Below, piece by piece: positions 1 through 64,000 of a DNA stretch of 64,000 nucleotides. The position numbers and the translations under genes are program-made. The notes below the pieces were generated by a model. The model saw only the letters and a list, made by a program, of their open reading frames with translations. It was not told the origin of the DNA and did no database searches. The DNA comes from Candidatus Bathyarchaeota archaeon (lineage in GTDB: Archaea > Thermoproteota > Bathyarchaeia > Bathyarchaeales > Bathyarchaeaceae). Positions within the stretch are counted from its first letter, which is position 1; each line of letters begins with the position of its first letter. Where the stretch lies: contig SOJZ01000005.1 in the NCBI GenBank assembly GCA_004376295.1, forward strand, positions 110,554-174,553, in the 5' to 3' direction.

Positions 1-261
1 AACAGCAAACGTTTTTTCCTTTAAGGGCAGCTTTCCAAGTTTGTCGATAAATTTCTTGATACCTCTGGTTGGTCCACCAAAATGATTTGGAGACCCAATC
101 AGAATCACATCGTAATCAAGTACTTCCGTTGGTTCCATGTGTTTGGGTTCCTTTAGCACGGTTTCTATTCTTTGTATTTCGTTTATGCCCTCTATGATTG
201 TCTCTGCCACTTGTTTAGTGTTGCCATGCTTTGATTCGTAAACAACAATAACTTTCGTCAT
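1..261 (-). CDS. flavodoxin-like protein (3' end runs off the window)
   Basis: Reverse-strand translation from the ATG at 259-261 gives MTKVIVVYESKHGNTKQVAETIIEGI...DYDVILIGSPNHFGGPTRGIKKFID. This matches the flavodoxin FMN-loop pattern (SKHGNT) and the GSP motif. It is truncated by the window edge, so it is absent from the ORF track. Confidence 0.6.
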   Translation of the reverse strand, partial: MTKVIVVYESKHGNTKQVAETIIEGINEIQRIETVLKEPKHMEPTEVLDYDVILIGSPNHFGGPTRGIKKFIDKLGKLPLKEKTFAV

Positions 262-346
262 ACGTCTACCTTATATCCTGTTGAGTTCACGAGACAGCAG
301 ATACAAGTCTAAAACCGTCAACCGACGTATATCATGGCGCGGAGTT

Positions 347-736
347 TCACGTCATTTCTTTTGGAACTCGGAAATGCGACTGTTTCCCAGCGCTAATGTA
401 TTCTCCACCCACACCGCGGATGACGGACGCAATCTTTGCAAAATTGTCCGAACCCAAATACTGACGTGGCTTAACCACAATAAACTCTCCTTTCTCCTCA
501 AAACTCAACATATCCTCCAAATCCTTAGAAAACAACATCTTAACATCCTCAACACCACGTGTAACCGCAGCACCAGCAGGCGTAGGAGCGGCAGGAACCT
601 CAGGGGCACTAGGAACAGCCACGGTCTTAAGCGACTTCGAAACCTCACTAAGGTCACGAGAAATAATCTTCAAAACATTGAGAAGCTCATTAATCCTCTC
701 TAGCAGCTCTTCTGCACTCAATTTCTTTTCACTCAC
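347..736 (-). CDS. hypothetical protein (N-terminal helical segment, Ala/Pro-rich linker, C-terminal globular domain)
   Basis: The ORF is 347..811. The likely start is the in-frame GTG at 736, preceded by GGAGG (complement of 744-748) at Shine-Dalgarno (SD) spacing. Linker sequence is VAVPSAPEVPAAPTPAGAAV. I recognised no family. Confidence 0.55.
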   Translation of the reverse strand: MSEKKLSAEELLERINELLNVLKIISRDLSEVSKSLKTVAVPSAPEVPAAPTPAGAAVTRGVEDVKMLFSKDLEDMLSFEEKGEFIVVKPRQYLGSDNFAKIASVIRGVGGEYISAGKQSHFRVPKEMT

Positions 737-849
737 AGATAAGCCTCCACACATAGTTATTTTATATGTTTCCTCATTTATTTTTATCCTAGCAACATCA
801 TTGCAACACAAAAAGAATTCAGATAAAGCGAGAACTTAGAGGCTCAAAC

Positions 850-1890
850 ATGCTAGAGATCGACGGAAGCAAAAAAAGCGGAAGCGGCACCATACTACGC
901 CTATCCATCGCCCTAGCCACAATCCTGAACCAGCCACTACACATCTACAACATCCGCCAAAAACGCACACAACCAGGCCTAAGACCACAACACCTCGAAG
1001 CCGTACTCACAGCCGCAAAACTCTGCAACGCGGAGCTTAAAGGCGCCACGCTGGGTTCTCGCGAACTCTGGTTCACACCTCAAGAAATCATAAGCGGCAA
1101 CGTACACGCCGAAATCGGAACCGCCGGCAGCATCCCCATGCTATTGCTAACTATTCTACCAATTTGCGCCTTCATCAAACACTCTGTGCACGTCCACGTT
1201 GTCAAAGGCGGCACCGACGTTCGCCACTCACCCACCATAAACTACCTAAACCACGTGCTTCTTCGAATGCTGAAACGAATGGGCTTGAACGCTTCTCTCA
1301 CCATCCACAAATACGGTTACTATCCAAAAGGAATGGGAGAAATTACTCTAGAGGTTCAGCCATGTCAGAAACTCAGTCCAGTACGCCTCGAAGAATTTGG
1401 AACCATAGAAGAGTTGCACGGCGTCTCCGTATGCACTTTCTTGGCAGATCGAAAAGTCGCAGAACGTCAAGCCAACGCAGCCAATAAATATCTTGCAGCT
1501 CACGGTCACGAAGCAAAAATTCAAGTGATCAACGACATGTCTAACCCTCTTCAGAAAGGCAGCTCCCTCGTGTTGTGGGCGAAAACCAGCACAGGCGCAC
1601 TGCTGGGCGGAGATGCTATCGGCGAGCTTCGCAAGCCCAGCGAAGTTGTGGGACGAGAAGCCGCTGAAAACCTCTTCAAAGAAATCAAACCTCAACCAAC
1701 AGTAGATGTACACCTTGCCGACATGCTGATACCCTATGTCGCACTGGCCGATGGCAATTCAACCTACCTAACTAGAGCCATAACGGAGCATTTAGACACC
1801 AACATATGGCTGACTCAGAAAATCTTAGGCGTAAAATTCGAAGTTTCAAAGACAATGAATCTCTATCGAATCAAGAAAAAAGGGTCGTAA
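850..1890 (+). CDS. rtcA: RNA 3'-terminal phosphate cyclase
   Basis: 346 aa. The N-terminus IDGSKKSGSGTILRLSIALATILNQPLHIYNIRQKRTQPGLRPQHL is the characteristic RtcA pattern, and the length fits. Confidence 0.9.
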   Translation: MLEIDGSKKSGSGTILRLSIALATILNQPLHIYNIRQKRTQPGLRPQHLEAVLTAAKLCNAELKGATLGSRELWFTPQEIISGNVHAEIGTAGSIPMLLLTILPICAFIKHSVHVHVVKGGTDVRHSPTINYLNHVLLRMLKRMGLNASLTIHKYGYYPKGMGEITLEVQPCQKLSPVRLEEFGTIEELHGVSVCTFLADRKVAERQANAANKYLAAHGHEAKIQVINDMSNPLQKGSSLVLWAKTSTGALLGGDAIGELRKPSEVVGREAAENLFKEIKPQPTVDVHLADMLIPYVALADGNSTYLTRAITEHLDTNIWLTQKILGVKFEVSKTMNLYRIKKKGS

Positions 1891-1907
1891 AAAGGAGGTT
1901 TCCTCTA

Positions 1908-2924
1908 GTGGCTAAAGCTCGCGTTCGAGGTATCTACTCAACCGCCCTAACGAAACTTCTTCTCGACCATGATTTCGCCATAGTTCAACCATCAGCCACC
2001 ATAAAAGAAAGGTTCAGATTGGAAGAACTTGACGAGTCACCTGACCTCGATGTTTACGATCGACCTGATCTGCAAGGGGTTCAAGCCTGCGGAAAAGTCG
2101 AATCCATAAACGCATTCAAGTTCATCTTGCAGTCTAGCCTTAACGACGTTGTTGTCAGGGAATGGCATTCTGCGGCTGTGTATCCGCTGGCTGGCGTATT
2201 GAGAGGCAAGAGAATCAACCTTGTGAAAGAAGGAGAATTCGCGATAGATGTGGAGTTTCCTGCCTTGTCAAAGAAGAAACTGGATAAGCTTCGAAGTGCC
2301 GTTGCCCCCACGCTAGACGGGCACCATTACTACAAGGCTTGCGGAGAAAGGGTTTCATCGGCGCTTGATATGGCTGAGAAGATGCTCGAGAAAGGTTGTT
2401 CACGTGTAGACGTGGAATATCTTTTCAAACAAACCATTGGAGCAAACTATCCCCGAGTGGGTTCCTTAATAGATATAGAACACGTAAAACTAGACGGCCA
2501 AGTCTTCAACCTCGGAAAAGCCTCGATTGAAGCTTTCAACCACAATAATTTGTTCATTCAGCTCAGCCGAGTTTTCAAAACCGCAGGAGTATACGACGGT
2601 CTTAAAACACGCAAGGCGCCCGATGACTATGCTGTCACCGAAGTCAAACTTGGAGAATGCCACTTCAAAACCCAATATTTCTCAAAAAACGGGCGGTACA
2701 AAGGAGCTTACATCAACCTAAACACGCCGATAGAATTGTACCCCTATGGAATTCGCTACGTGGACTTGGAAGTGGACGTTTGCGTTTGGCCGAACGGTCG
2801 GGTTAGGGTGTTAGATGAGAAAAAGCTTGAAGACGCAGCTACAGAAGGCTTGATCACCAGAAAATTGGTTAAAAACGTTAAGAAGAAACTGCAAGAACTT
2901 GTGAAAGAACTTTCGTTCAGCTAG
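1908..2924 (+). CDS. DUF402 domain protein, FAU-1/RNase E-G-like RNA-binding protein
   Basis: The in-frame GTG at 1908 is preceded by AAAGGAGGT (1891-1899). N-terminus is VAKARVRGIYSTALTKLLLDHDF. The C-terminal part YKGAYINLNTPIELYPYGIRYVDLEVDVCVWPNG is typical of DUF402. Confidence 0.75.
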   Translation: MAKARVRGIYSTALTKLLLDHDFAIVQPSATIKERFRLEELDESPDLDVYDRPDLQGVQACGKVESINAFKFILQSSLNDVVVREWHSAAVYPLAGVLRGKRINLVKEGEFAIDVEFPALSKKKLDKLRSAVAPTLDGHHYYKACGERVSSALDMAEKMLEKGCSRVDVEYLFKQTIGANYPRVGSLIDIEHVKLDGQVFNLGKASIEAFNHNNLFIQLSRVFKTAGVYDGLKTRKAPDDYAVTEVKLGECHFKTQYFSKNGRYKGAYINLNTPIELYPYGIRYVDLEVDVCVWPNGRVRVLDEKKLEDAATEGLITRKLVKNVKKKLQELVKELSFS

Positions 2925-3001
2925 ACAATGCGCTGGAGGCGGAAGAATGAGTAGTAAACAATATAAGTCTCTTTAGGTCCAACGTTTTTAAGGTTGAATC
3001 T

Positions 3002-3961
3002 ATGAGTAGCTTATGGAAACTCCGATTCTCTATGTTTGGAACCTTATCTGTCATCATTGGACTGTCAACGCTCTTTTTTGCGGGTGTCCTCTACATGACT
3101 GGCATAAGCTTCATGGTGTTACCCTTCATCATCGTGGCATTTAACATTGGTCAGTGGCTGTTTGCTCCGCGTCTCATAGATGCTATGTACCGAGTGAAAG
3201 AAGTGTCAAGATCAGATAATCCCGAATTGTACGAGACGGTAGAGAGATTAAGCAAAAAGAGCGGCATCAAAATGCCAAGAGTTATGCTAGCTAAAATTCC
3301 CTTACCAAACGCCTTCGCCTACGGGTCACCCATCGCCGGAACTAGGGTGGCGGTTACAAAGGGACTTTTGGAAACATTGGAGGCCGAAGAAGTGGAAGCG
3401 GTGATCGGCCACGAGTTAGGGCATCTGAAGCACAAGGATGTTCAGGTGATGATGTTTGTCTCACTTCTACCCGCGTTGTTTTATGCTATCGGTCTCTCTA
3501 TGCTTTTTTCCTCTCGAACAGGTAGGGGTGGAAGGAGTGGTGGAGCTGCAATCATAGGCATTGCCAGCATCATTCTCTACTGGATTCTCACATTATTCAC
3601 GCTATACCTAAGTCGCTTGCGCGAATACTACGCTGATCGCCACAGCGCCATGATAGTTGAAGATGGTCCTCGAAAGCTTTCTGAAGGCTTAGCAAAAATC
3701 GTACGTTCAACCGGAAGGATGAAAAAACATCGTCGAGGTACCAGCGGTTCCAGCTCGCTTAAAAGCCTCTTCATAACAGATCCTGACCGCGCAGACTTGG
3801 ATGCAACGTCTATAAGACAGGCTGGAGTGTACTCCACTGATCGAAAGCTTGTTGAGGACGTTCTTAGAAGAAAAATAACAACGTTAGATAGGGTAATGGA
3901 GTTCTTTTCCACTCACCCTAACATAGTTAAACGCCTGAAGGCACTGCAAGAACTAGCATAA
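3002..3961 (+). CDS. htpX: M48-family zinc protease HtpX homolog
   Basis: Transmembrane (TM) helices are present, with the HEXXH motif HELGHLKHKD and a downstream EYYADRHSA. Length is 319 aa. Confidence 0.85.
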   Translation: MSSLWKLRFSMFGTLSVIIGLSTLFFAGVLYMTGISFMVLPFIIVAFNIGQWLFAPRLIDAMYRVKEVSRSDNPELYETVERLSKKSGIKMPRVMLAKIPLPNAFAYGSPIAGTRVAVTKGLLETLEAEEVEAVIGHELGHLKHKDVQVMMFVSLLPALFYAIGLSMLFSSRTGRGGRSGGAAIIGIASIILYWILTLFTLYLSRLREYYADRHSAMIVEDGPRKLSEGLAKIVRSTGRMKKHRRGTSGSSSLKSLFITDPDRADLDATSIRQAGVYSTDRKLVEDVLRRKITTLDRVMEFFSTHPNIVKRLKALQELA

Positions 3962-3983
3962 TCGTTAATTGTTCTTGCGTCTG

Positions 3984-5546
3984 TTACCACTTCTTCTGCG
4001 TCATCGTTGCCTCTATAGCCTTTGCGAGCTCTCCGTTTCGGACTAATTCAACCACGGTTTCTATATCTCTAGATGATGCTCTGTCTTCTTTTAACATGGG
4101 CACTCTTTTTCTTATCACCGAATAAGCTGTTTTTGTTCCTTTTCCAAGCTTGTCCGAGCCTCGGAAATCTATGCCCTGCGCCGCGCACAACAGTTCAATA
4201 GCCACAATATACTCTACGTTTCTGAGAATCTCCACAGATTTTCTCGCAGCAATGGTTCCCATGCTTACAAAGTCTTCAAAATTTGCTGATGTGGGTATCG
4301 AGTCAACGCTCGCCGGATGCGCCAAAGCTTTGTTCTCTGAAGCCAATGAAGCAGCTGTGTATTGGACTGACATATAACCGCTGTGCATTCCTTTTTCAAC
4401 TTCTCCAGATATCAGAAAGGCAGGCAATCCCTCGCTTAAATTTTCATCAATAAGCCTCGCCACCCTTCTTTCAGAGATGTTGCCAACCACAGTAAGTACT
4501 ATCCCCAATAGGTCCATTGCAACGGCTATCGGTTGTCCATGGAAATTCCCGCCGGACAAACACTCTTTGTCATCAGGAAAGATTAAGGGGTTGTCTGTAG
4601 CAGAGTTGATTTCTATTTCAATTATTCTTCTCGCATAAGCGACAGCGTCTCTTGCTGTACCCAAAACTTGCGGGGCGCATCTCAAGGAATAGGGGTCTTG
4701 AGGGGACCTATTTTTCATATTCTTTATCGCTTCACTACTTGACTGGATTATCTTGCTTCCAGCCGTCAACGATCGTATGTTTTTGGCGCTCTCAACTTGG
4801 CCCGGATGAGGCCTTACATGATGAATTTTTTCGTCGAACGCATCCGATATTCCACTTAAGGCTTCGAGGCTCATCGAGGTAGCGATTTCAGCTGTTCTGA
4901 TCAATGTTTCACTGTCGTAAACTGCTAGTACTCCAACTGCTGTCATCATTTGGGCACCATTGATTAGGGCTATTCCCTCCTTGGAGTCGAGTTCAACGGG
5001 GCTGATTCCAGCTTTGTCGATCGCCTCTCTTCCACTCATCTTCTTACCTTTGTACTCCGCCTCACCTTCGCCTATCATCACCAACGTCATGTGCGCTAAC
5101 GGAGAGAGGTCGCCGCTAGCACCCACAGACCCTTTTTCCGGAATCACCGGATGCACTCCCTTGTTGATCATGTGAACCAGTGTCTCTAACGTTTTCAGCC
5201 TTATTCCAGAATTCCCTTTTGCCAGAGTGTTGGCCCGCAACAGCATCAGCGCCCGTGTTACGTCTCTGCTTAACGGTTTTCCGACACCCGCGGCATGACT
5301 TCTGATTAGGTTGGACTGTAGTTCCTTGATGTTCTCTGTAGGGATTTTTATGCTGCCTAAAGCTCCAAATCCTGTTGTAACACCATAGACAACCTTTTTC
5401 TCTTTCACAATTTCTTCAAGAACCCACCTACATCTTCTAACTTTCTTTTGTGTTTCCTCTGGAATCTCTACTTCAGCGCCACCACGTGCTACAGCAACCA
5501 CATCTTCTACGGTCAGGCTTTCTCCATCAATAAGCACTTTCCCCAT
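3984..5546 (-). CDS. hutH: histidine ammonia-lyase
   Basis: Contains the MIO-forming motif GSVGASGDLSPLAH. The N-terminus MGKVLIDGESLTVEDV is typical of HAL. The ORF extends to 5591, but the ATG at 5546 gives the canonical N-terminus. Confidence 0.9.
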   Translation of the reverse strand: MGKVLIDGESLTVEDVVAVARGGAEVEIPEETQKKVRRCRWVLEEIVKEKKVVYGVTTGFGALGSIKIPTENIKELQSNLIRSHAAGVGKPLSRDVTRALMLLRANTLAKGNSGIRLKTLETLVHMINKGVHPVIPEKGSVGASGDLSPLAHMTLVMIGEGEAEYKGKKMSGREAIDKAGISPVELDSKEGIALINGAQMMTAVGVLAVYDSETLIRTAEIATSMSLEALSGISDAFDEKIHHVRPHPGQVESAKNIRSLTAGSKIIQSSSEAIKNMKNRSPQDPYSLRCAPQVLGTARDAVAYARRIIEIEINSATDNPLIFPDDKECLSGGNFHGQPIAVAMDLLGIVLTVVGNISERRVARLIDENLSEGLPAFLISGEVEKGMHSGYMSVQYTAASLASENKALAHPASVDSIPTSANFEDFVSMGTIAARKSVEILRNVEYIVAIELLCAAQGIDFRGSDKLGKGTKTAYSVIRKRVPMLKEDRASSRDIETVVELVRNGELAKAIEATMTQKKW

Positions 5547-5619
5547 AACTTTTCCTTCCCTTGTTTCTGACAAGACTAAAGGGTATGGCATAAAGTATTT
5601 TAGGATTGTTTATTGTCTT

Positions 5620-7386
5620 TTGAGGTGGCGAAATTTGATATCGGCAGATCATACGAAAGCTGTTGTTCTTACATCAGTTATTTTCATATCCGTATTAGCA
5701 GTCTACTATCCGTATAATCATCAGAGGCTGGGTAGGGTTAGCGATTCTGGTCTGTTTGATTATCCACAAATAGAGTTAAATCAAACCGCCGACATGACGG
5801 TGGTATTTCTTGGAATTGCTTCCGAGTATATAGATGAGAATGAATTCAAATCAAACATCAAGAAGAATGCGGCGCAGTTTGCGTCCTCAAATACCATTAC
5901 ATGGAATCTCAATGTATCTATAATTTTTCATGATTTTCCTGAGAGCATTATGGATGCTTTAGCCAGTAATGCCTATCAACATGACGGCAACACTTACTAT
6001 AATGTCACTCTGCTAGACACCTTGTTGTCAGGGTTAGAAAGTTTGGCTGTTCCCAAACGTGGATACTTAACCGTTTTCATGTGGCTTCCTGACGGTTCAG
6101 TTAATCATTCATGGTTTTACATCCTAGAAAGGCTTGATCTGTTTCTGGGTAGAACCGACTACTTTAACGGTAAACCATTCAAGTACTGGGCGTTTCCTTC
6201 TTATTTCGGCGGAATACGCAGAGCGCTCTACTTTGATCTGAGCGATGTGATTGAAAGGACGCCAGTGAAAACGGTCATAACGAACAACGCCATTCGGCTA
6301 TTCAATAATGGTCTTGAAGATGTGTTTGTCAATTCATTGGGTGCAACCTTGTTGAACAGCTGGGGGGATTCGCGAATGATTGAGGCTGATATGCAAAGGT
6401 ATGAACGCTATGAGCTGAGGATACTCTGGCTAAACGGGACAGGTGAACAGATTTATCGAGAGCGGATAAAAGAGGCATTTGAAGATTTGATGCCATGGAC
6501 CAACTGGACTATAACTGTGAAAACGAGACCCGTGGACGCCGAGTTGAATAGTTTCGTCGAAAATCGGACGGTCGAATTGCCAAAACCTCTGACCTACTCG
6601 TTTTCTCTTTCCGATGGGAGTAAAATAACCATCCAAACCCGGAGAAGTGTGATGTGGGATGTATGGGGAAACCACTCGGGTGAGAATGACCCTCTAACTC
6701 AGTATTTCTTCGAGCGTGTAAAAGATTACTTTAACCTAACAGACATTCATGATAAATCCGTAATCCCTCTCGTATTTTTACAATTAAGAAACGACACAGG
6801 CGCTGCAGGAGGCATGAGTGCAGGCGTCTCCTGGTTTCCTTGCAACATGATAATTATATGTTACCAAGGCGCCGCGGTTAATACTTTGGGAGCGATTTTC
6901 ATGACACAGCTCATCAGACATGAGGTTGGACATTGGGTTAGCCTCTCACATCATTCCGAGCGTTTCGGGTTAGGCTACGCAAAGAGTGTTTGTTCAATGC
7001 GAGCTTTAACCAACCGTTTCTGTGCCTTCTGCAAAGACGCCAGAAGAAGAATATCCTTTATCTCCTATTATAATGCGACTACGGAGCTACTCTCAAATTC
7101 AAGTGAGTTACCGAGCATCTACGGAAACCGAGCAAGGGTCAAAGCTCTAGAAAATGAGTTGGAGGATTCACTTCAACACTTTAACGATTGGGAATACGTT
7201 GAGGCTGTACAGTCAATAGTCCGAACTTATCATCAAACAGAGGACATTATACAAGAAGCAAAAAACTTGCAGTTCGTGTACACCTACATTCTCCCCGTCC
7301 TTATAATAGCTGTGGCGGCGTCCTCAATTATAATTACTTTTGCTTGGATCAAGAAACGAAAAACAAAAGTCGAAACATCCAAGTGA
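5620..7386 (+). CDS. membrane-anchored extracytoplasmic protein with a metzincin-like zinc motif
   Basis: 588 aa with an N-terminal TM segment (VVLTSVIFISVLAVYY) and a C-terminal TM plus basic tail (ILPVLIIAVAASSIIITFAWIKKRKTK). HEVGHWVSLSH has His at positions 1, 5 and 11, as in HExxHxxGxxH. About a dozen N-x-S/T sequons are present. Confidence 0.6.
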   Translation: MRWRNLISADHTKAVVLTSVIFISVLAVYYPYNHQRLGRVSDSGLFDYPQIELNQTADMTVVFLGIASEYIDENEFKSNIKKNAAQFASSNTITWNLNVSIIFHDFPESIMDALASNAYQHDGNTYYNVTLLDTLLSGLESLAVPKRGYLTVFMWLPDGSVNHSWFYILERLDLFLGRTDYFNGKPFKYWAFPSYFGGIRRALYFDLSDVIERTPVKTVITNNAIRLFNNGLEDVFVNSLGATLLNSWGDSRMIEADMQRYERYELRILWLNGTGEQIYRERIKEAFEDLMPWTNWTITVKTRPVDAELNSFVENRTVELPKPLTYSFSLSDGSKITIQTRRSVMWDVWGNHSGENDPLTQYFFERVKDYFNLTDIHDKSVIPLVFLQLRNDTGAAGGMSAGVSWFPCNMIIICYQGAAVNTLGAIFMTQLIRHEVGHWVSLSHHSERFGLGYAKSVCSMRALTNRFCAFCKDARRRISFISYYNATTELLSNSSELPSIYGNRARVKALENELEDSLQHFNDWEYVEAVQSIVRTYHQTEDIIQEAKNLQFVYTYILPVLIIAVAASSIIITFAWIKKRKTKVETSK

Positions 7387-7426
7387 TAGCTTTAATCTAA
7401 TTACGGTATCTTTGAAGAGCAAAGAG

Positions 7427-8359
7427 TTATGGTTTAATTCTTTTCAGCCTTTTCACGTATAAGTATGTAGCTAAACCCGCCTTTATGCCGTCGCCTACGC
7501 AAGAGGTCATATGAAATCCACTGGCGCATGTACAGTCTCCTGCCGCGAAAACTCCTTCAATATTGGTTTGCTGTCTGCTGTCAACAATTATTCCACCTTG
7601 CCTGTGAGTTTTCACTCTGATCTTTTCAACCTTAAGAGATGTTGGTTCTACACCGAGAGCAATAAAAACGCCTTCAGCTTGAACAACATTTGTTTCACCA
7701 TTTTTCATGCTACGTAGTTTTACATCATTAAATAATTCTCTGCGTTCAATCGCTTCAACTTTATAGCCTTCTAGAATGGAAACTCCTTTTCTTCTTAATT
7801 TTTCAACAAGAGACTCAGCCTTCACTTTCGTGGAGTTTGTGACCAACGTTACCTTGTGAGCTACTTGAGATAATACAAGAGCCTCCTCTACTGCATCATT
7901 TCCTGAACCAACAACAATTACATTGCAATCCTTAAAGAAGGGGCCATCACAGGTGGCGCAATATGAAGTGCCTCTAGCGAGCCAGGTCTCACCGGGTACA
8001 TTCAATTTCTTCCATCTTGCACCTGTCGCTAGTATTAAAGCGTAGCATTCGTAACTTTTTCTTTGAGTTTTCACGATTTTTTTCTCCCTAAGATATACGT
8101 CGATTGCTTTCTCTTCGGTGTGAATCTCAACCGCCCCCTGCTTGGCTTGCTCGACCATTTTTTGGATAAATTCTGCTCCTGATATCCCTTCAAGCAAGAA
8201 TGTCCGTCTTGGGTAGCTCCAAAGTTTGGGAGGTTTCTCTGCCTCTAAAACGAGGGTTCTAAGCTTCATTACACCTGTAAAAAGCGCAGCAGAAAGACCC
8301 GCAGGACCAGCTCCCACGACGACAACATCGTAATCTTCCGTCTTACACTCCTCCTTCAA
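7427..8359 (-). CDS. thioredoxin-reductase-like FAD/NAD(P)-dependent oxidoreductase
   Basis: FAD-binding motif VVVVGAGPAGLSAA, redox CxxC in SYCATCDGPFF, a second dinucleotide motif VVGSGNDAVEEA, and C-terminal FAAGDC. Confidence 0.8.
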   Translation of the reverse strand: MKEECKTEDYDVVVVGAGPAGLSAALFTGVMKLRTLVLEAEKPPKLWSYPRRTFLLEGISGAEFIQKMVEQAKQGAVEIHTEEKAIDVYLREKKIVKTQRKSYECYALILATGARWKKLNVPGETWLARGTSYCATCDGPFFKDCNVIVVGSGNDAVEEALVLSQVAHKVTLVTNSTKVKAESLVEKLRRKGVSILEGYKVEAIERRELFNDVKLRSMKNGETNVVQAEGVFIALGVEPTSLKVEKIRVKTHRQGGIIVDSRQQTNIEGVFAAGDCTCASGFHMTSCVGDGIKAGLATYLYVKRLKRIKP

Positions 8360-8419
8360 AGAGCTTAAAATAAAAATGATAACACCTTTTAATCTTTTTA
8401 GTAAATACAGGTTTTAGGT

Positions 8420-8887
8420 TTATTTTCTCCAAGGTACACGAGTGTCCGCGTACACTACTCCACGTTTAGCTCTAGCCTCCTGCTCTTTAACCCATGCCTT
8501 CAGCCCTATCTTTCGCAATCTCTTTCCATCCTGAATAACCATGACATAGTGTTCGGCGAGACTTTCAATTAGGCTACAAGGATATTCCGCGCAAAAAGGA
8601 CACACATCCACTCCATTCTCTTTGGCACATATTCTTATCTTGCAGTCTGGAGGGCCTCCGTCAGTTCTGCAGGTGCAATCCATTTTCACCAAGCTGTCAA
8701 GGAACTTCCAGAACGTTGGGAAAGTATCTTTCATCGAAGGATAATACTCGTACCACGAGTCCATGCCTTCCTCGTGAAGTGTTTCCCGCAATAGCTTTGC
8801 ACGTTGTGGAATTCTGTTTCTGTGGGCGCATAAACCGCAGCCAAGTCCGCAATATCCCACGAGCTGAAGCGTATTTTCAGTCATCAA
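8420..8887 (-). CDS. Cys-rich DUF3795-like protein
   Basis: The N-terminus GYCGLGCGLCAHRN plus further Cys clusters (CTCRTDGGPPDCKIRIC, CPFCAEYPC) resemble DUF3795. The family name is recalled from memory. Confidence 0.55.
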   Translation of the reverse strand: MMTENTLQLVGYCGLGCGLCAHRNRIPQRAKLLRETLHEEGMDSWYEYYPSMKDTFPTFWKFLDSLVKMDCTCRTDGGPPDCKIRICAKENGVDVCPFCAEYPCSLIESLAEHYVMVIQDGKRLRKIGLKAWVKEQEARAKRGVVYADTRVPWRK

Positions 8888-8906
8888 TAAAACCTCAAGA
8901 AAAATA

Positions 8907-10568
8907 TTATTTTAACATCGGTATTTTGATTCTCTTCTCTTTCGCTATTCTTTTGGCTTTTTCGTAGCCCGCGTCTGCATGTCGGACAATGGCGGTTCCA
9001 GGGTCGGTGGTTAACACGGTGACGAGTCGTTTTTCAGCTTCTTTGGTTCCGTCGGCGACTAGGCACATTCCAGCGTGGATGCTGTAGCCGATTCCTACAC
9101 CTCCACCATGATGTACAGAAACCCAGGTAGCACCAGCCACAGCGTTGAGAAGAGCGTTCAAGATAGGCCAATCTGCAATTGCATCGCTTCCATCTCGCAT
9201 GCCCTCTGTCTCACGGTTCGGCGACGCCACGCTTCCCCCATCTAAATGGTCTCGCCCAATCCATATGGGACCTGAAAGCTCTCCTTTACGAACCATATCG
9301 TTCATGATCTTTCCAAACCTAGCTCTCTCGCCGAAGCCAAGCCAGCAAACCCGAGCGGGCAAGCCTTGAAACTTTACTTGTTCCTTTGCTTTTCTGATCC
9401 AGCGGCAAAGCTTATCGTTATACGGGAATTCTTTCAAAATAACGTCGTCAAGCTTGTAGATGTCTTCGGGGTCGCCTACGAGAGAGGTCCATCGGAAGGG
9501 GCCTCGTCCCTCACAAAACATCGGTCTGATGTATCTTAGCACGAAGCCTGGAAAGGTGAATGCTTCTTTGAATCCGTCGTCGTAGGCCTGCTGTCGTATG
9601 TTGTTGCCGTATTCAAACGTGACGGCTCCTTTCTTCATCATTTCAACCATGGCTTTCACTTGGGCATGAATGCTTTTCTTGGCTTTAGTGATGTAGTCTT
9701 CGGGATTTGAATCTCGAAGCGCGTCTGCCTCTTTCATAGAAAGTCCAGCGGGGTAATACCCGTTAAGCAGATCGTGCGCAGCCGTCTGGTCAGTTAAAAC
9801 GTCTGGAATTATCCCTCTTTTCACGAGTTCTGGATGAACCTCAGCGGCGTTTCCGAGCATTCCAATACTCTTCGGCACTTCTTCCTCCTTTGCCTGTTGT
9901 GCCATGTCAATCGCATCGTTCAGATCATCAGTCCATGTTTGAACGTATCCGTATTTCAATCTTCTCTCAATCATTTTTTTGTCGATCTCAACGACCAGAG
10001 CAACGCCGTCATTCATTGTCACAGCTAACGGCTGCGCTCCACCCATCTCGCCTAGTCCAGCAGTCAGCAAAAGCTTTCCTTTTAGGTTGCCTTTGAAGTG
10101 TTCTTTTGCCACAGCCGCCAGCGTTTCATAGGTGCCCTGTAATATGCCCTGTGTTCCTATGTACGCCCATGAGCCAGCAGTCATCTGTCCATACATAATT
10201 AGCCCCTTCTGTTCCAGCTCGTAGAAGTAGTCCCACGTCGCCCACTTCGGCACAAGCATGCTATTGACGATTAACACCCGAGGAGCCCACTCATGCGTCT
10301 TAAACACTGCCACAGGCTTTCCGCTTTGAATCAAAAGCGTTTCATCAATTTCCAGTTCTTTAAGGGTTTCAACTATTTTGTCGAAGCATTCCCAGTTTCT
10401 AGCAGCCTTTCCCGTACCGCCGTAAACGATGAGATGCTCAGGGTCTTTAGCAACTTCAGGGTCAACCACGTTGTGTAACATACGGAGAATGCCTTCAATC
10501 TGCCAATTTTTACAGTGTAACTCAGGACCCGTTATACATTTTACCGTTTTCTTCAACAGTGTCACCAC
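8907..10568 (-). CDS. hutU: urocanate hydratase
   Basis: 553 aa, with full-length resemblance to urocanase ([49 protein letters not shown]-type motif [12 protein letters not shown]). Confidence 0.92.
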
Positions 10569-10912
10569 ATGAGTGTTTTAAAATGAGAAGAGACCTTATT
10601 TATTTATTGAACCTTAAAAGCTAATTTTTATGGAATCTATCTTGGCAGTTTTTATATGCGCCAGTAACTTTTGATCAAATTAAATGTGAGTGCGTGGTTT
10701 CTCTTATTGAGAAAAGTGGCAGAAGAGGAATGAGGAGATTGAGAAAGAGATTCTCGATCGAGTAGCTTTCAAACCATTCGCTAATGATTCCTTGGTTAAA
10801 GAAGGTTGCGAAGGTCAAGGTTAAGGAAGCATAGAACTAGAGAAATGCTCGATAAAGCATAAATTGTAGGTTACGTCTAAAATAGTTAATTGAGAAGGGA
10901 AGTAGAGGGAAA

Positions 10913-13900
10913 TTGGAGAAGAAAGCGATTTCTGGAATAATGCTGACACTGCTCGTAATAAGCATGTTATCATCAGCATTTATCATTCAACCAGCAAAAG
11001 CAGAGCTTACTACAATTATTGTTCCAGACGATTATCCCACAATTCAACAAGCCATAAATGCAGCAAACTCTGGAGACACTATCTACGTAAGACCGGGGAC
11101 ATACTACGAAAACATAGTTGTAGGCAAAACATTATCGATTATGGGAGAAAACAGGAAGACTACATTTATTGATGGCGCTTTTGTGGACACAGTCATCCAC
11201 GTGACGGCTAACAACGTTGTCATTAAAGGATTCACTTTACAGAATTGTGGTTATGTAGCCGTGGGTGCAGGTATCATTTTGTTGTCTAGCAATAACACTA
11301 TTTCTGGAAATGACTTCAGAGACAACGAAGTTGGCGTCGTTGTGCGGTCCGATAGTAACTCTATTTTCGGGAATGAGTTAACAAATAACGACGCTGGCAT
11401 CTGGTTAGATTGGGCGTCTTCTAACACCATTTCGGGAAACAACATAACACGCAACTCGTATGGTGGCATCTCCTTAGCCTCGTCGTCTCATAACATAATT
11501 TTCGGAAATAACATAACCTATAACAATTGGTTTGGCGTGGGCACGCGTAGATCTTCAAATAACACCTTTTACCATAACAACATTGTGGATAACGAGGCCC
11601 AAGTAATAAGCTGGGACTCGGACTCACTTAATATTTGGGATATCGGTTATCCTACTGGAGGAAACTACTGGAGCGACTACGAGGAGAGATATCCCTATGC
11701 TGAGGAGCTGGATGATTCGGGCATATGGGACACACCATACGTTATTGACGAGAACAATCAAGATAACTATCCGCTGATGCAACCATATAGCGTTAGTCCT
11801 GAAGCTGATTGGCCTACATTTCACCATGACAACAGCCGTACTGGGTACTCGACTTCAAAAGCGCCGAACACCGACAATTTACTGTGGGTTAGTGCGCATG
11901 TTGGATCAATTTTTACTTCCTCTCCAGCAGTTGTTGGCGGCAAGGTTTTCATAGGGACAGATGCTACCACTGAACCGATCGTGGCTTTAGATGAAAACAC
12001 TGGAAATATCCTTTGGAGTTTCTGGATGGGTCAGGTCTGGTCTTCTCCAGCTGTTGGTGACGGAAAGGTCTTTATAAGCTCGATTGAAAGGCTCTACGCC
12101 TTAGAAGAGAATACGGGAACACTGATATGGAGTTACATTTGTGATTTTCTTAGTTCTTCGCCAGCATTTACTAATGGTAAAGTCTTTATAGGCTCAGGTG
12201 ATGCAGAGGGAAAAGTTTATTGTTTTGAGGCAGACACTGGAGAAGTGATGTGGAAAAGCCCCTCAACAGAAGGTTATATACTGGGGGCCCCTGCAGTTTC
12301 CAATGGTAAAGTCTTCATAGGTTCTGGACGAGCAACGCTGAATAACAAAGTCTATGCTTTCGACCAGCAGACGGGCGAAACAATATGGACATACACCATA
12401 GGTGATCAGATACTTTCTTCTCCTTCGGTAGCGTATGGTAAGGTTTTCATAGCCTCATTAAACCGTGGAGTCTATGCTCTTGATGAAGCTACCGGGAACT
12501 TCATATGGAAGTACGAAACAAGCGGTATTATTTTTGGTTCTTCTCCTGCTGTAGCCTACGGTAAAGTTTTCATAGGATCGGGTGACGGCAAAATATACGC
12601 ATTGGACGCAACGACTGGATCGTTGATATGGACTCATACTACCGGTGATGCAATTACGGGATCTTCTCCGGCTGTTGCTGATGGCAAAGTCTTCATCGGA
12701 TCAGAGGATGGGAAAATTTATGCTTTAGATCAGAAAACGGGATCATTAATATGGAGTTATACAACTGGCGATAAAGTATTTTCTTCTCCAGCGGTTGCGA
12801 ATGGTAAGGTCTTCATAGGGTCATGGGATGGCAGGGTTTATGCCTTCGGCCCTACAGTAGAGGATTTGCCTCCAACATGTATTATTGAACTTCAAGAAGA
12901 TGGCGTTGAAATAGATGAGATTGATGTTGGGGAGTTTTTCGATATTTATGTTGGGGATTCTACTGATGATACTGGCATTAAGCAAGTTCGTTTTTCAAGC
13001 GATGATTTCCAAGATGGCAATTCTACCGGAGAATGGACGGATTGGTATAATTGGGATAGTTCTTTGGGAGATTGGAATGCTTCCACTGAAATTAAAGGCT
13101 GGGCATTTGCTACGGGCGGAGATAAAGAAGTTTGGGCAGAAGTGAAAGATGATATAGGTCAGACTGCTAACTGTTCTGCTACCATCCGTGCTCTAGAGTG
13201 GAAGTTCGCCATCATCACAGACCTTCACATCGGCCGGGGGTATCCTGATTATGGCGGGAAGGGTATAGACATCATTGAAGACCAGGAAGTAGCTGGTCAG
13301 GATTATTACCTTACAGAAAGGCTGAATAATATTGTTAGATGGATAAACGATTATAAAACCAAATATAACATTAAATTTGTCGTTGTCCTTGGAGATATTA
13401 GCGATAGCGGTGAATATTCAGAGCTTAAGAAGGCAAAAGACATCTTAGATAAGCTGGATGTGGATGTGCCTTACATTCCAGTAATAGGGAACCATGACGT
13501 TTGGCCTTATACCAAGGATGAAGAATTTGAATATGTGAGATACTTTGAACACGTTTTCAGAGATCAATTTGAAAAACTCGAAAGAGATACTTCTTTCAAC
13601 TTGCACAAGCAGCCAAATCCTGATCCTCAAGACCTACAGAACTATGCTTTTATTTATGAAGGAATAAAATTCGTCATCTTAGACTGCGTTTCAAGAGAGC
13701 CTGCCTTCTCAGGCTTAGGTGAAGGCGTTAGCCCTGTGGCTGTTCTTCATGAGAAGACTAAGGAGTGGCTCAACAACTCTCTATCTGAAGGAAAACCCAC
13801 TATCATATTCTCACATCACCCAATGATCGAGGAGAAGAAATTCGTCTTTTCCTTGGCTTTTGATATCGACACTCTAATATGTATCGAGGAGATCATTATG

Positions 13901-15226
13901 GAGGCTAAGTATACCTTTGGCACCGAAGTATTGGCAAATTTCGCTGGGCACATTCACGGCTACTATAGCGAGTATGAACTATTTTGGCCTGAATGGGTGC
14001 CAGAAGAATACCGCAAGAATCCTCACTTTATGCATGCCAATAGAGACTATGGAGAAGAGAGATACACTCCAGCGGATATACCAGTAGTAACAACAGAAGC
14101 TGTGATGGTGGCGTCAAACGAGCCAGTACCTAAAGGCGTTATCAGAATCGTGAAAGTAAAAGGTGAGGTAGAAATTAACTATAGCACAATTGACGGAGAG
14201 TTCCGTGCCCTAAACCCGTATTTTAAGGCGACGGTGCCTGCTCTCAAAGATATCCTGATCGAAGAACCCTTATGGCGTCGGTGGGATTTAATAAGGGGGA
14301 GGTTGATTCGCGTTGATTTTAAAGCATTTGCTTTCACTACAAGGGTCTCAAAGGAACGTAATCTCTGTTACATTCTGGAATACGAAGACGGTTCATGGGA
14401 CGATGCTTGGACTGATGAAGTAAAGCCGGTCACGTTCACTCACTATATCGATGTTCCCTATCCAGAACAATACAGAACATACGACGTAAATTTAACGGTG
14501 ATTGGATGGACACCAGAAGGCGAGAAGATAAAGGAGAAGATAACAAAAGAGATAACGCTTCCACCGCATCAACCGCGGCTCATTACTATAACTTTCAGTC
14601 CAGTTGACATGGCTGTTACGGATCCTGACGGTCGTACGATCAGCAAGCAATTAAATGAAATTCCGGGAGCAACGTATATTGAGTTTGATTTAAACGAGGA
14701 CGGTGATCTTGACGATTTAGTTCTCATCCCAGATCCGCTCGATGGAAACTATGAGGTTCTTTTGATTGGAACGGCTACAGGGATTTACTCCGTGACGACA
14801 GAATTCATCACTCTGCAAGAAACTATAACTCAAACTTATACTGGTGAAACAGTTGAAGGCGCCGTTTACGTCTATACTGTCTCTATTGCTGAGGACGTGA
14901 TGACCGCTAATCCAGACTCTGTAGCCGAGCTTGAGCATCTTAAGGAATTCATTGACGAGTTGCCTGATGATTCTTTCAACATACCTGAGCTGGCAAACCA
15001 AAGGAAGAAAGCATTGTTCAATAAAATCGACGAGGTCATCTTGAAGGTTGAAGCTGGCAATTACACCGATGTCATCAACAAGCTATTTCATGACATCAGA
15101 GCCAAGATGGACGGCGACTCAACAGCTAGGGACTGGATCGTAGACCCAGAAATGCAAACTAGTCTCTGCGTCATCATCGACCACATAATCTCCAGCATTG
15201 AAACATTACAACCGCAACCAGATTGA
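10913..15226 (+). CDS. giant secreted multidomain protein: beta-helix + PQQ-like beta-propeller + metallophosphoesterase + C-terminal domains
   Basis: Signal peptide MEKKAISGIMLTLLVISMLSSAFIIQPAKA. NosD/PbH1-like repeats (NNTISGNDF, SNSIFGNEL, SNTISGNNI, HNIIFGNNI) lie at about nt 11000-11780. Eight GKVFIGS...YALD..TG...W blades lie at about nt 11795-12850. All five calcineurin-like motifs are present: DLH (about 13220), GDISD, GNHD, SHHP and GHIHG (about 13950). Confidence 0.8.
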   Translation: MEKKAISGIMLTLLVISMLSSAFIIQPAKAELTTIIVPDDYPTIQQAINAANSGDTIYVRPGTYYENIVVGKTLSIMGENRKTTFIDGAFVDTVIHVTANNVVIKGFTLQNCGYVAVGAGIILLSSNNTISGNDFRDNEVGVVVRSDSNSIFGNELTNNDAGIWLDWASSNTISGNNITRNSYGGISLASSSHNIIFGNNITYNNWFGVGTRRSSNNTFYHNNIVDNEAQVISWDSDSLNIWDIGYPTGGNYWSDYEERYPYAEELDDSGIWDTPYVIDENNQDNYPLMQPYSVSPEADWPTFHHDNSRTGYSTSKAPNTDNLLWVSAHVGSIFTSSPAVVGGKVFIGTDATTEPIVALDENTGNILWSFWMGQVWSSPAVGDGKVFISSIERLYALEENTGTLIWSYICDFLSSSPAFTNGKVFIGSGDAEGKVYCFEADTGEVMWKSPSTEGYILGAPAVSNGKVFIGSGRATLNNKVYAFDQQTGETIWTYTIGDQILSSPSVAYGKVFIASLNRGVYALDEATGNFIWKYETSGIIFGSSPAVAYGKVFIGSGDGKIYALDATTGSLIWTHTTGDAITGSSPAVADGKVFIGSEDGKIYALDQKTGSLIWSYTTGDKVFSSPAVANGKVFIGSWDGRVYAFGPTVEDLPPTCIIELQEDGVEIDEIDVGEFFDIYVGDSTDDTGIKQVRFSSDDFQDGNSTGEWTDWYNWDSSLGDWNASTEIKGWAFATGGDKEVWAEVKDDIGQTANCSATIRALEWKFAIITDLHIGRGYPDYGGKGIDIIEDQEVAGQDYYLTERLNNIVRWINDYKTKYNIKFVVVLGDISDSGEYSELKKAKDILDKLDVDVPYIPVIGNHDVWPYTKDEEFEYVRYFEHVFRDQFEKLERDTSFNLHKQPNPDPQDLQNYAFIYEGIKFVILDCVSREPAFSGLGEGVSPVAVLHEKTKEWLNNSLSEGKPTIIFSHHPMIEEKKFVFSLAFDIDTLICIEEIIMEAKYTFGTEVLANFAGHIHGYYSEYELFWPEWVPEEYRKNPHFMHANRDYGEERYTPADIPVVTTEAVMVASNEPVPKGVIRIVKVKGEVEINYSTIDGEFRALNPYFKATVPALKDILIEEPLWRRWDLIRGRLIRVDFKAFAFTTRVSKERNLCYILEYEDGSWDDAWTDEVKPVTFTHYIDVPYPEQYRTYDVNLTVIGWTPEGEKIKEKITKEITLPPHQPRLITITFSPVDMAVTDPDGRTISKQLNEIPGATYIEFDLNEDGDLDDLVLIPDPLDGNYEVLLIGTATGIYSVTTEFITLQETITQTYTGETVEGAVYVYTVSIAEDVMTANPDSVAELEHLKEFIDELPDDSFNIPELANQRKKALFNKIDEVILKVEAGNYTDVINKLFHDIRAKMDGDSTARDWIVDPEMQTSLCVIIDHIISSIETLQPQPD

Positions 15227-15610
15227 AAAGTGCTGAAAAGAACACCAAACCTCCTCTCTCTTTTCTTTGCTTTGCTTTTGTTTGTGTATGGGAAGCTGGA
15301 GGTGCGTGGCATTTTAACCAGTTTGTCGGCCTGGACCTTAAAGAAGAGGTGTCTTCCATCACAACGGAAATTAACCCTTATGAGGGATAGTTTTCACGTC
15401 GTCATGGCCTAGGTTCGATCAGTTAGAGGATGGATTGGATAGTCTCACCGACAAGGTAATAACTGAGGTCAAGGATTGAACGAGCCGAAAAACCTTTCGC
15501 CGAACCCACCAAACCAGTTCCAAGCGTGCACTAAGGAAAATAAGAACATTTAGGGCGTGTAAAATCAAGATATACTTAAGAAAATTAACCTTTAAGGTTC
15601 ATTAAATTTA

Positions 15611-16888
15611 TTATTCGTTAATTACGGTTCCTTTGTCCACAACAAGTCTTCCTTCTTTTATCACCTTGTCCACTAGATTTACTCCAAATCGGTACCCGAG
15701 AAATTTATGGTTTGGAGCGTCTAAAACAGTGATATCAGCCTTTTTGTCAGGCTCTAAGGTTCCTACATTCTGTGCTCGGCTTATAGCGTGAGCGGCGTTT
15801 ATGGTTGTCGCCACTATCGCTTCCGCAGACATCATCCTCATCTCGCGACAAGCTAACGCAATTACGATCTGCTGATTCTCCACCCAACAGTTCGGGTTGT
15901 AATCCGTTCCCAAAGCAACAGGTACACCCAATTGAATAATCTTTCTAGCATCCGCATAGTAGTCCATCATAAGCGAGAAAGACGCTCCTGGAAGCAGAAC
16001 CGCAACCGTCCCTTGCTTCGCCATCGCCCTTAACCCATTGTCGGAAGAAAAAAGCAAATGATCCGCTGAAACCGCTCGCATTTCCGCGGCCAATTCAGCG
16101 CCTCCAAGCCTAGTCATCTCGTCTGCGTGTAGTTTGGGTAATAAACCATGTTTTCTACCACTTAGGAGAATTTTTCTAGACTGTTCTACGCTAAATACTC
16201 CCTTTTCGCAGAAAACATCGCAAAATTCCGCTAACCTACTGCTTGCAACTGCAGGAATCATCTCGTTTATCACGAGGTTTACATACTCATCTGCTTTGCC
16301 TTTGTACTCTAATGGGATGGCGTGAGCCCCAAGGAATGTGGGCACGATGTCGATTGGGTGCTCTTTGTCCAACAGTTTCATGACTTCTAAGCATTTTATC
16401 TCATCTTTTGTAGTTAATCCGTAACCGCTTTTCGCTTCCACAGTAGTTGTTCCATGCCGTAACATAATGTCCAAGGTTTCTTTGCAGTTTTCAAACAGCT
16501 CTTCCTTGCTGGCTTTTCTCGTTTCGTTTACGGTTCTTAGAATTCCGCCTCCTTTCTCTAGGATTTCCATGTATGTAGAGCCGTGTATCCTCATTTCAAA
16601 TTCGTCTTCTCTGGAACCGGAGAAAACTAAGTGTGTGTGAGGGTCTACAAAGCCTGGCATAACCACTTTTCCGCGGGCATCTATCGTTTCCTCGCTTTCG
16701 AATTTACTTTTGATTTCCCGTGTTTTCCCTACAGCAACTATTCTTCCATCCCTAACGGCTATACTGCCGCCTTTGATGATGCCCAAATCTCTCATTCGTT
16801 CGCCCACAAGCGGTCTTTGAGTTCCTCCACGCAGGGTAACAAGCTCACTAGCGTTTTCAATCAGCAAGTCTGCCTTTTCTTTGGCCAC
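15611..16888 (-). CDS. hutI: imidazolonepropionase
   Basis: 425 aa amidohydrolase with PGFVDPHTHLVF and the HADE motif region LHADEM. Overall it resembles HutI, and it sits next to a formimidoyltransferase gene. Confidence 0.9.
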   Translation of the reverse strand: MAKEKADLLIENASELVTLRGGTQRPLVGERMRDLGIIKGGSIAVRDGRIVAVGKTREIKSKFESEETIDARGKVVMPGFVDPHTHLVFSGSREDEFEMRIHGSTYMEILEKGGGILRTVNETRKASKEELFENCKETLDIMLRHGTTTVEAKSGYGLTTKDEIKCLEVMKLLDKEHPIDIVPTFLGAHAIPLEYKGKADEYVNLVINEMIPAVASSRLAEFCDVFCEKGVFSVEQSRKILLSGRKHGLLPKLHADEMTRLGGAELAAEMRAVSADHLLFSSDNGLRAMAKQGTVAVLLPGASFSLMMDYYADARKIIQLGVPVALGTDYNPNCWVENQQIVIALACREMRMMSAEAIVATTINAAHAISRAQNVGTLEPDKKADITVLDAPNHKFLGYRFGVNLVDKVIKEGRLVVDKGTVINE

Positions 16889-16889
16889 T

Positions 16890-17804
16890 TTACTCTCGCC
16901 CTTTTTCTATGGCTTTTTGTACAGCAACTTCCAAGATTCTATTTTCATCTAAATTGTCTATCTTCAGGTAATACTTGGCTGTGTCTATTATCGCCCGTAA
17001 CGGTGCTAATCCACAGAATTCTGACCCGACTATAGGAACATTGTATCGTTTCGCCTCAATTTGAATCAATTCGAAAACTCTGTACAGAGGTGTTTTCTCG
17101 AAGTTGCTTATGCTCATTCCAATCTGAGTGATCTTTTTCTCCGGTATTTCCGCAGCCATGGCCTTCACAAAGACCAGTCCTCCTTTCTTAGCATGCAACG
17201 CCTTGGCTATTTTCTTGGCTATTCGAATATCGGCCGTTCCGAGGTTCACGTTAAAGCCCGCCATCACTTTTCGGGCACCAGTTATCGTCGCGCCTGCTGT
17301 GGGGTGGGGAGAAATTGGTCCAAAGTCTGGTTTCCGCTCTGGCTTCCTGAGCATTTCTCGGAGGCCTTCATATTCACCTAGCCTTATCCAGTCTATATCG
17401 CTTCTTTCGGAACTGGTGGCAGCTTCTCCGTAAAGATAGACTGGTACGTCGCATCTTTCCGCTAGCTTCTTCCCAAATTTCCTTGCCAACTCGATGCAGT
17501 CTTTTATGCTGACGTTTCGGATTGGAATAAATGGTACGACATCTACGGCTCCGATGCGTGGATGCTGGCCCTTATGGCTGTTCATATCTATGAGTTCAAT
17601 GGCTTTTATGGCCAATTTCAGAGCCGCCGTAAAAACCGAGTTCTTGTTACCTATGTAGGAAACAACGAGCCTATTATAGTAGTTATCGTACGTGTGGTCG
17701 AGGAGATAGGCTTCCTTAACCTTCTTTATCTCGTTTAGGATAGCTTCCACGACTTTTGGATTGGATGTGCTAAAATTTGGTATGCACTCGACGACTTCTT
17801 TCAA
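16890..17804 (-). CDS. glutamate formimidoyltransferase (FT domain only, no cyclodeaminase domain)
   Basis: 304 aa. The N-terminus ECIPNFSTSNPKVVEAI and HPRIGAVDVVPFIP are characteristic of the FTCD N-terminal domain. The stop lies 1 nt from the hutI start. Confidence 0.85.
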   Translation of the reverse strand: MKEVVECIPNFSTSNPKVVEAILNEIKKVKEAYLLDHTYDNYYNRLVVSYIGNKNSVFTAALKLAIKAIELIDMNSHKGQHPRIGAVDVVPFIPIRNVSIKDCIELARKFGKKLAERCDVPVYLYGEAATSSERSDIDWIRLGEYEGLREMLRKPERKPDFGPISPHPTAGATITGARKVMAGFNVNLGTADIRIAKKIAKALHAKKGGLVFVKAMAAEIPEKKITQIGMSISNFEKTPLYRVFELIQIEAKRYNVPIVGSEFCGLAPLRAIIDTAKYYLKIDNLDENRILEVAVQKAIEKGRE

Positions 17805-17898
17805 GTTGTGTCCTCCATTTCTATGAGTTGGATTGTTATACTGTATTAAACTTTAAGTTGTTTTAGAAGCCATGACGTAACGTCACTTGTAGTTCAAG

Positions 17899-18561
17899 GT
17901 GGCAAGGCTTAAATTATTCATTGCTTCAACTTCTATTCCGCTTTTCCCGAGGAGAAAAATCTTGGGCTCAGAGTTGAAATTGGAGATTCCTACGTGGGAG
18001 CAGATTTATGAAATGCTTCTGAATCTCGCCAACAAAATCCGAAAAGATGGTCTTAAACCAGACGTGATTCTAGGTGTTTCGCGTGGAGGATGGCCTCCCG
18101 CGAGAGTGCTATCTGATTTGCTGGAAAACCCTGAGCTTGCGAATGTTAAGACAGAATTTTACATGGGGGTTGCAGAGACCAAGAGTGAACCCACGATAAC
18201 GCAGCCAGTTTCCATTTCAGTGCAAGACAAAAAGGTGCTTGTTGTAGACGAAATCGCAGACACAGGTAAAAGCCTTCGACTCATACAATCGCATTTGAAG
18301 AAGCAAGGTGCATCTGAAATCAAAATTGCAACAATTTATTATAAACCATGGAGCGTGGTGACTCCCGACTATTACGAAAAAGAATCAAGTGCATGGGTTG
18401 TTTTTCCTTGGGAAAGAAAAGAAACGGTGAGAAATGTTGTTAAGAGATTTAAAAGCGAAGGCAAGACTGTAGAAGAGGCCAAGGAAACACTGATACGCCA
18501 TGGTTTAGACCGCAAGTTGGTGGAAAGATTCCTCGGAGAGATTCTTGAGGGGCAAGCTTGA
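17899..18561 (+). CDS. purine phosphoribosyltransferase (Hpt-like)
   Basis: PRPP-binding motif VLVVDEIADTGKSL, and PDVILGVSRGGWPPARVLSDLL. The true start may be the in-frame TTG near 17962. Confidence 0.75.
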   Translation: MARLKLFIASTSIPLFPRRKILGSELKLEIPTWEQIYEMLLNLANKIRKDGLKPDVILGVSRGGWPPARVLSDLLENPELANVKTEFYMGVAETKSEPTITQPVSISVQDKKVLVVDEIADTGKSLRLIQSHLKKQGASEIKIATIYYKPWSVVTPDYYEKESSAWVVFPWERKETVRNVVKRFKSEGKTVEEAKETLIRHGLDRKLVERFLGEILEGQA

Positions 18562-19127
18562 TTCGGAAGCTAGAAGGCTTTAACAAATACATCCTTATCG
18601 CTGGCTTTAGAGATGTCAAGATTAAAAACATTGACAAGTTTTTCATTCTTGTTAAAGAAAAAACTAGAAATGTCTGTGTCCAGTTTTTTGATGCAAAGCT
18701 GGTGGCGGGTTGGCAACATCTCTACTTTGCTGCTTTAAATGCAGTTACTGCTTTCAAAAACAGGTTGAATATTTCGAACAATTTGGGCATTGAAATCCTT
18801 CTTTATGCTTCAGCTCAAAGACAAATCAAGGAAGCCGTAAAGCTTATTGGAATTCATCCGACTTCCCGCAAGGTTGCCGTTGTCATCGTGGCAAACACTC
18901 GCAGCAAGGCTTCATCGCTATTGAGTGTAATTTCTTTCCTGCTGACGGGAAGCATACGAGACGATGGGCTTCTTGAGCTGACCGATGATAAGCTTGAGGG
19001 TATAAGGAGGCTTTTTGAAATTTCGGACATTGAATTAGAGGCAAATGTGGAGAAAGAAGACGGCGAGAAAGAAGCTTTAATGGATTTAGTGATTGAACAC
19101 GTGGCGTTGCTTGTGACTCAACGTTAG
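18558..19127 (+). CDS. cgi121: KEOPS complex subunit Cgi121
   Basis: EILLYASAQRQIKEAVKLIG and IRDDGLLELTDDKLEGIRRLFEIS closely parallel Methanocaldococcus Cgi121 as I recall it (EILVRASGQRQIHEAIKIIG, EIDDSVLEINEDKERLIREIFKI). Confidence 0.85.
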   Translation: MIRKLEGFNKYILIAGFRDVKIKNIDKFFILVKEKTRNVCVQFFDAKLVAGWQHLYFAALNAVTAFKNRLNISNNLGIEILLYASAQRQIKEAVKLIGIHPTSRKVAVVIVANTRSKASSLLSVISFLLTGSIRDDGLLELTDDKLEGIRRLFEISDIELEANVEKEDGEKEALMDLVIEHVALLVTQR

Positions 19128-19151
19128 GATCGCTCCCAAGATTTCATCTTT

Positions 19152-19592
19152 TCACCCTTTTGCTCTTTTGGAAACGACGTATACTCTTGTACGTAGAAGC
19201 CCGTCCCACATAATTAGCATTTCATGCTTTTTCTCCCACTTTAGGAAAAGGACAATTACAATCACATAAGAAGTAACCAGCTCCGGGTATGCAAAATTTA
19301 GCATATAAATCCCAGCCTCCAACCCTAAACTGAGAATAAGATAAATCCCAATAGATATCATGGCAATAACTGCGAATAACAACCATGCCAGCGTTCTTAG
19401 GGTCGCTCTAATTTCCCCCTTCCCTTCAAGAATACTAGTACTCCTTAACACCACTAGGACACCGAAAAGCAAACCCACTACGACCCCAAGGCATCCAATG
19501 ATAAGATTTAAACCATAGATCACTATGAACCGAAACCATAAAAGAGCCCAGAGTGGGAGAAATAATGTATAAAAAACAACCAATCTGCCCAC
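19152..19592 (-). CDS. small integral membrane protein (about 4 TM), unknown function
   Basis: 146 aa, highly hydrophobic (LVVFYTLFLPLWALLWFRFIVIYGLNLIIGCLGVVVGLLFGVLVVL...). Confidence 0.55.
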   Translation of the reverse strand: MGRLVVFYTLFLPLWALLWFRFIVIYGLNLIIGCLGVVVGLLFGVLVVLRSTSILEGKGEIRATLRTLAWLLFAVIAMISIGIYLILSLGLEAGIYMLNFAYPELVTSYVIVIVLFLKWEKKHEMLIMWDGLLRTRVYVVSKRAKG

Positions 19593-19711
19593 GCTTTACG
19601 CCCCCTAACCTCATATCAGTGGATCTACCTTTAGATATTACGAGGAGGAACTAACGTATTAAGTTTCTGACACCAATTTTAGATTCACACTCTTGCTTTT
19701 CAATTGCATGC

Positions 19712-19951
19712 ATGCATGCCGAAACAAAGCAAGGGGCGAACGCGGCTTTAGAAATCGTTTCTCAGCTGATGCCCGGCGAACGTGATGATAGTGTTCTTGA
19801 GTTGATTGATGAAAAAGTTGAGGATATCAGAAGGTTGTTTGGTATTTCTGATCTTGAACTTGAGGCTAAATTGGAGAAGAAGGGCCTTGAAAAGGAAGCC
19901 TTGATTGACTTGGTGATCGAACACGTGGCTTTGCTGGTAACTCGGCGTTAG
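19712..19951 (+). CDS. stand-alone paralog of the Cgi121 C-terminal segment
   Basis: 79 aa ORF. Its last 56 residues match the last 56 residues of the upstream Cgi121 at 41/56 positions (counted by eye), including DLVIEHVALLVT. Confidence 0.45.
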   Translation: MHAETKQGANAALEIVSQLMPGERDDSVLELIDEKVEDIRRLFGISDLELEAKLEKKGLEKEALIDLVIEHVALLVTRR

Positions 19952-20500
19952 CTATGTCCGTTCTTTCACCACCGACAAGATGTCTGCGGGTTTTATAACT
20001 GATATACCTGTTAGTTCCCCAATGATTTCTATGAGAACGATTTTGTCTGGGTTTTCCAGGTCCACTTTTCTGTCAATGTTCGTTGCTGCAACTTCGATTA
20101 TCTCTTTAGTTGAAAGCGTAGTGAATCTTTTCTCCACCGCCACGCGGAATGTTTCGTTTTGATTTATTTTTGAAGCGAGTTCCGTAGCTGTTTTTTGGAT
20201 CTCTTCGAGATTCGTGTCTACAATCCTTTCGATGGGAATAACTCTGAGTGTGTAGCGGAATTCCCATGGGCTTTCTTTTAGTATCTCTCGAAACTTTTTG
20301 ATGACTTCGAAGGGGTTAAGTGTTGTTTTGGCGGTTACGAGCCCTACGACCCCTGTTTTGTCAATCGTAGCTGATGTGTCGCCTATTACACTTAACAAGT
20401 GCCATGCCTCAGAACATGTGTTTTCTTCGTTCCCCCGAGAAGTCGAAATAAGTAGGTTAAAGTCCTTCAGCATCAACTTTTTCCTCCTAAAGTTAAACAA
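19952..20500 (-). CDS. THUMP-domain RNA-binding protein
   Basis: 182 aa. N-terminal LLISTSRGNEENTCSEAWHLL and the overall layout resemble archaeal stand-alone THUMP proteins. Assigned from memory. Confidence 0.55.
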   Translation of the reverse strand: MFNFRRKKLMLKDFNLLISTSRGNEENTCSEAWHLLSVIGDTSATIDKTGVVGLVTAKTTLNPFEVIKKFREILKESPWEFRYTLRVIPIERIVDTNLEEIQKTATELASKINQNETFRVAVEKRFTTLSTKEIIEVAATNIDRKVDLENPDKIVLIEIIGELTGISVIKPADILSVVKERT

Positions 20501-20507
20501 TGCTATT

Positions 20508-21116
20508 TTACTGAAGAAAACTAAAGATATCTTTAGAACTTACTGGTCCCTTACGCAGGATTTTCGGCTTCTCTGAAGTCAAATTAATCACAGTGGATGG
20601 TACACCGAGAGATGTAGGTCCCATATCTAGGATCACATCTACCTCTTTCCCTAACTGTTCGGCAGCCTCAGAGGCGGTTAGTGCCGGTTTTTTCCCTGTT
20701 TTGTTGGCGCTAGTCCCCACGAGGAGACCATTTGACAAGGAGATGAATTGAATGGCTAAATCGTGTTTCGGCACCCGTATGCCCACGGAACCCAAGTTGC
20801 ATGTGACGATGTTTGGGAGAGTTGGCTTCTTCGGAACGACAATCATGAGTGGGCCAGGCCAAAACCTGTCCACAATCTTTCTAGCATTTTTTGACAAATA
20901 AGCTATTTTTTCAACATGTTCAATATCTGAAGCTAATATGGGTAGCGACTTCTTCCTCTTGCCTTTCACCTTAAAAACCCGCTTGACAGCCTCTACATTG
21001 AACGGGTCGCAGCCTAGCCCATAAACCGTATCGGTTGGATACACGACTAGGCCTCCAGTTTTCACTGTTTGCGAAGCAGTTAGAACGTTTTCTCTCGTTG
21101 CCTTTAGAATTCGCAT
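20508..21116 (-). CDS. tsaC: L-threonylcarbamoyladenylate synthase, YrdC/TsaC type (no Sua5 C-terminal domain)
   Basis: VVYPTDTVYGLGCDPFN, SLPILA and GPLMIVVP match YrdC-family motifs. Length is 202 aa. Confidence 0.85.
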   Translation of the reverse strand: MRILKATRENVLTASQTVKTGGLVVYPTDTVYGLGCDPFNVEAVKRVFKVKGKRKKSLPILASDIEHVEKIAYLSKNARKIVDRFWPGPLMIVVPKKPTLPNIVTCNLGSVGIRVPKHDLAIQFISLSNGLLVGTSANKTGKKPALTASEAAEQLGKEVDVILDMGPTSLGVPSTVINLTSEKPKILRKGPVSSKDIFSFLQ

Positions 21117-21280
21117 TCTTTCACGCCATTTGGAATGGTAAAAGAAGTAGTTAAGTTCACTGTTACCGGTCTTGCCTTATTTTCTCACATAAGCATATAA
21201 TCAGTTTTGTGGTGTTAACCATGAGATAGGTTTTAAATCCCAGACCGAGCTATGTAACAACAAAATTCGATTACGAAAAG

Positions 21281-22249
21281 GTGAGAACTGTGCAGGAACC
21301 TGTGATCGTTGTTCACGGCGGAGCTGGAGTTTGGCAAACTGAAAGAAAAAATCTTGGCCTTAGAGGTGTAAAAGAAGCTGCGAAGACCGGATTCAAAATC
21401 TTGAAGAGTAATGATAGTGCCCTTGACGCAGTTGAAGCAGCGGTAGCACAGATGGAGGACAACGAAGTCTTTAACGCCGGACTTGGTTCAGCCCTAACCA
21501 TCGACAAGCACATAGAAATGGAAGCATCCATCATGGATGGAAAAACGCTTAACGCCGGAGCCACAGGACTACTAAGCGACATCAAAAATCCAGTTTGCTT
21601 AGCGCGAATTGTGATGGAAAACACTGATCATGTGTTTGTTGTAGCGGATGGAGCTGAAAAGTTGGCTGATCTTTTTGGTGTAGAAAGAAGAAATCCGCTT
21701 ACAGAACTCCGGATACGGTATTGGCGCGATCTCAAGGAAAGGTTGATGCGAAAAAAGCTGGATTACCTACCAAAGTTGTACAAGCTTGTTTCCTCCCACT
21801 CGCAACTTTTCGAGCCAAGTACGGTGGGTGCTGTGGCGTTGGACAAAGATGGAAACGTGGCAGCGGCAACCTCTACAGGAGGCTTTTCCCTCAAGTTTCC
21901 CGGAAGGATCGGAGACTCTCCTCTCATAGGATGTGGCACGTACGCGGACAATGAAGCTGGCGCCTGCTCCACAACGGGAATCGGCGAGATCGCTATCAAA
22001 CTTGTTTTAGCGAAGGACACTTGTGACTCTATGTGCAGTGGAAAATCTGCGCAAGAAGCAGCTGAAAGTTCAATTAGACTTGTGAATCGAAGGATGCACG
22101 GTGGCTCTATGGGTTTGATTGTGGTGGACATGCTCGGCAAGATAGGTGCGGCACATAATTCTCCGAATCTCTGTTTGGCATACATGACGATGAAAACTCG
22201 CCAGCCGAAAGCTGCGTTGAAGGCAAAGATTGTAAAAGAAGCTGCCTAG
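21281..22249 (+). CDS. isoaspartyl peptidase / plant-type L-asparaginase (Ntn hydrolase)
   Basis: VVHGGAG, FNAGLGS, the autoprocessing site STVGAVALDKDGN, and TTGIGE. Confidence 0.85.
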   Translation: MRTVQEPVIVVHGGAGVWQTERKNLGLRGVKEAAKTGFKILKSNDSALDAVEAAVAQMEDNEVFNAGLGSALTIDKHIEMEASIMDGKTLNAGATGLLSDIKNPVCLARIVMENTDHVFVVADGAEKLADLFGVERRNPLTELRIRYWRDLKERLMRKKLDYLPKLYKLVSSHSQLFEPSTVGAVALDKDGNVAAATSTGGFSLKFPGRIGDSPLIGCGTYADNEAGACSTTGIGEIAIKLVLAKDTCDSMCSGKSAQEAAESSIRLVNRRMHGGSMGLIVVDMLGKIGAAHNSPNLCLAYMTMKTRQPKAALKAKIVKEAA

Positions 22250-22358
22250 AACGCTTTTCATCCTTTTTACATTGTTAATTTTGTTAACAGGCGTATCGAA
22301 AAACTTAAAAAATCTTCATGTGCTTCGGTAAAATGACCGCGGGCTGAGTAGCGATAAA

Positions 22359-22419
22359 GGAGGTGAAAACGGTGGAGGAAGAAGAGGAGGAGGAAGAGGA
22401 GTGGGAAGAAGAAGAGTGA
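22359..22419 (+). promoter_or_regulatory. strong SD plus a 15-codon poly-Glu mini-ORF upstream of abcE1
   Basis: GGAGGTGA (22359-22366) sits 5 nt before the GTG at 22372. The ORF reads V-E9-W-E4-stop (TGA at 22417-22419) and is followed by a T6 run. Confidence 0.3.
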
Positions 22420-22554
22420 GTTTTTTCTGAACAATTGGTATTCTATATTTCTTATTATAGAAGTTTAGGCCTTCGTTCTGATAATCTATGACTTAAGCTT
22501 ATTATCTTTCCTTCTATTCATTTTATTCTAAATAATGTGAGAACGGCGAGAAAC

Positions 22555-24348
22555 ATGATTCGAGTTGCAGTGCTCGATAAGGATCGATGCAAACCGAAAC
22601 GTTGCGGTAGACTCTGTTACCGTTTTTGCCCAAAAGTGAGAAGCAAGATCGAGGCCATTCGATTTGAGGACGATAAGCCTCTGATTGTGGAGGCGTTATG
22701 TGTGGGATGCGGCATCTGCATAAAGAAGTGCCCGTTCAAAGCACTTTCTATTGTCAATCTTCCCGATGAACTTGAGAAAGAATGTAGCCACCGATTCGGC
22801 CCGAACGCTTTCAAACTCTTTCGTCTGCCTACGCCTTCTCCTGGCATAGTGTTAGGACTCCTAGGTCAAAACGGAATTGGAAAAACCACTACGCTCAATA
22901 TTCTTTCTGGAGAAACCAAGCTAAACCTCGGAAACTATGATGAGCCCCCTGAATGGCCACAAATCGTTCAGCACTTTCGAGGTTCAATTCTTCAAGAGTA
23001 TTTTCAAAAGCTGAGTGATTATGAACTCAGAGTGGTGCACAAGCCGCAGTACGTAGACAAGATTCCACGCGTCGTTTCAGGAGATGTTGGAAGCCTCCTC
23101 GAAAAAGTGGATGAACGGGGCAAGTTGAAACTTCTTGCCGAACAGCTTCAGCTTCAAACTATTTGGGATCGAACTCTTGACGTTTTGAGCGGGGGCGAAC
23201 TTCAGAGAGTCGCTATCACCGCTACAATTTGTCGGGATGCGGATGTCTATCTTTTCGATGAACCTTCGAGCTATTTAGACGTGAAACAGCGTCTTGAAGT
23301 TGCAAGGACTATACGTGGCCTCAAGAAAGACGAAAAAACTGTGATGGTGGCAGAACATGATCTCGCCGTCCTTGATTATCTGTCTGATCAGATTTGCGTT
23401 TTTTACGGAACCCCAGGAGTTTACGGTATCGCATCGCACGTTCATGGTGTAAGAGTTGGAATTAACATTCACTTGGAAGGGTATATTCCGGACGAAAACG
23501 TTCGCTTTAGGAAGAGTGCGATTATCTTCCATGTTAAGCCTCCAACAACGCGTTTAGTGGCTGGTGAAACATTGTTGAAGTGGGATGCAATGAAGAAGGC
23601 GTTTGAGGGATTTGCACTGTCTGTGGTGCCTGGGGACGCAAAACAAGGCGAGGTTATTGGGATATTGGGGCCCAACGGCATTGGAAAAACCACGTTTGTG
23701 AGACTACTGGCTGGAATTGAAAAAGCCGACGAGGGGGCAGCTTCGATGCCATATAAATTAGATGTTAGTTACAAGCCTCAATATATTTCAGCGGAATACA
23801 AAGGAACCGTGGAGGATCTGTTAAAAAACGTAGCCAAAGACGACTTTGCCTCCAGCTGGTATCGAAGCGAAATTCTGCAACCCCTAAATGTGCAGCCTAT
23901 CCTTGATCGCGACGTAACAGAGCTCAGTGGAGGCGAGCTTCAGAAGGTTGCCATCACCACTTGCCTTTCAAGAAAGGCTCAACTATATCTACTTGACGAG
24001 CCAAGCGCTTATCTGGATGTTGAGGAAAGATTGTTGATGGCTCGAACTATCCGAAGAGTGGTGGAGAATCGAAACGTAACAGCCTTTGTCGTCGAACACG
24101 ATGTGGTGGCTCAAGATTTCATTGCTGACCGCCTCATGATATTCAATGGAGAGCCAGGAGTCTACGGCGTTGCCAATCCGCCTACCAGCCTTCGAAAAGG
24201 CATGAACACATTTCTGAAGGATATGGAGATTACTTTTCGGAGAGATCCTACGACAAAGAGACCGCGGGTGAACAAAGAAGGGTCTAAGCTGGATAGGCAT
24301 CAGAAAAAAATCGGGGAATACTATTACGTGTCCACTAGAGAGAAGTGA
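22555..24348 (+). CDS. abcE1: ABCE1 (RNase L inhibitor homolog) ribosome-recycling ATPase
   Basis: N-terminal two 4Fe-4S clusters (CKPKRCGRLCYRFCP, CVGCGICIKKCP). Two ABC cassettes (GQNGIGKTT / LSGGELQR and GPNGIGKTT / LSGGELQK). The ATG at 22555 gives the canonical MIRVAVLDKDRC start. Confidence 0.92.
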   Translation: MIRVAVLDKDRCKPKRCGRLCYRFCPKVRSKIEAIRFEDDKPLIVEALCVGCGICIKKCPFKALSIVNLPDELEKECSHRFGPNAFKLFRLPTPSPGIVLGLLGQNGIGKTTTLNILSGETKLNLGNYDEPPEWPQIVQHFRGSILQEYFQKLSDYELRVVHKPQYVDKIPRVVSGDVGSLLEKVDERGKLKLLAEQLQLQTIWDRTLDVLSGGELQRVAITATICRDADVYLFDEPSSYLDVKQRLEVARTIRGLKKDEKTVMVAEHDLAVLDYLSDQICVFYGTPGVYGIASHVHGVRVGINIHLEGYIPDENVRFRKSAIIFHVKPPTTRLVAGETLLKWDAMKKAFEGFALSVVPGDAKQGEVIGILGPNGIGKTTFVRLLAGIEKADEGAASMPYKLDVSYKPQYISAEYKGTVEDLLKNVAKDDFASSWYRSEILQPLNVQPILDRDVTELSGGELQKVAITTCLSRKAQLYLLDEPSAYLDVEERLLMARTIRRVVENRNVTAFVVEHDVVAQDFIADRLMIFNGEPGVYGVANPPTSLRKGMNTFLKDMEITFRRDPTTKRPRVNKEGSKLDRHQKKIGEYYYVSTREK

Positions 24349-24407
24349 TGCACGAAGTTTCCTTTTCAATTCCAAAATTCTTTTAATGGTTGAGACATAC
24401 GCTATAG

Positions 24408-25103
<696 letters not shown>

Positions 25104-25198
25104 GTAAGGCCTCCATGAATCGTATTTGGAGAGATCTCACATCCAGCACGAGTGACTTTTGCGTAAAAAATAAATAGATCAGTTCCTCTAGTTTGGAC

Positions 25199-25271
25199 GA
25201 ATGGAAGCTAGGACGCTGAAAGAGAAAGGAGTTTGGAAAGCAGAAAATCCCTTATTTTCTAGCTTCCATTC
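25199..25271. repeat. 13-bp perfect inverted repeat with a 47-nt spacer in the tpiA-downstream intergenic region
   Basis: GAATGGAAGCTAG (25199-25211) pairs with CTAGCTTCCATTC (25259-25271). Confidence 0.7.
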
Positions 25272-25538
25272 TTTGTCCCTCTTTGCTCATTTCCCCCCAA
25301 CATCAGGGACATTTATTGGTTTGTCGTTTCCATCTTAAAAATCTTTTGTTTTTTTCCCAGAAATGTGTCAACTCTTTGCCAAAAAGAAAGCATTGCAACA
25401 GACATTGCTTTTGTTGTTAACGAAAATATGCTAATCTGAGCGGAATTCTACTGCGTAAAAAACTTGGGTAGTGGATTGTTTTCTCATAATGGAAGTATTG
25501 AGCGTAAAACTCAACTCAGGAACGGACCTTTTAGGTAT

Positions 25539-26672
25539 TCACTTGCGCGCTACGTCCTTCAGTCTCTCAAGTTTCTTCTTGTAGTCATAGGTCCATTTGT
25601 TTTCTTTGAAAAACTCGTACGAGATAGTTCGGCGCCTGAACGAGGTAGCATCAAAGGTTACATAGAGAAAACCTGTAGTTAGTTTCTTCTCAGTTAGGCG
25701 ATTCATTGAATCGATGAGTTTTGAAAACTCTGTTTTTGGGATATATATGTGAACTACGAGAGAGTGTTGGCCAATGGCTTTTCCATAGCTGAAGATGAAA
25801 GGTTTGTTTTGCAGACTGTTAACAAATTTGGCCAACTTTTTTTCATTTTCAAAGTCAATTATGAAACCACACATGTCAGATGTGGGAAGTGGATATGGAA
25901 GTGTTGCAACTTCATAATCAGTGAGAAGACTACGCCCAACGACATGTTTATGGTATCGATATCTAACTCCCTGTGGTGTTATGTTCACCACTTCTGCCAG
26001 TTTGGTGAATTTCGTTGTTCCATCTTTCTCCAGTTCCTTCAGAATTAACAGGTCAGTTTCATCAACTCGAATGGAATATGCTTTAGGTTCCATAAGTTTT
26101 CGAGGAAGTTTTTCAGACGCTTTTTGAACTTCGTCAACCCAATGTTTCCACTCGAAATTCCATGATTTACTTTGAAAGTCAAACCAATCGAAGCTAGGTG
26201 CAACCTCAGTGAAATTAGTGGTGCCGTAGAAAATGTAGCGCGAAAACGTTTCTAGCTGCGTGGCTTCATCTAGATATTCTTCCAGTTCTTTCTTATACTC
26301 TGCCGGAAAGGCAAAAATAGTATAATATCCATCGTATTTTCCGTAACATCGGATCATGTAAGTCCAATAATCAAGATTGATAATGACTTGCTGCAACTTC
26401 TTTTTCTGTCCAGGCTTAGATTCTGCAATGAGAACTGCCTTCATCAGTCCGAGACTAGAGTAATCTAGGTTAGTCCTTATTTGAAGAAATCCTTCTTTCA
26501 TCAACTTTTTCATGCGGAAGGCTACAGTTTTAGGGTGCAATCCTATTGACTTGGCTAATGCCAAAATGTTCCTTGGGCCATGCTTGCCAAGTCCTTCCAA
26601 TATCTTTACATTAGTCGAATCTAACATTTTTAGATATTGAAGCATCCACTCGTAGTCTTCAAGCTTACTCAC
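25539..26672 (-). CDS. transcriptional regulator with two Lrp/AsnC-like winged-helix modules
   Basis: Two helix-turn-helix (HTH) segments: NVKILEGLGKHGPRNILALAKSIGLHPKTVAFRMKKL and DLLILKELEKDGTTKFTKLAEVVNITPQGVRYRY. Confidence 0.65.
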   Translation of the reverse strand: MSKLEDYEWMLQYLKMLDSTNVKILEGLGKHGPRNILALAKSIGLHPKTVAFRMKKLMKEGFLQIRTNLDYSSLGLMKAVLIAESKPGQKKKLQQVIINLDYWTYMIRCYGKYDGYYTIFAFPAEYKKELEEYLDEATQLETFSRYIFYGTTNFTEVAPSFDWFDFQSKSWNFEWKHWVDEVQKASEKLPRKLMEPKAYSIRVDETDLLILKELEKDGTTKFTKLAEVVNITPQGVRYRYHKHVVGRSLLTDYEVATLPYPLPTSDMCGFIIDFENEKKLAKFVNSLQNKPFIFSYGKAIGQHSLVVHIYIPKTEFSKLIDSMNRLTEKKLTTGFLYVTFDATSFRRRTISYEFFKENKWTYDYKKKLERLKDVARK

Positions 26673-26728
26673 CGTATTGCCTCCCTATCGAACTTCTTCG
26701 AACTGTTACAGCTTACCTAAAGTTCGCA

Positions 26729-26956
26729 TCAATGGGGTCTTACGTCGTCAACTTCGTCTCCCAAAATATCCAAGTTTGGTTTTGGACAGGACAGTTTTCC
26801 GTTTTGAATGGGGTCTTCAGTTACGGTGGTAGGTCCAGAAGGCACAGCATCTATAGATCGGGTTGTGTGATTAGACAAAGCGGTGCTGCTACAACCATAG
26901 AGGATCGCCAGAGTCACTAGACAGATTAACAGGAGAGACGTGATTTTTTCGTTCAT
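26729..26956 (-). CDS. small putative lipoprotein/secreted peptide
   Basis: 75 aa. The signal-like N-terminus ends in a lipobox-like LYGC (MNEKITSLLLICLVTLAILYGCSS). Confidence 0.3.
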   Translation of the reverse strand: MNEKITSLLLICLVTLAILYGCSSTALSNHTTRSIDAVPSGPTTVTEDPIQNGKLSCPKPNLDILGDEVDDVRPH

Positions 26957-27433
26957 TTGTTCTCAACTCCATTATATAACTGAGCAGTTTGCCTTTTTTA
27001 CTTTTCGCAAGAATTTCATAGATTCTTTGCATAAAACGTAATACTCTCATTACTTGAACTGTACTGAAATGTTGAAACCGTAGCGCAAGCCTACAATTAT
27101 GTGATCCAGATTGGATGTATGCGGGTTGACGGAACTTCGCACGCGCCACATCAATTGAAAGTAGACAACTGCCGTTTAAATAGATCTTCGTTGGAGTAGA
27201 AGACGATTAGTGAGTTACCTTGGAGTGCACATGTTGAAGTAGTAATGTTTTTGATGTTGAAAATGGATATTCTTAGTATCTCAGAGAGGATGCTTTCTTT
27301 AGAACAGTGGGGCTCCTTGCAAAGTACATTGATATACAAAATTTAAAATGAAGAAGCCAAGTTACGTAACATAAACTATAACTATGAAGTGCGATATCGC
27401 TGAGGTTATTACAAAGGTGTAAGAGGTTCAGGT

Positions 27434-28315
27434 TTGAAGGTTGAAGTTGAATGCGCTGCCTGTATTTTTCACCGTGGCTATCTGGAAATTATAGAGGCAA
27501 CGAATGACCCGTCTATTCAGTTCAAGGCAATCTCTGCTTTTACACATCTCTTAGCTAAGGAATTTAGGCCTAACACGGTTCCTGCTTTTCTAGGTACAGA
27601 AAGGGACAGGTTAATAAAACGACTCACAAGCAATCCAGACCCATACGCAAAAAAGAAGCGGTTGAGTAATCAGAAGGCCTTAGAAATTCTGCCGCTAGCG
27701 AAAAAACTTGTATCAAACCAGTCTTGCACGGAGTCTCGGTTCAGAAAGGCTTGTCTAAGCTCCATAGTTGGCAACATCATAGAATTCGACATTCCAGATC
27801 ACGTATTCAAGTTTCAAGACATCAAAAAGCTGATTCTACGAGCTGAAGAAGACTTGGCTATTGATGAGATTTCTAAAATTTTTGATTCAGCAAAGAAGGC
27901 AAAACGAGTCCTATACTTAGCTGACAACGCAGGCGAGATAGCCTTCGACACACTGCTTGTGCATGAGTTAAAAAAATTGGGCGCGCACGTTACGGTGGCG
28001 GTGAAAGGCAAACCCATAAGCAACGACGCTACTCTTGAAGACGCTAAATTTGTAGGAATGCATGAAGTTGCAGATAGCATAATAACTACAGGTACAGATG
28101 CTGTTGGCTTGATTCCTGATGAATGCTCTAGCGAATTTTTAACTTCATATGACTCAGCCGATTTAGTGGTGGCAAAGGGCATGGGTCACGCTGAAACGCT
28201 TACAGAACTCAACTTAACCTCTCCTCACGCGCTTCTGATGAGAACAAAATGTAATCCCGTTGCCAACTTCTTTAACGTAAGCAAAGGAAAAAATATTGCT
28301 AAATTAATGTCATAG
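27434..28315 (+). CDS. DUF89 / ARMT1-like damage-control phosphatase
   Basis: N-terminal CAACIFHRG, DNAGEIAFDTLLV and VVAKGMGHAE resemble DUF89-family motifs. Confidence 0.75.
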   Translation: MKVEVECAACIFHRGYLEIIEATNDPSIQFKAISAFTHLLAKEFRPNTVPAFLGTERDRLIKRLTSNPDPYAKKKRLSNQKALEILPLAKKLVSNQSCTESRFRKACLSSIVGNIIEFDIPDHVFKFQDIKKLILRAEEDLAIDEISKIFDSAKKAKRVLYLADNAGEIAFDTLLVHELKKLGAHVTVAVKGKPISNDATLEDAKFVGMHEVADSIITTGTDAVGLIPDECSSEFLTSYDSADLVVAKGMGHAETLTELNLTSPHALLMRTKCNPVANFFNVSKGKNIAKLMS

Positions 28316-28322
28316 ACGCTAG

Positions 28323-30437
28323 ATGATGAAAATGGGCATAGATTTCCCCAAAATTCAAATTGGGCCAAATGTTCTTTCCAATTTTGACAAAGCCATACAA
28401 ATGGAATGGATCATAACTAACGGCCTAGGCGGATACGCCTCCTCAACCGTGTTAGGAATCAACACTCGAAAGTACCACAGACTCTTGGTTGCTGCCTTTA
28501 ACCCCCCAGTAGACCGATGGGTCATTCTCACCAAACTTAATGAAGAGATCCAGATTGAAAACAAAACAGATCCCATAGGATCAAACGAGTTCAAAAGTGG
28601 CGTTCAGCCAAAGGGCTACCAGTTTCTATCCAGCTTCACGCTTAACCCACTTCCTATCTACAAATACGCCGTACATGGTTTTCAACTTCAGAAAAAAATC
28701 TTCATGCCGCAGGGAAAGAACGCAACCGTGGTGATGTATGAAGTCTTCAATTCTAATGAAAACAAGGCGTTTCTTCGCATCTCGCCACTGGTCAACTCTA
28801 GACACTTTTATTCGGTCACAAGGAAAAAAAACTTGGCTTGGAAATTCGTTCAAAAGCCGTTTGAAAAAGGAGTGGTCGTCAAACCATCCACTCAATCACC
28901 AGCCCTAATCCTATTTTCGAGTGCTGGACAATATTTCGCTGGTAAAAGCAAATGGGTTAGAGAGTTGTTCTTTCGAGTGGACAGTTCCCGTGGGGAAAGC
29001 TGTCTCGACGATAGTTTTCAGCCGGGATTGTTTGAGCTTAGAATAGCTCCGAAGGAGAGAAAGAACTTCTATGTCGTTGCAACTGGCGGTAGAAACGAAA
29101 AGGAAGCTCAGAGCATTCTTTCGTCAATTTGTAAAGAGCCAGACCACGCAGACCTTTTATACAATCAGGAGTTGAAACGTCGAAAAAGTTTGCTAACAAC
29201 GTTTCAAGAACGGTACGCCGATGTTAAGATGGAAGACTGGCTAAAATGGCTCATCTTGGCAGCCGATTCGTTCATTGTGAACAGGGAGTCGACCAAGACA
29301 AAATCCATGATCGCCGGATACCATTGGTTTGAAGACTGGGGAAGAGATTCAATGATTTCTCTGCCAGGATTAACACTTGTCACAGGCAGATTTGAGGTTG
29401 CGAAAGAGATTCTGTTAACGTTCAAGCACTATTGTTGCAAAGGCCTCATTCCTAATAGATTTCCAAATCAAGCTGGAGACACACCAATCTATAACACGGT
29501 GGACGCCACTCTCTGGTACTTTAACGCGGTTCTTCAATATCTCAAATATACAGAAGATTTCGATTTCGTCAGAGTGGAACTGTGGGACACATTGCAATCC
29601 ATCATGGAGCATCATATTCAAGGGACCTTGTACGACATACGTGTGGATGACGACGGATTAGTCACGCATGGGCCACAGCTAACATGGATGGACGCCATGA
29701 TAGACGGCCAGTTTGTCACGCCCAGAAATGGAAAGGCCGTAGAAATCCAGGCATTATGGTACAACGCTTTAAAAATCATGGACCTTCTTGCCACACGTTT
29801 CAACCAAAAGGAAGACGCAAAGAAGTATAGGGATATGGCTGAAAAAACTAGAAAAAGCTTCGTAGAGAAATTTTGGAACCCACAAAAACGTTGCTTATTC
29901 GATGTGGTTTGCGAAGAGCAAGGAGACGAGTCGTTGAGGCCAAATCAGATAATGGCTGTTGCATTACGCTTTTCAATGCTGGACAGAGCGAGAGAGAAGG
30001 AAATTGTGGAAACCGTTTGGAGAGAACTCTGGGGCACCTATGGGCTGAAAACCTTACCGAAAGATGATCCGCGGTACGTAGGAAAATATCTGGGAGACTG
30101 GGCGTATCGGGATAGGGCGTACCACAACGGTACGGTTTGGGCTTGGCTTCTCGGGCCTTTCACCACTGCTTTCCTAAAAGTCAATGACTATGAGAAGCGT
30201 TGGCGAAGCTTCGCTTTTCAAAACTTCTTGCAGCCTCTGTTCCAAGAGGAGACTTTCAAAGCGGGGCTTGGGACGATAAGCGAAATATTCGACGGCGACC
30301 CGCCCCACGCTTCTCGGGGATGTGTATCTCAGGCTTGGAGTGTAGCTGAACCTTTGAGAGCCTTTGTTGAGGACGTTTTGTCAAAGAGACCTCTGTATGA
30401 GAGACAGATTCTAGCTGGCGTTGGGTATTGCTGTTAG
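28323..30437 (+). CDS. archaeal-type glycogen debranching enzyme (amylo-alpha-1,6-glucosidase)
   Basis: N-terminal WIITNGLGGYASSTVLGINTRKYHRLLV, central GYHWFEDWGRDSMISLPG, and C-terminal YHNGTVWAWLLGPF. Length is 704 aa. Confidence 0.85.
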   Translation: MMKMGIDFPKIQIGPNVLSNFDKAIQMEWIITNGLGGYASSTVLGINTRKYHRLLVAAFNPPVDRWVILTKLNEEIQIENKTDPIGSNEFKSGVQPKGYQFLSSFTLNPLPIYKYAVHGFQLQKKIFMPQGKNATVVMYEVFNSNENKAFLRISPLVNSRHFYSVTRKKNLAWKFVQKPFEKGVVVKPSTQSPALILFSSAGQYFAGKSKWVRELFFRVDSSRGESCLDDSFQPGLFELRIAPKERKNFYVVATGGRNEKEAQSILSSICKEPDHADLLYNQELKRRKSLLTTFQERYADVKMEDWLKWLILAADSFIVNRESTKTKSMIAGYHWFEDWGRDSMISLPGLTLVTGRFEVAKEILLTFKHYCCKGLIPNRFPNQAGDTPIYNTVDATLWYFNAVLQYLKYTEDFDFVRVELWDTLQSIMEHHIQGTLYDIRVDDDGLVTHGPQLTWMDAMIDGQFVTPRNGKAVEIQALWYNALKIMDLLATRFNQKEDAKKYRDMAEKTRKSFVEKFWNPQKRCLFDVVCEEQGDESLRPNQIMAVALRFSMLDRAREKEIVETVWRELWGTYGLKTLPKDDPRYVGKYLGDWAYRDRAYHNGTVWAWLLGPFTTAFLKVNDYEKRWRSFAFQNFLQPLFQEETFKAGLGTISEIFDGDPPHASRGCVSQAWSVAEPLRAFVEDVLSKRPLYERQILAGVGYCC

Positions 30438-30507
30438 CTTAGAATAAAGTGTTTTCCGGCTTCTGCACGTGTGTGCGCCTTTTTCTATCCCCCTAAAGAA
30501 ACTGCGT

Positions 30508-31437
30508 TTACCTCGTGGTGACGAGGTAGACTCCCATAAAGATTAGTAGTCCTCCCGCAAGAATGGACAAGCTTAACTCTTCTCCGACAAACGTGACCGC
30601 GAATAACACAGTGACCAACGGTTCTGCAAATAGGAATGAACTAGTCACTGCTGCTTCCACTTGTTTTAGCACGTAGAACCAGATGTAGTATCCTAACAGC
30701 GAACAGGTAAGAGATAAGAAGAGAATTGCCAGCCAGCCGTAGAGGCTCATTGTGAATATTTGATGAAGAGAGTTTTCAGCCAAAGAAAAGGGAATTAGAC
30801 ACGATCCGCCTAGCACAGTTACGTAAGCCACAACGAGAAAAGGATTATACTTCTCCATTACCTTCTTTCCCAAGAGGCTGTACGTAGCCCAGAGAACTGG
30901 AGTAGAAAGCAATATCAAGCTTCCCAGAAAGAATTCTCTGTTGCCCGGAAAGCTCGAAGTACCACCTGTGATAATAATGAACGCGCCTGCTACAGCAAGT
31001 CCGATTCCGAAAATCTGCTTTTTCATCAGATGTTCCTTAAACATTCTAGCGGAAAGAACAGCGATAAAAATCGGCGAAAGGAGACAGACGAAAATCGCGG
31101 CGATGGACGGCCCTGCCATCTGAATGCCCGTGTACTGAATAATGAAGAAAAAAGTGACGCCAGTGAGGGCGAGAAACAGCAGTGTCGGGGTGTCTTTCTT
31201 TTCAACAAGAAGTCTGTAGTCTCGTTCTCTATTTTTCTTAAAGAGAAGCGTGGCAAGGAAGAGTCCGCCTGCAATGAGAAACCTGAAGGTCGCTATTGCA
31301 ACTGGAGTCAATCCCTCTCCTAGCGCTATCTTGACAACCACAAATGAGCTTCCCCAAAAAATTATCAGAGTTAGCATTAGAAGTGCGTTAAAGAGACTTA
31401 TCGTTCTTGTCGTCATGGTGAGTAATTCTCTTGTCAC
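30508..31437 (-). CDS. EamA/DMT-family transporter
   Basis: About 10 TM segments. It has the two-repeat architecture typical of EamA (IFWGSSFVVVKIAL ...). Confidence 0.8.
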   Translation of the reverse strand: MTRELLTMTTRTISLFNALLMLTLIIFWGSSFVVVKIALGEGLTPVAIATFRFLIAGGLFLATLLFKKNRERDYRLLVEKKDTPTLLFLALTGVTFFFIIQYTGIQMAGPSIAAIFVCLLSPIFIAVLSARMFKEHLMKKQIFGIGLAVAGAFIIITGGTSSFPGNREFFLGSLILLSTPVLWATYSLLGKKVMEKYNPFLVVAYVTVLGGSCLIPFSLAENSLHQIFTMSLYGWLAILFLSLTCSLLGYYIWFYVLKQVEAAVTSSFLFAEPLVTVLFAVTFVGEELSLSILAGGLLIFMGVYLVTTR

Positions 31438-31571
31438 GTCTATAAAGGATTCAGTTGAAAAATAAAAAACAATTAAAAGACATGCATTAACTCTATATGC
31501 GCTCTAAAAGAAATCGGGAAAGAAGAAAAAATAAATAAATTCCAAGCATCATGGAAGGGTAGGTGTAAAGA

Positions 31572-32216
31572 ATGGATTTTTTAGTGAAATGGCTGGGTCA
31601 CGCCAGCTTCATTATCAAAGCAGAAGGTAAAACCATCTACATAGACCCTTATGAGGGAGAATACGCCAAGAAGGCGGATCTTGTACTTGTAACTCACTCC
31701 CATCACGATCACTGCAATCCCTCTAAGATCAACAAGGTTCGCAAGGACAACACCATGATCATCGCACCAGCAGACTGCGCCCCCAAGATAGGAGGAAATG
31801 TGAAGACGCTCAAGCCTGGAGAGAAAGCCATAGTAGGAAACATAACCGTGGAAGCCACAGAGGCCTACAATTACAAGCGTTTCAGGTCACCAGGAACCCC
31901 CTATCACCCTAAAGGCCTTGGAGTAGGCTACCTCATAACCGCAGAAGGAAAGACGGTCTATCACGCAGGGGACACCGACTTCATATCAGAAATGAATCGA
32001 TTAGGAAAAATTGACTTAGCCCTGCTTCCCAGCGGAGGCACCTACACCATGGACAACCCTGAGGCTGTGGAAGCTGCCCTCGCCATCAAACCAAAAGTGG
32101 TCATTCCCATGCACCGCTGGGACACCGACCCCACAGAATTCAAAAGAGGCGTCGAGGCTAGGTCACAAATCAAGGTCGTTACGCTAAGGCCAGAACAACA
32201 ATTTACGCTACAATAG
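31572..32216 (+). CDS. metallo-beta-lactamase-fold hydrolase (UPF0173-like)
   Basis: WLGHASFIIK, and VLVTHSHHDHCN as the HxHxDH motif. Confidence 0.8.
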   Translation: MDFLVKWLGHASFIIKAEGKTIYIDPYEGEYAKKADLVLVTHSHHDHCNPSKINKVRKDNTMIIAPADCAPKIGGNVKTLKPGEKAIVGNITVEATEAYNYKRFRSPGTPYHPKGLGVGYLITAEGKTVYHAGDTDFISEMNRLGKIDLALLPSGGTYTMDNPEAVEAALAIKPKVVIPMHRWDTDPTEFKRGVEARSQIKVVTLRPEQQFTLQ

Positions 32217-32251
32217 TGTATAACAAAGATGAAGATAAAAAGTAGAAATGT

Positions 32252-33439
32252 TCATTCCTCAAAACAGTATTCAACTTTTTGAAATTCAGCGCAAAGTTTA
32301 GCAACATCTTTCCTAATGTTTTCTGGCTGTTCTCCATCAACAACAGTTCTCTTAATCAATTCAGCTATTTTCAACATTTCCTCCTCCTTCATTCCGCGTC
32401 TCGCAACCTCACACGTGCCAATCCTAACACCGCAGTCAACAATGATATTTACAGGTTGAAGTCTTTCCGCTATAACTCTGCCTTGCTTATAGCCTCCATA
32501 ATCTAAGAGCACTTGATGAGACTGGGTGAACCCTAAATGTTGACAAACAACAGGAAGCCCATAATCATGCAAGGCTTTGGCTAAGGTTTTTGAGTTGTCG
32601 ATCACTTGTTTTGCGTAGGCTTTACCGAAATTTTTCATTTCAGCTAATGCCAAAGTTAGTGCTGCTATGCGGTTCCAGTGGGCGTTGTCCACAAAGGTTG
32701 GATAGATTTTTGTTTTCATGATTTCTCCATGCTCTTTGTCCGCCAAAATTATGCCTCCTTGAGGGCCGAAAAAGGTTTTATGAGTTGAACCAAACAAGGT
32801 ATATGTGCCTTCCCTCAGCGGGTCTTGAAACTGTTCGCCAGCAATGAGCCCCATAACGTGTGAACCATCAAATCCTACGCATGCACCATTTTCACGGACA
32901 ACTTCAGCTAGCTCTTTAACTGGGTGCGGGAAAGTAATCAGGCTCGCGCCAAAAATCACAAGTTTAGGCTTAATGTGTCTTATAGCCTCTTTTGCTTCTT
33001 CAACTTTTATGTTCATGTCATGTTTCGAAAAAGGGAAAGGCACAGCCTTAAGGCCAAAAAGTCCAGCTAAGCCATCTTTCCACATTCCAGGATATCCGCC
33101 ATTCTCAGGAGAAACACACATAAGCACATCTTTGGGCTTTGCGAAACTAGCTAGGAAAATTAAATCAGCGATATGTCCAGAGAGAGGACGTAAGTCTGCA
33201 GTCTCAGCTCTAAAAACTTCTTTCGCGATTTCTTCGCCGTAGTGCTCGATTTCGTCAATGAAGCTGGTGCCCATGTAAAAGTGATCTCTTGCGGTGTAGC
33301 GGTGTCCAAGATCCGAGGAGAGAAGCTCTCGAACAGCAGGGCTCATAACGTTCTCAGAGGGAATGAGATTCAAGCATTGTTTTCCACGCCACTCTTGATG
33401 CTTCTCAACTAGGCTTAAAATTTCATCAATCAATTCCAA
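32252..33439 (-). CDS. glyA: serine hydroxymethyltransferase
   Basis: LNLIPSENVMSPAVRELLSSDLGHRY, and the PLP-lysine region GSTHKTFFGPQGG. Confidence 0.88.
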   Translation of the reverse strand: MELIDEILSLVEKHQEWRGKQCLNLIPSENVMSPAVRELLSSDLGHRYTARDHFYMGTSFIDEIEHYGEEIAKEVFRAETADLRPLSGHIADLIFLASFAKPKDVLMCVSPENGGYPGMWKDGLAGLFGLKAVPFPFSKHDMNIKVEEAKEAIRHIKPKLVIFGASLITFPHPVKELAEVVRENGACVGFDGSHVMGLIAGEQFQDPLREGTYTLFGSTHKTFFGPQGGIILADKEHGEIMKTKIYPTFVDNAHWNRIAALTLALAEMKNFGKAYAKQVIDNSKTLAKALHDYGLPVVCQHLGFTQSHQVLLDYGGYKQGRVIAERLQPVNIIVDCGVRIGTCEVARRGMKEEEMLKIAELIKRTVVDGEQPENIRKDVAKLCAEFQKVEYCFEE

Positions 33440-33665
33440 CCCCTCAAAGTTCAGGCAATATTACTTCTTTACGCATTTAAGTCATTTTTCTGCTAGAGCT
33501 TCCCAGTGGTCAAGCAGTTTCCCTTTTTTATTCGAGGATTCGTCTAGTTTTAGACTAAACATATGAAAGTTTTTCATTAATTTAGAATTCATTTTATTTA
33601 TAAAGTTGGTCTATAGTTGAATAATCAAAAGAATACTCAAGATTCGCATGATGGTGGCTGCATAG

Positions 33666-35237
33666 GTGACTGATGTTTGCTTTATTTTTGAGGTTCATCA
33701 GCCGTTGAGGCTAAACCGCAATTTTCATCAGGACTTGTTGAGCCGTCGATCCGTGACGAAAAAAGACCTTTTTGAACTTTATTTCGACCATAGGTTAAAC
33801 CGTTACATTTTTGATAGAGCCGCCAAAAAATGCTACTTTCCCTCAAACAACATCATCTTGGAACAAATTGACAGATATAAAAAAGATCGGAAACAATTCA
33901 AGGTGGCCTATGGCATTTCCGGAGTTTTCATCGAACAGTGCGAACACTGGAACACGGATCTTCTTGACTCCTTCAAGCAACTAGCCGAATCCGGATGCGT
34001 AGAATTTCTTGGCCAACCGTATTATCACTCACTTTCCAGCCTATACGGAACAGATCGATCAGAATTCGTTGAACAAATCAATATGCACCGTCAGCTTATG
34101 AAAGACCTCTTCGGATATGAGCCAAGAGTTGTCGAAAACACCGAGTGTTTATATAATAACGCCATCGCCAAAACCGTTGAAGGACTCGGCTACGAAGCTA
34201 CAGTAACGGAGGGCGTCGAAAGGATTCTCGGCTGGAGAAGCCCAAACTACGTATATAGAGCCAAAGATTCCGCTCTTCGCGTTCTGCTCCGCAACTATCA
34301 CCTCTCAGATGACATAGGCTTTCGTTTTTCTTCAACATGGTGGGAGGAGTGGCCCTTGACTGCGGATAAGTATGCAAGCTGGTTGGCGTCAACTCCGGGA
34401 CAGGCTATCACCATTTTCGTCGACTATGAAACCTTTGGTGAACATCACTGGCCGGAAAGCGGAATCCACGAGTTTTTGAGATGGCTACCAAGTAAAGTAC
34501 TTGAATGGGAGCATCTTCAGTGGTGCACTCCTTCGGAGGTTGTCCGCCGAAATGCACCGGTTGGAGAAATTGATGTTTACGACTATAATACAATCTCTTG
34601 GGCAGATCTTGAACGAGACCCGAGCGCTTGGATCGACAACCCCATGCAAAAAATTTGTTACGGCTCCTTGAAAGGGTTAGAACAGCCCGTGAAGGCAACG
34701 GGTGATAAGGACCTGATAAAGTTGTGGCGGTACCTCCAGATGAGCGATCATCTATACTATTTAAGCGTGAAGGGTGGCGGCCCTGGAGATGTACACAGCT
34801 ACTTTAATCCGTGCGGTAGTCCCATCGAAGCCTTTGCAGGATATTCAAGAATTATCTCCGACCTTGAGGCCAGAATTATGCAGGAATTGGAGCGCCCCGA
34901 GCTCATGGCAAAAAGAGTACTGCGCCAGCTTCCAATTGAGAAGAGTTTTACTTTTTTCTATGAGTTTGCACGACCTAGCCAACGTGCTGTTCATAGTTTG
35001 AATGAATTCTATTCCGCTCTTAAGAGCGTCGATCTAAAGTCAATTCGATTTCATGTAGAGCGAGGAGACTTTGAACGGTGGGTCCGTCAAGTTGTCGGGG
35101 ATGACAAGCTGGCTAGTAAGATAGCTGGCCTATCTGATAAAAAATTGATTGGTGAAAAATTACGTAAAAGAATACTTAGTGTTGTTGGGAGAAGGATAGA
35201 AAAACTACAAGAGACAGCGGCCAAGGTTTCGCCATAA
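33666..35237 (+). CDS. GH57-family alpha-glucan hydrolase/transferase with a C-terminal DUF5752-like domain
   Basis: N-terminal FIFEVHQPLRL and FVDYETFGEHHW are GH57 conserved regions. The C-terminal ~100 aa (nt ~34920-35200) are homologous to the regulator at 42806-43360. Confidence 0.8.
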   Translation: MTDVCFIFEVHQPLRLNRNFHQDLLSRRSVTKKDLFELYFDHRLNRYIFDRAAKKCYFPSNNIILEQIDRYKKDRKQFKVAYGISGVFIEQCEHWNTDLLDSFKQLAESGCVEFLGQPYYHSLSSLYGTDRSEFVEQINMHRQLMKDLFGYEPRVVENTECLYNNAIAKTVEGLGYEATVTEGVERILGWRSPNYVYRAKDSALRVLLRNYHLSDDIGFRFSSTWWEEWPLTADKYASWLASTPGQAITIFVDYETFGEHHWPESGIHEFLRWLPSKVLEWEHLQWCTPSEVVRRNAPVGEIDVYDYNTISWADLERDPSAWIDNPMQKICYGSLKGLEQPVKATGDKDLIKLWRYLQMSDHLYYLSVKGGGPGDVHSYFNPCGSPIEAFAGYSRIISDLEARIMQELERPELMAKRVLRQLPIEKSFTFFYEFARPSQRAVHSLNEFYSALKSVDLKSIRFHVERGDFERWVRQVVGDDKLASKIAGLSDKKLIGEKLRKRILSVVGRRIEKLQETAAKVSP

Positions 35238-35289
35238 CATAGAGCATTGCACGCTAAATATAAATCGTGGTTTCGGTTTAAATCGTAAT

Positions 35290-36594
35290 ATGAACGCGAA
35301 GGAATTGAGATGCTTTATTCCAGTTGGTGGTCAAGCGAAAAGGTTAAGACCCTTGACGCACGATGTGTCAAAGCCTTGTGTCAGGTTTTTGAATAGGTCG
35401 TTGATCGAATTTTCGATGGTAACACTGGCTGAACAGGGTGTAAGGCATTTCATTTTTGGAGAGTGTGGTTATACTAATTATTCAAACCTCTTCGATCAGT
35501 ATGGAGAAGGAGTTGGATTTTCAGCAAAGTATAGGATTTCGCCGAGAGTGCATATTAAACATCAACCAAACTTTGACGACTTGGGAAGTGCTGATTCTTA
35601 CAGGCTGAACATGGAATATTATGATGTTAAGGATCCAGTGCTTGTTGTACAGGGTGACAACCTCTTTGACATCGATCTCGATGACTTGATCAAGAAGCAC
35701 GAAGAAAAAGGAGCATTGATGACCATTGCTCTAACAAAAGTGGAAAAGACAGAAGGGTACGGTATAGCCGAGCTGGATAAAGATGTGAGAATTAAGAGAT
35801 TTATTGAAAAGCCTCCTGCAGACAGAGCACCGAGCAATCTCGCTAACGCTGGCATATACCTTCTGTCACCTGAGGTCAGAAGGGAAGTCGAAAGTGAACA
35901 GGTCAAAAAAATAATAGAAGAGAGAAGGAGGCTTGACTTCGGTTTTGACTTCATTCCCTACTTAGTAGATAAGGGATTTCCAGTCTATGGCTACGAATTG
36001 AAAGTATGGTATGATGTAGGAAGTCCAGAAAACTATCTAAAAGCCATGCACGATGTTCTTCATGGAAAGTTGGACATAAGAGTCTCCGAAAGGAGAATTC
36101 TACCAGACAGAAACGTGTGGGTTCAAGGTTACAGCGGGGAATCCATCAAAAGGCGAGAAGAAATACTCAGGAAAATCAGAGAAAACAAATTGTCCATCGA
36201 GGGCGCTGCTCTGATTGGCAGGCACACTCGAATAGGTGATCATTCCAAGATTGCCGATTCAAACGTCGACAACTTTTGTGTCCTCGGTGAGCATGTAAGC
36301 ATTGAGAGATCAGCAATTTTGGATGCCGCAAAAATAGGAGATTATGCTAACGTCTCAGATAGTGTTCTAGGTAGGAAAGTTATTGTAGAGTCAACGCGTG
36401 AAAGTCCTACCCGTATTGAATCAGCCTCTGTCATCGGCAACGCGGTTCATATTGGTGAGGGTTGTAAGATCATAAAAACCAGAATCAATCCTAACCTAAC
36501 AATTTTACCAAGCATGACGTACATTGAGAAGTTTCTGAAAAATTACGAAGATGTTGCTCAGTTAGCAACCCAAGAGTCGCTTAATTCAACTTGA
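35290..36594 (+). CDS. sugar-1-phosphate nucleotidyltransferase with a C-terminal left-handed beta-helix
   Basis: IPVGGQAKRLRPLTHDVSKPCV is a GxGxRLxPLT-type motif. Hexapeptide-like repeats lie near the C-terminus. Confidence 0.8.
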   Translation: MNAKELRCFIPVGGQAKRLRPLTHDVSKPCVRFLNRSLIEFSMVTLAEQGVRHFIFGECGYTNYSNLFDQYGEGVGFSAKYRISPRVHIKHQPNFDDLGSADSYRLNMEYYDVKDPVLVVQGDNLFDIDLDDLIKKHEEKGALMTIALTKVEKTEGYGIAELDKDVRIKRFIEKPPADRAPSNLANAGIYLLSPEVRREVESEQVKKIIEERRRLDFGFDFIPYLVDKGFPVYGYELKVWYDVGSPENYLKAMHDVLHGKLDIRVSERRILPDRNVWVQGYSGESIKRREEILRKIRENKLSIEGAALIGRHTRIGDHSKIADSNVDNFCVLGEHVSIERSAILDAAKIGDYANVSDSVLGRKVIVESTRESPTRIESASVIGNAVHIGEGCKIIKTRINPNLTILPSMTYIEKFLKNYEDVAQLATQESLNST

Positions 36595-36650
36595 ACGCGC
36601 TCTTAAATCTTCGCGATAGCAATCATGAAATTACATATCGGTGTGTCTGA

Positions 36651-37814
36651 ATGAACATTTGTATTGTAACGTGGGAGTTTCCGCCTCGAATCGTGGGAGG
36701 TATTGCCCGTCACTGCGAGGGCTTAGCTAAGGCGCTCGTCCGTAAGGGTCATGAAGTCTATGTTATAACTTTGGATCTTCCAGGCGTACCCTACTACGAA
36801 GAAATAGAAGGGGTCAAGGTCTATCGTACAGCAGTGCAGTTGGGCCATCCTGAGTTTCTTACATGGGCTCTTTTATTTAATCACTTTATGGAGAAGAAGA
36901 TGGCAGAGGTGAGCCGAAAGGTTAAGTTCGATATTATTCATGTTCATGATTGGTTAACTGCATTTGCTGGTATCTCCTTCAAATATTACCTGAAAAAGCC
37001 GATGATCACTACCATTCATGCCACCGAAATTGGTCGAGCGCAAGGTCTTCACAATCCCAGCTCGTTAACTATTGATGGAATAGAATGGTGGTCAACATAC
37101 GAGGCGAGCAAGATCATCGTGACAAGTGACTCGATGAGAAGGGAAGTTTGCGATCATTTCCATCTACCATGGGAAAAAATTGAGATAATCCCCAATGGAA
37201 TTGATTTGACGAAATATAATACATCCGTTGACCGATGGGCAGTTAGAGGGCGTTACGGAGTTAGTCCCCATGAGAAACTGGTTCTCTGTGTAGGCCGATT
37301 AGTTCCTCAGAAAGGGATAGAGTATCTGATTCAGGCGATTCCTATGATAAGTCAACGTCGTCCAGAGGCGAAGTTCATCATTGTGGGTGATGGATGGTTG
37401 AGAGACCACCTTGAAGGCTTGGCTCAATCAACTGGATATCGATGGAAAACCATTTTTACAGGCTTCATTCCAGACTCAGAGGTTATAGCACTAATGACCA
37501 GTGCTGATGCTTTAGTTGTTCCCTCCATCTATGAACCATTTGGCATCGTTGCCCTAGAGGGAATGGCGGCAGGGGCTCCGGTGGTGGCAAGCCAGATAGG
37601 AGGCTTAGCAGAAGTGATTGAACATGATCGAACTGGGATTTTTGCACATTCGCGAAATCCAAGTTCAATTGCTTGGGGAGTTGACCACGTTTTATCCGAT
37701 CCAGATCATTCGAAATGGTTAGCTCAAAACGCCAAAGAAATGGTGCAAAAAACTTATAGTTGGGAGGGAATCGCTACTAAGACTATCAAAGTTTATGAAG
37801 AAGTGACAGGATAG
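36651..37814 (+). CDS. GT4/GT5-type glycosyltransferase, glycogen-synthase-like
   Basis: N-terminal WEFPPRIVGGIARH, and C-terminal YEPFGIVALEGMAAGAPVVASQIGGLAEVI (E-x7-E region). Confidence 0.8.
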   Translation: MNICIVTWEFPPRIVGGIARHCEGLAKALVRKGHEVYVITLDLPGVPYYEEIEGVKVYRTAVQLGHPEFLTWALLFNHFMEKKMAEVSRKVKFDIIHVHDWLTAFAGISFKYYLKKPMITTIHATEIGRAQGLHNPSSLTIDGIEWWSTYEASKIIVTSDSMRREVCDHFHLPWEKIEIIPNGIDLTKYNTSVDRWAVRGRYGVSPHEKLVLCVGRLVPQKGIEYLIQAIPMISQRRPEAKFIIVGDGWLRDHLEGLAQSTGYRWKTIFTGFIPDSEVIALMTSADALVVPSIYEPFGIVALEGMAAGAPVVASQIGGLAEVIEHDRTGIFAHSRNPSSIAWGVDHVLSDPDHSKWLAQNAKEMVQKTYSWEGIATKTIKVYEEVTG

Positions 37815-37823
37815 GAAATAAAC

Positions 37824-38096
37824 ATGAATTCTTCATTTGACCCATCATATAATTCTACGATGCCTGAAGAGTTTCGGCTTCTCTGCATGTTACACAACAT
37901 TGGTGCAACAACCTCAGAAAAATCGTTGCCAATCAAGAAAATATCTGAATGGACCAGAATGGAAATTTCTGCGATACAACTTCAACTTCATAAACTTATT
38001 TCGCTTGATTTTGTTCAACGTATCGAAGCAGAAGGGGTTAACAAGTATCATATTACACTTAACGGGATCAGAAAAGTCCTGAGCACGTATTCTTAA
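37824..38096 (+). CDS. small winged-helix protein
   Basis: 90 aa. KKISEWTRMEISAIQLQLHKLISLDFVQRIEAEGVNKYHITLNG looks like an HTH plus wing. Confidence 0.45.
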   Translation: MNSSFDPSYNSTMPEEFRLLCMLHNIGATTSEKSLPIKKISEWTRMEISAIQLQLHKLISLDFVQRIEAEGVNKYHITLNGIRKVLSTYS

Positions 38097-38110
38097 CGTC
38101 GAGAACAAGA

Positions 38111-39376
38111 CTATTCTTCAGGTCGTTTTGTTCCAATTAACTCATTGTAGAATTCGATTGTTTTTTTAGCGGATGTATCCCAAGTAAACCTCTGAAGAAC
38201 TATTTTTCTGCCGTTTTGACCCAGTTGTACTTTTCTCTGAGAATCTTGTACAGCGTTGACAATTCCCCAGGCGATGTCTGCTGGATCGTTTGGATTGATG
38301 TGAAAGCCACATTGGTCTGGACCATTTGGGACGACAATTTCTTTCATTCCGCTGGCATCTGTAGCTCCTACAACTACAGGTTTTTGCATGCTCATCGCTT
38401 CTAATGCGACAATTCCGAAGGGTTCGTATAGGCTTGGGAAAACGGATACGTCGCATGCTGCGTAGTGGGCGATGCGCTCTTGTTCTGGCACAAATTCAAA
38501 GCGGAATTTCACGGAGTCTTGAAGTTTGGATTTCTCAACTAATGCTTCTAAGTAGCTTCGCATCCCGCCGAGGCCAACTATCACGAGTTTGACGTTTGGA
38601 ACTTTCTCTAGAACGTGGGGCATTGCTGCGATTAGTTTGTCCGCTCCCTTAACCCCCACGAGTCTGCCAATGAAAAGTACCATTGATTCATTGTCTTGAA
38701 TTCCGTATCTGTTTCTTAGTTCCTTTATCTTTTCTTGGCTCACTTTTTCAGGGTTATACTTCTCTGGGTCCACCCCGTTGTAGCACACTTTGATTTTCTC
38801 TGGTGGAAAACCTAATCTTATCAGCTCATTTTTCATCATGTGCGAAACTGTGATTATCATGTCTGCTATCTGTGCACCGCGGTATTCGATGTTGCTGACG
38901 ACGTCTGATCCATTGCCTAACGTTCGTCCTTTCTCTGTGGAGTGTACGTGAAAAACGAGGGGTAAGCCCAGTTCCCTTTTGATTGCGATGCCTGCCATTA
39001 CAGAGAGCCAGTCGTGGGCTACCACTATGTCGTATTTGAATTCCTCTTTTCGAACGAGTTCATTGACTAGTTTTGAAGCGCTTAAGTAGTTGTACACAAG
39101 AAGCTTGGAGAATAACTTGATGCCTCTGCCCCATTTTTTAACGTCTTCTGCAACTACGTCTGGCAGAGAATCTGACACATCGATGTCTATGGGTCTATGG
39201 ATTTCGATGCCTCGCCAGAGTTCTCTGGTTGGAAGACCTCCCGTATCGTCGTTCATGGTAAAAATGGTTACGTCGTGGTCTAGCAAAACGAACTTTCTCG
39301 TAATCTCAGCAGCGTAGGTTCCTAAACCTCCAACAATCTTTGGTGGATACTCGTAGACTAGAACCGCCATCTTCAT
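38111..39376 (-). CDS. glycogen-synthase-like glycosyltransferase (GT4/GT5)
   Basis: YEYPPKIVGGLGTY, and YEPFGIVALEAMSMQKPVVVGATDASGMKEIV. Confidence 0.8.
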   Translation of the reverse strand: MKMAVLVYEYPPKIVGGLGTYAAEITRKFVLLDHDVTIFTMNDDTGGLPTRELWRGIEIHRPIDIDVSDSLPDVVAEDVKKWGRGIKLFSKLLVYNYLSASKLVNELVRKEEFKYDIVVAHDWLSVMAGIAIKRELGLPLVFHVHSTEKGRTLGNGSDVVSNIEYRGAQIADMIITVSHMMKNELIRLGFPPEKIKVCYNGVDPEKYNPEKVSQEKIKELRNRYGIQDNESMVLFIGRLVGVKGADKLIAAMPHVLEKVPNVKLVIVGLGGMRSYLEALVEKSKLQDSVKFRFEFVPEQERIAHYAACDVSVFPSLYEPFGIVALEAMSMQKPVVVGATDASGMKEIVVPNGPDQCGFHINPNDPADIAWGIVNAVQDSQRKVQLGQNGRKIVLQRFTWDTSAKKTIEFYNELIGTKRPEE

Positions 39377-39595
39377 TTTTAGCTTGCTCCGAAAGACATA
39401 GTGTCCGTTACTTGTTTGAAGGGATAAGCTGTATGAAATATACTTCTATTCAAATGTTTCCCTAACTATTCAATTGGTCTAAGCATTTGACTTTAAAGAC
39501 CAGCTTTACGCCGTCAATCTCGGTGACGTACTCAAATCCTAGCTCAATTAACGTCTGTGCTTCTTTGATCCTTTTATAGCCTAAAGTTATAAGTC

Positions 39596-41266
39596 ATGTC
39601 TCAAATAGAATATGGCAAAATGGTGAAACAAATGAATGTAGACGAAGCATTTGAGAAGCTTGCTCAAGAAGGCTTGCAGCAGTTCTTGGACAAAAACCCT
39701 GAAATGGGTACCTTTCTAGGTTTCCATGAGCCCTACGATAAGTTGCTTTCTGATGGCAGCATAGAACAAGTGTACGAAAACTTGAAATTACTGGAAAAAT
39801 GGCTTAACAAGATGCAGACAACGATGAACTTTGATGAACTTAACGAAGAACATAAAATGGATTGGAGGATACTCGAAAAGACTTACGAAAGGTTCAAGTT
39901 TTCCACATACGAACATCGTACGCATGAGAAAAATCCTGAAGCCTTACAAGGCATTGGTTCTATGATTTTCGTAGTGCTGACTAGGGAATATGCGCCCTTA
40001 GAGAAAAGAATCGAAGGCATTGTTTGTCGACTAGAAAAGTTACCGTTATACCTAGAGCAGTTTCGAAGGAGTTTTGAAAAATGTGTGCCAGTAAAGTTAT
40101 GGACTGAAATCGGTATTGAACAAGGCCAACAAATACTTGGTTTCTTCCAGTTTCTTATCGCTGTGACAAAAGGGAGAATCTCAGAAGAGCTCCATCAAAG
40201 ACTTCAAAAGGCAATTGCAGACTTACGTCAACCACTTAATGGACATCTTGAGTGGCTGAAAGCACTGTTGTCAAAGGCAAAGGCTGACTGGGTGCTTGGA
40301 AGGGAAAAGTTTGAAAAACTCTTGAAACTTAGAGAACTCGGAATGAGTGCTGATGAAATTCACGAATTAGGAGTAAAGTTCCTTAGAGAAATAAAAGAGG
40401 AAAGAGCTAGACTAGCTGAGAAGATTTCTCCTGGGAAGACTGTTGAAGAAGTAATGAAAGAAATACAAGCTGACGCTCCCAAAACCTTTGAAGAAGCGTT
40501 AGAATTTACACGAAAAGAAATGGAACGAGCAAAAAACTTTGTACTTGAACATGACATTGCGACAATTGACGAAAGAGAAAAGCTTCATGTTACAGAAACG
40601 CCTTCATTTATGGCCCCCTTAATTCCCTTTGCAGCGTTATGGTTGCCAGGGAAATATGAAAAGACTCAAGAAGGAATCTACATCGTAACCCGTCCGAAAA
40701 ACATCAAAGACTTGGGCAAGGATGCGAATTACGCAAGCATACCAAACACTGCAGTACACGAAGCTTACCCAGGACATTTCTTGCAAACCTCACGTTCAAA
40801 CCGTCTTGGCTCTTTCATTCGATTTCTTGCTCAAGGAACAGAAACCATAGAGGGTTGGGCGCATTACTGTGAAGAGATGATGATGGAACACGGTTTTCAA
40901 GGAGGCTTGAAATCTAGGTTCATGCAGGTAAATGACATCATATGGCGTGCTGTAAGAATGATAGTTGATGTCGAACTTTCCTGCGGAAAAATGAGCTTCG
41001 ACGAAGCAGTCAATATGCTAGTGAAAGAAACCGGAATGTCAAAGAATGGTGCAGTTGCTGAGGTTCGCAGATATACGCAGACGCCTGGATACGCGCTCTC
41101 ATATCTTCTCGGTAAGCATTTAATGTTAAAGTTGCGAGACGAAGTAAAGGATAAAATGGGCGACAAATACAGTGAAAAATTCTTCCATGATGTCATAACA
41201 GCCAACGGATATCTCCCTATATCAAAGCTCAGAGAAATCTTCGAACAGAAACTTGGAAAACTATGA
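39596..41266 (+). CDS. DUF885-family protein (putative metallopeptidase fold)
   Basis: The HEAYPGHFLQ motif and a length of 556 aa. Confidence 0.75.
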   Translation: MSQIEYGKMVKQMNVDEAFEKLAQEGLQQFLDKNPEMGTFLGFHEPYDKLLSDGSIEQVYENLKLLEKWLNKMQTTMNFDELNEEHKMDWRILEKTYERFKFSTYEHRTHEKNPEALQGIGSMIFVVLTREYAPLEKRIEGIVCRLEKLPLYLEQFRRSFEKCVPVKLWTEIGIEQGQQILGFFQFLIAVTKGRISEELHQRLQKAIADLRQPLNGHLEWLKALLSKAKADWVLGREKFEKLLKLRELGMSADEIHELGVKFLREIKEERARLAEKISPGKTVEEVMKEIQADAPKTFEEALEFTRKEMERAKNFVLEHDIATIDEREKLHVTETPSFMAPLIPFAALWLPGKYEKTQEGIYIVTRPKNIKDLGKDANYASIPNTAVHEAYPGHFLQTSRSNRLGSFIRFLAQGTETIEGWAHYCEEMMMEHGFQGGLKSRFMQVNDIIWRAVRMIVDVELSCGKMSFDEAVNMLVKETGMSKNGAVAEVRRYTQTPGYALSYLLGKHLMLKLRDEVKDKMGDKYSEKFFHDVITANGYLPISKLREIFEQKLGKL

Positions 41267-41431
41267 TTCTTTACCATCAAACGGAAAAACATAACTACAG
41301 AAGCAGAAGAGCGAAGAAACCAAAGAACCTACTTTTTTGCAAAAAACCAAAAAGCAAATGAAGTGGTATATTAAGCGGCTGAAAATTTTCGCACTGTGCA
41401 ATTGTGTTTTGTTTTTTGCTTTGAGGAATAT

Positions 41432-42394
41432 TTATGTTGCTAGTATATTCGCTAGCTTTAGTAAGTTTAAATCCAAAGGCTTTTCCGTTTTGCATGATTT
41501 CTCAAGTTTGATGCTGGTTATTCTGCCTTTTTGTAATCCAACTATTCGGTTTCCCTGTTCCTTTGATAATAGTTCAACCGCTTTGTCTGCGAATAGGCTA
41601 GATAGAAGTCGGCTCCTCGCCGTGGGGTTGCCGCCTCTCTGAGCGTATCCCAAAATGCTAAGCCTAACCTCTGCCCCTGTGTTTTCTTCGATTTCTCTTG
41701 CAAGTTTATGGGTGTCTCCGATTCCTTCCGTTGCCACGATTATGCCTGACCTCTTTCCTTTAGCGCTGTTTTCCTTTAGTGTTTTGAAGATTTTCTCCTT
41801 TTCATGTTCGACTTCTGGAACCAGAATTATTTCGGCTCCCGCAGTCAGTCCCACTGTTAATGCGAGAAACCCCCTTTTCCGTCCCATAACCTCAACTATG
41901 AAGACTCTTTCGTGGGAAATTGCTGTATCTCGGATTTTGTCGATCTCGGTGACAGCGGTGTTTACAGCTGTGTCAAAGCCTATCGTTTCATCTGTTCCAA
42001 AAACATCATTGTCGATTGTTGCGGGAATTCCAACTATTAACGTGTCGGTTTCTTCGCTTAATTCTAAAGCTCCTTTGAAAGAGCCGTTACCACCGATAAC
42101 TACGAGTCCGCCAACATTGTTCGAGGCAAGAGTTTCAATAGCTTTCTTAACCCCGTCTCTCTTTCTAAACCGTGGGCACCTTGATGTATAAAGAATAGTG
42201 CCGCCCAGTTGTAGTATTCCACCAACAGAGCGGGGGGTTAACGTCTTAAACGTGTTTGTTATCAAACCTTCCCACCCCCTCTTAAAACCTAAAACTTGAA
42301 AATTCTTTGAATAAGCGATGCGGACAACTGCTCGAATAGCAGCGTTCATGCCAGGCGCATTTCCACCACTTGTGACCACACCTATATTCTTCAA
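41432..42394 (-). CDS. pfkA: 6-phosphofructokinase, PfkA family (phosphoryl donor not determinable here)
   Basis: IGVVTSGGNAPGMNAAIRAVVR, VIGGNGSFKGA, PATIDND and GRKRGFLAL. Confidence 0.88.
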   Translation of the reverse strand: MKNIGVVTSGGNAPGMNAAIRAVVRIAYSKNFQVLGFKRGWEGLITNTFKTLTPRSVGGILQLGGTILYTSRCPRFRKRDGVKKAIETLASNNVGGLVVIGGNGSFKGALELSEETDTLIVGIPATIDNDVFGTDETIGFDTAVNTAVTEIDKIRDTAISHERVFIVEVMGRKRGFLALTVGLTAGAEIILVPEVEHEKEKIFKTLKENSAKGKRSGIIVATEGIGDTHKLAREIEENTGAEVRLSILGYAQRGGNPTARSRLLSSLFADKAVELLSKEQGNRIVGLQKGRITSIKLEKSCKTEKPLDLNLLKLANILAT

Positions 42395-42805
42395 CTATCA
42401 CTCCTCCCAATCGCTAAACTTGTCTCAGAACATAATGTTACGCTGGCCAAAATAAACCTGACCTTATTCCTGTTGGTACTTTCATGATGTAGCAAGATTC
42501 TAGCTGAAGCGATACCAGCCTTTAGTAAAGTTAAGTCTCGTTATGTCACTCAATTCTGACAATCCAATCAAAACAGCCTACAAGCCCTAATCCAAATTCA
42601 CAACTCATTTCCAAACCAGCCACACACTTACCTTCAGACCCCCCTCTACTAGAGGTTCTCACAAAATTTATTTTTCAAAAAGGCAAATTGAAGGAAATAT
42701 TATCATTATAGGCCATTCGAACTTTTACCTCAAGAATACGCCGAAAATCTGTAAAGCAGTATACGCAATAATTAGGGGTTTAATCTCTTAGGAGGCGTAA
42801 GTCAC

Positions 42806-43360
42806 ATGAACACAAGTCAAATCAAAAGGAAAATTCTCGAAATACTGTGGATAGCTGGAAAACCGATGAGAGTCCAAGACATCGCAGAAAAAACAGGACT
42901 AAACATCTCTTCATCCATGATGCACCTGCTCTGGCTTGGAAAAGCCGGATACGTCTCCACTCCTGAAAAACGCTACTACGCCATAACAAAAACAGGTAAA
43001 GAAGCGATAGGCTTACCAAAACTCACCAAAGAAAAAGCCTTACACATTTTACGCGAACTACCCAAAGAGGAAGCCTTCCATTTCTACACCGGAACCGACC
43101 AATACGTGGGCGTCTACGCAAACAGCCTCAACGACTTTTGTGATAAAATTCAAACAGTCAACATGAAATCCATTGAATTCCATGCTCCTCGCAGAGACTT
43201 GGAACTTTGGCTTGACAGCTTGGGAGACTTGGAACTAGCCAAAATAATGGGTATAGTCCGAAGGGCTAGTTTGTCTGGAGAAAATCTTCGCAAAAAAGTT
43301 TACGAGTCTGTTAAATCTCGCTGTGAAGAACTAACGGGTTTATCCAGTGAAGCCCATTGA
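42806..43360 (+). CDS. winged-helix regulator fused to a DUF5752-like domain
   Basis: Strong SD (AGGAGG) upstream. N-terminal wHTH is KILEILWIAGKPMRVQDIAEKTGLNISSSMMHLLWLGKAGYV. The C-terminal ~100 aa align to the GH57 C-terminus at about 35 of 96 positions by eye. Confidence 0.7.
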   Translation: MNTSQIKRKILEILWIAGKPMRVQDIAEKTGLNISSSMMHLLWLGKAGYVSTPEKRYYAITKTGKEAIGLPKLTKEKALHILRELPKEEAFHFYTGTDQYVGVYANSLNDFCDKIQTVNMKSIEFHAPRRDLELWLDSLGDLELAKIMGIVRRASLSGENLRKKVYESVKSRCEELTGLSSEAH

Positions 43361-43426
43361 CTTCGTAGAAGACTATCATTAAGGGCGGGTCTTTGCTGAC
43401 TCCTCTTTTGCATAAAAAGAAGAGAA

Positions 43427-44548
43427 TTAGGCAGGCTTAAACCTATCCTTCAACTTCTTCAAGAGCTTAGGTAAAGTAGTGTACTCCATAACATCAGCGC
43501 TTAGTCGGGCAGGTTCAAACTCGCCCATACGACGCAAGGTAACAGCATACTCAACAGCTTCACGACGAGCCAGGTCAAAGGCTGGATCATCAAACAAGTC
43601 ACTTATCAAAGGATTACCATGATCATCACTAGCAATTCCACCATGGGCAATCTGCAGACCAAGCGCGACCATCCTCGGAGGGCCATCAAAGGCAGTACAC
43701 TTACTATCCTTTAACCCAACGGGCATTAATGGACCCCAGTGACTACCACGCATCCAGCCCTCCACAAAGAAAGTGTGCATAAAGGGCACTAAAACTTCTC
43801 CAAGCGCAGGCAAGCCGTGTTGAGTTCTTACAATGGAGACGGGATCATCCTTTCCCACGTATTTGCCTGCAATCAACGAGAGCTTCGTTGTGCTGGTTGC
43901 AGCGCATATGAGGTCATCTCTGGCTCGCCGTACATGCGAAACCGTGTAGCGCCCAGGCGTTCCGATTAGTGCAATTAATTCGTACATTTCTTCGGGGCAT
44001 TTCAGAATTATTTTCTTGTTTTTGATCAAGTCGAGTACCTCAAATTTGAATCCGCCAGCCATGTCTGGGTCGATTACAAGCCCTGCGGTGCTCATGGGGT
44101 CAGCAAATATGCGGAACATGGGATAATTGAAGGCCCCTGGCTCCGTCTTGTCAGCGGCGAAGACAACGATTGGATCAGAGCCTCTCTCCTCTATTTCCAT
44201 TTCAGCTACGCCCGGGCCCATTCCGCGAACGTTTCCACTGAAAGCCGTCTTTAAGAGGTCCTGTCCTGCGCCGTATAACTTGAGGTCACTAGCCTTTTTG
44301 GCGGCTTCTTGGAAAGTGTTCCATGCCAGCTTATGAATCCCAGCGTCGTTCTCTCCTCTTTTATGAACCATGAGGAGTTCAAGGTCGTCTCCAGCATGGA
44401 ACACGTAGTGACTGTTAATGAGCCCATTCTCTTGTGCCTTTTTTAGACGTTTTTCACCGATTTCCAGCAGGGGCTTTGGTACAATGTGGTGTCCCGCTAG
44501 GGAACCTACATCACATTTTATCACCGATATAGTCGTTTTTTCAGGCAT
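43427..44548 (-). CDS. fbp: bifunctional fructose-1,6-bisphosphate aldolase/phosphatase (class V FBPase)
   Basis: N-terminal MPEKTTISVIKCDVGSLAGHH with full-length resemblance to the family. The ATG at 44548 is preferred over the upstream GTG at 44557. Confidence 0.9.
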   Translation of the reverse strand: MPEKTTISVIKCDVGSLAGHHIVPKPLLEIGEKRLKKAQENGLINSHYVFHAGDDLELLMVHKRGENDAGIHKLAWNTFQEAAKKASDLKLYGAGQDLLKTAFSGNVRGMGPGVAEMEIEERGSDPIVVFAADKTEPGAFNYPMFRIFADPMSTAGLVIDPDMAGGFKFEVLDLIKNKKIILKCPEEMYELIALIGTPGRYTVSHVRRARDDLICAATSTTKLSLIAGKYVGKDDPVSIVRTQHGLPALGEVLVPFMHTFFVEGWMRGSHWGPLMPVGLKDSKCTAFDGPPRMVALGLQIAHGGIASDDHGNPLISDLFDDPAFDLARREAVEYAVTLRRMGEFEPARLSADVMEYTTLPKLLKKLKDRFKPA

Positions 44549-44798
44549 CCTACACACACTTCATAACTTTCTATTTCCGACGTAGTTTCTCTGAGAGTGT
44601 CTTAAAAGACTTCCCTACATTATTCAGCTCTAATCGAACGAGGGACTTTTCTAAGTTTTTATCACGTGTTCTATCTCTGTTTCCATATAGTTTCGTTACA
44701 TCATTGTCATATATCGTTTGAGTAAGATTCATCTATAACTAAGAAACAAGTTGTCAGTCAGGCAACTAATGCTTTTTATTGTTCGAATTAAAGTAAAT

Positions 44799-45311
44799 AT
44801 GGGAAATATCATGGACAAAGTTGCAGTCGTGTCTGCCAAGATACCGGAAGAAGTTTACAAAGAACTCGTTCTCCGCGTTCCTGATGGAGAAAGAAGCAGC
44901 TTTATTCGCGACGCTATTATGGAAAAACTGCAAACGGTTCCTCGACCTGACAAGATTTTTGAACTGGAGCAGAAAATCAGTAGACTTGAGAAAGATCTAT
45001 CCGAGATAAAGAAATACCTAGCTGAACTTGAGATCCTCACGTATGAGAGGGGCAAAATAAACCCTCACGCCTTTTGCATAGACGAAATCGACCACAAAAT
45101 CGTGGACTATCTCATTCATTATAAAGGAGCCACAACACCCGAACTCGCAGATTTTCTGAAAACCAACCGATGGTTGATTCTTAACAGGCTTCGAAAGATT
45201 CAAAGGCTTTCTAAGAAGCAGCTTGGGAAATCTATCGTTGAATACTGTTCTGGAGAAAGGTCGGGTAAAAGGAAGGCTTGGTGGATAAGCGAGGAGCTTA
45301 TTGAGACATAG
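44799..45311 (+). CDS. ribbon-helix-helix plus C-terminal winged-helix DNA-binding protein
   Basis: RHH pattern VAVVSAKIPEEVYKELVLRVPDGERSSFIRDAIMEKL. C-terminal HTH-like KIVDYLIHYKGATTPELADFLKTNRWLILNRLRKI. The ORF opens at 44751, and the ATG at 44799 is more likely. Confidence 0.6.
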   Translation: MGNIMDKVAVVSAKIPEEVYKELVLRVPDGERSSFIRDAIMEKLQTVPRPDKIFELEQKISRLEKDLSEIKKYLAELEILTYERGKINPHAFCIDEIDHKIVDYLIHYKGATTPELADFLKTNRWLILNRLRKIQRLSKKQLGKSIVEYCSGERSGKRKAWWISEELIET

Positions 45312-45386
45312 CACAACAATTTTATTTCGAGTCAATCCGTGATTTCAACGAATAGGGCCCGTAGCCCAGATCGGATTAAGGCGCCG

Positions 45387-45411
45387 AGCTGTCTCACGGA
45401 ACAGTGCGTAA
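45387..45411 (+). other. tRNA intron 1 (25 nt, non-canonical position 29/30) with a textbook bulge-helix-bulge (BHB) motif
   Basis: The central 4-bp helix pairs 45381-45384 (GCGC) with 45406-45409 (GCGT). 3-nt bulges lie at 45385-45387 and 45410-45412. The inner 5-bp helix pairs 45388-45392 with 45401-45405. Both predicted junctions fall after the second bulge nucleotide. Confidence 0.75.
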
Positions 45412-45419
45412 GCCTCCGG

Positions 45420-45431
45420 ACAATGGAAGAA
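45420..45431 (+). other. tRNA intron 2 (12 nt, canonical position 37/38) with a relaxed BHB
   Basis: Loop bases CTCC (45414-45417) pair with GAAG (45426-45429) at 3 of 4 positions. Bulges are GGA (45418-45420) and AAA (45430-45432). The exact junction is ambiguous by one A. Confidence 0.6.
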
Positions 45432-45509
45432 AGCCGGAGATCCGGGGTTCAAATCCCCGCGGGCCCGCCAACCACAAGGTCCGAATACTATCACATCTGC
45501 GTCCCTTAC

Positions 45510-45524
45510 TTTTTGAAATTTTTT
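45510..45524 (+). terminator. oligo-T tracts downstream of the tRNA
   Basis: A T5 run at 45510-45514 and a T6 run at 45519-45524. Archaeal Pol termination typically uses oligo-T. Confidence 0.35.
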
Positions 45525-45615
45525 GAAAAGTTTAGCAGACACGCCAAGGCGTACGCCAACCGCCGAGGCGTCACGTTGCTCACAAAACGTCAGATCTTGC
45601 GGAGACTGGGATAGA

Positions 45616-45798
45616 CTAAAAATCTTTTAGAAAATCGTGTAATCGCTCTTCCCTGTCCAGTTTCCCCAACCGGTCCACTACGCCCACCCTGCATTTTCTT
45701 TTTCTCTCTAAAACAGAGGCTATCTCTTCCACCGCTTCTTCAATTCTTTTGCCAGTAGCATTGATTTCACACACTTTGTCAGAACCGCAAGTCCGCAC
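45616..45798 (-). pseudogene. 60-aa ORF, possibly the 3' remnant of a small P-loop kinase gene
   Basis: CEINATGKRIEEAVEEIASVLERKR...VDRLGKL resembles C-terminal ends of Fap7/adenylate-kinase-like proteins as I recall them. There is no P-loop and no room for one, because an AT-rich non-coding stretch follows. Confidence 0.2.
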
Positions 45799-45901
45799 AG
45801 CTTTAATAAATTGTTAATATGGATACATACTTGTACCTATTAACAAAACGGCTTTTACAATATCGTTTTCGAAAGATTTGTTTAAAACTGGAATACTTAA
45901 C

Positions 45902-45918
45902 TCAGATTCTGAATCTGA
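45902..45918. promoter_or_regulatory. 17-bp perfect palindrome upstream of the RHH gene (candidate operator)
   Basis: TCAGATTC-T-GAATCTGA, with a further TTCAGAA half-site at 45941-45947. A TATA-like ATATATAT lies near 45952, and the RHH start is at 46003/46012. Confidence 0.25.
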
Positions 45919-46002
45919 TAGCCAGAATACATACTCTTAATTCAGAAACCATATATATCGTAAAACGTGGTACACAAGAATTGAGATACAAGTGTAAACA
46001 AA

Positions 46003-46197
46003 GTGATTCACATGCCGAAATCGAAGGCGGATCTAAAAAACACGCTCATATCTACCAGGGTTACGCCCGATGTTAAAGGCATGGTGCTGAAAGAGGCTCT
46101 AGCAGATGGCTTAACCATTTCAGAGTGGCTTAGATTTATGATCATCAGGGAGATCGCGAGAAGAAACTCAGCGTCAAAAGCGTCAGGAGCTCCATAA
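46003..46197 (+). CDS. ribbon-helix-helix (CopG/Arc-like) DNA-binding protein
   Basis: TLISTRVTPDVKGMVLKEALADGLTISEWLRFMIIREI fits a beta-strand plus two helices. The stop is 3 nt before the next gene. Confidence 0.6.
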   Translation: MIHMPKSKADLKNTLISTRVTPDVKGMVLKEALADGLTISEWLRFMIIREIARRNSASKASGAP

Positions 46198-46200
46198 GAG

Positions 46201-47106
46201 GTGTTCAGGTTGAAGTCATTGAAGAGTGGCGTTTTTGTGAAACACGGGGAGCTCCGCAAGAGAGTGCTTCAACGATGGTTTGATAAGGTTGGTTTGAAGT
46301 GCTCCGCGTTCAGAGCCCTAAGCAACCCTCTTCCAGGCTTGTTTGTAGAGATGCCTGAGTTTATACAAGACATGATCGACGTGATCCTAAGCAACGAAAA
46401 ACACCTGTTCACTCGTGGCGATCTTGGTAGTGGGAAGACAACGCACATGCTTCTTTTCAAGCGTGAGTTTGGCGAGTTGGAGGACAACCTTGGACATGGG
46501 TTTGTTACCGGATACATTGCGAAAACGGGTCTGCATAGACGGCAGATCGCACGCGAGATTGCGGACGCTCTTGGCGTAAAATACTGCATCTCTTGGAACA
46601 GCAACAGAGTGTTAAATGCTATTGAAGATTTCATTAGGAGAAGCTATCCTAGGTATAGGACGGTGTTGTTCTTTGAGGATGTCGCCGAGAACACCGCCGC
46701 AGCCCTAGGGGAAGTCAAGTATCTAGGCGACTTGGAGAAGGACGAAAGGCTCTGTACGCTTATCATGAGCGGGACGCCAGAATACTGGAGCGCGCTTGAA
46801 GCCGTCATTCCCCTCCTAACAAGTCGCTGTGAAGTGGTCGAGGTTCCTTCCTTCAGCCTTAGGCACTCGAGGAAGTTTGTTTGCAACCGACTATCCTATT
46901 TTAGCAAGAATCCTAAAGCGGATGATCGGGACATCTACCCCTTCACAAAAGAGACAATTAGAGTCCTACATGAGGCCTCGGAGGGAAACCCCCGCAAGTT
47001 GCGCGGCTATTGCCGTAGGTGCGAAAGCGTTGCGGCTGAGAGGTATAGATTGAAGAGGGGTGAGATCGTGGATGAAGAGATCGCAAGGATGGTGACTTCG
47101 GTTTGA
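46201..47106 (+). CDS. ExeA-like AAA+ ATPase
   Basis: Walker A GDLGSGKT, Walker B VLFFEDV, sensor region MSGTPEYW, and a GNPRKL arginine-finger-like motif as in the ExeA/ORC-type AAA_22 group. Confidence 0.75.
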   Translation: MFRLKSLKSGVFVKHGELRKRVLQRWFDKVGLKCSAFRALSNPLPGLFVEMPEFIQDMIDVILSNEKHLFTRGDLGSGKTTHMLLFKREFGELEDNLGHGFVTGYIAKTGLHRRQIAREIADALGVKYCISWNSNRVLNAIEDFIRRSYPRYRTVLFFEDVAENTAAALGEVKYLGDLEKDERLCTLIMSGTPEYWSALEAVIPLLTSRCEVVEVPSFSLRHSRKFVCNRLSYFSKNPKADDRDIYPFTKETIRVLHEASEGNPRKLRGYCRRCESVAAERYRLKRGEIVDEEIARMVTSV

Positions 47107-48044
47107 GTGTCTTGAGCAAATATAAGAAGGTAAGGAAAAAACTTAGGAAAACTCTGAAGAAGCTGGAGAAGCGCGCGCCTAAAGTACCTGTTTCGAGTGT
47201 TTTAAGTAAGTATAAGAAGACAGAGCAAGGTCTGAAGAAGCTTGTGAGCGCGGTCAAAGCGCCGACTCTTGGGGTGTTGAGCAAATATAAGAAAGTGAGG
47301 AAAGAATTTAAAGAGAAGCCCGAAGCGCCGGTTTCGCTTCTTGTGCCGACTGGTATCCCGGGACTCGACAAGGTGATCGGTGGAGGTTTTCCAGAGAAGA
47401 GTGTGATTATATTTGCTGGATCCGTGGGTACCGGGAAGACCATTCTCTCAGCCCGTTACATCTACGAGGGGGCAACGAGGTTCGGTGAGAAGGGGCTTTA
47501 TGTGTGCCTCTCGGAGACGAAGGAAAAGTTCCTGAGGAACATGAGAAGGTTTGGATGGAACTTTGAAAGATTGGAAAAGACGGGGAAGGTCTCGGTCCTC
47601 GGTTTGGCGACGGCCAGAGAGGTCGAGTTACAGAGCAACCTGAACGTCATCATGAGGGAAATCAACGAGCAGAAACCTCAAAGGGTGGTCATAGACCCGC
47701 TCACAGCGATGACCAACGCGATGGAGACGAGGGTAGACGCGCGCTTCCTAACGCATGTTCTCTACAAGTTCCTCGAGAACGCCAACTGCACGGCGATCCT
47801 CACCGCCGAGATCCCGATGGGGTCCGATTTCATAGGTGCAGGCGTGGAGGAGTTCATCGCAGACGGGGTGTTTGTGTTAAAACGAGCTGAAAATGCGGGT
47901 AGGATGGTGAGAAAGCTGGAAATAGTAAAGCTGAGGGGGGCGGAAATCGAAGAGCCCAGACATCTATTCACGCTGTTTGGGGGACCTCAGATAATCTGCA
48001 AGAGAGATGAAGCTATTGAAAAGCTTAACGAATTTCTTGAGTGA
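47103..48044 (+). CDS. single-domain KaiC/RecA-superfamily ATPase with an N-terminal basic triple repeat
   Basis: TGIPGLDKVIGGGFPEKSVIIFAGSVGTGKTILSARYIYEG (KaiC-like Walker A region), VVIDPLTAM (Walker B), and LEIVKLRGAE. The N-terminal 78 aa carry three VLSKYKK repeats. A TTGA start/stop overlap joins it to the upstream gene. Confidence 0.85.
   Translation: MSVLSKYKKVRKKLRKTLKKLEKRAPKVPVSSVLSKYKKTEQGLKKLVSAVKAPTLGVLSKYKKVRKEFKEKPEAPVSLLVPTGIPGLDKVIGGGFPEKSVIIFAGSVGTGKTILSARYIYEGATRFGEKGLYVCLSETKEKFLRNMRRFGWNFERLEKTGKVSVLGLATAREVELQSNLNVIMREINEQKPQRVVIDPLTAMTNAMETRVDARFLTHVLYKFLENANCTAILTAEIPMGSDFIGAGVEEFIADGVFVLKRAENAGRMVRKLEIVKLRGAEIEEPRHLFTLFGGPQIICKRDEAIEKLNEFLE
47106..47336 (+). repeat. 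three tandem ~25-30 codon basic repeats
   Basis: SVLSKYKKVRKKLRKTLKKLEKRAPKVPVS / SVLSKYKKTEQGLKKLVSAVKAPTLG / VLSKYKKVRKEFKEKPEAPVS. The repeats are also visible at the DNA level (agcaaatataagaag). Confidence 0.8.
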
Positions 48045-48098
48045 GGGGGTGTTCAACGTGACCCATAACTTATTTCATTAAGGAGGAGAAGTGGGACA

Positions 48099-48731
48099 TT
48101 GAGTGAAGGAAGAGTAAAATCGATATTAGATCGCCCGCACCTGCTCTTTATAGTTATAGGAGTCACCACCATTTTGTTGATCCCTTTGATGAGCGCGTTT
48201 GAGAGCGTGTTAACATGGCTTGTCATTCGGTCAGGTCTGTATGTTTTCATCAAGGAAGCGATCCTGCCAATACAAGTAAGGATGGTGTCAGTCGCGCTTA
48301 GCGCGCTAGGCTTCGATGTTGATGTTCTCGCAAATTCTGTCGTTGTGCTAGAAAGGGGTGGGCACTCGGCAGGAGCAGGTATATTGTGGAACTGTGTTGG
48401 ATGGCAGACCTTTTTCCTCCTTCTGATAACCCTCGCCTTCGGGATTTCAGGTTCCTATACCATGAAAAGCAAGATGCTCTGCATCGCCCTGAGCTTTGAA
48501 GCCGCGCTATCTATTAGCTTCCTGCGGATTATACTCACTGCTCTAATCAATTTCTATCTGGGACACTGGCAAGCCGTGTTCTTTCACGATTATCTGGGGA
48601 TTGTGTTCGTGCTGGTCTTGGTTTTTGCCTTTTGGATCTTCTGCTTCAAGTTCATACTAGTGTCCAGACCCGAGGCTTCGCAGGGTTTGCAAGACCGAAG
48701 AGAATTGCATAGTTCAGAACGGGTGGGGTAA
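48099..48731 (+). CDS. exosortase/archaeosortase-family-like membrane protein (short form)
   Basis: 210 aa, polytopic. A candidate Cys-Arg-His triad sits in the family-typical contexts and order: GILWNCVGWQTFFLLL (family C-S-G region), SISFLRIILTAL (N-x-x-R-I-like) and VFFHDYLGIVF (H-x-x-x-G). The preceding loop LSALGFDVDVLANSVVVLE resembles the family's G-x-V-x-x-x-G-N-x-I region. Confidence 0.6.
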   Translation: MSEGRVKSILDRPHLLFIVIGVTTILLIPLMSAFESVLTWLVIRSGLYVFIKEAILPIQVRMVSVALSALGFDVDVLANSVVVLERGGHSAGAGILWNCVGWQTFFLLLITLAFGISGSYTMKSKMLCIALSFEAALSISFLRIILTALINFYLGHWQAVFFHDYLGIVFVLVLVFAFWIFCFKFILVSRPEASQGLQDRRELHSSERVG

Positions 48732-48736
48732 ACGGG

Positions 48737-49543
48737 GTGAACAGACACTTATTTGGGGGCGTCGTGGCGGTAGGTCTGGCGTCCATCATCCTCTGTGCGT
48801 TCATACTATCATTCAGCGTCCCATCTTTAGCAGAACGAACAGCGTCTGATACTATCTTTCACTTCACATCCAACGCTTATGAAGGCACTATGCTCTCGGG
48901 CACCTATGCTTCTCCTGGCGGCGATGACTATCATATGGACGACTTGATAAGTGCACCTGAAGGAACAGCGGTCATAAAGAATTTTGCTGTTGGCGATCAT
49001 CTACATTTCTGGACTGACGACTACGATTATAGCGGTTCTTTCGTAGACATACCCGATGCGGATGCTGAGTCATGGGTTGTCAAATTCACTACAGGCGCGA
49101 AAGCTGCGAATTTAGATGTAGTCATTAGAATCACACTTGCCGACGGAAGCCCACATTCACCCGCATTAGAGGTGTCACAGACCATCGCCACTTCGAAAAA
49201 TTCGCTCATCACCGTGACTTTTTCATACCCCACATATTTTTTTACAGGCGACTGGCAGACTGACGAGGATCTTGGAAGAGGCGGGGTGCAAAAGTTGCTG
49301 TATGAAGACACCACTATGCACAGAATCCAAGTTGATTTTGAGGGTTTTACAGGTACAACGACAATAAAATTTGGGCTAGGAAATGAAGGTAGTTTGACAA
49401 CTGGAATCGTTATACCAGAAAACTTGTTGGAATTCTTGTTTCTTGCCCCCTTCATTCCCATAACCGCCAAGGCTTTTGTACGACGGCTGAAAAGAGAGAA
49501 GCTGTTGGCAACCCATGAGGGGGAAAGGAGGGGGAAACAATAA
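48737..49543 (+). CDS. secreted protein with a tripartite C-terminal sorting-signal-like tail (candidate archaeosortase substrate)
   Basis: N-terminal signal/anchor MNRHLFGGVVAVGLASIILCAFILSFSVPSLA. The C-terminus has a short motif IVIPEN, then the hydrophobic LLEFLFLAPFIPITAKAF, then the basic VRRLKREK. The start lies 5 nt after the sortase-like gene. Confidence 0.6.
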   Translation: MNRHLFGGVVAVGLASIILCAFILSFSVPSLAERTASDTIFHFTSNAYEGTMLSGTYASPGGDDYHMDDLISAPEGTAVIKNFAVGDHLHFWTDDYDYSGSFVDIPDADAESWVVKFTTGAKAANLDVVIRITLADGSPHSPALEVSQTIATSKNSLITVTFSYPTYFFTGDWQTDEDLGRGGVQKLLYEDTTMHRIQVDFEGFTGTTTIKFGLGNEGSLTTGIVIPENLLEFLFLAPFIPITAKAFVRRLKREKLLATHEGERRGKQ

Positions 49544-49560
49544 TCCTAGACCTGCCCTAC

Positions 49561-52290
49561 GTGTTCGCGGCAATAAGCCTAGTGGCTGGTTTCCTCTTCG
49601 CCCTCTACGCCACAAAATACTACCTCTCCGTGTTCCTAGCCCTCCGAAACCACAACAACATGGTCAGCAACCACAACCACCTCTACAACAACCACAACAA
49701 CCACAACAACAACACAGCCTTCCCCAACCATCTCAACCACCTCAACAACGGAGTTAACAACCACCGCAACAACTGGAAGAACAACAACGGACCCTTCGTC
49801 TCGATCCACCTGCCCATATACAACGAGTCCAATGTGGTCGAGCGGCTGATGAAGGCATGCACCTCCTTCGACTATAGCAACTACGAAGTGATCGTCATTG
49901 ACGACTCCACGGACGAAACGACCGACATCCTAAGGAGCTGGAGCGACCACCCGAGGGTCAAGCTAATCCACAGAACAACAAGGCAGGGATACAAGCCCGG
50001 AGCCCTCTCGGTGGCTCTACAACACATGAACCCAAGGGCGCAATACGTACTCATCTTCGACGCCGACTTCATTCCACCACCCTACCTCTTGAACTATTTC
50101 GTACCATACTTCGCACAGCCGGTGGTAGCAAGAGAGGACATCATATCCGCGATCCTAGACCTGGACAGTCGATTCGTCGACAGAGAAATAAGCGTCGGAA
50201 AATACTTGGAAAAGAAAGAGAAACTCGTGAAACTCGTTGTCGAGGCGCCCGAGAGACCGGTCGACGAGAGAAATCTGGTGACAACCATCGTTCACCAAGA
50301 CCAACTGTTCACGCGGGAAGAGATAGACACCGAACAATACCTGACAAGGAGAGAGACACTCGTCACTAGGCTGCAGAAAAGAAGGCGAAAGGAGCCTTGG
50401 ACAAGAGAGTTTATTGTCTCCCAAATCCTCGGTCTCGACAAATCTTACGCCGAAAACAAGATTTCCTACGAAAAATATCAAAGGAAGAGACAAGAGCTAA
50501 CCGAACGCCTCAAGGAGATGGAAAGGGGATTACCGACCGAGATTAGCATAATGTCCTCTATCTTTGAACTCGACAGGCTCTTCACGGAAGACAAAGTCGG
50601 TGGCGAGAAATACCTAGAGAAGAGAGTCAGACTGGTAGAAAGGCTTGAAGTCGTCAGGACTCCAAGAGAAGGCGGGGAAGCTAGGGCAGAGGAGAAGACG
50701 CTGATCGAACTAGGTGCGAAACCAACAGAGAAGGATCGAAAGACCTTGTCGGAGATTCTCGAGCTGGACAGCCTTTTCGCCACAGACAAGATCGTCATTA
50801 AGGAATACTTAGAGAGGCGACGAAGACTTGTCGGAGAACTCGAAGTCATCAGGAAACGCGATGAAAAAAGAGGGCCCCCAACCGAAAAGGCTCTACGGGT
50901 CGATCTAGGGCTAGATGAGAAACGGGCGCAGATGGAAAGGAGCACATCGTATCCCATCTTCGAGTTTGATAGGCTGTTTGCGGAGGATAAAGTCAGCGGC
51001 GAGGAATACTTAGAGAAGAGGGAGAAACTGGTAGAGACAGTCTTTCAAAAGACGCGCTTAAGATACGATCTGAAAAGAATAATCCAGCTCTATAGAAACC
51101 ACAACACCGCTGCTGTTCAGGGCTACCAGCATCACTTCTTGAACAGCAACGAAAACTGGCTGACTAGAGGGATCAGAGCTGAGTACAGCGCTAGCTACAT
51201 GGTTGAGAGGTCAGCCCAAGAAGTTTTAGGTCTAATGAAGATGATCGCCGGAAGCGTGTTCATGATAAGGGCGGATCTACTACTTGAATACGGGTGGTCG
51301 ACCAGCATCACAGAGGACTGGGAGCTGACCCTCAGGCTCTACCGCGACGGCTATAAGGTTCTATACACGCCACTTAACGCGGTTCCGGCAGAATGCCCAG
51401 CCACCTTCAAGAGGCTCGTGCAGCAACGGATGCGCTGGGCCGAAGGACACACCTACAACGTCCGAAAATACTTCCGCGACATAATGAAATCCTCTGAGAT
51501 GAAACTCAGGGAGAAACTAGAGTTCCTTTACTACTCGCCCTATTACCTCCAGTCCTTCATGTTTATACTAGGCACCATCTGCTGGTTCATATCAGAGTCG
51601 CTTCATAGGCATCTATGGCACCCATACATGGGATGGGCCCTCCTGCTGTATAATTTCCTAGCCATCCCGGCCATGGGGATCACGGGGCTCTTCTTGGAGG
51701 GAACGCCAAAGAAGGACTTCACCGGGGTGTTGTCCACCATAGTGATGACATACCTTCTGGCCCCGTTTCAGGCCTACGCCTCCATTAAGGGTTTACTTGA
51801 GAAGAAAGAGGGTCCCTGGATTAGAACATTCAAGACCGGAAAAGTCACAGAACGCATGATGCTAACGGAACTCAGAATCAGGAAACGGCTGTTAGCCCTA
51901 TTCCCAAGGAAATGGTTGACATCCCTGAACGGAGCCCGCATGCGAATCAGGCGTACCATCTTCGGACCGCCCGAACGCGCCGAAATAAGACTGGCCGACG
52001 AAAGGAGCATCCTAACAGCCATCCTTGAGCTAGACAGATCGTTCGCCGAAGATCAGATAACAACCGATGAGTACCTGTCAGAGAGACAGAACTTCGTGGC
52101 AGACCTGATGGTAGCGAAAAAGCGTAAAGAGAAGAGGCTCAAGGCTGAAAAACCTGCAGAGGAAGATCGAACAAAATCCGCCGTCTTCGAACTAGACAAC
52201 TTCTTCACCGAGGGTCAGATCGGTGTCGAGGAATACTTGAGGAAAAGGACGGAACTTGTGGAAAGGCTGCAAGGAGAAGGTGAAGCGTGA
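49561..52290 (+). CDS. processive GT2 beta-glycan synthase (cellulose/chitin/mannan-synthase-like) with a ~330-aa repeat insertion and C-terminal repeats
   Basis: D (VIDDSTD), DxD (IFDADF), TED (SITEDWE) and QxxRW (QQRMRW) are all present. There is an N-terminal TM and about four C-terminal TMs. The insertion between DxD and TED spans aa ~186-515 (nt 50116-51105). Confidence 0.85.
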   Translation: MFAAISLVAGFLFALYATKYYLSVFLALRNHNNMVSNHNHLYNNHNNHNNNTAFPNHLNHLNNGVNNHRNNWKNNNGPFVSIHLPIYNESNVVERLMKACTSFDYSNYEVIVIDDSTDETTDILRSWSDHPRVKLIHRTTRQGYKPGALSVALQHMNPRAQYVLIFDADFIPPPYLLNYFVPYFAQPVVAREDIISAILDLDSRFVDREISVGKYLEKKEKLVKLVVEAPERPVDERNLVTTIVHQDQLFTREEIDTEQYLTRRETLVTRLQKRRRKEPWTREFIVSQILGLDKSYAENKISYEKYQRKRQELTERLKEMERGLPTEISIMSSIFELDRLFTEDKVGGEKYLEKRVRLVERLEVVRTPREGGEARAEEKTLIELGAKPTEKDRKTLSEILELDSLFATDKIVIKEYLERRRRLVGELEVIRKRDEKRGPPTEKALRVDLGLDEKRAQMERSTSYPIFEFDRLFAEDKVSGEEYLEKREKLVETVFQKTRLRYDLKRIIQLYRNHNTAAVQGYQHHFLNSNENWLTRGIRAEYSASYMVERSAQEVLGLMKMIAGSVFMIRADLLLEYGWSTSITEDWELTLRLYRDGYKVLYTPLNAVPAECPATFKRLVQQRMRWAEGHTYNVRKYFRDIMKSSEMKLREKLEFLYYSPYYLQSFMFILGTICWFISESLHRHLWHPYMGWALLLYNFLAIPAMGITGLFLEGTPKKDFTGVLSTIVMTYLLAPFQAYASIKGLLEKKEGPWIRTFKTGKVTERMMLTELRIRKRLLALFPRKWLTSLNGARMRIRRTIFGPPERAEIRLADERSILTAILELDRSFAEDQITTDEYLSERQNFVADLMVAKKRKEKRLKAEKPAEEDRTKSAVFELDNFFTEGQIGVEEYLRKRTELVERLQGEGEA
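49645..49791 (+). repeat. Asn/His-rich low-complexity tract encoded by imperfect AAC/CAC repeats
   Basis: NHNNMVSNHNHLYNNHNNHNNNTAFPNHLNHLNNGVNNHRNNWKNNN. The DNA is dominated by aaccacaac units. Confidence 0.85.
50140..51042 (+). repeat. six SHOCT-like ~30-aa protein repeats inside the GT2 catalytic domain
   Basis: ILDLDSRFVDREISVGKYLEKKEKLVKL; IVHQDQLFTREEIDTEQYLTRRETLVTRL; ILGLDKSYAENKISYEKYQRKRQELTERL; IFELDRLFTEDKVGGEKYLEKRVRLVERL; ILELDSLFATDKIVIKEYLERRRRLVGEL; IFEFDRLFAEDKVSGEEYLEKREKLVETV. Confidence 0.8.
52003..52269 (+). repeat. two further SHOCT-like repeats at the GT2 C-terminus
   Basis: ILELDRSFAEDQITTDEYLSERQNFVADL and VFELDNFFTEGQIGVEEYLRKRTELVERL. Confidence 0.8.
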
Positions 52291-53024
52291 AGGGCAATTT
52301 CAAGGTTAACGTCGCTGTTGTTCTTCTAACCTATATGGAGGCTGAAAACGTAGAGACACTCATCCCAGCCATTAAAGGCGTCGTTTCAAGGGTGACCGAA
52401 AACTTTGACGTGATCGTGGTGGACGACGACTCTCCAGACGGGACGGCGAGAGCAGCCGAGGCTCTTGGATCTCACGTCCTAGTTCGAAGAAATGAAAGGG
52501 GATTGGGATCCGCCATAAGAGCCGGAATTAGGGAGGCGCTAAGCCGAGGAGCCGATATCATAATTACCATGGATGCCGATTGGCAGCACAACCCGCAGCA
52601 CATACCTCGACTCATAAACGCTTGCCTGGAAGGGGCGGACATAGCCTTAGGGAGCAGGAGGATCCCCGGCGGTCAGCTAGAGATGGGCCTCTTTAGAGGG
52701 CTCATATCCTTAGGGGCGAAAAAACTGTCGAACATCGCGTTGAGATCGGGAGTTAAGGACCCAACTTCCGGCTTCAGAGCATACAATAGAAGGGCCGCTG
52801 AAGAGGTTTTGGCGTTAAGGACCAACGGATACGTGTTCCAGGTCGATTCCCTACGCCTCGCGAGAAAGCGTGGGCTGAGAATCGTTGAGGCACCAATATC
52901 GTTTAACAGCCGAAGACATGGGGTCTCCAAGCTCGGACTCAGCGAGGTGATGGAGTACAGCGGCCTCCTCTTCACGCTACTGACGCGGAGGTTACGCACT
53001 GCAGTAGACTCGTCTGGAGGTTAA
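52287..53024 (+). CDS. GT2 polyprenyl/dolichyl-phosphate sugar synthase (DPM1/Ppm1-like)
   Basis: VAVVLLTYMEAEN, VIVVDDDSPDGT and ITMDADWQH. Length is 245 aa with no TM. A GTGA overlap joins it to the upstream gene. Confidence 0.8.
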   Translation: MKGNFKVNVAVVLLTYMEAENVETLIPAIKGVVSRVTENFDVIVVDDDSPDGTARAAEALGSHVLVRRNERGLGSAIRAGIREALSRGADIIITMDADWQHNPQHIPRLINACLEGADIALGSRRIPGGQLEMGLFRGLISLGAKKLSNIALRSGVKDPTSGFRAYNRRAAEEVLALRTNGYVFQVDSLRLARKRGLRIVEAPISFNSRRHGVSKLGLSEVMEYSGLLFTLLTRRLRTAVDSSGG

Positions 53025-53027
53025 GAA

Positions 53028-54518
53028 TTGTTAGAAGGGGATAACAGATTCTGGCTCCGGCCTTGCATAATTATGGGCATTGCTTTGACGGTTCGTCTAG
53101 CTTTCTTATTTATGGTTGTGCCCATTGATTTTGCGTGGGATAGCTACCATCGCTGGCAGATAGCCTATTACACGCTTCACACCGGTTTAAGGCATGGGCG
53201 GATGTGGGATCTTTTCGGCATGGAGTATTTTTGGGGTATCCTACCGGTATTAACAGAAGCGTTTCTACTTTGGTTATCTAAAAGTAGCTCACTCATAGCA
53301 TTTAGAATTTTTAACGCAACGATTGGAAGCGCATCCATACTCCTTCTCTACCGCATCTGTAAAAAATATTTCAACGAGAGAGCCGCCTTCGCGTTGTCAT
53401 TGTTGGCAGCGATATGTCCCCCAATAGTCATTTGGGATACAATAGCTCTTGATGGATCATTAGGCGTATTCTTTCTCCTCCTATCTCTTTGTTTCTATGA
53501 AAGAAGGCAATACCTTTGCGGGGTGACGTTAGGGTTAGCATCCATGTGTAGGGTTGAGTTCTATTTTGTGACATTAGGGTTATGTCTATGCTATCTGGTG
53601 TTTGAGCGATCAGGGACAAAGTTTGTTCCCGCAATCAGCGGGTGGCTAACTGTCATGGGTCCTTACCTCTGGTTTCTCCAAACAAGAACTGGCGACTGGC
53701 TTTATCAAGTTAGGTGGAACTACCTGTGTAGCATGGGGGCGTGGGGGCTTTCTCCGGCTTGGTTCTCGGAATCTTTACCTTGGAGGGTGATGTGGGGGAT
53801 AATCCTCTTTGCAACGATACTTTCCTTAGTTCACGTTTACAGAAAGAAGCCCCCCAATTATATCATCTGGGCTCTCTTCCTGGGTTATACCATGTTCCAA
53901 GGAGTGGTCTACACGGTCTCGGTGACTCGCTATGTGGCGCTGCACGATATGTTTTCAATAATGCGTGGGTTGCAGAACATTCGATTCGTCCCAAACTACA
54001 TGTTCGCCATCATCTTGGCTCCCGTGCTGATTAATAAGCTAAGGAGCGCTCATTTCTCTAACCCTTTAGGGAGAGTGAAGATAAAGAGAGGACAAGTGGT
54101 CTCAGCAGTCATTGTAGCATTCTTATTCGCGGCGTGGTTATACGCAGACGCGCCAGTTTGTAACTCCATGTCAAGGGATTTGAAGTCAACCTGGTGGGAC
54201 GCCATCGACAGGTCGGGGTTACTTAGCCACTATAGGGGAGGAACGATAATAATCGATCCCGGATGGCCCCAGGTGACCTATTACCTCATACAAAGAGGAA
54301 TATCGCACGAGCACATTCTCGGCTCCTTATACTGTCCAGAGGGGGAAAGAAACCAGTCTCTGGCTTGGTTCAGAAAGGAAAACGCGACCTGGTATATACA
54401 TATTCTTGGTGTTTCGAGTCCCTTTCCTGAACTTGACACGAGCGGGGATCATCCGCCGTTCTACATATTCTATGCTGAACACGCAATGCGAGTTTATAAA
54501 ATATCAGGCGAAAGTTGA
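53028..54518 (+). CDS. GT-C-fold membrane glycosyltransferase (GT39/GT83 ArnT/PMT-like)
   Basis: About 11 TM. The N-terminal pattern RLAFLFMVVPIDFAWDSYHRW is followed by RIFNATIGSASILLLYRICKKYFNERAAFALSLLAAICPP. This is typical of polyprenyl-phosphate-sugar-dependent GT-C enzymes. Confidence 0.6.
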   Translation: MLEGDNRFWLRPCIIMGIALTVRLAFLFMVVPIDFAWDSYHRWQIAYYTLHTGLRHGRMWDLFGMEYFWGILPVLTEAFLLWLSKSSSLIAFRIFNATIGSASILLLYRICKKYFNERAAFALSLLAAICPPIVIWDTIALDGSLGVFFLLLSLCFYERRQYLCGVTLGLASMCRVEFYFVTLGLCLCYLVFERSGTKFVPAISGWLTVMGPYLWFLQTRTGDWLYQVRWNYLCSMGAWGLSPAWFSESLPWRVMWGIILFATILSLVHVYRKKPPNYIIWALFLGYTMFQGVVYTVSVTRYVALHDMFSIMRGLQNIRFVPNYMFAIILAPVLINKLRSAHFSNPLGRVKIKRGQVVSAVIVAFLFAAWLYADAPVCNSMSRDLKSTWWDAIDRSGLLSHYRGGTIIIDPGWPQVTYYLIQRGISHEHILGSLYCPEGERNQSLAWFRKENATWYIHILGVSSPFPELDTSGDHPPFYIFYAEHAMRVYKISGES

Positions 54519-57166
54519 GTGAAAAGATGGAAATACAACGATTAGGAAGCTTAATGGTAATAGCCGTTTACATTGCGATCCTAGTGTATTTCATCGGTTT
54601 TTTACTAAATGCCTGGACGTATTTTGCTTATCCTCCAGGAAACGACACAATTCCCCATCTATATAAAACAAAATTCATTACTCAATATTTGCCTCAAATT
54701 CGATGGAATCATCACTGGGCCTCTGGTATGCCTCTATTCAGGTGGTACCCCATCCTATTCTTCTTATTGCAAGCTTCAGCTACGGTGATAACCGCCCTTC
54801 CCGTTGAACTTGTACTGGTCATAACTCTTTCAATAAGTTACTGGTTAATCGGCCTAGGAATCTATTTGTTTACTTCTGAAATCGTGAATGATCACAGCAT
54901 CTCCATAATTGCGCCGACAGTCTTAATTTCAACTCCGATTCTCTGGAACTTATATGTGGAAGGAGGATTGTGTACCAGAATTCCGGCTGCGGGCTTCTTT
55001 GCACTTTCGCTTGCAGCAACAATCAGATATGTTAATCGACCTTCCAGAATGAGGCTGCTTTCTAGTATATTATGTATTTCTACTTCAATGTTACTTCATC
55101 CAGCCTACGGAGTGCCTGCGTTAATATCGTGCACTCTACTGACTCTAGTTATGGCGAAAGACTGGAGGCGGAAGATAACACTATCCTTAAAGATAATGAT
55201 TCCTACTCTTTTCCTAATCTGTTGGTTCTACCTTCCATTCATTCAACCTCTACCTCCTCACCGCTTATCTGAGCCATTCTCTCTTTCTGTTACAATAGCG
55301 CATATCTTCATGTTACCAACGAGGGGCGCGGATGTAACATTTAATCCCATATTCATCCCTTTGACTCTCGCACTCGTCATGATAAGTCTCTTTTACGACA
55401 GGAAAACTCTAACAGAAAACTCACTTTTAAAATGGGTTTTAGCATTTTTGTTTCTTTTTCCATTTCTAGCTCAGATCTTTGATGATTCTATTATTATGAT
55501 AACTCTTGCCTTCTACTTACTACCGTTTGACTGTTTATTGCTCAAAAGGCTGTATGATATCTTGGCACGTCACAGAAGGTTTCTTCCAAACATTATAACA
55601 GTTTGTCTAATATCTCTGATATTGATTGCTCAAGTCTGGGTAACAGGAGTAGATGTAATTGAAAAGATCAAAAACCCTGTGACAAAAGTTCCTGATGCGT
55701 TGAGTGAGATCTCAGATAGATTAACAATTCCGAAGGAAAATTTTATGTATCGCGTTGCAGTTGCTGGAAGCTACAGTGATTTGGGCGGGTGGTTTAACTA
55801 TAAATATGATGTCCCACAAACAAGGGACTATTATGGTCAAGGAATCCTAAATCCGCAGTGGAATGGTCTTTTCAGTATAATTTACTACACAACGGGTAAT
55901 TACAATGAAACTAATTTCTTCCTTGACTATTGGGGAGTTAAATGGATTCTTGCTAGAAGTGATATGAATATCCAAGGTACGTCTATACCCCATTACCAGA
56001 AATTCCTAGCTCGACAACAATATTACCAACTAACTGGACAGGCGCGGGCGATCTATGATCCAGATGAAGTCATCTACGAGTTTACATACAGAAATGCCAC
56101 TCCAATATTTTACGTTTCTAACGTCCCCACATTACTTATTCTCGGAGATGAAATAGGTTATAATGACGTATTTCTCGCATTTGCTTATTCAGATTATGAC
56201 AGCCGCTGTATCATCCCAATTAAGGGTTATGAATACATTGACGACTACACGTTAAGTCAGCTAAGTCAATTCGATGCGATAATCCTTAGAGGATACAAAT
56301 ATCATGATCGAGCTGAGGCATGGAGCCTACTAGACAACTACGTGAAGAATGGAGGTGGCTTAATAATCGAGACTGGTTACTCTCCTGATGGGAACGCGTC
56401 CTTTATACCCCCTCCATGCCCGGTTGAAATGACGAGAAAAACTGACTTTGGCAAGGAGTGGCATTTCACCTACGTTGACAGCCCAGTAACGGATGGAATC
56501 AATTTCACATCATTTTCTCCCGCGGTCTATGGCGACCACGCTTGGGGCGTTTCAGCCTCATACAATGAAAGCGTTCGCCTATGGGCTAGGACTATACTCT
56601 GGAACAAAGGACATCCACTCGTCGTTATTGGCGATTACGGAAAAGGCCGCGTCGTCTGGTCCGGTCTGAACCTGCCCTACCACATTATCAACTACAAAAA
56701 CTATTGGGAGTCGCTGTTCCTATCCAAGATAATTGACTGGGCTGCACAGGCACCTAAGAAGAGGACTACAACCGTCGACTACACGGTGAACCGCCCTAAC
56801 CCTGAAAAGATCATAGTGACCGTCAGCAATGAAGCGAATGGCATTCTGTTTAAGGAGTGCCACTTCAAGAATTGGTACGCATATTTAATTGACCATGAAG
56901 GAAAAAGACAAAACCTACCTATCTATAAGGCTGGTCCATACTTCATGTATGTGCGCGTGCCAAGTGATATTAAATTACCCATTAAAGTCTTTTTTGAGTA
57001 CGGTTGGGAATGGGAAGAGATATCCGGAGGTATAATTAGCATGATAACCTTCGTAATTTTAGTGATGTACGCTACTGGGCTTCCAGTGGATAAACCAGCT
57101 AAATATTTGGTTAAAAGACTGAAGAAGTCGGCTCAGAAGGTAGGTGGATGGTGGTATGAAGAGTAA
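54515..57166 (+). CDS. large polytopic membrane protein with a C-terminal extracytoplasmic domain (GT-C-like / PTPS_related COG5617-like)
   Basis: 883 aa. The N-terminus PPGNDTIPHLYKTKFITQYLPQIRWNHHWASGMPLFRWYP resembles the PTPS_related membrane family as I recall it. About 13 TM are followed by a ~450-aa soluble part and a terminal TM. Confidence 0.55.
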   Translation: MSEKMEIQRLGSLMVIAVYIAILVYFIGFLLNAWTYFAYPPGNDTIPHLYKTKFITQYLPQIRWNHHWASGMPLFRWYPILFFLLQASATVITALPVELVLVITLSISYWLIGLGIYLFTSEIVNDHSISIIAPTVLISTPILWNLYVEGGLCTRIPAAGFFALSLAATIRYVNRPSRMRLLSSILCISTSMLLHPAYGVPALISCTLLTLVMAKDWRRKITLSLKIMIPTLFLICWFYLPFIQPLPPHRLSEPFSLSVTIAHIFMLPTRGADVTFNPIFIPLTLALVMISLFYDRKTLTENSLLKWVLAFLFLFPFLAQIFDDSIIMITLAFYLLPFDCLLLKRLYDILARHRRFLPNIITVCLISLILIAQVWVTGVDVIEKIKNPVTKVPDALSEISDRLTIPKENFMYRVAVAGSYSDLGGWFNYKYDVPQTRDYYGQGILNPQWNGLFSIIYYTTGNYNETNFFLDYWGVKWILARSDMNIQGTSIPHYQKFLARQQYYQLTGQARAIYDPDEVIYEFTYRNATPIFYVSNVPTLLILGDEIGYNDVFLAFAYSDYDSRCIIPIKGYEYIDDYTLSQLSQFDAIILRGYKYHDRAEAWSLLDNYVKNGGGLIIETGYSPDGNASFIPPPCPVEMTRKTDFGKEWHFTYVDSPVTDGINFTSFSPAVYGDHAWGVSASYNESVRLWARTILWNKGHPLVVIGDYGKGRVVWSGLNLPYHIINYKNYWESLFLSKIIDWAAQAPKKRTTTVDYTVNRPNPEKIIVTVSNEANGILFKECHFKNWYAYLIDHEGKRQNLPIYKAGPYFMYVRVPSDIKLPIKVFFEYGWEWEEISGGIISMITFVILVMYATGLPVDKPAKYLVKRLKKSAQKVGGWWYEE

Positions 57167-57911
57167 AGAGTCGGATATTATCATGTCAAGTGCCGGTGCT
57201 ATGGAAGGATGCAAGATGGAGTTGAAGCAGATTTACAACAAATGGTACTTTGAACGTAAATACAGGTATTCAAAGAAGAAGAACGCCATTCAACATCACT
57301 ATTTTAGCATGCTTGTATGGGCGAACAGGCACTCACCTTGGAATCTATTAAATGGATGTGGGAAAAAGGCATTAGACATTGGCTGTGCTTATGGCTTCAT
57401 CACTGATCTACTTAGTAGGTTGGGATATGAAGCCATAGGAATAGATGTCTCAAAGTATGCTGTCATGAGAGGGGGAGAATTTGGCATGAAGGATTTACTT
57501 GTATCTGACGTTTCACATCCGCCGTTCAAAGCCATGTCCTTCGATCTGATAACATGCTTTGAAGTACTTGAGCATTTACCAGATCCTACTTCCGCATTAA
57601 CTGGCATTTACGAGCTTCTTGATTCACAAGGAATTTTCCTCGCCATAACACCTAGCGTAGGCAGTGTGGCTACTGCCATCGGCGTATTATCCCGAGAAAA
57701 CCCCTCCATCCACCCATCCGTTAAGCCTCCAAACGAGTGGATTGAAACCTTATCAAACCTCCAATTTTCGAGGATTAAGCTTGAGCCTTTCCTATTGCTA
57801 CCGATGCCTCCAACGTTACTTAACAGGTACTTCATGGTTAAACGTACTTCACGTTTTGCAAGCCATGTTAGAATTCTCGCCATAAAGCCTTCAGCGGAGG
57901 AGAACAGGTAA
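57144..57911 (+). CDS. class I SAM-dependent methyltransferase
   Basis: Motif I ALDIGCAYGFITDLLSRLGYEAIGIDVS, and motif II FDLITCFEVLEHL. The start is uncertain, with in-frame ATGs at 57156 and later. Confidence 0.8.
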   Translation: MDGGMKSKESDIIMSSAGAMEGCKMELKQIYNKWYFERKYRYSKKKNAIQHHYFSMLVWANRHSPWNLLNGCGKKALDIGCAYGFITDLLSRLGYEAIGIDVSKYAVMRGGEFGMKDLLVSDVSHPPFKAMSFDLITCFEVLEHLPDPTSALTGIYELLDSQGIFLAITPSVGSVATAIGVLSRENPSIHPSVKPPNEWIETLSNLQFSRIKLEPFLLLPMPPTLLNRYFMVKRTSRFASHVRILAIKPSAEENR

Positions 57912-59068
57912 TGCAAAGTGGGGTTCTGTTGGACGCCCTTCTAAGCAATGTTAGGAATTTACCGTTTAACCTCGAATTCGCTGTAACGAATAAATGCAAT
58001 CTGAGGTGCGTGCAATGCAATGTTTGGCGATATTATAACGAGGACCCTGAAAAATCTCGAGAAGAGTTAACGGTGGAAGAGATCGAAAATATATTTTCAT
58101 CATATAACGGCTTTAGCATGATCGGCATCACCGGTGGTGAGCCGTTTTTAAGAGAAGACTTGCCCGAAATAGTCAGCGTCATAAGCCGAACCCAGAGAAA
58201 GTTAAGGATGCTGTTTATAACAACTAATGGGCAACTTCCTGAAACGACTGAAAGAAAGCTCCGAGAAATTTTAGAGAATAGAGATGCCAATGGACGCAGA
58301 TTTAGATTAGTGCAGCTAGTTAGTTTAGATGGTCCTAGAAACCTGCATAATTACATCCGCAGCAATGAGAAGGCATATGATAGAGTCATCAACACCATTA
58401 AATTGCTGTCCGAGTTAAGGTCTGTTTATGATATTTTCGATCTAGGAACAGTGACTGTTTGCTCTCCATTTAACATCGATAAATTTGATGAAGTGATTAG
58501 CGAGATTGCAAAATTAAAGAATGAATATGATCTGGAGCCTAGCTTCTGCGTGTGGTTCAAGGGCCGATTATACAAGAACATAAAAAGCCAAGAAGACGTT
58601 GAAAAGTTTAGGAGAAAACTAATTGATTTAATCCCGGAAATTAAGGGAGTTGTTAAGAAAAGGAAGTCCTTACTCTCGACGGGCAGATGCGTTTTTTATG
58701 ACCTGCTTAATTCTTGGCTGGAAAACCCAACAAAACAGGTTGTCCCATGCGGCGCCGCTAAGGTTAGATACGTCCTTGATACCTATGGAAACGTCTATCC
58801 ATGCACCATCTTCAACGCCGCCATAGGAAATCTGCGTCATTACAACTACAGCCTCATAGAGCTCTTTTCTAGCAACAGAAGAAGAAAGGTTAGGCTTCTC
58901 GTTGAAAGAGAAGGTTGTCCGATATGCTGCAATACATGCGAAACGATCCCGGCTATGATGGCGTATCCCCTTCACACGCTCATCAAATGGATAAACTCGA
59001 GCGCTTTGGGATTTAATAGGCCTCACGATTCACGGAAAGAATGTAAGACGCAAAGGTGTTTCCTATGA
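57911..59068 (+). CDS. radical SAM enzyme with a C-terminal SPASM/twitch-like Cys cluster
   Basis: CNLRCVQCNVW (CxxxCxxC), GGEPFL, and C-terminal CGAAKVRYVLDTYGNVYPC ... CPICCNTCE. A TAATG overlap joins it to the methyltransferase. Confidence 0.85.
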   Translation: MQSGVLLDALLSNVRNLPFNLEFAVTNKCNLRCVQCNVWRYYNEDPEKSREELTVEEIENIFSSYNGFSMIGITGGEPFLREDLPEIVSVISRTQRKLRMLFITTNGQLPETTERKLREILENRDANGRRFRLVQLVSLDGPRNLHNYIRSNEKAYDRVINTIKLLSELRSVYDIFDLGTVTVCSPFNIDKFDEVISEIAKLKNEYDLEPSFCVWFKGRLYKNIKSQEDVEKFRRKLIDLIPEIKGVVKKRKSLLSTGRCVFYDLLNSWLENPTKQVVPCGAAKVRYVLDTYGNVYPCTIFNAAIGNLRHYNYSLIELFSSNRRRKVRLLVEREGCPICCNTCETIPAMMAYPLHTLIKWINSSALGFNRPHDSRKECKTQRCFL

Positions 59069-60273
59069 AGTGTTGTGTGATTTCTCCGTATCCTCCTGAG
59101 GAGTGCGGAATTGCACTCTATACTTCTAAGCTAGTAGCCGAGCTGATCAAACACATTAACATCGCTATCCTAGCAAATAATAAAAATGGGCTAAGTAACA
59201 TGTCTACTGAAAGCGGTGTAAAAATTGTAAGATGCTGGCGCAGAAACAACCCGCTCTACCCTTTCCAGATAATGAAAGGCGTCTTGCACGAAAAACCTGA
59301 CGTGATCCATGTTCAGCACGAATACCTAGCCTACGGCGTTCGTAAATACGCCGTGTTATTCCCAGCATTGCTATGTCTTCTACGATTAGCCGGAAAACCC
59401 ATAATCGTGACTATGCATAGCGTATTACCAAAGAAAGAACTCACACGACGCTTTTTCGCGCTACACGGTGTGGGGTATAGGCTCGCCTTCGTCAAGAGAG
59501 CCTTTGCAATTTTAGTCACAAAATTGATTGGATGGCTTTCACATGCAACAATAGTCCACAACTGTTTCATGAAGGCCACTCTAATATCAGACTATTATTT
59601 TAAAAAGGAAAAGATTAACGTAATTCATCACGGTGTTGACGTACCTAATCCTCAGATTGAGGAAGACAAGGCCAAAATATCGCTAGGGTTAGCTGGTAAA
59701 AAAGTTGTATTATTCTTTGGCTTTATCATACCCGGGAAAGGTTTGGAATGTTTGATTAAAACTTTCTCGATGTTTTTAGAAGAAGCCCCTAACGCAACGC
59801 TGATGATCGCCGGAGAATACCATCCACGCCTCTCTAAAGAGAACCCCTCATACATGGGTACAATTGAAAGACTAATAAATGAGAAGAAGTTAGAGAAAAA
59901 AGTAGTTTTCAAGAACAGTTTTGTCCCTAACGAAGAACTCCATGCGTATATAGCGGCAGCAGATGTGATAGTTCTACCATACGTTGATGAAAGCATAGCT
60001 GGAGTGAGCGGCGCGCTGGCTACTTGTGCGCTTTTCAATAAGCCTGTTATTGCAACAGACATCCCGAGATTTGCTGGCGAAATAAAGAACGGAGTGAACG
60101 GCATCCTAGTTAAACCTAAGGACGAAGAGCAGCTTAGAAACGCGATGACGGCGCTAATGAGGGATGAAGATTTAAGAAAGAAACTCGGTAAAAATCTGCG
60201 CACATCGTTTCTAAAAAGGACATGGGATAAGATTGCATTGACGACTCTACAAATTTATGGACTCGACACTTAG
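59056..60273 (+). CDS. GT4-family glycosyltransferase
   Basis: ISPYPPEECGIALYTSKL, and the C-terminal E-x7-E region ALATCALFNKPVIATDIPRFAGEIKNGVNGILV. It overlaps the upstream gene by 13 nt. Confidence 0.85.
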   Translation: MFPMKCCVISPYPPEECGIALYTSKLVAELIKHINIAILANNKNGLSNMSTESGVKIVRCWRRNNPLYPFQIMKGVLHEKPDVIHVQHEYLAYGVRKYAVLFPALLCLLRLAGKPIIVTMHSVLPKKELTRRFFALHGVGYRLAFVKRAFAILVTKLIGWLSHATIVHNCFMKATLISDYYFKKEKINVIHHGVDVPNPQIEEDKAKISLGLAGKKVVLFFGFIIPGKGLECLIKTFSMFLEEAPNATLMIAGEYHPRLSKENPSYMGTIERLINEKKLEKKVVFKNSFVPNEELHAYIAAADVIVLPYVDESIAGVSGALATCALFNKPVIATDIPRFAGEIKNGVNGILVKPKDEEQLRNAMTALMRDEDLRKKLGKNLRTSFLKRTWDKIALTTLQIYGLDT

Positions 60274-60356
60274 GAGAATGCGTGTCCAGGGAATAGTATT
60301 TTGCCATCCGAAAAGAAGGGTTATATGAAAAATCATTCTTATGATTTACGCGCCAC

Positions 60357-61904
60357 TTGAAACCGAGGGTTAAGTATGAGCAGATGGTGGGAGAAGTGAG
60401 AAGGATCTTGTTGCTTGCAGTCGTTCTTTTCGTGTTGATACTGTCGTTCTTCTCTTATCAGCATTTTTTCGTTAAGCCGCCAAGTCCCTATCCACCCGGC
60501 ATGAGTGACGTAGACAAGGCAGCTATGAAAGCCGATGGCATTCAAGCCAACGAACTGAGAGAGGTGACGGACGCCCTAAAGAGGAATGACAGCGGAAAGG
60601 TGATCTACGGCGACCGCTTCATGCGTTGGACCGTTCTGGCTTACACGTTGTGGAGGGTAGATCAGGGCGACTTGACGATCATAAAGGCCATGGAAGACCT
60701 GATGATCTCTTATTATAACCATGCGTGGTACCCCTTTGTGAAGAATAGGCCACCGATGCCGTTCGAAGGTCTCATCCAATATTTTCGTGGCGATGGCACT
60801 TGGAAAGATTACTGGTGCGACTACAAGCCTGTCTACTCGGCTGCTTTCGTGCTCGAGTACTACTTGTTATCGTGCTTCGATCGGGAATGGGGTATCCAGA
60901 ACTATCCCATTCTAAAGAACGTCACGGACTCCCTGCTTAAGATGTGGCTACCTGGGCGCCATCAACCTTGCGCCTACGTAGACAGCGACGGCACAACGTT
61001 CCAGGTTATGAACATCACCTGCAGCGTTGACAGCGCTTTCGTTTACGCCGCCTTAATCTCCTCGTCTCAAATATCTAAAGTATTGATGAACGATACCCAT
61101 AGCTACGAGAACTATACCAGATATGCGAAGGACCTGATCACGCACTTCTACAACCAGACTTGGGATTGGTTTCCAACCAGCATTTTCGGTGCGAATCCGG
61201 AAGAAGAATACGGGACCGCGCTGCAAGTCGGTACGACCCTCCCGTTCATTGACGCGGACGATAAGATCGATCTATGCGAACGATATCTGGTCAACAACCT
61301 TCGCGTAGGGACGCCATGGCTACTGAAGTGGAAGAAAAGCGACACGTCTCCCAGCAGCCGCTCTGTCACGGCAGCCGCAGGGCTTGCGCTCAAGTATCCA
61401 CGAATCTCTTATGACATTTTGAACGCGTATGCCGATGCGGCGTTATCGAACGATCCCTGGTTCCTAACCGAAACCGATGAGTACGAAGGCGGAGATCCTA
61501 TTTGGGTTAGCGGTAAGTACCTGCAAACCTATGTGTTTCTGAAAAATCGAATGTTGACTGGCAGAATCCCCTTCTCACCAAAGCTGATGGGAGGGAGCCT
61601 CAGGTTTGAAACATCATTTCCGTCAGACCTACCCGGACTGCACCTAGTCAATGGCACCTTCCCGACGCTTCTAGGAATCATGGAAGTGAAAGCAAGCGTG
61701 ACAGAAAATGCCCTTAAATATGTTATCGCTGGAGCGCCACATCAGAACGTCACAGTCAAATTCCACGTTTCATTCGAACCAGATGTCTCATGCGACGCGA
61801 GCATGTGGGGTTACACTGACGATCGAAATATAAACGTCACAGTCGTCTGGTTCATACCGGACGGCATGGTTGAAATAGAGATCGAAAAACCATCCACACT
61901 CTAG
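60357..61904 (+). CDS. secreted/membrane-anchored helical-repeat protein, unknown function
   Basis: N-terminal anchor RRILLLAVVLFVLILSFFSY. Several N-x-S/T sequons and recurrent aromatic-rich helical segments are present. A more likely start is the ATG at 60384. Confidence 0.55.
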   Translation: MKPRVKYEQMVGEVRRILLLAVVLFVLILSFFSYQHFFVKPPSPYPPGMSDVDKAAMKADGIQANELREVTDALKRNDSGKVIYGDRFMRWTVLAYTLWRVDQGDLTIIKAMEDLMISYYNHAWYPFVKNRPPMPFEGLIQYFRGDGTWKDYWCDYKPVYSAAFVLEYYLLSCFDREWGIQNYPILKNVTDSLLKMWLPGRHQPCAYVDSDGTTFQVMNITCSVDSAFVYAALISSSQISKVLMNDTHSYENYTRYAKDLITHFYNQTWDWFPTSIFGANPEEEYGTALQVGTTLPFIDADDKIDLCERYLVNNLRVGTPWLLKWKKSDTSPSSRSVTAAAGLALKYPRISYDILNAYADAALSNDPWFLTETDEYEGGDPIWVSGKYLQTYVFLKNRMLTGRIPFSPKLMGGSLRFETSFPSDLPGLHLVNGTFPTLLGIMEVKASVTENALKYVIAGAPHQNVTVKFHVSFEPDVSCDASMWGYTDDRNINVTVVWFIPDGMVEIEIEKPSTL

Positions 61905-62021
61905 CACATCATTAGGATGTACCTAGGACATTAACAGAGAACAAAGTGCGCGCATTCGGTAATATTGATGCTGATTCTCACTAAATCTTACGATTCAATA
62001 CATTGTATTAGAAATCGGTCT

Positions 62022-63152
62022 TTACCACTTTAGCTTGTTGGAGAAAAGGGAGCGGAAGCGCGATCCTGGGTGTCGTCGGAGGAAGGCGCTTTCCACTCCC
62101 GTGAGGACAACCATGACGCTGGCGGTTCCCTTCAACGCCTTGTCCACCCTCGCCCCCCAGATAACCTTTGCCTTCGGTGGGATCGACCGCTTCACCAGCT
62201 CCCCTGCGTGATGGACATCTTGAAGACTCATGCCTTCTCCACCTGATACGTGGATCAGTACCCCGCGAGCCTTAGTGATGTCCTCTATGTCGAGCAGTCG
62301 CCCGTCTAACGCTCTCTCCACGGCTTGCTCTACTCTGCCGTCTCCATTCCCTTGTCCGACTCCTATCGAGGCGAGGCCGGCTCCCTTCATGATGGTGCGA
62401 AGGTCTGCGTAGTCCAGGTTGATGAGACTTGCGGTGGTGATGGTTTCAGTTATGCCTTTGATGAATTTTCCTATGGTTGTGTTGGCTACGCCTAGAGCCT
62501 TCCTGAAGGGTAGGTTTCCAGCGATCTTGATGAGTCTGTTGTTGTCGATAACTACCACAGTGTCGCAGGATTCTTGGAGTCGTTTTATGCCTTGTCTCGC
62601 AATCTTCATCCTCGCTGTTTCGATTTCGAAGGGGAGGGTAACCACCCCTATAATTAGGTTATGGATTTCTGGGGAGATTCGTCGGCGTAGCTCATCTGCT
62701 AAGGCGCAGGCGCCCCCGGTTCCTGTTCCTCCGCCCAATCCAGCCACTAGAAATATAATGTTTGCCCCAACGACTTCCTTGAAGACTTCGTCCATGGTTT
62801 CGTACATTGCCTGCTCCCCTAGTTTGGGATAGCCCCCGCATCCCAGTCCCTTTGTTATCTTTTCGCCTATCAGTATCTTCTTGTGGGCGACGCTCACAGC
62901 CAAATGGCTTGCGTCGGTGTTTATTGAGATGAGCTTTCCTCCAGCTACTTTTCTCTTCTTTACCCACGATATGACGTTGCTTCCGGCTCCTCCGATGCCT
63001 ACCGCTAAAACCGTGGGCCTGGAGATTTTCGCTATTTGCTCGATTCTTTTCTGTTCCATGGTGAGGAATTTTTGTCTTCTCAGTTCCCCGAGTTCAACCT
63101 CGTCTAATTCTAATTTTAATTTTCCCATATCGTTTCCCTTGTCCTTTAACAT
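62022..63152 (-). CDS. ftsZ: cell division GTPase FtsZ
   Basis: Contains GIGGAGSNVISW and the tubulin signature GLGGGTGTGGA, plus NTDASHL and VVIDNNRL. An alternative start is the ATG at 63128. Confidence 0.88.
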   Translation of the reverse strand: MLKDKGNDMGKLKLELDEVELGELRRQKFLTMEQKRIEQIAKISRPTVLAVGIGGAGSNVISWVKKRKVAGGKLISINTDASHLAVSVAHKKILIGEKITKGLGCGGYPKLGEQAMYETMDEVFKEVVGANIIFLVAGLGGGTGTGGACALADELRRRISPEIHNLIIGVVTLPFEIETARMKIARQGIKRLQESCDTVVVIDNNRLIKIAGNLPFRKALGVANTTIGKFIKGITETITTASLINLDYADLRTIMKGAGLASIGVGQGNGDGRVEQAVERALDGRLLDIEDITKARGVLIHVSGGEGMSLQDVHHAGELVKRSIPPKAKVIWGARVDKALKGTASVMVVLTGVESAFLRRHPGSRFRSLFSNKLKW

Positions 63153-63258
63153 CAGTATAAGCAGTATTAAATATTATGAATCACGACTCATTATTAAAAA
63201 AGACATATTTCATATTTCGAAATATTCGTTAAATCCTTTTGTTAAAATAGCCTAAACC

Positions 63259-63675
63259 ATGAGTAAGCTCAACTTAATGAAGCAATTCATGAACACGTTT
63301 GTGGGAAACGACCTCCACCTAGTCATCAAGGACAAAAACTACTTCCATGTCCACACGATTGAGATCATCCAGAAAACCGACGACTCCTGCCCCATCAAGG
63401 AGACCCCAGTGGGAGACTATTTCCTCCGTCTCTCGGTGAGGGATGAAAAAAGCAGGGAAGCCTCCATCTTATGCAACTGGAGCGAACAGCTCATACAAAA
63501 CCTGCTAGAACATTCCATTTCCGCCAGAGAGGCCGGGTACGCGGTCATCATGATGATTCGATCGCCCCTCAACGCAAACAGCTGGCTCTTACTCTGGGGA
63601 GACAAGCTGCAAAAGACAATAAGGACCGAAAATCCTATAGAAACCCCACCCATTACCATCGATTATATAGACTGA
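63259..63675 (+). CDS. hypothetical protein
   Basis: 138-aa ORF with an ATG start in a clean intergenic context. I recognised no family. Confidence 0.45.
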   Translation: MSKLNLMKQFMNTFVGNDLHLVIKDKNYFHVHTIEIIQKTDDSCPIKETPVGDYFLRLSVRDEKSREASILCNWSEQLIQNLLEHSISAREAGYAVIMMIRSPLNANSWLLLWGDKLQKTIRTENPIETPPITIDYID

Positions 63676-64000
63676 GGATCTCTATCGCCATATTGTGTCA
63701 TGGTTCGGCCTTAAGGATTTTATGAAAGAGATTCTTTCCCATCCCTCCCTTCTCTCCAATATTAGAATCAGAATTCATACAGGAAGAAAAAGTGGGATTT
63801 CGATGAATTATTTCATGAACAGAACAAAAGAAACCTGATTTCAAAGAAGGCTTTTAGAAAGGTTATTGATACACTGAAAGATGAAGGCAAAGTTATCGAA
63901 AAGCAAGGTAAGATTAAACTTGTTGACTAGAATGAACAAGTTACAGTTTGCTGAGACCAAATGTTGATGCACACATACTTTGATAAAGTGAGTTCCTTTG

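Follow-up and report, generated by a model that had tools for sequence, protein, structure and literature searches.

Does the 16-kb block at 46003-61904 of the window, by which we mean the whole 64-kb stretch of Bathyarchaeota DNA analysed here, encode an exosortase-like protein-sorting system tied to the synthesis of a surface polysaccharide, and is such a system an archaeal version of the bacterial exosortase/PEP-CTERM loci, as an earlier note made from the sequence alone had supposed? In our reading the block is probably an operon for a synthase-dependent surface polysaccharide with its own dedicated protein-sorting step, as far as can be judged from sequence and genome comparison.

Organization of the block

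The earlier note had counted fifteen co-directional genes, while the ORF list gives 13 tightly packed ORFs on the + strand (Table 1). With each ORF begun at its first possible start codon, all of the junctions it quoted are seen, namely gaps of 3-5 nt at 46198-46200, 48732-48736 and 53025-53027, overlaps of 4 nt at 47103-47106, 52287-52290 and 54515-54518, the base 57911 common to two ORFs, and a 13-nt overlap at 59056-59068. The overlap sizes partly hinge on the choice of start; alternative starts were taken from the gene calls of L083, a contig 99.99% identical to the window with an offset of +41605, where four starts are placed differently (the likely starts in Table 1), so that a 35-nt gap before the 883-aa gene replaces the 54515-54518 overlap and a 4-nt overlap before the GT4 gene replaces the 13 nt. 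Thirteen same-strand genes with almost no spacing are unlikely to be found by chance, and the order of RHH, AAA_22, KaiC, sortase, substrate and GT2 genes is found again in L001, L002, L083, L085 and L086, by which the reality of the block is borne out. The gene functions named earlier were for the most part recovered by Pfam and NCBIfam, except that the RHH protein has only sub-threshold matches and the supposed secreted helical protein at the end of the block has no family match. The tRNA said to precede the block was likewise found by Rfam and was missed by ARAGORN; because the Rfam match spans 113 nt, it must hold an intron. Its 3' end lies about 540 nt before the first gene, and it is the upstream boundary of the block, outside the operon.

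Table 1. Features of the block and its upstream boundary (positions in the window)
Feature	Position	Strand	Basis or remark
tRNA with intron	45355..45467	+	Rfam RF00005, 38.6 bits, gathering score 29, 113 nt
Small putative ribbon-helix-helix (RHH) DNA-binding protein	46003..46197	+	likely start ATG 46012 (61 aa)
AAA+ (AAA_22, ExeA-like) ATPase, lineage-specific accessory	46201..47106	+	PF13401, 33 bits
Single-domain KaiC/RecA-like ATPase, lineage-specific accessory	47103..48044	+	PF06745
Mini exosortase/archaeosortase-family protein, 210 aa	48099..48731	+	TIGR04178 and invariant residues
Swappable cassette	48125..49513	.	blastn, L001 vs window
Candidate dedicated sortase substrate, 268 aa	48737..49543	+	C-terminal tripartite signal
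Processive membrane GT2 synthase (BcsA/PgaC-like)	49561..52290	+	Pfam, motifs
GT2 polyprenyl-phosphate sugar synthase-like (DPM/PpgS/AglJ-like)	52287..53024	+	PF00535, 88 bits
GT-C-fold (PMT_2) membrane glycosyltransferase-like	53028..54518	+	PF13231, 33.1 bits
Large membrane protein, PTPS_related domain	54515..57166	+	PF10131, 31.3 bits; likely start 54554
Class I SAM-dependent methyltransferase	57144..57911	+	PF08241, 64 bits; likely start 57156
Radical SAM/SPASM enzyme	57911..59068	+	PF04055, 60 bits; PF13186 SPASM, 22.9 bits
GT4 glycosyltransferase	59056..60273	+	PF00534, 81 bits; PF13439, 50 bits; likely start 59065
515-aa protein, N-terminal TM	60357..61904	+	homologues in related loci

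The mini-sortase and its candidate substrate

The product of 48099-48731 belongs to the exosortase/archaeosortase superfamily, as had been proposed from the sequence: it passes the NCBIfam signature TIGR04178 (26.5 bits against a cut-off of 23, a margin of only 3.5 bits), an identical protein is named by NCBI as 'exosortase/archaeosortase family protein', and its Cys/Arg/His set is invariant. In fact C99, G101, W102, R143, H163 and W179 are invariant across 49 diverse sequences, the Cys/Arg/His set is also invariant in 7 close members of the family, and TIGR04178 is passed by 49/49 of the members; none of the named Art/Xrt subfamily cut-offs is passed by the mini-sortase of the window, nor by any of the five members checked in detail. 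An AlphaFold2 model with pLDDT 88.8 has a helical bundle and a three-stranded sheet standing just before Cys99; no solved homologue was found, and there is no exosortase structure for fold comparison. Relying on Haft (10.1101/2023.06.07.544157; PMC1569441) for the Cys/Arg/His triad and for what defines a dedicated system, we regard the protein as a putative intramembrane cysteine protease or transpeptidase, with Cys99, Arg143 and His163 putatively catalytic.

In the protein encoded by the next gene, a signal-anchor at the N-terminus is followed by a hypervariable, beta-rich ectodomain and a C-terminal signal, and the earlier call of a secreted protein with a sorting-signal-like C-terminus holds, since a motif, a TM helix and a basic cluster are encoded beside the sortase. 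Its C-terminus consists of VIPENLL, a TM helix containing LAPFIP, RRLKREK and a conserved HEGERRGK tail, while the consensus from 71 unique tails is (V/I)-P-E-x-L-L, a short TM helix whose prolines are conserved (A-P-x-I-P) and a basic cluster. The ectodomains are only 15-35% identical between alleles, yet the motif, TM helix and basic cluster are kept. The N-terminal signal of the free substrate is probably cleavable (between SLA and ER), and the structure model of the substrate is poor (pLDDT 49). No curated sorting-signal model matches the tail in the window even at E up to 10, and a single tail from Patescibacteria scores high enough for the PEP-CTERM model. As this is the sole ORF in the 64-kb window with P-E, TM helix and basic tail, the relation between sortase and substrate appears to be a dedicated, one-to-one relation.

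Comparison with L001 adds to this picture. By blastn the two DNAs are 98.66% identical over 43001-48124 and 98.46% over 49514-54255, with no alignment between 48124 and 49514, that is, over a cassette that begins at about codon 9 of the sortase gene and stops 30 nt short of the end of the substrate gene. Two strains with flanking DNA about 98.6% identical have cassettes that share no detectable DNA similarity, the encoded sortases and substrates being 47% and 34% identical, and the second cassette allele is found again in L086. The pair of sortase and substrate appears to be exchanged as a unit between near-identical strains; together with the hypervariable ectodomain, this is in keeping with a component exposed at the surface and subject to diversifying selection.

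Link to the polysaccharide synthase

The synthase at 49561-52290 carries the D, DxD, TED, QxxRW set of motifs (DDS114, DAD167, TED584, QRMRW622) and C-terminal TM helices; its best PDB match is BcsA, and its best NCBIfam match is PgaC_IcaA with 103 bits, under the cut-off of that model. PF00535, PF13641 and PF13632 match it in two halves, residues 81-186 and 504-702; an insertion of some 300 aa, composed of SHOCT-like repeats each about 45 aa long, divides the GT-A domain, and two more such repeats stand at the C-terminus. The route is synthase-dependent (BcsA/PgaC-like) and not of the Wzx/Wzy type that the classical XrtA/PEP-CTERM EPS loci use.

Homologues of this synthase at 340-520 bits adjoin the sortase in most related loci, and in most loci the sortase-adjacent synthase ORF itself ends in the C-terminal signal. 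Moreover, jackhmmer finds the free substrate (residues ~11-255) homologous to the C-terminal modules of GT2 synthases and of sortase fusions, which shows the 48737-49543 protein to be the free-standing form of the module that ends the neighbouring GT2 synthase in most relatives. Synthase, module and sortase are fused in P0077 and P0087, sortase and module in P0015, P0031, P0034, P0051, P0057 and P0061, and sortase and methyltransferase in one representative, P0060; giant multi-module ORFs with 2-3 internal VPE-TM-RRRR units are present in L011, L012 and L021. Since most relatives, archaeal as well as bacterial, have their target fused to the synthase, sorting and polysaccharide synthesis are directly tied.

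At least 289 species genomes encode a relative of the mini-sortase, and they belong to Bathyarchaeia, Chloroflexota, Patescibacteria and Dormibacterota. A synthase lies within 1.5 kb of the sortase in at least 43 of the 62 evaluable loci and a signal-bearing ORF adjoins it in 57 of 80, while neither is found within 10 kb at L009, L028, L062 and L038; the synteny with the GT2 gene is kept in close relatives and across phyla. Instead of an archaeal version of a bacterial system, the mini-sortase system is a single cross-domain family of archaea and bacteria whose target is mostly the C-terminal module of the synthase. We found no paper describing a system of mini-sortase and synthase.

Lineage-specific and downstream genes

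Of the three genes preceding the sortase, the first encodes the RHH protein, whose sub-threshold matches are NikA-like PF21983 (21.7 bits, cut-off 27) and MobA NF041264 (18 bits), and is kept in L001, L002, L085 and L086. The AAA+ protein had been compared to the ExeA-related ATPase of TIGR03015, and this model (pepcterm_ATPase) is indeed its best NCBIfam match, with E 3e-13, but the score of 49.7 bits falls short of the cut-off, 324.5; the protein is a relative and not a member. The KaiC-like ATPase matches PF06745 with 200.7 bits over residues 81-290 and has three N-terminal basic VLSKYKK repeats (DNA repeats 47109-47145, 47199-47235 and 47274-47310). The co-occurrence of AAA+, KaiC-like, sortase and substrate genes is seen in the clade of the window and not beyond: only there does the KaiC-like gene adjoin the sortase, and AAA+ homologues of 37-42% identity in other archaea lie in unrelated contexts, with no sortase, KaiC or GT2 gene found nearby. 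Confined to this narrow clade, the trio is therefore no general part of the sortase system. The SHOCT-like insertion of the synthase and the HEGERRGK tail of the substrate are found only where the two ATPases are found, and for this shared restriction they are suspected as ATPase targets; that the ATPases act on them is speculative, the co-occurrence being that of a single narrow clade.

Downstream of the synthase, the product of 52287-53024 has sub-cut-off matches to PpgS, ArnC-like and AglJ models. Homologues of the 53028-54518 product are also encoded downstream of the sortase at several loci in Chloroflexota and Dormibacterota, those of the PTPS-related protein are present at many of the family's bacterial loci, and those of the methyltransferase adjoin the sortase in many loci, while the radical SAM/SPASM gene belongs to the variable part of the cluster and is missing from the L002 version. 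The product of 60357-61904 has no Pfam, NCBIfam or PDB match; a homologue is encoded in L002 (748 bits) and another immediately behind the sortase in the Bathyarchaeia locus L004 (667 bits), and the protein is linked to the sortase system.

Proposed mechanism and alternatives

Resolution of the acyl-enzyme by an amine nucleophile has been shown for sortase A. For ArtA there is experimental evidence that the active site contains a Cys, that the C-terminal helix is removed and that the target becomes lipid-modified (10.1101/2023.06.07.544157; PMC7157517); the active-site residue is Cys173, and archaetidylethanolamine is the proposed nucleophile (PMC7157517). Taking ArtA as the source for the mechanism, we infer the chemistry of cleavage and anchoring by analogy with these two enzymes. 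The substrate would enter the membrane with the N-terminus facing inward and the beta-rich ectodomain outside, beside the synthase; on the outer side of the membrane the mini-sortase may recognise the VPE motif together with the helix that contains the prolines, and attack by Cys99 near the motif would release the C-terminal helix and leave an acyl-enzyme intermediate. An amine nucleophile, possibly the headgroup of a membrane lipid or the glycan that the synthase produces, would then resolve it and leave the ectodomain fixed to the cell surface, either in the polymer or on it. Decoration of the polymer or the ectodomain may fall to the DPM-like GT2, the GT4, the two GT-C-like proteins, the methyltransferase and the radical SAM enzyme, and this part of the cluster varies from strain to strain; the RHH, AAA+ and KaiC-like proteins would be a cytoplasmic add-on limited to this lineage.

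Other explanations should be weighed against this one. The mini-sortase could be a site-specific intramembrane protease that simply hydrolyses off the C-terminal helix, with no transfer to a lipid or glycan, thus maturing or activating the synthase complex or cutting polyproteins into units. The target lying mostly within the synthase, or in the giant ORFs, has the look of polyprotein maturation, and one-step transpeptidation by archaeosortases is not yet settled (10.1101/2023.06.07.544157); however, the Cys/Arg/His set is the same as in transpeptidating sortases, ArtA substrates do become lipid-modified, and a free substrate whose N-terminal signal is probably cleavable would be released if nothing were attached to it, so we consider such pure processing rather unlikely. 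Still less probable is the biogenesis of a surface glycoprotein of the ArtA/S-layer type, where the glycosyltransferases would glycosylate the substrate via lipid-linked sugars and the GT2 would make no free polymer. A DPM/AglJ-like GT2 with two GT-C-like proteins, as in glycosylation dependent on lipid-phosphate sugars, and decorating genes that differ between strains would agree with it, but the GT2 has the full processive-synthase motifs with C-terminal TM helices, the block is without STT3/AglB, the sortase passes no ArtA-ArtF model, and the substrate is small and in most lineages fused to the synthase.

It seems very improbable, finally, that the block is a tRNA-associated mobile island whose RHH, AAA+ and KaiC-like proteins serve maintenance or transfer outside the sorting system. 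The position after a tRNA, a GC content that rises at 46-54 kb to 0.48-0.50 from the 0.41-0.47 of the DNA around, the weak NikA/MobA-like matches of the RHH protein and a D5_N/DUF5906 primase gene upstream in L002 would speak for mobility. Against it, no integrase and no repeat of the tRNA 3' end at the far end of the block are found, L001 and L083 have the block at the same position beside an FBP aldolase/phosphatase gene, the flanking genes are ordinary chromosomal ones (FtsZ, ABCE1, histidine and glycogen metabolism), and translational coupling joins the trio to the sortase operon.

Comparison with known systems

As in the cellulose synthase BcsA and the PNAG synthase PgaC/IcaA, the nearest known synthases, the GT2 unites the processive motifs with C-terminal TM helices. 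It is, however, far below both equivalog cut-offs, has a putatively sortase-processed ectodomain module instead of a BcsB/PgaB-type partner, and in this lineage bears the repeat insertion inside the GT-A domain. Archaeosortase A (ArtA) of Haloferax volcanii, which has the PGF-CTERM S-layer glycoprotein as a target, belongs to the same superfamily and is likewise archaeal, but it is larger, has several PGF-CTERM targets, none encoded beside it, and is without link to a GT2 synthase; its model is not matched by the sortase of the window, and family members match ArtC, ArtE and ArtF only weakly.

With XrtA/EpsH, which goes with PEP-CTERM proteins in bacterial EPS loci (Haft 2006), the mini-sortase shares the superfamily, the conserved Cys/Arg/His set, a tripartite signal of Pro-Glu, TM helix and Arg/Lys cluster, the genetic linkage to exopolysaccharide synthesis, and an AAA+ ATPase of the ExeA-like kind, best matched by the PEP-CTERM-associated model TIGR03015. 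XrtA, however, has 8 TM segments and serves many targets in a genome (1 to 65, median 8); it is described only from outer-membrane organisms and reported absent from Archaea (PMC1569441). By contrast, the mini-sortase has about 200 aa, one adjacent or fused target and a synthase-dependent route, and the TIGR02595 and TIGR03015 cut-offs are missed by the proteins of the window.

Among annotated systems, that of XrtG in Firmicutes is the closest analogue, and its neighbourhood also includes a PTPS-related membrane protein. Defined by NCBIfam models, it consists of exosortase G, a Firmicu-CTERM protein and two XrtG-associated glycosyltransferases, and as here a small exosortase-family protein stands beside a single dedicated target and a GT2 (PMC12854382). 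Its sortase model is weakly matched by 15 of the 49 mini-sortase family members and its GT2 model TIGR03111 by the synthase of the window, though with at most 33 bits against a cut-off of 102.75 and with 29 against 364, respectively, and the signal in the window gives no Firmicu-CTERM match. Unlike XrtG, the mini-sortase occurs in Bathyarchaeia and the three bacterial phyla named above, its target is usually fused to the synthase, and the lineage of the window adds the pair of ATPases.

Organization of the gene cluster

As listed in the table below, Pfam and NCBIfam profile matches were used to assign the genes of a block of 13 co-directional plus-strand ORFs running from 46003 to 61904, where the earlier note had counted fifteen genes. 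The gaps and overlaps quoted there are all present provided that each ORF starts at the first possible start codon; on the contig of L083, a related locus 99.99% identical to the window, four genes have later starts (46012, 54554, 57156 and 59065), with which 35 nt of spacing replace the overlap at 54515-54518 and the overlap at 59056-59068 shrinks from 13 to 4 nt, and under either choice of starts the block is tightly packed. The tRNA reported upstream was recovered by Rfam and missed by ARAGORN; as it is 113 nt long, it contains an intron. A fructose-1,6-bisphosphate aldolase/phosphatase gene lies on one side of the block and ftsZ on the other; elsewhere the window is ordinary archaeal chromosome, carrying ABCE1 and genes for histidine utilisation and for glycogen. 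Scans for bacterial promoters and terminators, which are ill-suited to an archaeon, gave the same counts as shuffled sequence and thus provide no evidence for an operon. Three products of the block, namely the PTPS-related, the AAA+ and the 515-aa protein, had no match when their sequences were searched against the PDB. There is also a GC step within the block, from 0.48-0.50 at 46001-54000 to 0.41-0.44 at 54001-60000, with the surrounding genome mostly at 0.41-0.47, and the cluster may therefore be a mosaic.

Features of the gene block and of the window discussed in the text
Feature	Position	Strand	Evidence or remark
1437-aa protein	10913-15226		NosD/beta-helix and PQQ-like beta-propeller repeats, calcineurin-like phosphoesterase domain
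tRNA	45355-45467		Rfam, 113 nt, 38.6 bits
Small protein, possibly RHH	46003-46197	+	only NikA/MobA matches, sub-threshold
AAA_22 ATPase	46201-47106	+	best NCBIfam match TIGR03015, 49.7 bits (cut-off 324.5)
KaiC-like ATPase, single-domain	47103-48044	+	200.7 bits; three N-terminal VLSKYKK repeats
Direct DNA repeats, three copies	47109-47310		37 nt, 65-86% identity to first copy
Exosortase/archaeosortase family protein (mini-sortase)	48099-48731	+	TIGR04178, 26.5 bits (cut-off 23)
Substrate, without family match	48737-49543	+	P-E, TM and basic tail
GT2 synthase, GT-A domain in two halves	49561-52290	+	GT2 motifs; BcsA is closest solved relative
SHOCT-like repeats of synthase	about 50130-51050 and 52020-52290		~45 aa each
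DPM/AglJ-like GT2	52287-53024	+	Pfam GT2; NCBIfam matches below cut-off
PMT_2 GT-C-like protein	53028-54518	+	PF13231
PTPS_related membrane protein	54515-57166	+	PF10131
Class I methyltransferase	57144-57911	+	PF08241
Radical SAM/SPASM enzyme	57911-59068	+	PF04055, PF13186
GT4	59056-60273	+	PF00534, PF13439
515-aa protein, without family match	60357-61904	+	PDB match likewise absent

A small enzyme of the exosortase/archaeosortase superfamily

The sortase-like call held up. The 210-aa product, referred to here as the mini-sortase, passes the cut-off of TIGR04178 (E = 5.8e-6, residues 95-182), and the same model is matched by 49 of 49 relatives (best E = 3.7e-11). In the alignment of 49 diverse members, where those outside the window clade are 18-31% identical to the window protein, C99, G101, W102, R143, H163 and W179 are invariant; C99, R143 and H163 remain so when seven close sequences are added, and Cys, Arg and His form the putative catalytic triad of the superfamily (Haft: PMC1569441; 10.1101/2023.06.07.544157). 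A word-indexed search with the mini-sortase returned 7 clusters only, and a full HMMER profile search run against 1.84 billion representatives gave 270 at E <= 1e-3 and 118 at E <= 1e-10, mostly 185-260 aa in length. NCBI has an identical protein from a Candidatus Bathyarchaeota MAG, already labelled there, though generically.

None of the cut-offs of the named subfamilies (ArtA-ArtF, thaumarchaeosortase, XrtA..XrtY, CrtA-C, XrtG) is reached by the window protein, whose only match besides TIGR04178 is CrtC with 18 bits versus 225. Nor is any named Art/Xrt cut-off reached by five relatives scanned in detail, for which the best bits against cut-offs are 35/100 for ArtC, 33/102.75 for XrtG, 33/170 for XrtX and 34/250 for thaumarchaeosortase; the 49 aligned members likewise match the named subfamilies weakly (best E = 2.1e-8, ArtC). 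An EpsH/XrtA-type enzyme would fit the 8-TM model TIGR02602 and have a large set of PEP-CTERM targets in its genome; neither mark is seen in the window, and TIGR02602 is weakly matched by 2 of the 49 members.

In the confident AlphaFold2 model of the mini-sortase (pLDDT 88.8, pTM 0.80), residues 13-45, 47-69, 102-115, 122-154 and 156-186 form long helices, and those at 73-94, directly before Cys99, a three-stranded sheet. From the distribution of charged residues we infer that both termini lie inside, with Cys99 and His163 at the outer helix ends. Neither sequence (E >= 0.38) nor fold (best E = 0.29, TM-score 0.24) brought up a solved relative in the PDB; as no exosortase structure turned up there, this result does not count against the family assignment.

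The sorting signal and the synthase

The substrate begins with a signal-anchor ending in SLA|ER, continues with a beta-rich middle region (structure model poor, pLDDT 49) and ends in the tail GIVIPENLLEFLFLAPFIPITAKAFVRRLKREKLLATHEGERRGKQ, where VIPENLL, LAPFIPITAKAFV and RRLKREK make up a tripartite signal of VPE-type motif, TM helix and basic cluster. Among the window ORFs, it is the only one with a P-E, a hydrophobic stretch and a basic cluster at the C-terminus. Across the related loci, 71 unique tails follow the consensus S-x-L-x-T-P-x-[IT]-[VIT]-V-P-E-x-[LV]-L-x-L-L-x-L-A-P-x-[LI]-P and then an Arg/Lys run, with Pro at +11 in 58% and at +14 in 76% of them; since the search pattern itself required the P and E of the motif, their 100% frequency is by construction. 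As far as can be judged from sequence, the gene next to the sortase thus encodes a cognate signal that is conserved across taxa.

A known named CTERM domain was considered for the window tail and rejected, as no curated CTERM model matches it. PEP-CTERM TIGR02595 (cut-off 16 bits), for example, does not match the window tail even with E-values as high as 10 allowed; of 8 tails tested, a single one, belonging to a Patescibacteria locus, attains the cut-off with 16.2 bits. The 1437-aa repeat protein of the window has no VPE-type tail.

The gene that follows the substrate is predicted to encode a processive membrane GT2 synthase of the BcsA/PgaC/NodC type: the motifs DDS114, DAD167, TED584 and QRMRW622 are present, TM helices come after the GT-A domain, the Pfam GT2 families match, and BcsA is the best PDB match. 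The best NCBIfam match, PgaC/IcaA, is below its cut-off, and the equivalog cut-offs are not reached (103 bits vs 422 for PgaC; 63 vs 699 for CelA). The two GT-A halves are separated by ~300 aa of SHOCT-like repeats (ELDRLFxEDKIxxEEYLEKRxxLVERL), of which two further copies stand at the C-terminus; for these repeats Pfam gives GvpG only, below threshold (28.4 bits, cut-off 30.6). The repeat insertion is missing in the synthases of other lineages, for example in the Bathyarchaeia synthase of locus L015.

Related loci and gene fusions

Our scan revealed that a relative of the mini-sortase is encoded in 289 GTDB species genomes. The best 80 loci belong to Bathyarchaeia (14), Chloroflexota (26), Patescibacteria (26) and Dormibacterota (4), and the rest to MAGs labelled Gammaproteobacteria (5) and to unclassified bacteria (5); in an NJ tree of the sortase domains, built without support values, the clades follow taxonomy. 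The ORFs of these loci were searched with the window proteins. At least 43 of the 62 evaluable loci have a GT2 synthase homologue (340-520 bits) immediately next to the sortase, and most of these synthase ORFs themselves end in the VPE, TM and basic signal; homologues of the methyltransferase, PMT_2 and PTPS_related genes recur downstream. Moreover, jackhmmer linked the free substrate of the window (residues about 11-255) to the signal-bearing C-terminal part of the synthases, here called the module. E228 and P241 are nearly invariant in an alignment of 40 modules, and small-x-small motifs resembling signal-peptidase sites, such as VEAV|AD and VVAA|PD, recur after the first TM helix of the module, so that the ectodomain may be cut free at both ends.

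The same parts are also found joined in single polypeptides, as synthase, module and sortase (P0077 and P0087), as sortase and module (six proteins of 428-474 aa), as module tail and sortase (P0025), and as sortase and class I methyltransferase (P0060, a 384-aa representative). The order of TM helix and basic linker in all fusions agrees with one topology, in which the VPE motif would lie on the outer side. The two genes lie side by side in the window clade, 57 of the 80 loci have a signal-bearing ORF next to the sortase, and fusions exist; by Haft's criterion, that the enzyme and a single target are regularly encoded consecutively or nearby (10.1101/2023.06.07.544157), these loci appear to hold a dedicated, one-to-one system of sorting.

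Several other arrangements were observed in these loci. The P0060 fusion matches the methyltransferase gene that is frequent beside the sortase in bacterial loci. In Anaerolineae, the giant ORFs L011 679-4683, L012 3-6134 and L021 1-3990 repeat the series ectodomain, VPE, TM and RRRR internally two or three times in tandem, and look like polyproteins with several sortase sites. Six Bathyarchaeia loci (L006, L010, L016, L034, L042, L057) have the synthase, then one or two genes for sortase and module fusions, then a plain mini-sortase, giving up to three paralogous sortase domains consecutively. As for the taxonomic labels, L027, L055, L061, L074 and L079, labelled Gammaproteobacteria, have Patescibacteria-type sortases and signals and in the tree fall within Patescibacteria, L039 (labelled Patescibacteria) is Bathyarchaeia-like, and L051 (labelled Bathyarchaeia) is Chloroflexota-like; these mismatches are probably mis-binning, or else recent transfer.

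A swappable sortase and substrate cassette

Among close relatives the sortase and its substrate vary as a unit. The DNA of locus L001 is 98.66% identical to the window over 43001-48124 and 98.46% over 49514-54255, blastn gives no alignment between 48124 and 49514, and the two proteins encoded there are only 47% (sortase) and 34% (substrate) identical. This second allele recurs in L086, and the window allele is carried by L083, L085 and L002; L001 comes from JGI sample 3300022542, and L083, nearly identical to the window, from 3300022538. Further substrate alleles (P0162-P0165) are 52-89% identical in the C-terminal signal and only 17-35% in the ectodomains. In these comparisons, the enzyme and target move together, with the exposed part diverging fastest. 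The downstream decorating genes differ between the window and L002. In L002, an 86%-identity relative, a D5_N/DUF5906 primase-like gene (1-1194) lies upstream in place of the FBP aldolase/phosphatase gene, and a mobile element may have inserted near that cluster.

The upstream ATPase genes

The earlier note asked whether an AAA+ ATPase, a KaiC-like ATPase, the sortase and its substrate stay syntenic with a GT2 synthase. For the sortase and the synthase this is borne out in the related loci, and the ATPases are not found with it outside the window clade: RHH, AAA_22 and KaiC-like homologues stand beside the sortase only in L001, L002, L083, L085 and L086, all of the window's own clade, and this trio is thus a lineage-specific addition. 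Confined to the same lineage are the substrate as a separate gene, the conserved HEGERRGK at its tail end and the repeat insertion in the synthase. AAA_22 homologues of 37-42% identity occur in a Thorarchaeota MAG and 14 metagenome contigs with no KaiC, sortase or synthase nearby, and the AAA+/KaiC pair was rejected as a general component on this ground.

The AAA+ protein does not belong to TIGR03015, the model of the XrtA/PEP-CTERM system-associated ATPase, since its match (E = 3.3e-13, profile positions 42-256 of 269) misses the cut-off; judged by this score, it is an ExeA-like relative only. The KaiC-like assignment is sound (PF06745, residues 81-290), and the protein scores 131.6 bits against NF006799 (cut-off 408); having a single domain, it is not the double-domain circadian KaiC. 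The three direct repeats in its gene encode basic VLSKYKK(V/T)... units at the N-terminus, ahead of the ATPase domain.

Possible function of the cluster

The reading that we favour, and hold to be somewhat probable, is a synthase-dependent surface-polysaccharide operon in which a dedicated mini-sortase processes and re-anchors one ectodomain protein. It is built on the observed family membership, conserved residues, signal, adjacency, fusions and cassette swap. The mini-sortase would cut the C-terminal helix off a single ectodomain protein, itself the C-terminal module of the synthase in unfused form, and by analogy with ArtA, where Cys173 forms a thioester and an amine acts as nucleophile (PMC7157517), the ectodomain might then be re-anchored on a lipid or glycan. 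The topology, cleavage site, transfer chemistry, polymer and ATPase role are the predicted parts of the scheme. It is unlikely that the helix is only cut off, with transfer absent. It is rather unlikely that the mini-sortase is a protein-glycan ligase, by which the ectodomain C-terminus, synthase-borne or here free-standing, would be transferred onto the nascent polysaccharide. If it were so, the polymer would carry a hypervariable protein as its covalent cap or anchor, each strain would gain a surface identity of its own through the swappable cassette, for example for virus avoidance or kin recognition, and there would be a chemical reason for the linkage of exosortases to exopolysaccharide loci in general.

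Two further readings concern the cluster as a whole. That it serves protein glycosylation of the S-layer type is very unlikely in our estimation. For a mobile island there is weak support from the tRNA and the step in GC content, with hints from the NikA/MobA-like matches and the D5 primase; however, an integrase and an att-like repeat of the tRNA end are absent and the chromosomal position is conserved, which makes this reading extremely unlikely.

To return to the processing and re-anchoring of one ectodomain protein, exosortases were predicted in 2006 to couple protein sorting with exopolysaccharide production, and a ~200-aa enzyme with one target and one synthase, often in one polypeptide, is a minimal system for that coupling, so that the question of exosortase attachment becomes directly testable. 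Our results add Bathyarchaeia, Patescibacteria, Chloroflexota and Dormibacterota to the range of the exosortase/archaeosortase superfamily, with a sorting signal for which no curated model exists, and the family points to a cell-envelope feature common to major uncultured lineages. Moreover, the swappable enzyme and substrate cassette with its hypervariable ectodomain suggests strain-level surface diversification in sediment archaea.

Comparison with known systems

In full-text searches of the literature, neither this family nor a sorting signal on a GT2 synthase was found described; an earlier mention may exist. ArtA is the experimental precedent, yet without a link to a synthase. The XrtA/PEP-CTERM systems are alike in superfamily, Pro-Glu motif, exopolysaccharide link and ExeA-like ATPase; they have 8-TM enzymes and many targets per genome, belong to outer-membrane organisms, and were reported absent from Archaea (PMC1569441). 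Unlike these many-target systems, the window holds one target, and the mini-sortase, of 210 aa, is modelled with about five long helices and a small sheet. The XrtG system of Firmicutes, though its models are all missed here by wide margins, is the closest annotated analogue; in it, XrtG and two glycosyltransferases accompany a dedicated Firmicu-CTERM target.

Follow-up and report, generated by a model that had tools for sequence, protein, structure and literature searches.

In the window, by which we mean the whole 64-kb stretch of DNA analysed here, a small membrane protein of the exosortase/archaeosortase family and a second protein, encoded by the gene directly behind it, probably form a dedicated enzyme/substrate pair. 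Together with a GT2 synthase encoded downstream, the pair would make up a three-part module that recurs across Bathyarchaeia, Chloroflexota, Patescibacteria and Dormibacterota. All three genes lie on the + strand. The putative sortase (48099..48731, TTG start) has 210 aa and comprises the catalytic core only; a GGAGG is found 14 nt 5' of its start codon. The partner and candidate substrate is a 268-aa protein (48737..49543, GTG start) that begins 5 nt after the sortase ORF and is publicly annotated as 'hypothetical protein'. The third member is a PgaC/CelA-like processive GT2 synthase of 909 aa (49561..52290). The sequence was re-read, and both ORFs of the pair, the 5-nt gap and the strings quoted in a preliminary description of this DNA were found as given there; its interpretation turned out to be largely right.

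Scoring against exosortase/archaeosortase HMMs had been proposed as a check on the 210-aa protein. The NCBIfam signature TIGR04178 matched residues 95-182 with 26.5 bits (E=5.8e-6), which is 3.5 bits over the curated cutoff of 23 bits, and relatives of the protein reached 31.8-39 bits. Pfam PF09721 (Exosortase_EpsH) did not match the window protein and was passed by two relatives, P0064 and P0086. None of the named Art/Xrt subfamily models of NCBIfam reached its cutoff with the window sortase: TIGR04125 (ArtA, cutoff 75) gave no match at E<=1, and the ArtB, ArtC, ArtF and thaumarchaeosortase models did not match it. With relatives, ArtF gave 26 bits at most and ArtC 24, against cutoffs of 150 and 100. 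The candidate triad consists of Cys99 (48393-48395, within LWNCVGWQ), Arg143 (48525-48527, within SFLRIIL) and His163 (48585-48587, within FFHDYLG). Conservation of these positions, on which the earlier proposal depended, was evident in alignments: all three are invariant in seven close homologs, and among 50 more distant relatives (~25% identity) Arg and His are each kept in 50/50 and Cys in 49/50, the lone exception being a gap. Using hhalign, the window sortase aligned with long archaeosortase-like proteins at 99.7% and E=3.5e-26, and C99, R143 and H163 fell on the invariant C/R/H of classical long archaeosortases. Hydropathy analysis indicated five hydrophobic segments. The AF2 model (pLDDT 90.3) shows a helical membrane protein; it contains a small beta-sheet and long helices at residues 13-45, 47-69, 102-115, 122-154 and 156-186. 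A Foldseek search of this model against the PDB returned no family member (best hit the unrelated DgkA, E=0.32). A superfamily HMM score, a near-invariant Cys/Arg/His order and a polytopic, deeply membrane-embedded architecture are found in one protein, and a cognate tripartite C-terminal signal co-occurs with it, as judged at the level of locus adjacency. Sequence comparison identifies the 210-aa protein as a homolog of the exosortase/archaeosortase catalytic core with the conserved Cys/Arg/His.

Two attributes of the preliminary description stood only in part. The name 'archaeosortase-like' is borne out as to superfamily membership, the TIGR04178 cutoff being passed, but the family is not archaea-specific, since the majority of the relatives that we found are bacterial. 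Likewise, the 210-aa core is indeed short, but 'minimal' does not set it apart, given that there are other short exosortase models (XrtH 158, ArtF 166, XrtX 168 and XrtG 187 positions). In particular, ArtF (TIGR04293), XrtX (NF046081) and XrtH (TIGR04177) are comparable in size to the window sortase, with 158-168 model positions, so that enzymes consisting of the catalytic core alone are an established form. Relatives of the window sortase match ArtF (26 bits) and XrtX (23 bits) weakly, the cutoffs of ArtF, XrtX and XrtH (150, 170 and 86) lie far above the scores, and signals and contexts differ from those of the window.

The partner protein is laid out as an N-terminal signal peptide or anchor (hydrophobic segment at residues ~5-27, followed by PSLA/ERT), an ectodomain of ~190 aa and a C-terminal tripartite signal that contains the second hydrophobic segment. 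The sorting-signal region (49406..49540) starts with the motif IVIPEN (residues 224-229, 49406-49423). It continues with a Pro-containing hydrophobic helix, LLEFLFLAPFIPITAKAF (residues 230-247, 49424-49477), and the basic cluster VRRLKREK (residues 248-255, 49478-49501). A conserved, clade-specific extension, LLATHEGERRGKQ (49502-49540), closes the protein; it counts 13 residues (256-268), one fewer than the roughly 14 first reported. The tail is conserved in orthologs, as the earlier proposal required. In 10 orthologs T222, G223, V225, P227, E228, L230, L231, F233 and F235 are invariant, as are A237, P238, I240, P241, K245, A246, R249 and R253. Across the same orthologs identity in the ectodomain drops to ~33%, and the tail is the best-conserved part of the protein. 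IPEN, LLxFLFLAPFIP, the basic cluster and THEGERRGK are nearly invariant, and the L001 ortholog retains VLPERLL...APSIP...AHEGERRGKR. The signal can thus be described as an [IV]-P-E motif abutting a short Pro-containing helix (LLxLLLLAPxxP), followed by a basic cluster; conservation marks it as a predicted sorting signal. The THEGERRGK extension, cytoplasmic in the topology proposed below, is an addition specific to the clade, possibly with a regulatory role.

The motif had been called unfamiliar, and no catalogued signal accounts for it: when the curated CTERM models were run against eight tails at E<=10, none scored over its cutoff, the window tail included. One Patescibacteria (CPR) tail reached 15.0 with PEP_CTERM TIGR02595 (cutoff 16). 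Pfam and NCBIfam assigned no family to the 268-aa protein. An HMM of the tail, derived from other genomes and run on the six frames of the 64-kb window, gave a single match, at 49394 (E=2.5e-11), and when the partner was searched as a whole protein against the database, the tail flavour turned up on one protein family only. Both results are consistent with the one-to-one pairing that had been postulated. The 883-aa protein at 54515-57166 was flagged by a relaxed regular expression as a second substrate in the window; it was rejected because its tail (WEWEEISGG...) has neither VPE nor AP..P and is unmatched by the tail HMM.

The sortase clade comprises 270 representatives, spread over Bathyarchaeia, Chloroflexota, Patescibacteria and Dormibacterota. 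Based on sortase domain coordinates, an abutting tripartite xPE tail was found in 63 of 83 sortase loci, the window counted, as compared with 3 of 661 control ORFs. The independent tail HMM, applied to six-frame translations, recovered a same-strand tail in 69 of the 83 loci and one match on the opposite strand. No tail was found in the other 14, only some of which lie at contig edges. The consensus of the tails beside clade sortases reads PGIV-VPE-xLLxLLLL-AP-xx-P-basic, and the partner tail recurs next to related sortases of other phyla. One sortase and one tail are present in 51 loci. In Bathyarchaeia we also observed arrays, in which a GT2-tail protein is followed by a sortase-ectodomain-tail protein and then by a sortase, such that each tail precedes a sortase domain. 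Natural fusions exist as well, in the orders sortase+TM+ectodomain+tail (P0024, P0040, P0043, P0060, P0066 and P0070), GT2+ectodomain+tail+sortase (P0086 and P0096) and ectodomain+tail+sortase (P0064); P0069 is a sortase+methyltransferase fusion. The cluster encoding the P0024 fusion is present on several contigs of up to 38 kb. In most loci, then, the predicted VPE signal adjoins a clade sortase or is fused with it. The ectodomain of the P0024 fusion is a jelly-roll with a galactose-binding-like fold. This assignment is not transferable to the window partner, because the window ectodomain aligns with the fusion ectodomains in the last strands and the tail only. In an AlphaFold model of the P0024 fusion, made from a 36-row alignment, the tail was disordered (pLDDT <50) and was not placed in the sortase.

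The 909-aa protein matches Pfam Glycos_transf_2, Glyco_tranf_2_3 and Glyco_trans_2_3, and it scores 103 bits with PgaC. Orthologs of it at >500 bits are encoded in sortase loci; in 49 of 82 loci a homolog at E<=1e-4 is present, and 8 of 10 tail-bearing neighbours are GT2 proteins. In most other lineages the ortholog of the window GT2 has an ectodomain and a VPE tail at its own C-terminus. The tail-bearing protein is usually a processive GT2 synthase that carries a jelly-roll ectodomain and is orthologous to the window GT2; in the window this module is divided over three genes. Neither the membership of the GT2 in the module nor the tail on the synthase in most lineages had been part of the preliminary description.

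We infer from this arrangement that the sortase cleaves the partner at its C-terminus. The partner would be exported; its C-terminal helix would retain it, and the basic cluster would lie on the cytoplasmic side. Both termini of the sortase should be cytoplasmic, as deduced from the fusions in both orders, which would place Cys99, Arg143 and His163 near the outer leaflet. There, on the outer side of the membrane, the sortase may recognise the VPE motif. The VPE tail resembles the PEP-CTERM and PGF-CTERM signals, in which the motif abuts the helix without a spacer (10.1101/2023.06.07.544157). Cys99 would attack a peptide bond at the motif or immediately behind it, and helix and basic remnant would be shed. 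An acceptor would then receive the carbohydrate-binding-type ectodomain by its new C-terminus; candidates are a membrane lipid, as in the case of ArtA, and the polymer that the GT2 synthase produces. In this way the ectodomain could be kept at the surface next to the synthase. Several observations weigh against this reading: on a polytopic synthase the loss of one C-terminal helix 'sorts' nothing obvious, 14 of the 83 loci show no tail, the P0024 model lends docking of the tail no structural support, and the window sortase exceeds the TIGR04178 cutoff by only 3.5 bits and is not matched by Exosortase_EpsH. To our knowledge, the acceptor is known for ArtA only among exosortases and archaeosortases, and no structure of the family has been solved.

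The most serious competitor of cleavage, though in our estimate an unlikely one, is that the tail serves as a permanent, uncleaved C-terminal anchor or docking helix. The sortase homolog would then bind this helix as a subunit of the synthase complex, in a structural or chaperone role, and Cys, Arg and His would serve binding or some other chemistry. There is a well-known architecture of this kind. In BcsA-BcsB, a processive GT2 is combined with an extracytoplasmic jelly-roll domain of the carbohydrate-binding type on a single C-terminal TM helix, encoded by fused as well as split genes, and this helix, that of BcsB, packs onto the cellulose synthase BcsA. The window-type module likewise has a processive GT2, a jelly-roll ectodomain and a single C-terminal helix, and its tail-bearer is usually the synthase itself or the adjoining ectodomain. 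The likeness is one of analogy only: no sequence homology of the module to BcsB was detected, and the BcsB anchor has neither a sortase-like enzyme partner nor a VPE motif. Docking also draws on the 51 loci with one sortase and one tail and on the Bathyarchaeia arrays that pair each tail with the next sortase domain, since such numbers fit stoichiometric complexes better than a catalytic enzyme. The covalent fusions in both orders point in the same direction, and the two conserved helix prolines (AP..P) could be a packing motif. Against this, Cys, Arg and His are invariant at ~25% family identity, as expected of a catalytic site, and, as in cleaved signals, the position of the conserved charged motif coincides exactly with the membrane interface. 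Moreover, cleavage is experimentally supported for homologous enzymes (ArtA; 10.1101/2023.06.07.544157).

A bolder version of the cleavage reading, which we consider distinctly improbable, gives the stoichiometry a chemical meaning. The thioester intermediate of the sortase might link the carbohydrate-binding ectodomain, often within the GT2 polypeptide, by a covalent bond to the growing polysaccharide or to the ectodomain that comes next, rather than to a lipid, making the module an ancient cross-domain 'synthase-sortase' device. The product would be a glycan capped or primed by protein, or else a covalent chain of ectodomains, and single-turnover or daisy-chain chemistry would lie behind the arrays, the mostly one-to-one numbers and the fusions of enzyme with substrate. 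We know of no precedent described for such chemistry in the exosortase/archaeosortase family.

It is much less probable that the sortase acts on unlinked proteins or on a non-protein substrate, with the neighbouring tail an ordinary anchor whose resemblance to a signal is coincidental. The genome was inspected over 64 kb only, and the 14 loci without a nearby tail would suit such an enzyme; yet a specific tail consensus lies beside the sortase in four phyla over a near-zero background, fusions put both into one polypeptide, and the database search confined the tail flavour to this one protein family. That the ORFs are not genes, or that the Cys/Arg/His pattern is a chance likeness in a generic membrane protein, could appeal to a TIGR04178 score near the cutoff and to the lack of a Pfam match for the window sortase, but is effectively refuted by orthologs with conserved synteny in independent assemblies, the 270 family representatives, the profile-profile match and the confident AF2 model.

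Among known systems, XrtG/Firmicu-CTERM with its glycosyltransferases comes closest to the window module. The XrtG locus comprises a CTERM protein, XrtG and two glycosyltransferases (PMC12854382). It shares with the window a gene set of a small exosortase (TIGR03110, length 187), a single adjacent CTERM protein and GT2s in one locus. However, TIGR03110 (cutoff 102.75) does not match the window sortase, and its relatives score 20-23 bits, below that cutoff. The window GT2 is nearer to PgaC than to the XrtG-associated GT2 model TIGR03111 (28.9 bits, cutoff 364), and neither Firmicu-CTERM nor other CTERM models match the window tail. XrtG is a system of Firmicutes, whereas the window clade is found in Bathyarchaeia, Chloroflexota, CPR and Dormibacterota, usually carries its signal on the synthase itself and includes enzyme-substrate fusions. 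ArtA/PGF-CTERM of Haloferax volcanii belongs to the same superfamily, with the Cys/Arg/His signature and a tripartite signal whose motif abuts the helix. In the ArtA system there is experimental support for a helix being removed and a lipid attached in a coupled process, which makes it the precedent here (10.1101/2023.06.07.544157). It differs in that TIGR04125 finds no match and the window motif is VPE/IPEN, not PGF. Long archaeosortases have N-terminal ~170-190 residues that are absent from the window sortase, and ArtA is one enzyme with many substrates in an S-layer setting, as opposed to a one-to-one, locus-linked pair in the context of a polysaccharide synthase. XrtA/PEP-CTERM shares the V-P-E start, hydrophobic helix and basic cluster, the setting of exopolysaccharide biosynthesis and an ExeA-like AAA ATPase, which near the window pair gives a weak TIGR03015 match. 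On the contrary, the XrtA model misses the window sortase and TIGR02595 the window tail; the third motif position in the window clade is not Pro, and its helix has a characteristic AP..P. Its hosts are archaea or lack an outer membrane, and a single linked substrate takes the place of many dispersed ones.

New here are the VPE tail, uncatalogued so far, and the scale of the sortase/tail pairing across archaea and several bacterial phyla. In the literature searched, we found nothing relevant to this sortase clade for Bathyarchaeota or Patescibacteria and no envelope studies of the module in Bathyarchaeia, CPR, Anaerolineae or Dormibacterota, all poorly characterised lineages. Few protein-sorting enzymes are as poorly understood as exosortases and archaeosortases. 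The clade offers an unusually simple test system: the catalytic core has ~200 residues, one linked putative substrate bears a sharply delimited signal, enzyme and substrate occur naturally fused in a single chain, and one processive GT2 synthase is the fixed partner. These features make the long-suspected link between exosortases and exopolysaccharides directly testable. The tail and sortase profiles could become curated models that supersede 'hypothetical protein' and generic family names.

Further genes on the same strand flank the module. Upstream lie an AAA_22 (ExeA-like) ATPase (46201..47106, Pfam AAA_22), with weak similarity to TIGR03015, the XrtA/PEP-CTERM system ATPase (49.7 bits, cutoff 324.5), and a KaiC-like ATPase (47103..48044, Pfam KaiC/ATPase, 200.7 bits) whose first 4 nt lie within the AAA_22 gene. 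Both are conserved in L001 and L002 only and are accessory genes specific to this clade, possibly regulatory. Downstream, co-directional glycan genes (52287..57911) recur in some sortase loci. They encode a GT2 resembling dolichyl-/polyprenyl-phosphate sugar synthases (52287-53024), a PMT_2-like membrane protein (53028-54518), the PTPS_related multi-TM protein of 883 aa mentioned above and a class I methyltransferase (57144-57911). The PTPS_related family presumably also accompanies XrtG. Proteins of ~700 aa downstream of the sortase in bacterial loci were considered as PTPS_related/XrtG-type partners and rejected, as they had no Pfam or NCBIfam match; phmmer tied the 883-aa protein to other ORFs in six loci. 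Homologs of the PMT_2-like and PTPS_related proteins were each found in six other sortase loci, and those of the methyltransferase in 19.

The sortase-like gene and its neighbor were both found where the preliminary description had placed them, on the forward strand, with every residue string it quoted. The sortase ORF (48099-48731) has a TTG start and encodes 210 aa, and a gap of 5 nt separates it from the partner ORF (48737-49543; GTG start, 268 aa). The candidate catalytic residues of the sortase are Cys99 in LWNCVGWQ, Arg143 in SFLRIIL and His163 in FFHDYLG. The partner begins with a hydrophobic segment followed by PSLA/ERT and ends with IVIPEN (224-229), the helix LLEFLFLAPFIPITAKAF (230-247) and the basic cluster VRRLKREK (248-255). 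The tripartite layout stands, with 13 further residues instead of the roughly 14 reported.

The proposed archaeosortase-like nature of the 210-aa protein was borne out by the exosortase/archaeosortase signature NCBIfam TIGR04178 (26.5 bits, curated cutoff 23, E=5.8e-6), while no named Art/Xrt subfamily model scored above its cutoff and no Pfam family matched. An exhaustive profile search yielded 270 representative relatives (50% clustering). All relatives scored passed TIGR04178 with 32-39 bits, two passed Pfam Exosortase_EpsH, and none came near a subfamily cutoff (best score/cutoff: ArtF 26/150, ArtC 24/100, XrtG 23/103, XrtX 23/170). In close homologs (47-86% identity), C99, R143 and H163 are conserved together with W97, N98, G101, W102, Q103, F162, D164 and Y165. 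In a 50-sequence alignment at about 25% identity, R143 and H163 were present in 50/50 and C99 in 49/50 sequences, the exception being a gap, and the triad named earlier is indeed conserved. When profiles were compared against long (263-361 aa) proteins of ArtC-like and thaumarchaeosortase-like type (99.7% probability, E=3.5e-26), these three residues fell on the invariant Cys, Arg and His of the long proteins, which shows the 210-aa protein to be a homolog of cysteine-type sorting enzymes. Since the match takes in no more than the last ~150 residues of those proteins, the clade represents a catalytic core that lacks the ~170-190 N-terminal residues. The AlphaFold model is confident (pLDDT 90.3) and shows a helical membrane protein in which a small sheet of three strands directly precedes the Cys; nothing comparable was found in the PDB. 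Public annotation of the clade reads "exosortase/archaeosortase family protein".

The partner tail is a conserved signal as well. Among ten partner orthologs the ectodomain identity drops to 33-45%, whereas the C-terminal ~47 residues hardly vary, with the pattern T222 G223 x V225 x P227 E228 x L230 L231 x F233 x F235 x A237 P238 x I240 P241 ... K245 A246 .. R249 ... R253 ... A258 .. E263. In the most distant syntenic ortholog, from locus L001 (its sortase is 47% identical), the C-terminus reads VLPERLLPLLLVAPSIPLIAKK...AHEGERRGKRRF. The signal had been called unfamiliar, and neither the partner nor the isolated tail matched Pfam or NCBIfam, including all curated CTERM signals. The motif directly abuts the helix without a spacer, as is typical for signals of membrane-embedded sorting enzymes (Haft preprint, 10.1101/2023.06.07.544157). 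Alignment of 84 tails on P-E gave the consensus (T/F)-P-G-I-V-V-P-E-x-L-L-(P/G)-L-L-L-L-A-P-(L/F)-(I/L)-P-x-x-x, then about seven R/K-rich positions, in which the E is set by the rule of the screen itself; P and E are also invariant in the unbiased alignments A2 (partner orthologs) and A4. Only the clade of the window has the 13-residue THEGERRGK extension.

Sortase and tail are tightly linked in the genome. In 83 loci (82 fetched plus the window), a tripartite xPE tail ends an ORF abutting or fused to the sortase domain in 63, lies nearby in six more, and five loci are at contig edges; the control frequency was 3/661 opposite-strand ORFs. In raw six-frame translations a tail HMM found a same-strand tail in 69/83 loci, one opposite-strand match in total, and exactly one match in the 64-kb window. 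These results support the earlier reading as a dedicated pair, although not a restriction to archaea: scanning one genome for each GTDB species yielded 289 relatives, distributed over Bathyarchaeia, Chloroflexota (Anaerolineae, Dehalococcoidia), Patescibacteria (Microgenomates groups, Saccharibacteria) and Dormibacterota. A few relatives come from MAGs labelled Gammaproteobacteria. Sortase-tail pairs in five such "uncultured Gammaproteobacteria" loci (L027, L055, L061, L074, L079) carry tails of CPR/Microgenomates type, e.g., AVVPEKVLLLL...KKFKKKK, which suggests mislabelled bins.

The tail is also linked to one family of processive GT2 synthases, which made up 8/10 tail proteins sampled across the four phyla. 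These carriers combine Glycos_transf_2, Glyco_tranf_2_3 and Glyco_trans_2_3 with a C-terminal extracytoplasmic domain and the terminal tail, and are orthologous to the 909-aa GT2 of the window (49561-52290; best >500 bits), whose homologs occur in 49/82 loci at E<=1e-4. Physical linkage is provided by fusions of the order sortase-TM-ectodomain-tail (P0024, P0040, P0043, P0060, P0066, P0070), GT2-ectodomain-tail-sortase (P0086, P0096) and ectodomain-tail-sortase (P0064); the P0024 cluster was found on several contigs, the longest of 38 kb. Bathyarchaeial arrays (L006, L010, L016, L034, L042, L057) run from a ~790-aa GT2-ectodomain-tail protein through one or two ~430-470-aa sortase-ectodomain-tail fusions to a free sortase of ~200-220 aa, each tail being followed by its own sortase domain. 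Because the same parts are combined in single polypeptides and arrays elsewhere, the window holds this module split over three adjacent genes. The second tail of some arrays is a variant, VVPENLTNMIQVSLFFATTS..., and the sortase core is also fused to a class I SAM methyltransferase (P0069) or to DUF2341 and a Laminin_G_3/ConA-like lectin domain (P0149).

For both fusion orders to work, the N- and C-termini of the sortase core would have to be cytoplasmic. Given the predicted helices, the sheet and the residues Cys99, Arg143 and His163 would then lie close to the outer leaflet, at the level of the VPE motif. The P0024 fusion is confidently predicted to form a jelly-roll beta-sandwich. Its matches, at E 1e-7 to 1e-4, are to CocE/PepX hydrolases (their galactose-binding-like C-terminal domains), CBM22 and the sugar-binding domain of Fbs1. 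Homology of the window ectodomain to P0024 is detectable only across the last strands and the tail, and a jelly-roll-type fold of this ectodomain is hence inferred. We propose that Cys99 would cut the partner at the motif, that helix and basic cluster would be discarded, and that the new C-terminus of the ectodomain would be passed to a lipid or glycan acceptor. ArtA offers a precedent for helix removal and lipid attachment, and one-step transpeptidation is listed as an open question in the field (10.1101/2023.06.07.544157). The main rival is that the tail is a non-cleaved, BcsB-like docking helix and the sortase homolog a subunit of the complex, which fits well with the mostly one-to-one stoichiometry of sortase and tail and with the enzyme-substrate fusions; the invariant Cys/Arg/His triad, however, speaks against it.

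By architecture, the closest known system is XrtG, whose locus combines XrtG with a Firmicu-CTERM protein and with two associated glycosyltransferases (PMC12854382). By signal it is PEP-CTERM, which shares the V-P-E start; one CPR tail of the clade scores 15 with the PEP-CTERM model (cutoff 16). The clade agrees with the exosortase/archaeosortase superfamily in signature score, Cys/Arg/His triad, polytopic membrane character and locus-level pairing with a tripartite tail, while all comparisons at subfamily level were negative. We therefore file it as a subfamily of that superfamily which has its own signal, spans archaea and bacteria and carries no name as yet. The searched papers and curated models contained no description of a signal usually carried by the synthase itself, or of enzyme-substrate fusions. 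The initial observation is thus confirmed, the interpretation given to it is supported, and the finding is broader than first thought, since it is not archaea-specific and includes the GT2. It is narrower in one respect, since exosortases of small size and single substrates encoded at the same locus are patterns already established.

L001 and L002 share with the window a syntenic cassette of AAA_22 ATPase, KaiC-like ATPase, sortase, partner and large GT2, and both ATPases are limited to close relatives of the window. Recurrent companions of sortase loci are a class I methyltransferase (homologs in 19 loci; window copy 57144-57911), a PMT_2-like protein and a PTPS_related multi-TM protein (54515-57166; 883 aa, PF10131 domain, single C-terminal anchor). 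The latter has strong homologs in L003 (432 bits) and L017 (287 bits), and its domain family is also found alongside XrtG loci. A radical SAM/SPASM protein (57911-59068) lies inside the glycan cluster and was without homologs in the other sortase loci.

The window GT2 contains an Asn/His-rich low-complexity stretch (residues ~30-75) and a repeat of ~30 aa, I[LF]ELD.[LF]F.ED.[IV]...EYLE.R..LV..L, that occurs at least seven times: five copies are inserted inside the GT-A catalytic domain (198-500) and two are C-terminal (821-905). For the repeat, the only Pfam match was a sub-threshold one to GvpG. Anaerolineae orthologs instead have an N-terminal response-regulator receiver, and that of L005 also RNA_pol_A_CTD repeats; one and the same synthase thus seems to have been fitted with different regulatory modules. 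GC content is 0.48-0.50 in the cluster region (46-54 kb) versus 0.41-0.45 in the flanks. A 113-nt intron-containing tRNA (45355-45467, forward strand; Rfam 38.6 bits, gathering 29; not detected by ARAGORN) sits ~0.5 kb upstream of the cluster, a NikA-like ribbon-helix-helix ORF lies at 46003-46197, and a D5_N primase gene precedes the matching cassette in L002. The region may be a genomic island or linked to a mobile element. Finally, the 515-aa product of 60357-61904, which has an N-terminal anchor but no assigned family, may belong to the system as a further component; its strong homologs (667-748 bits) lie directly downstream of a sortase in L004 (2894-4447) and after the GT2 in L002 (9354-10946).
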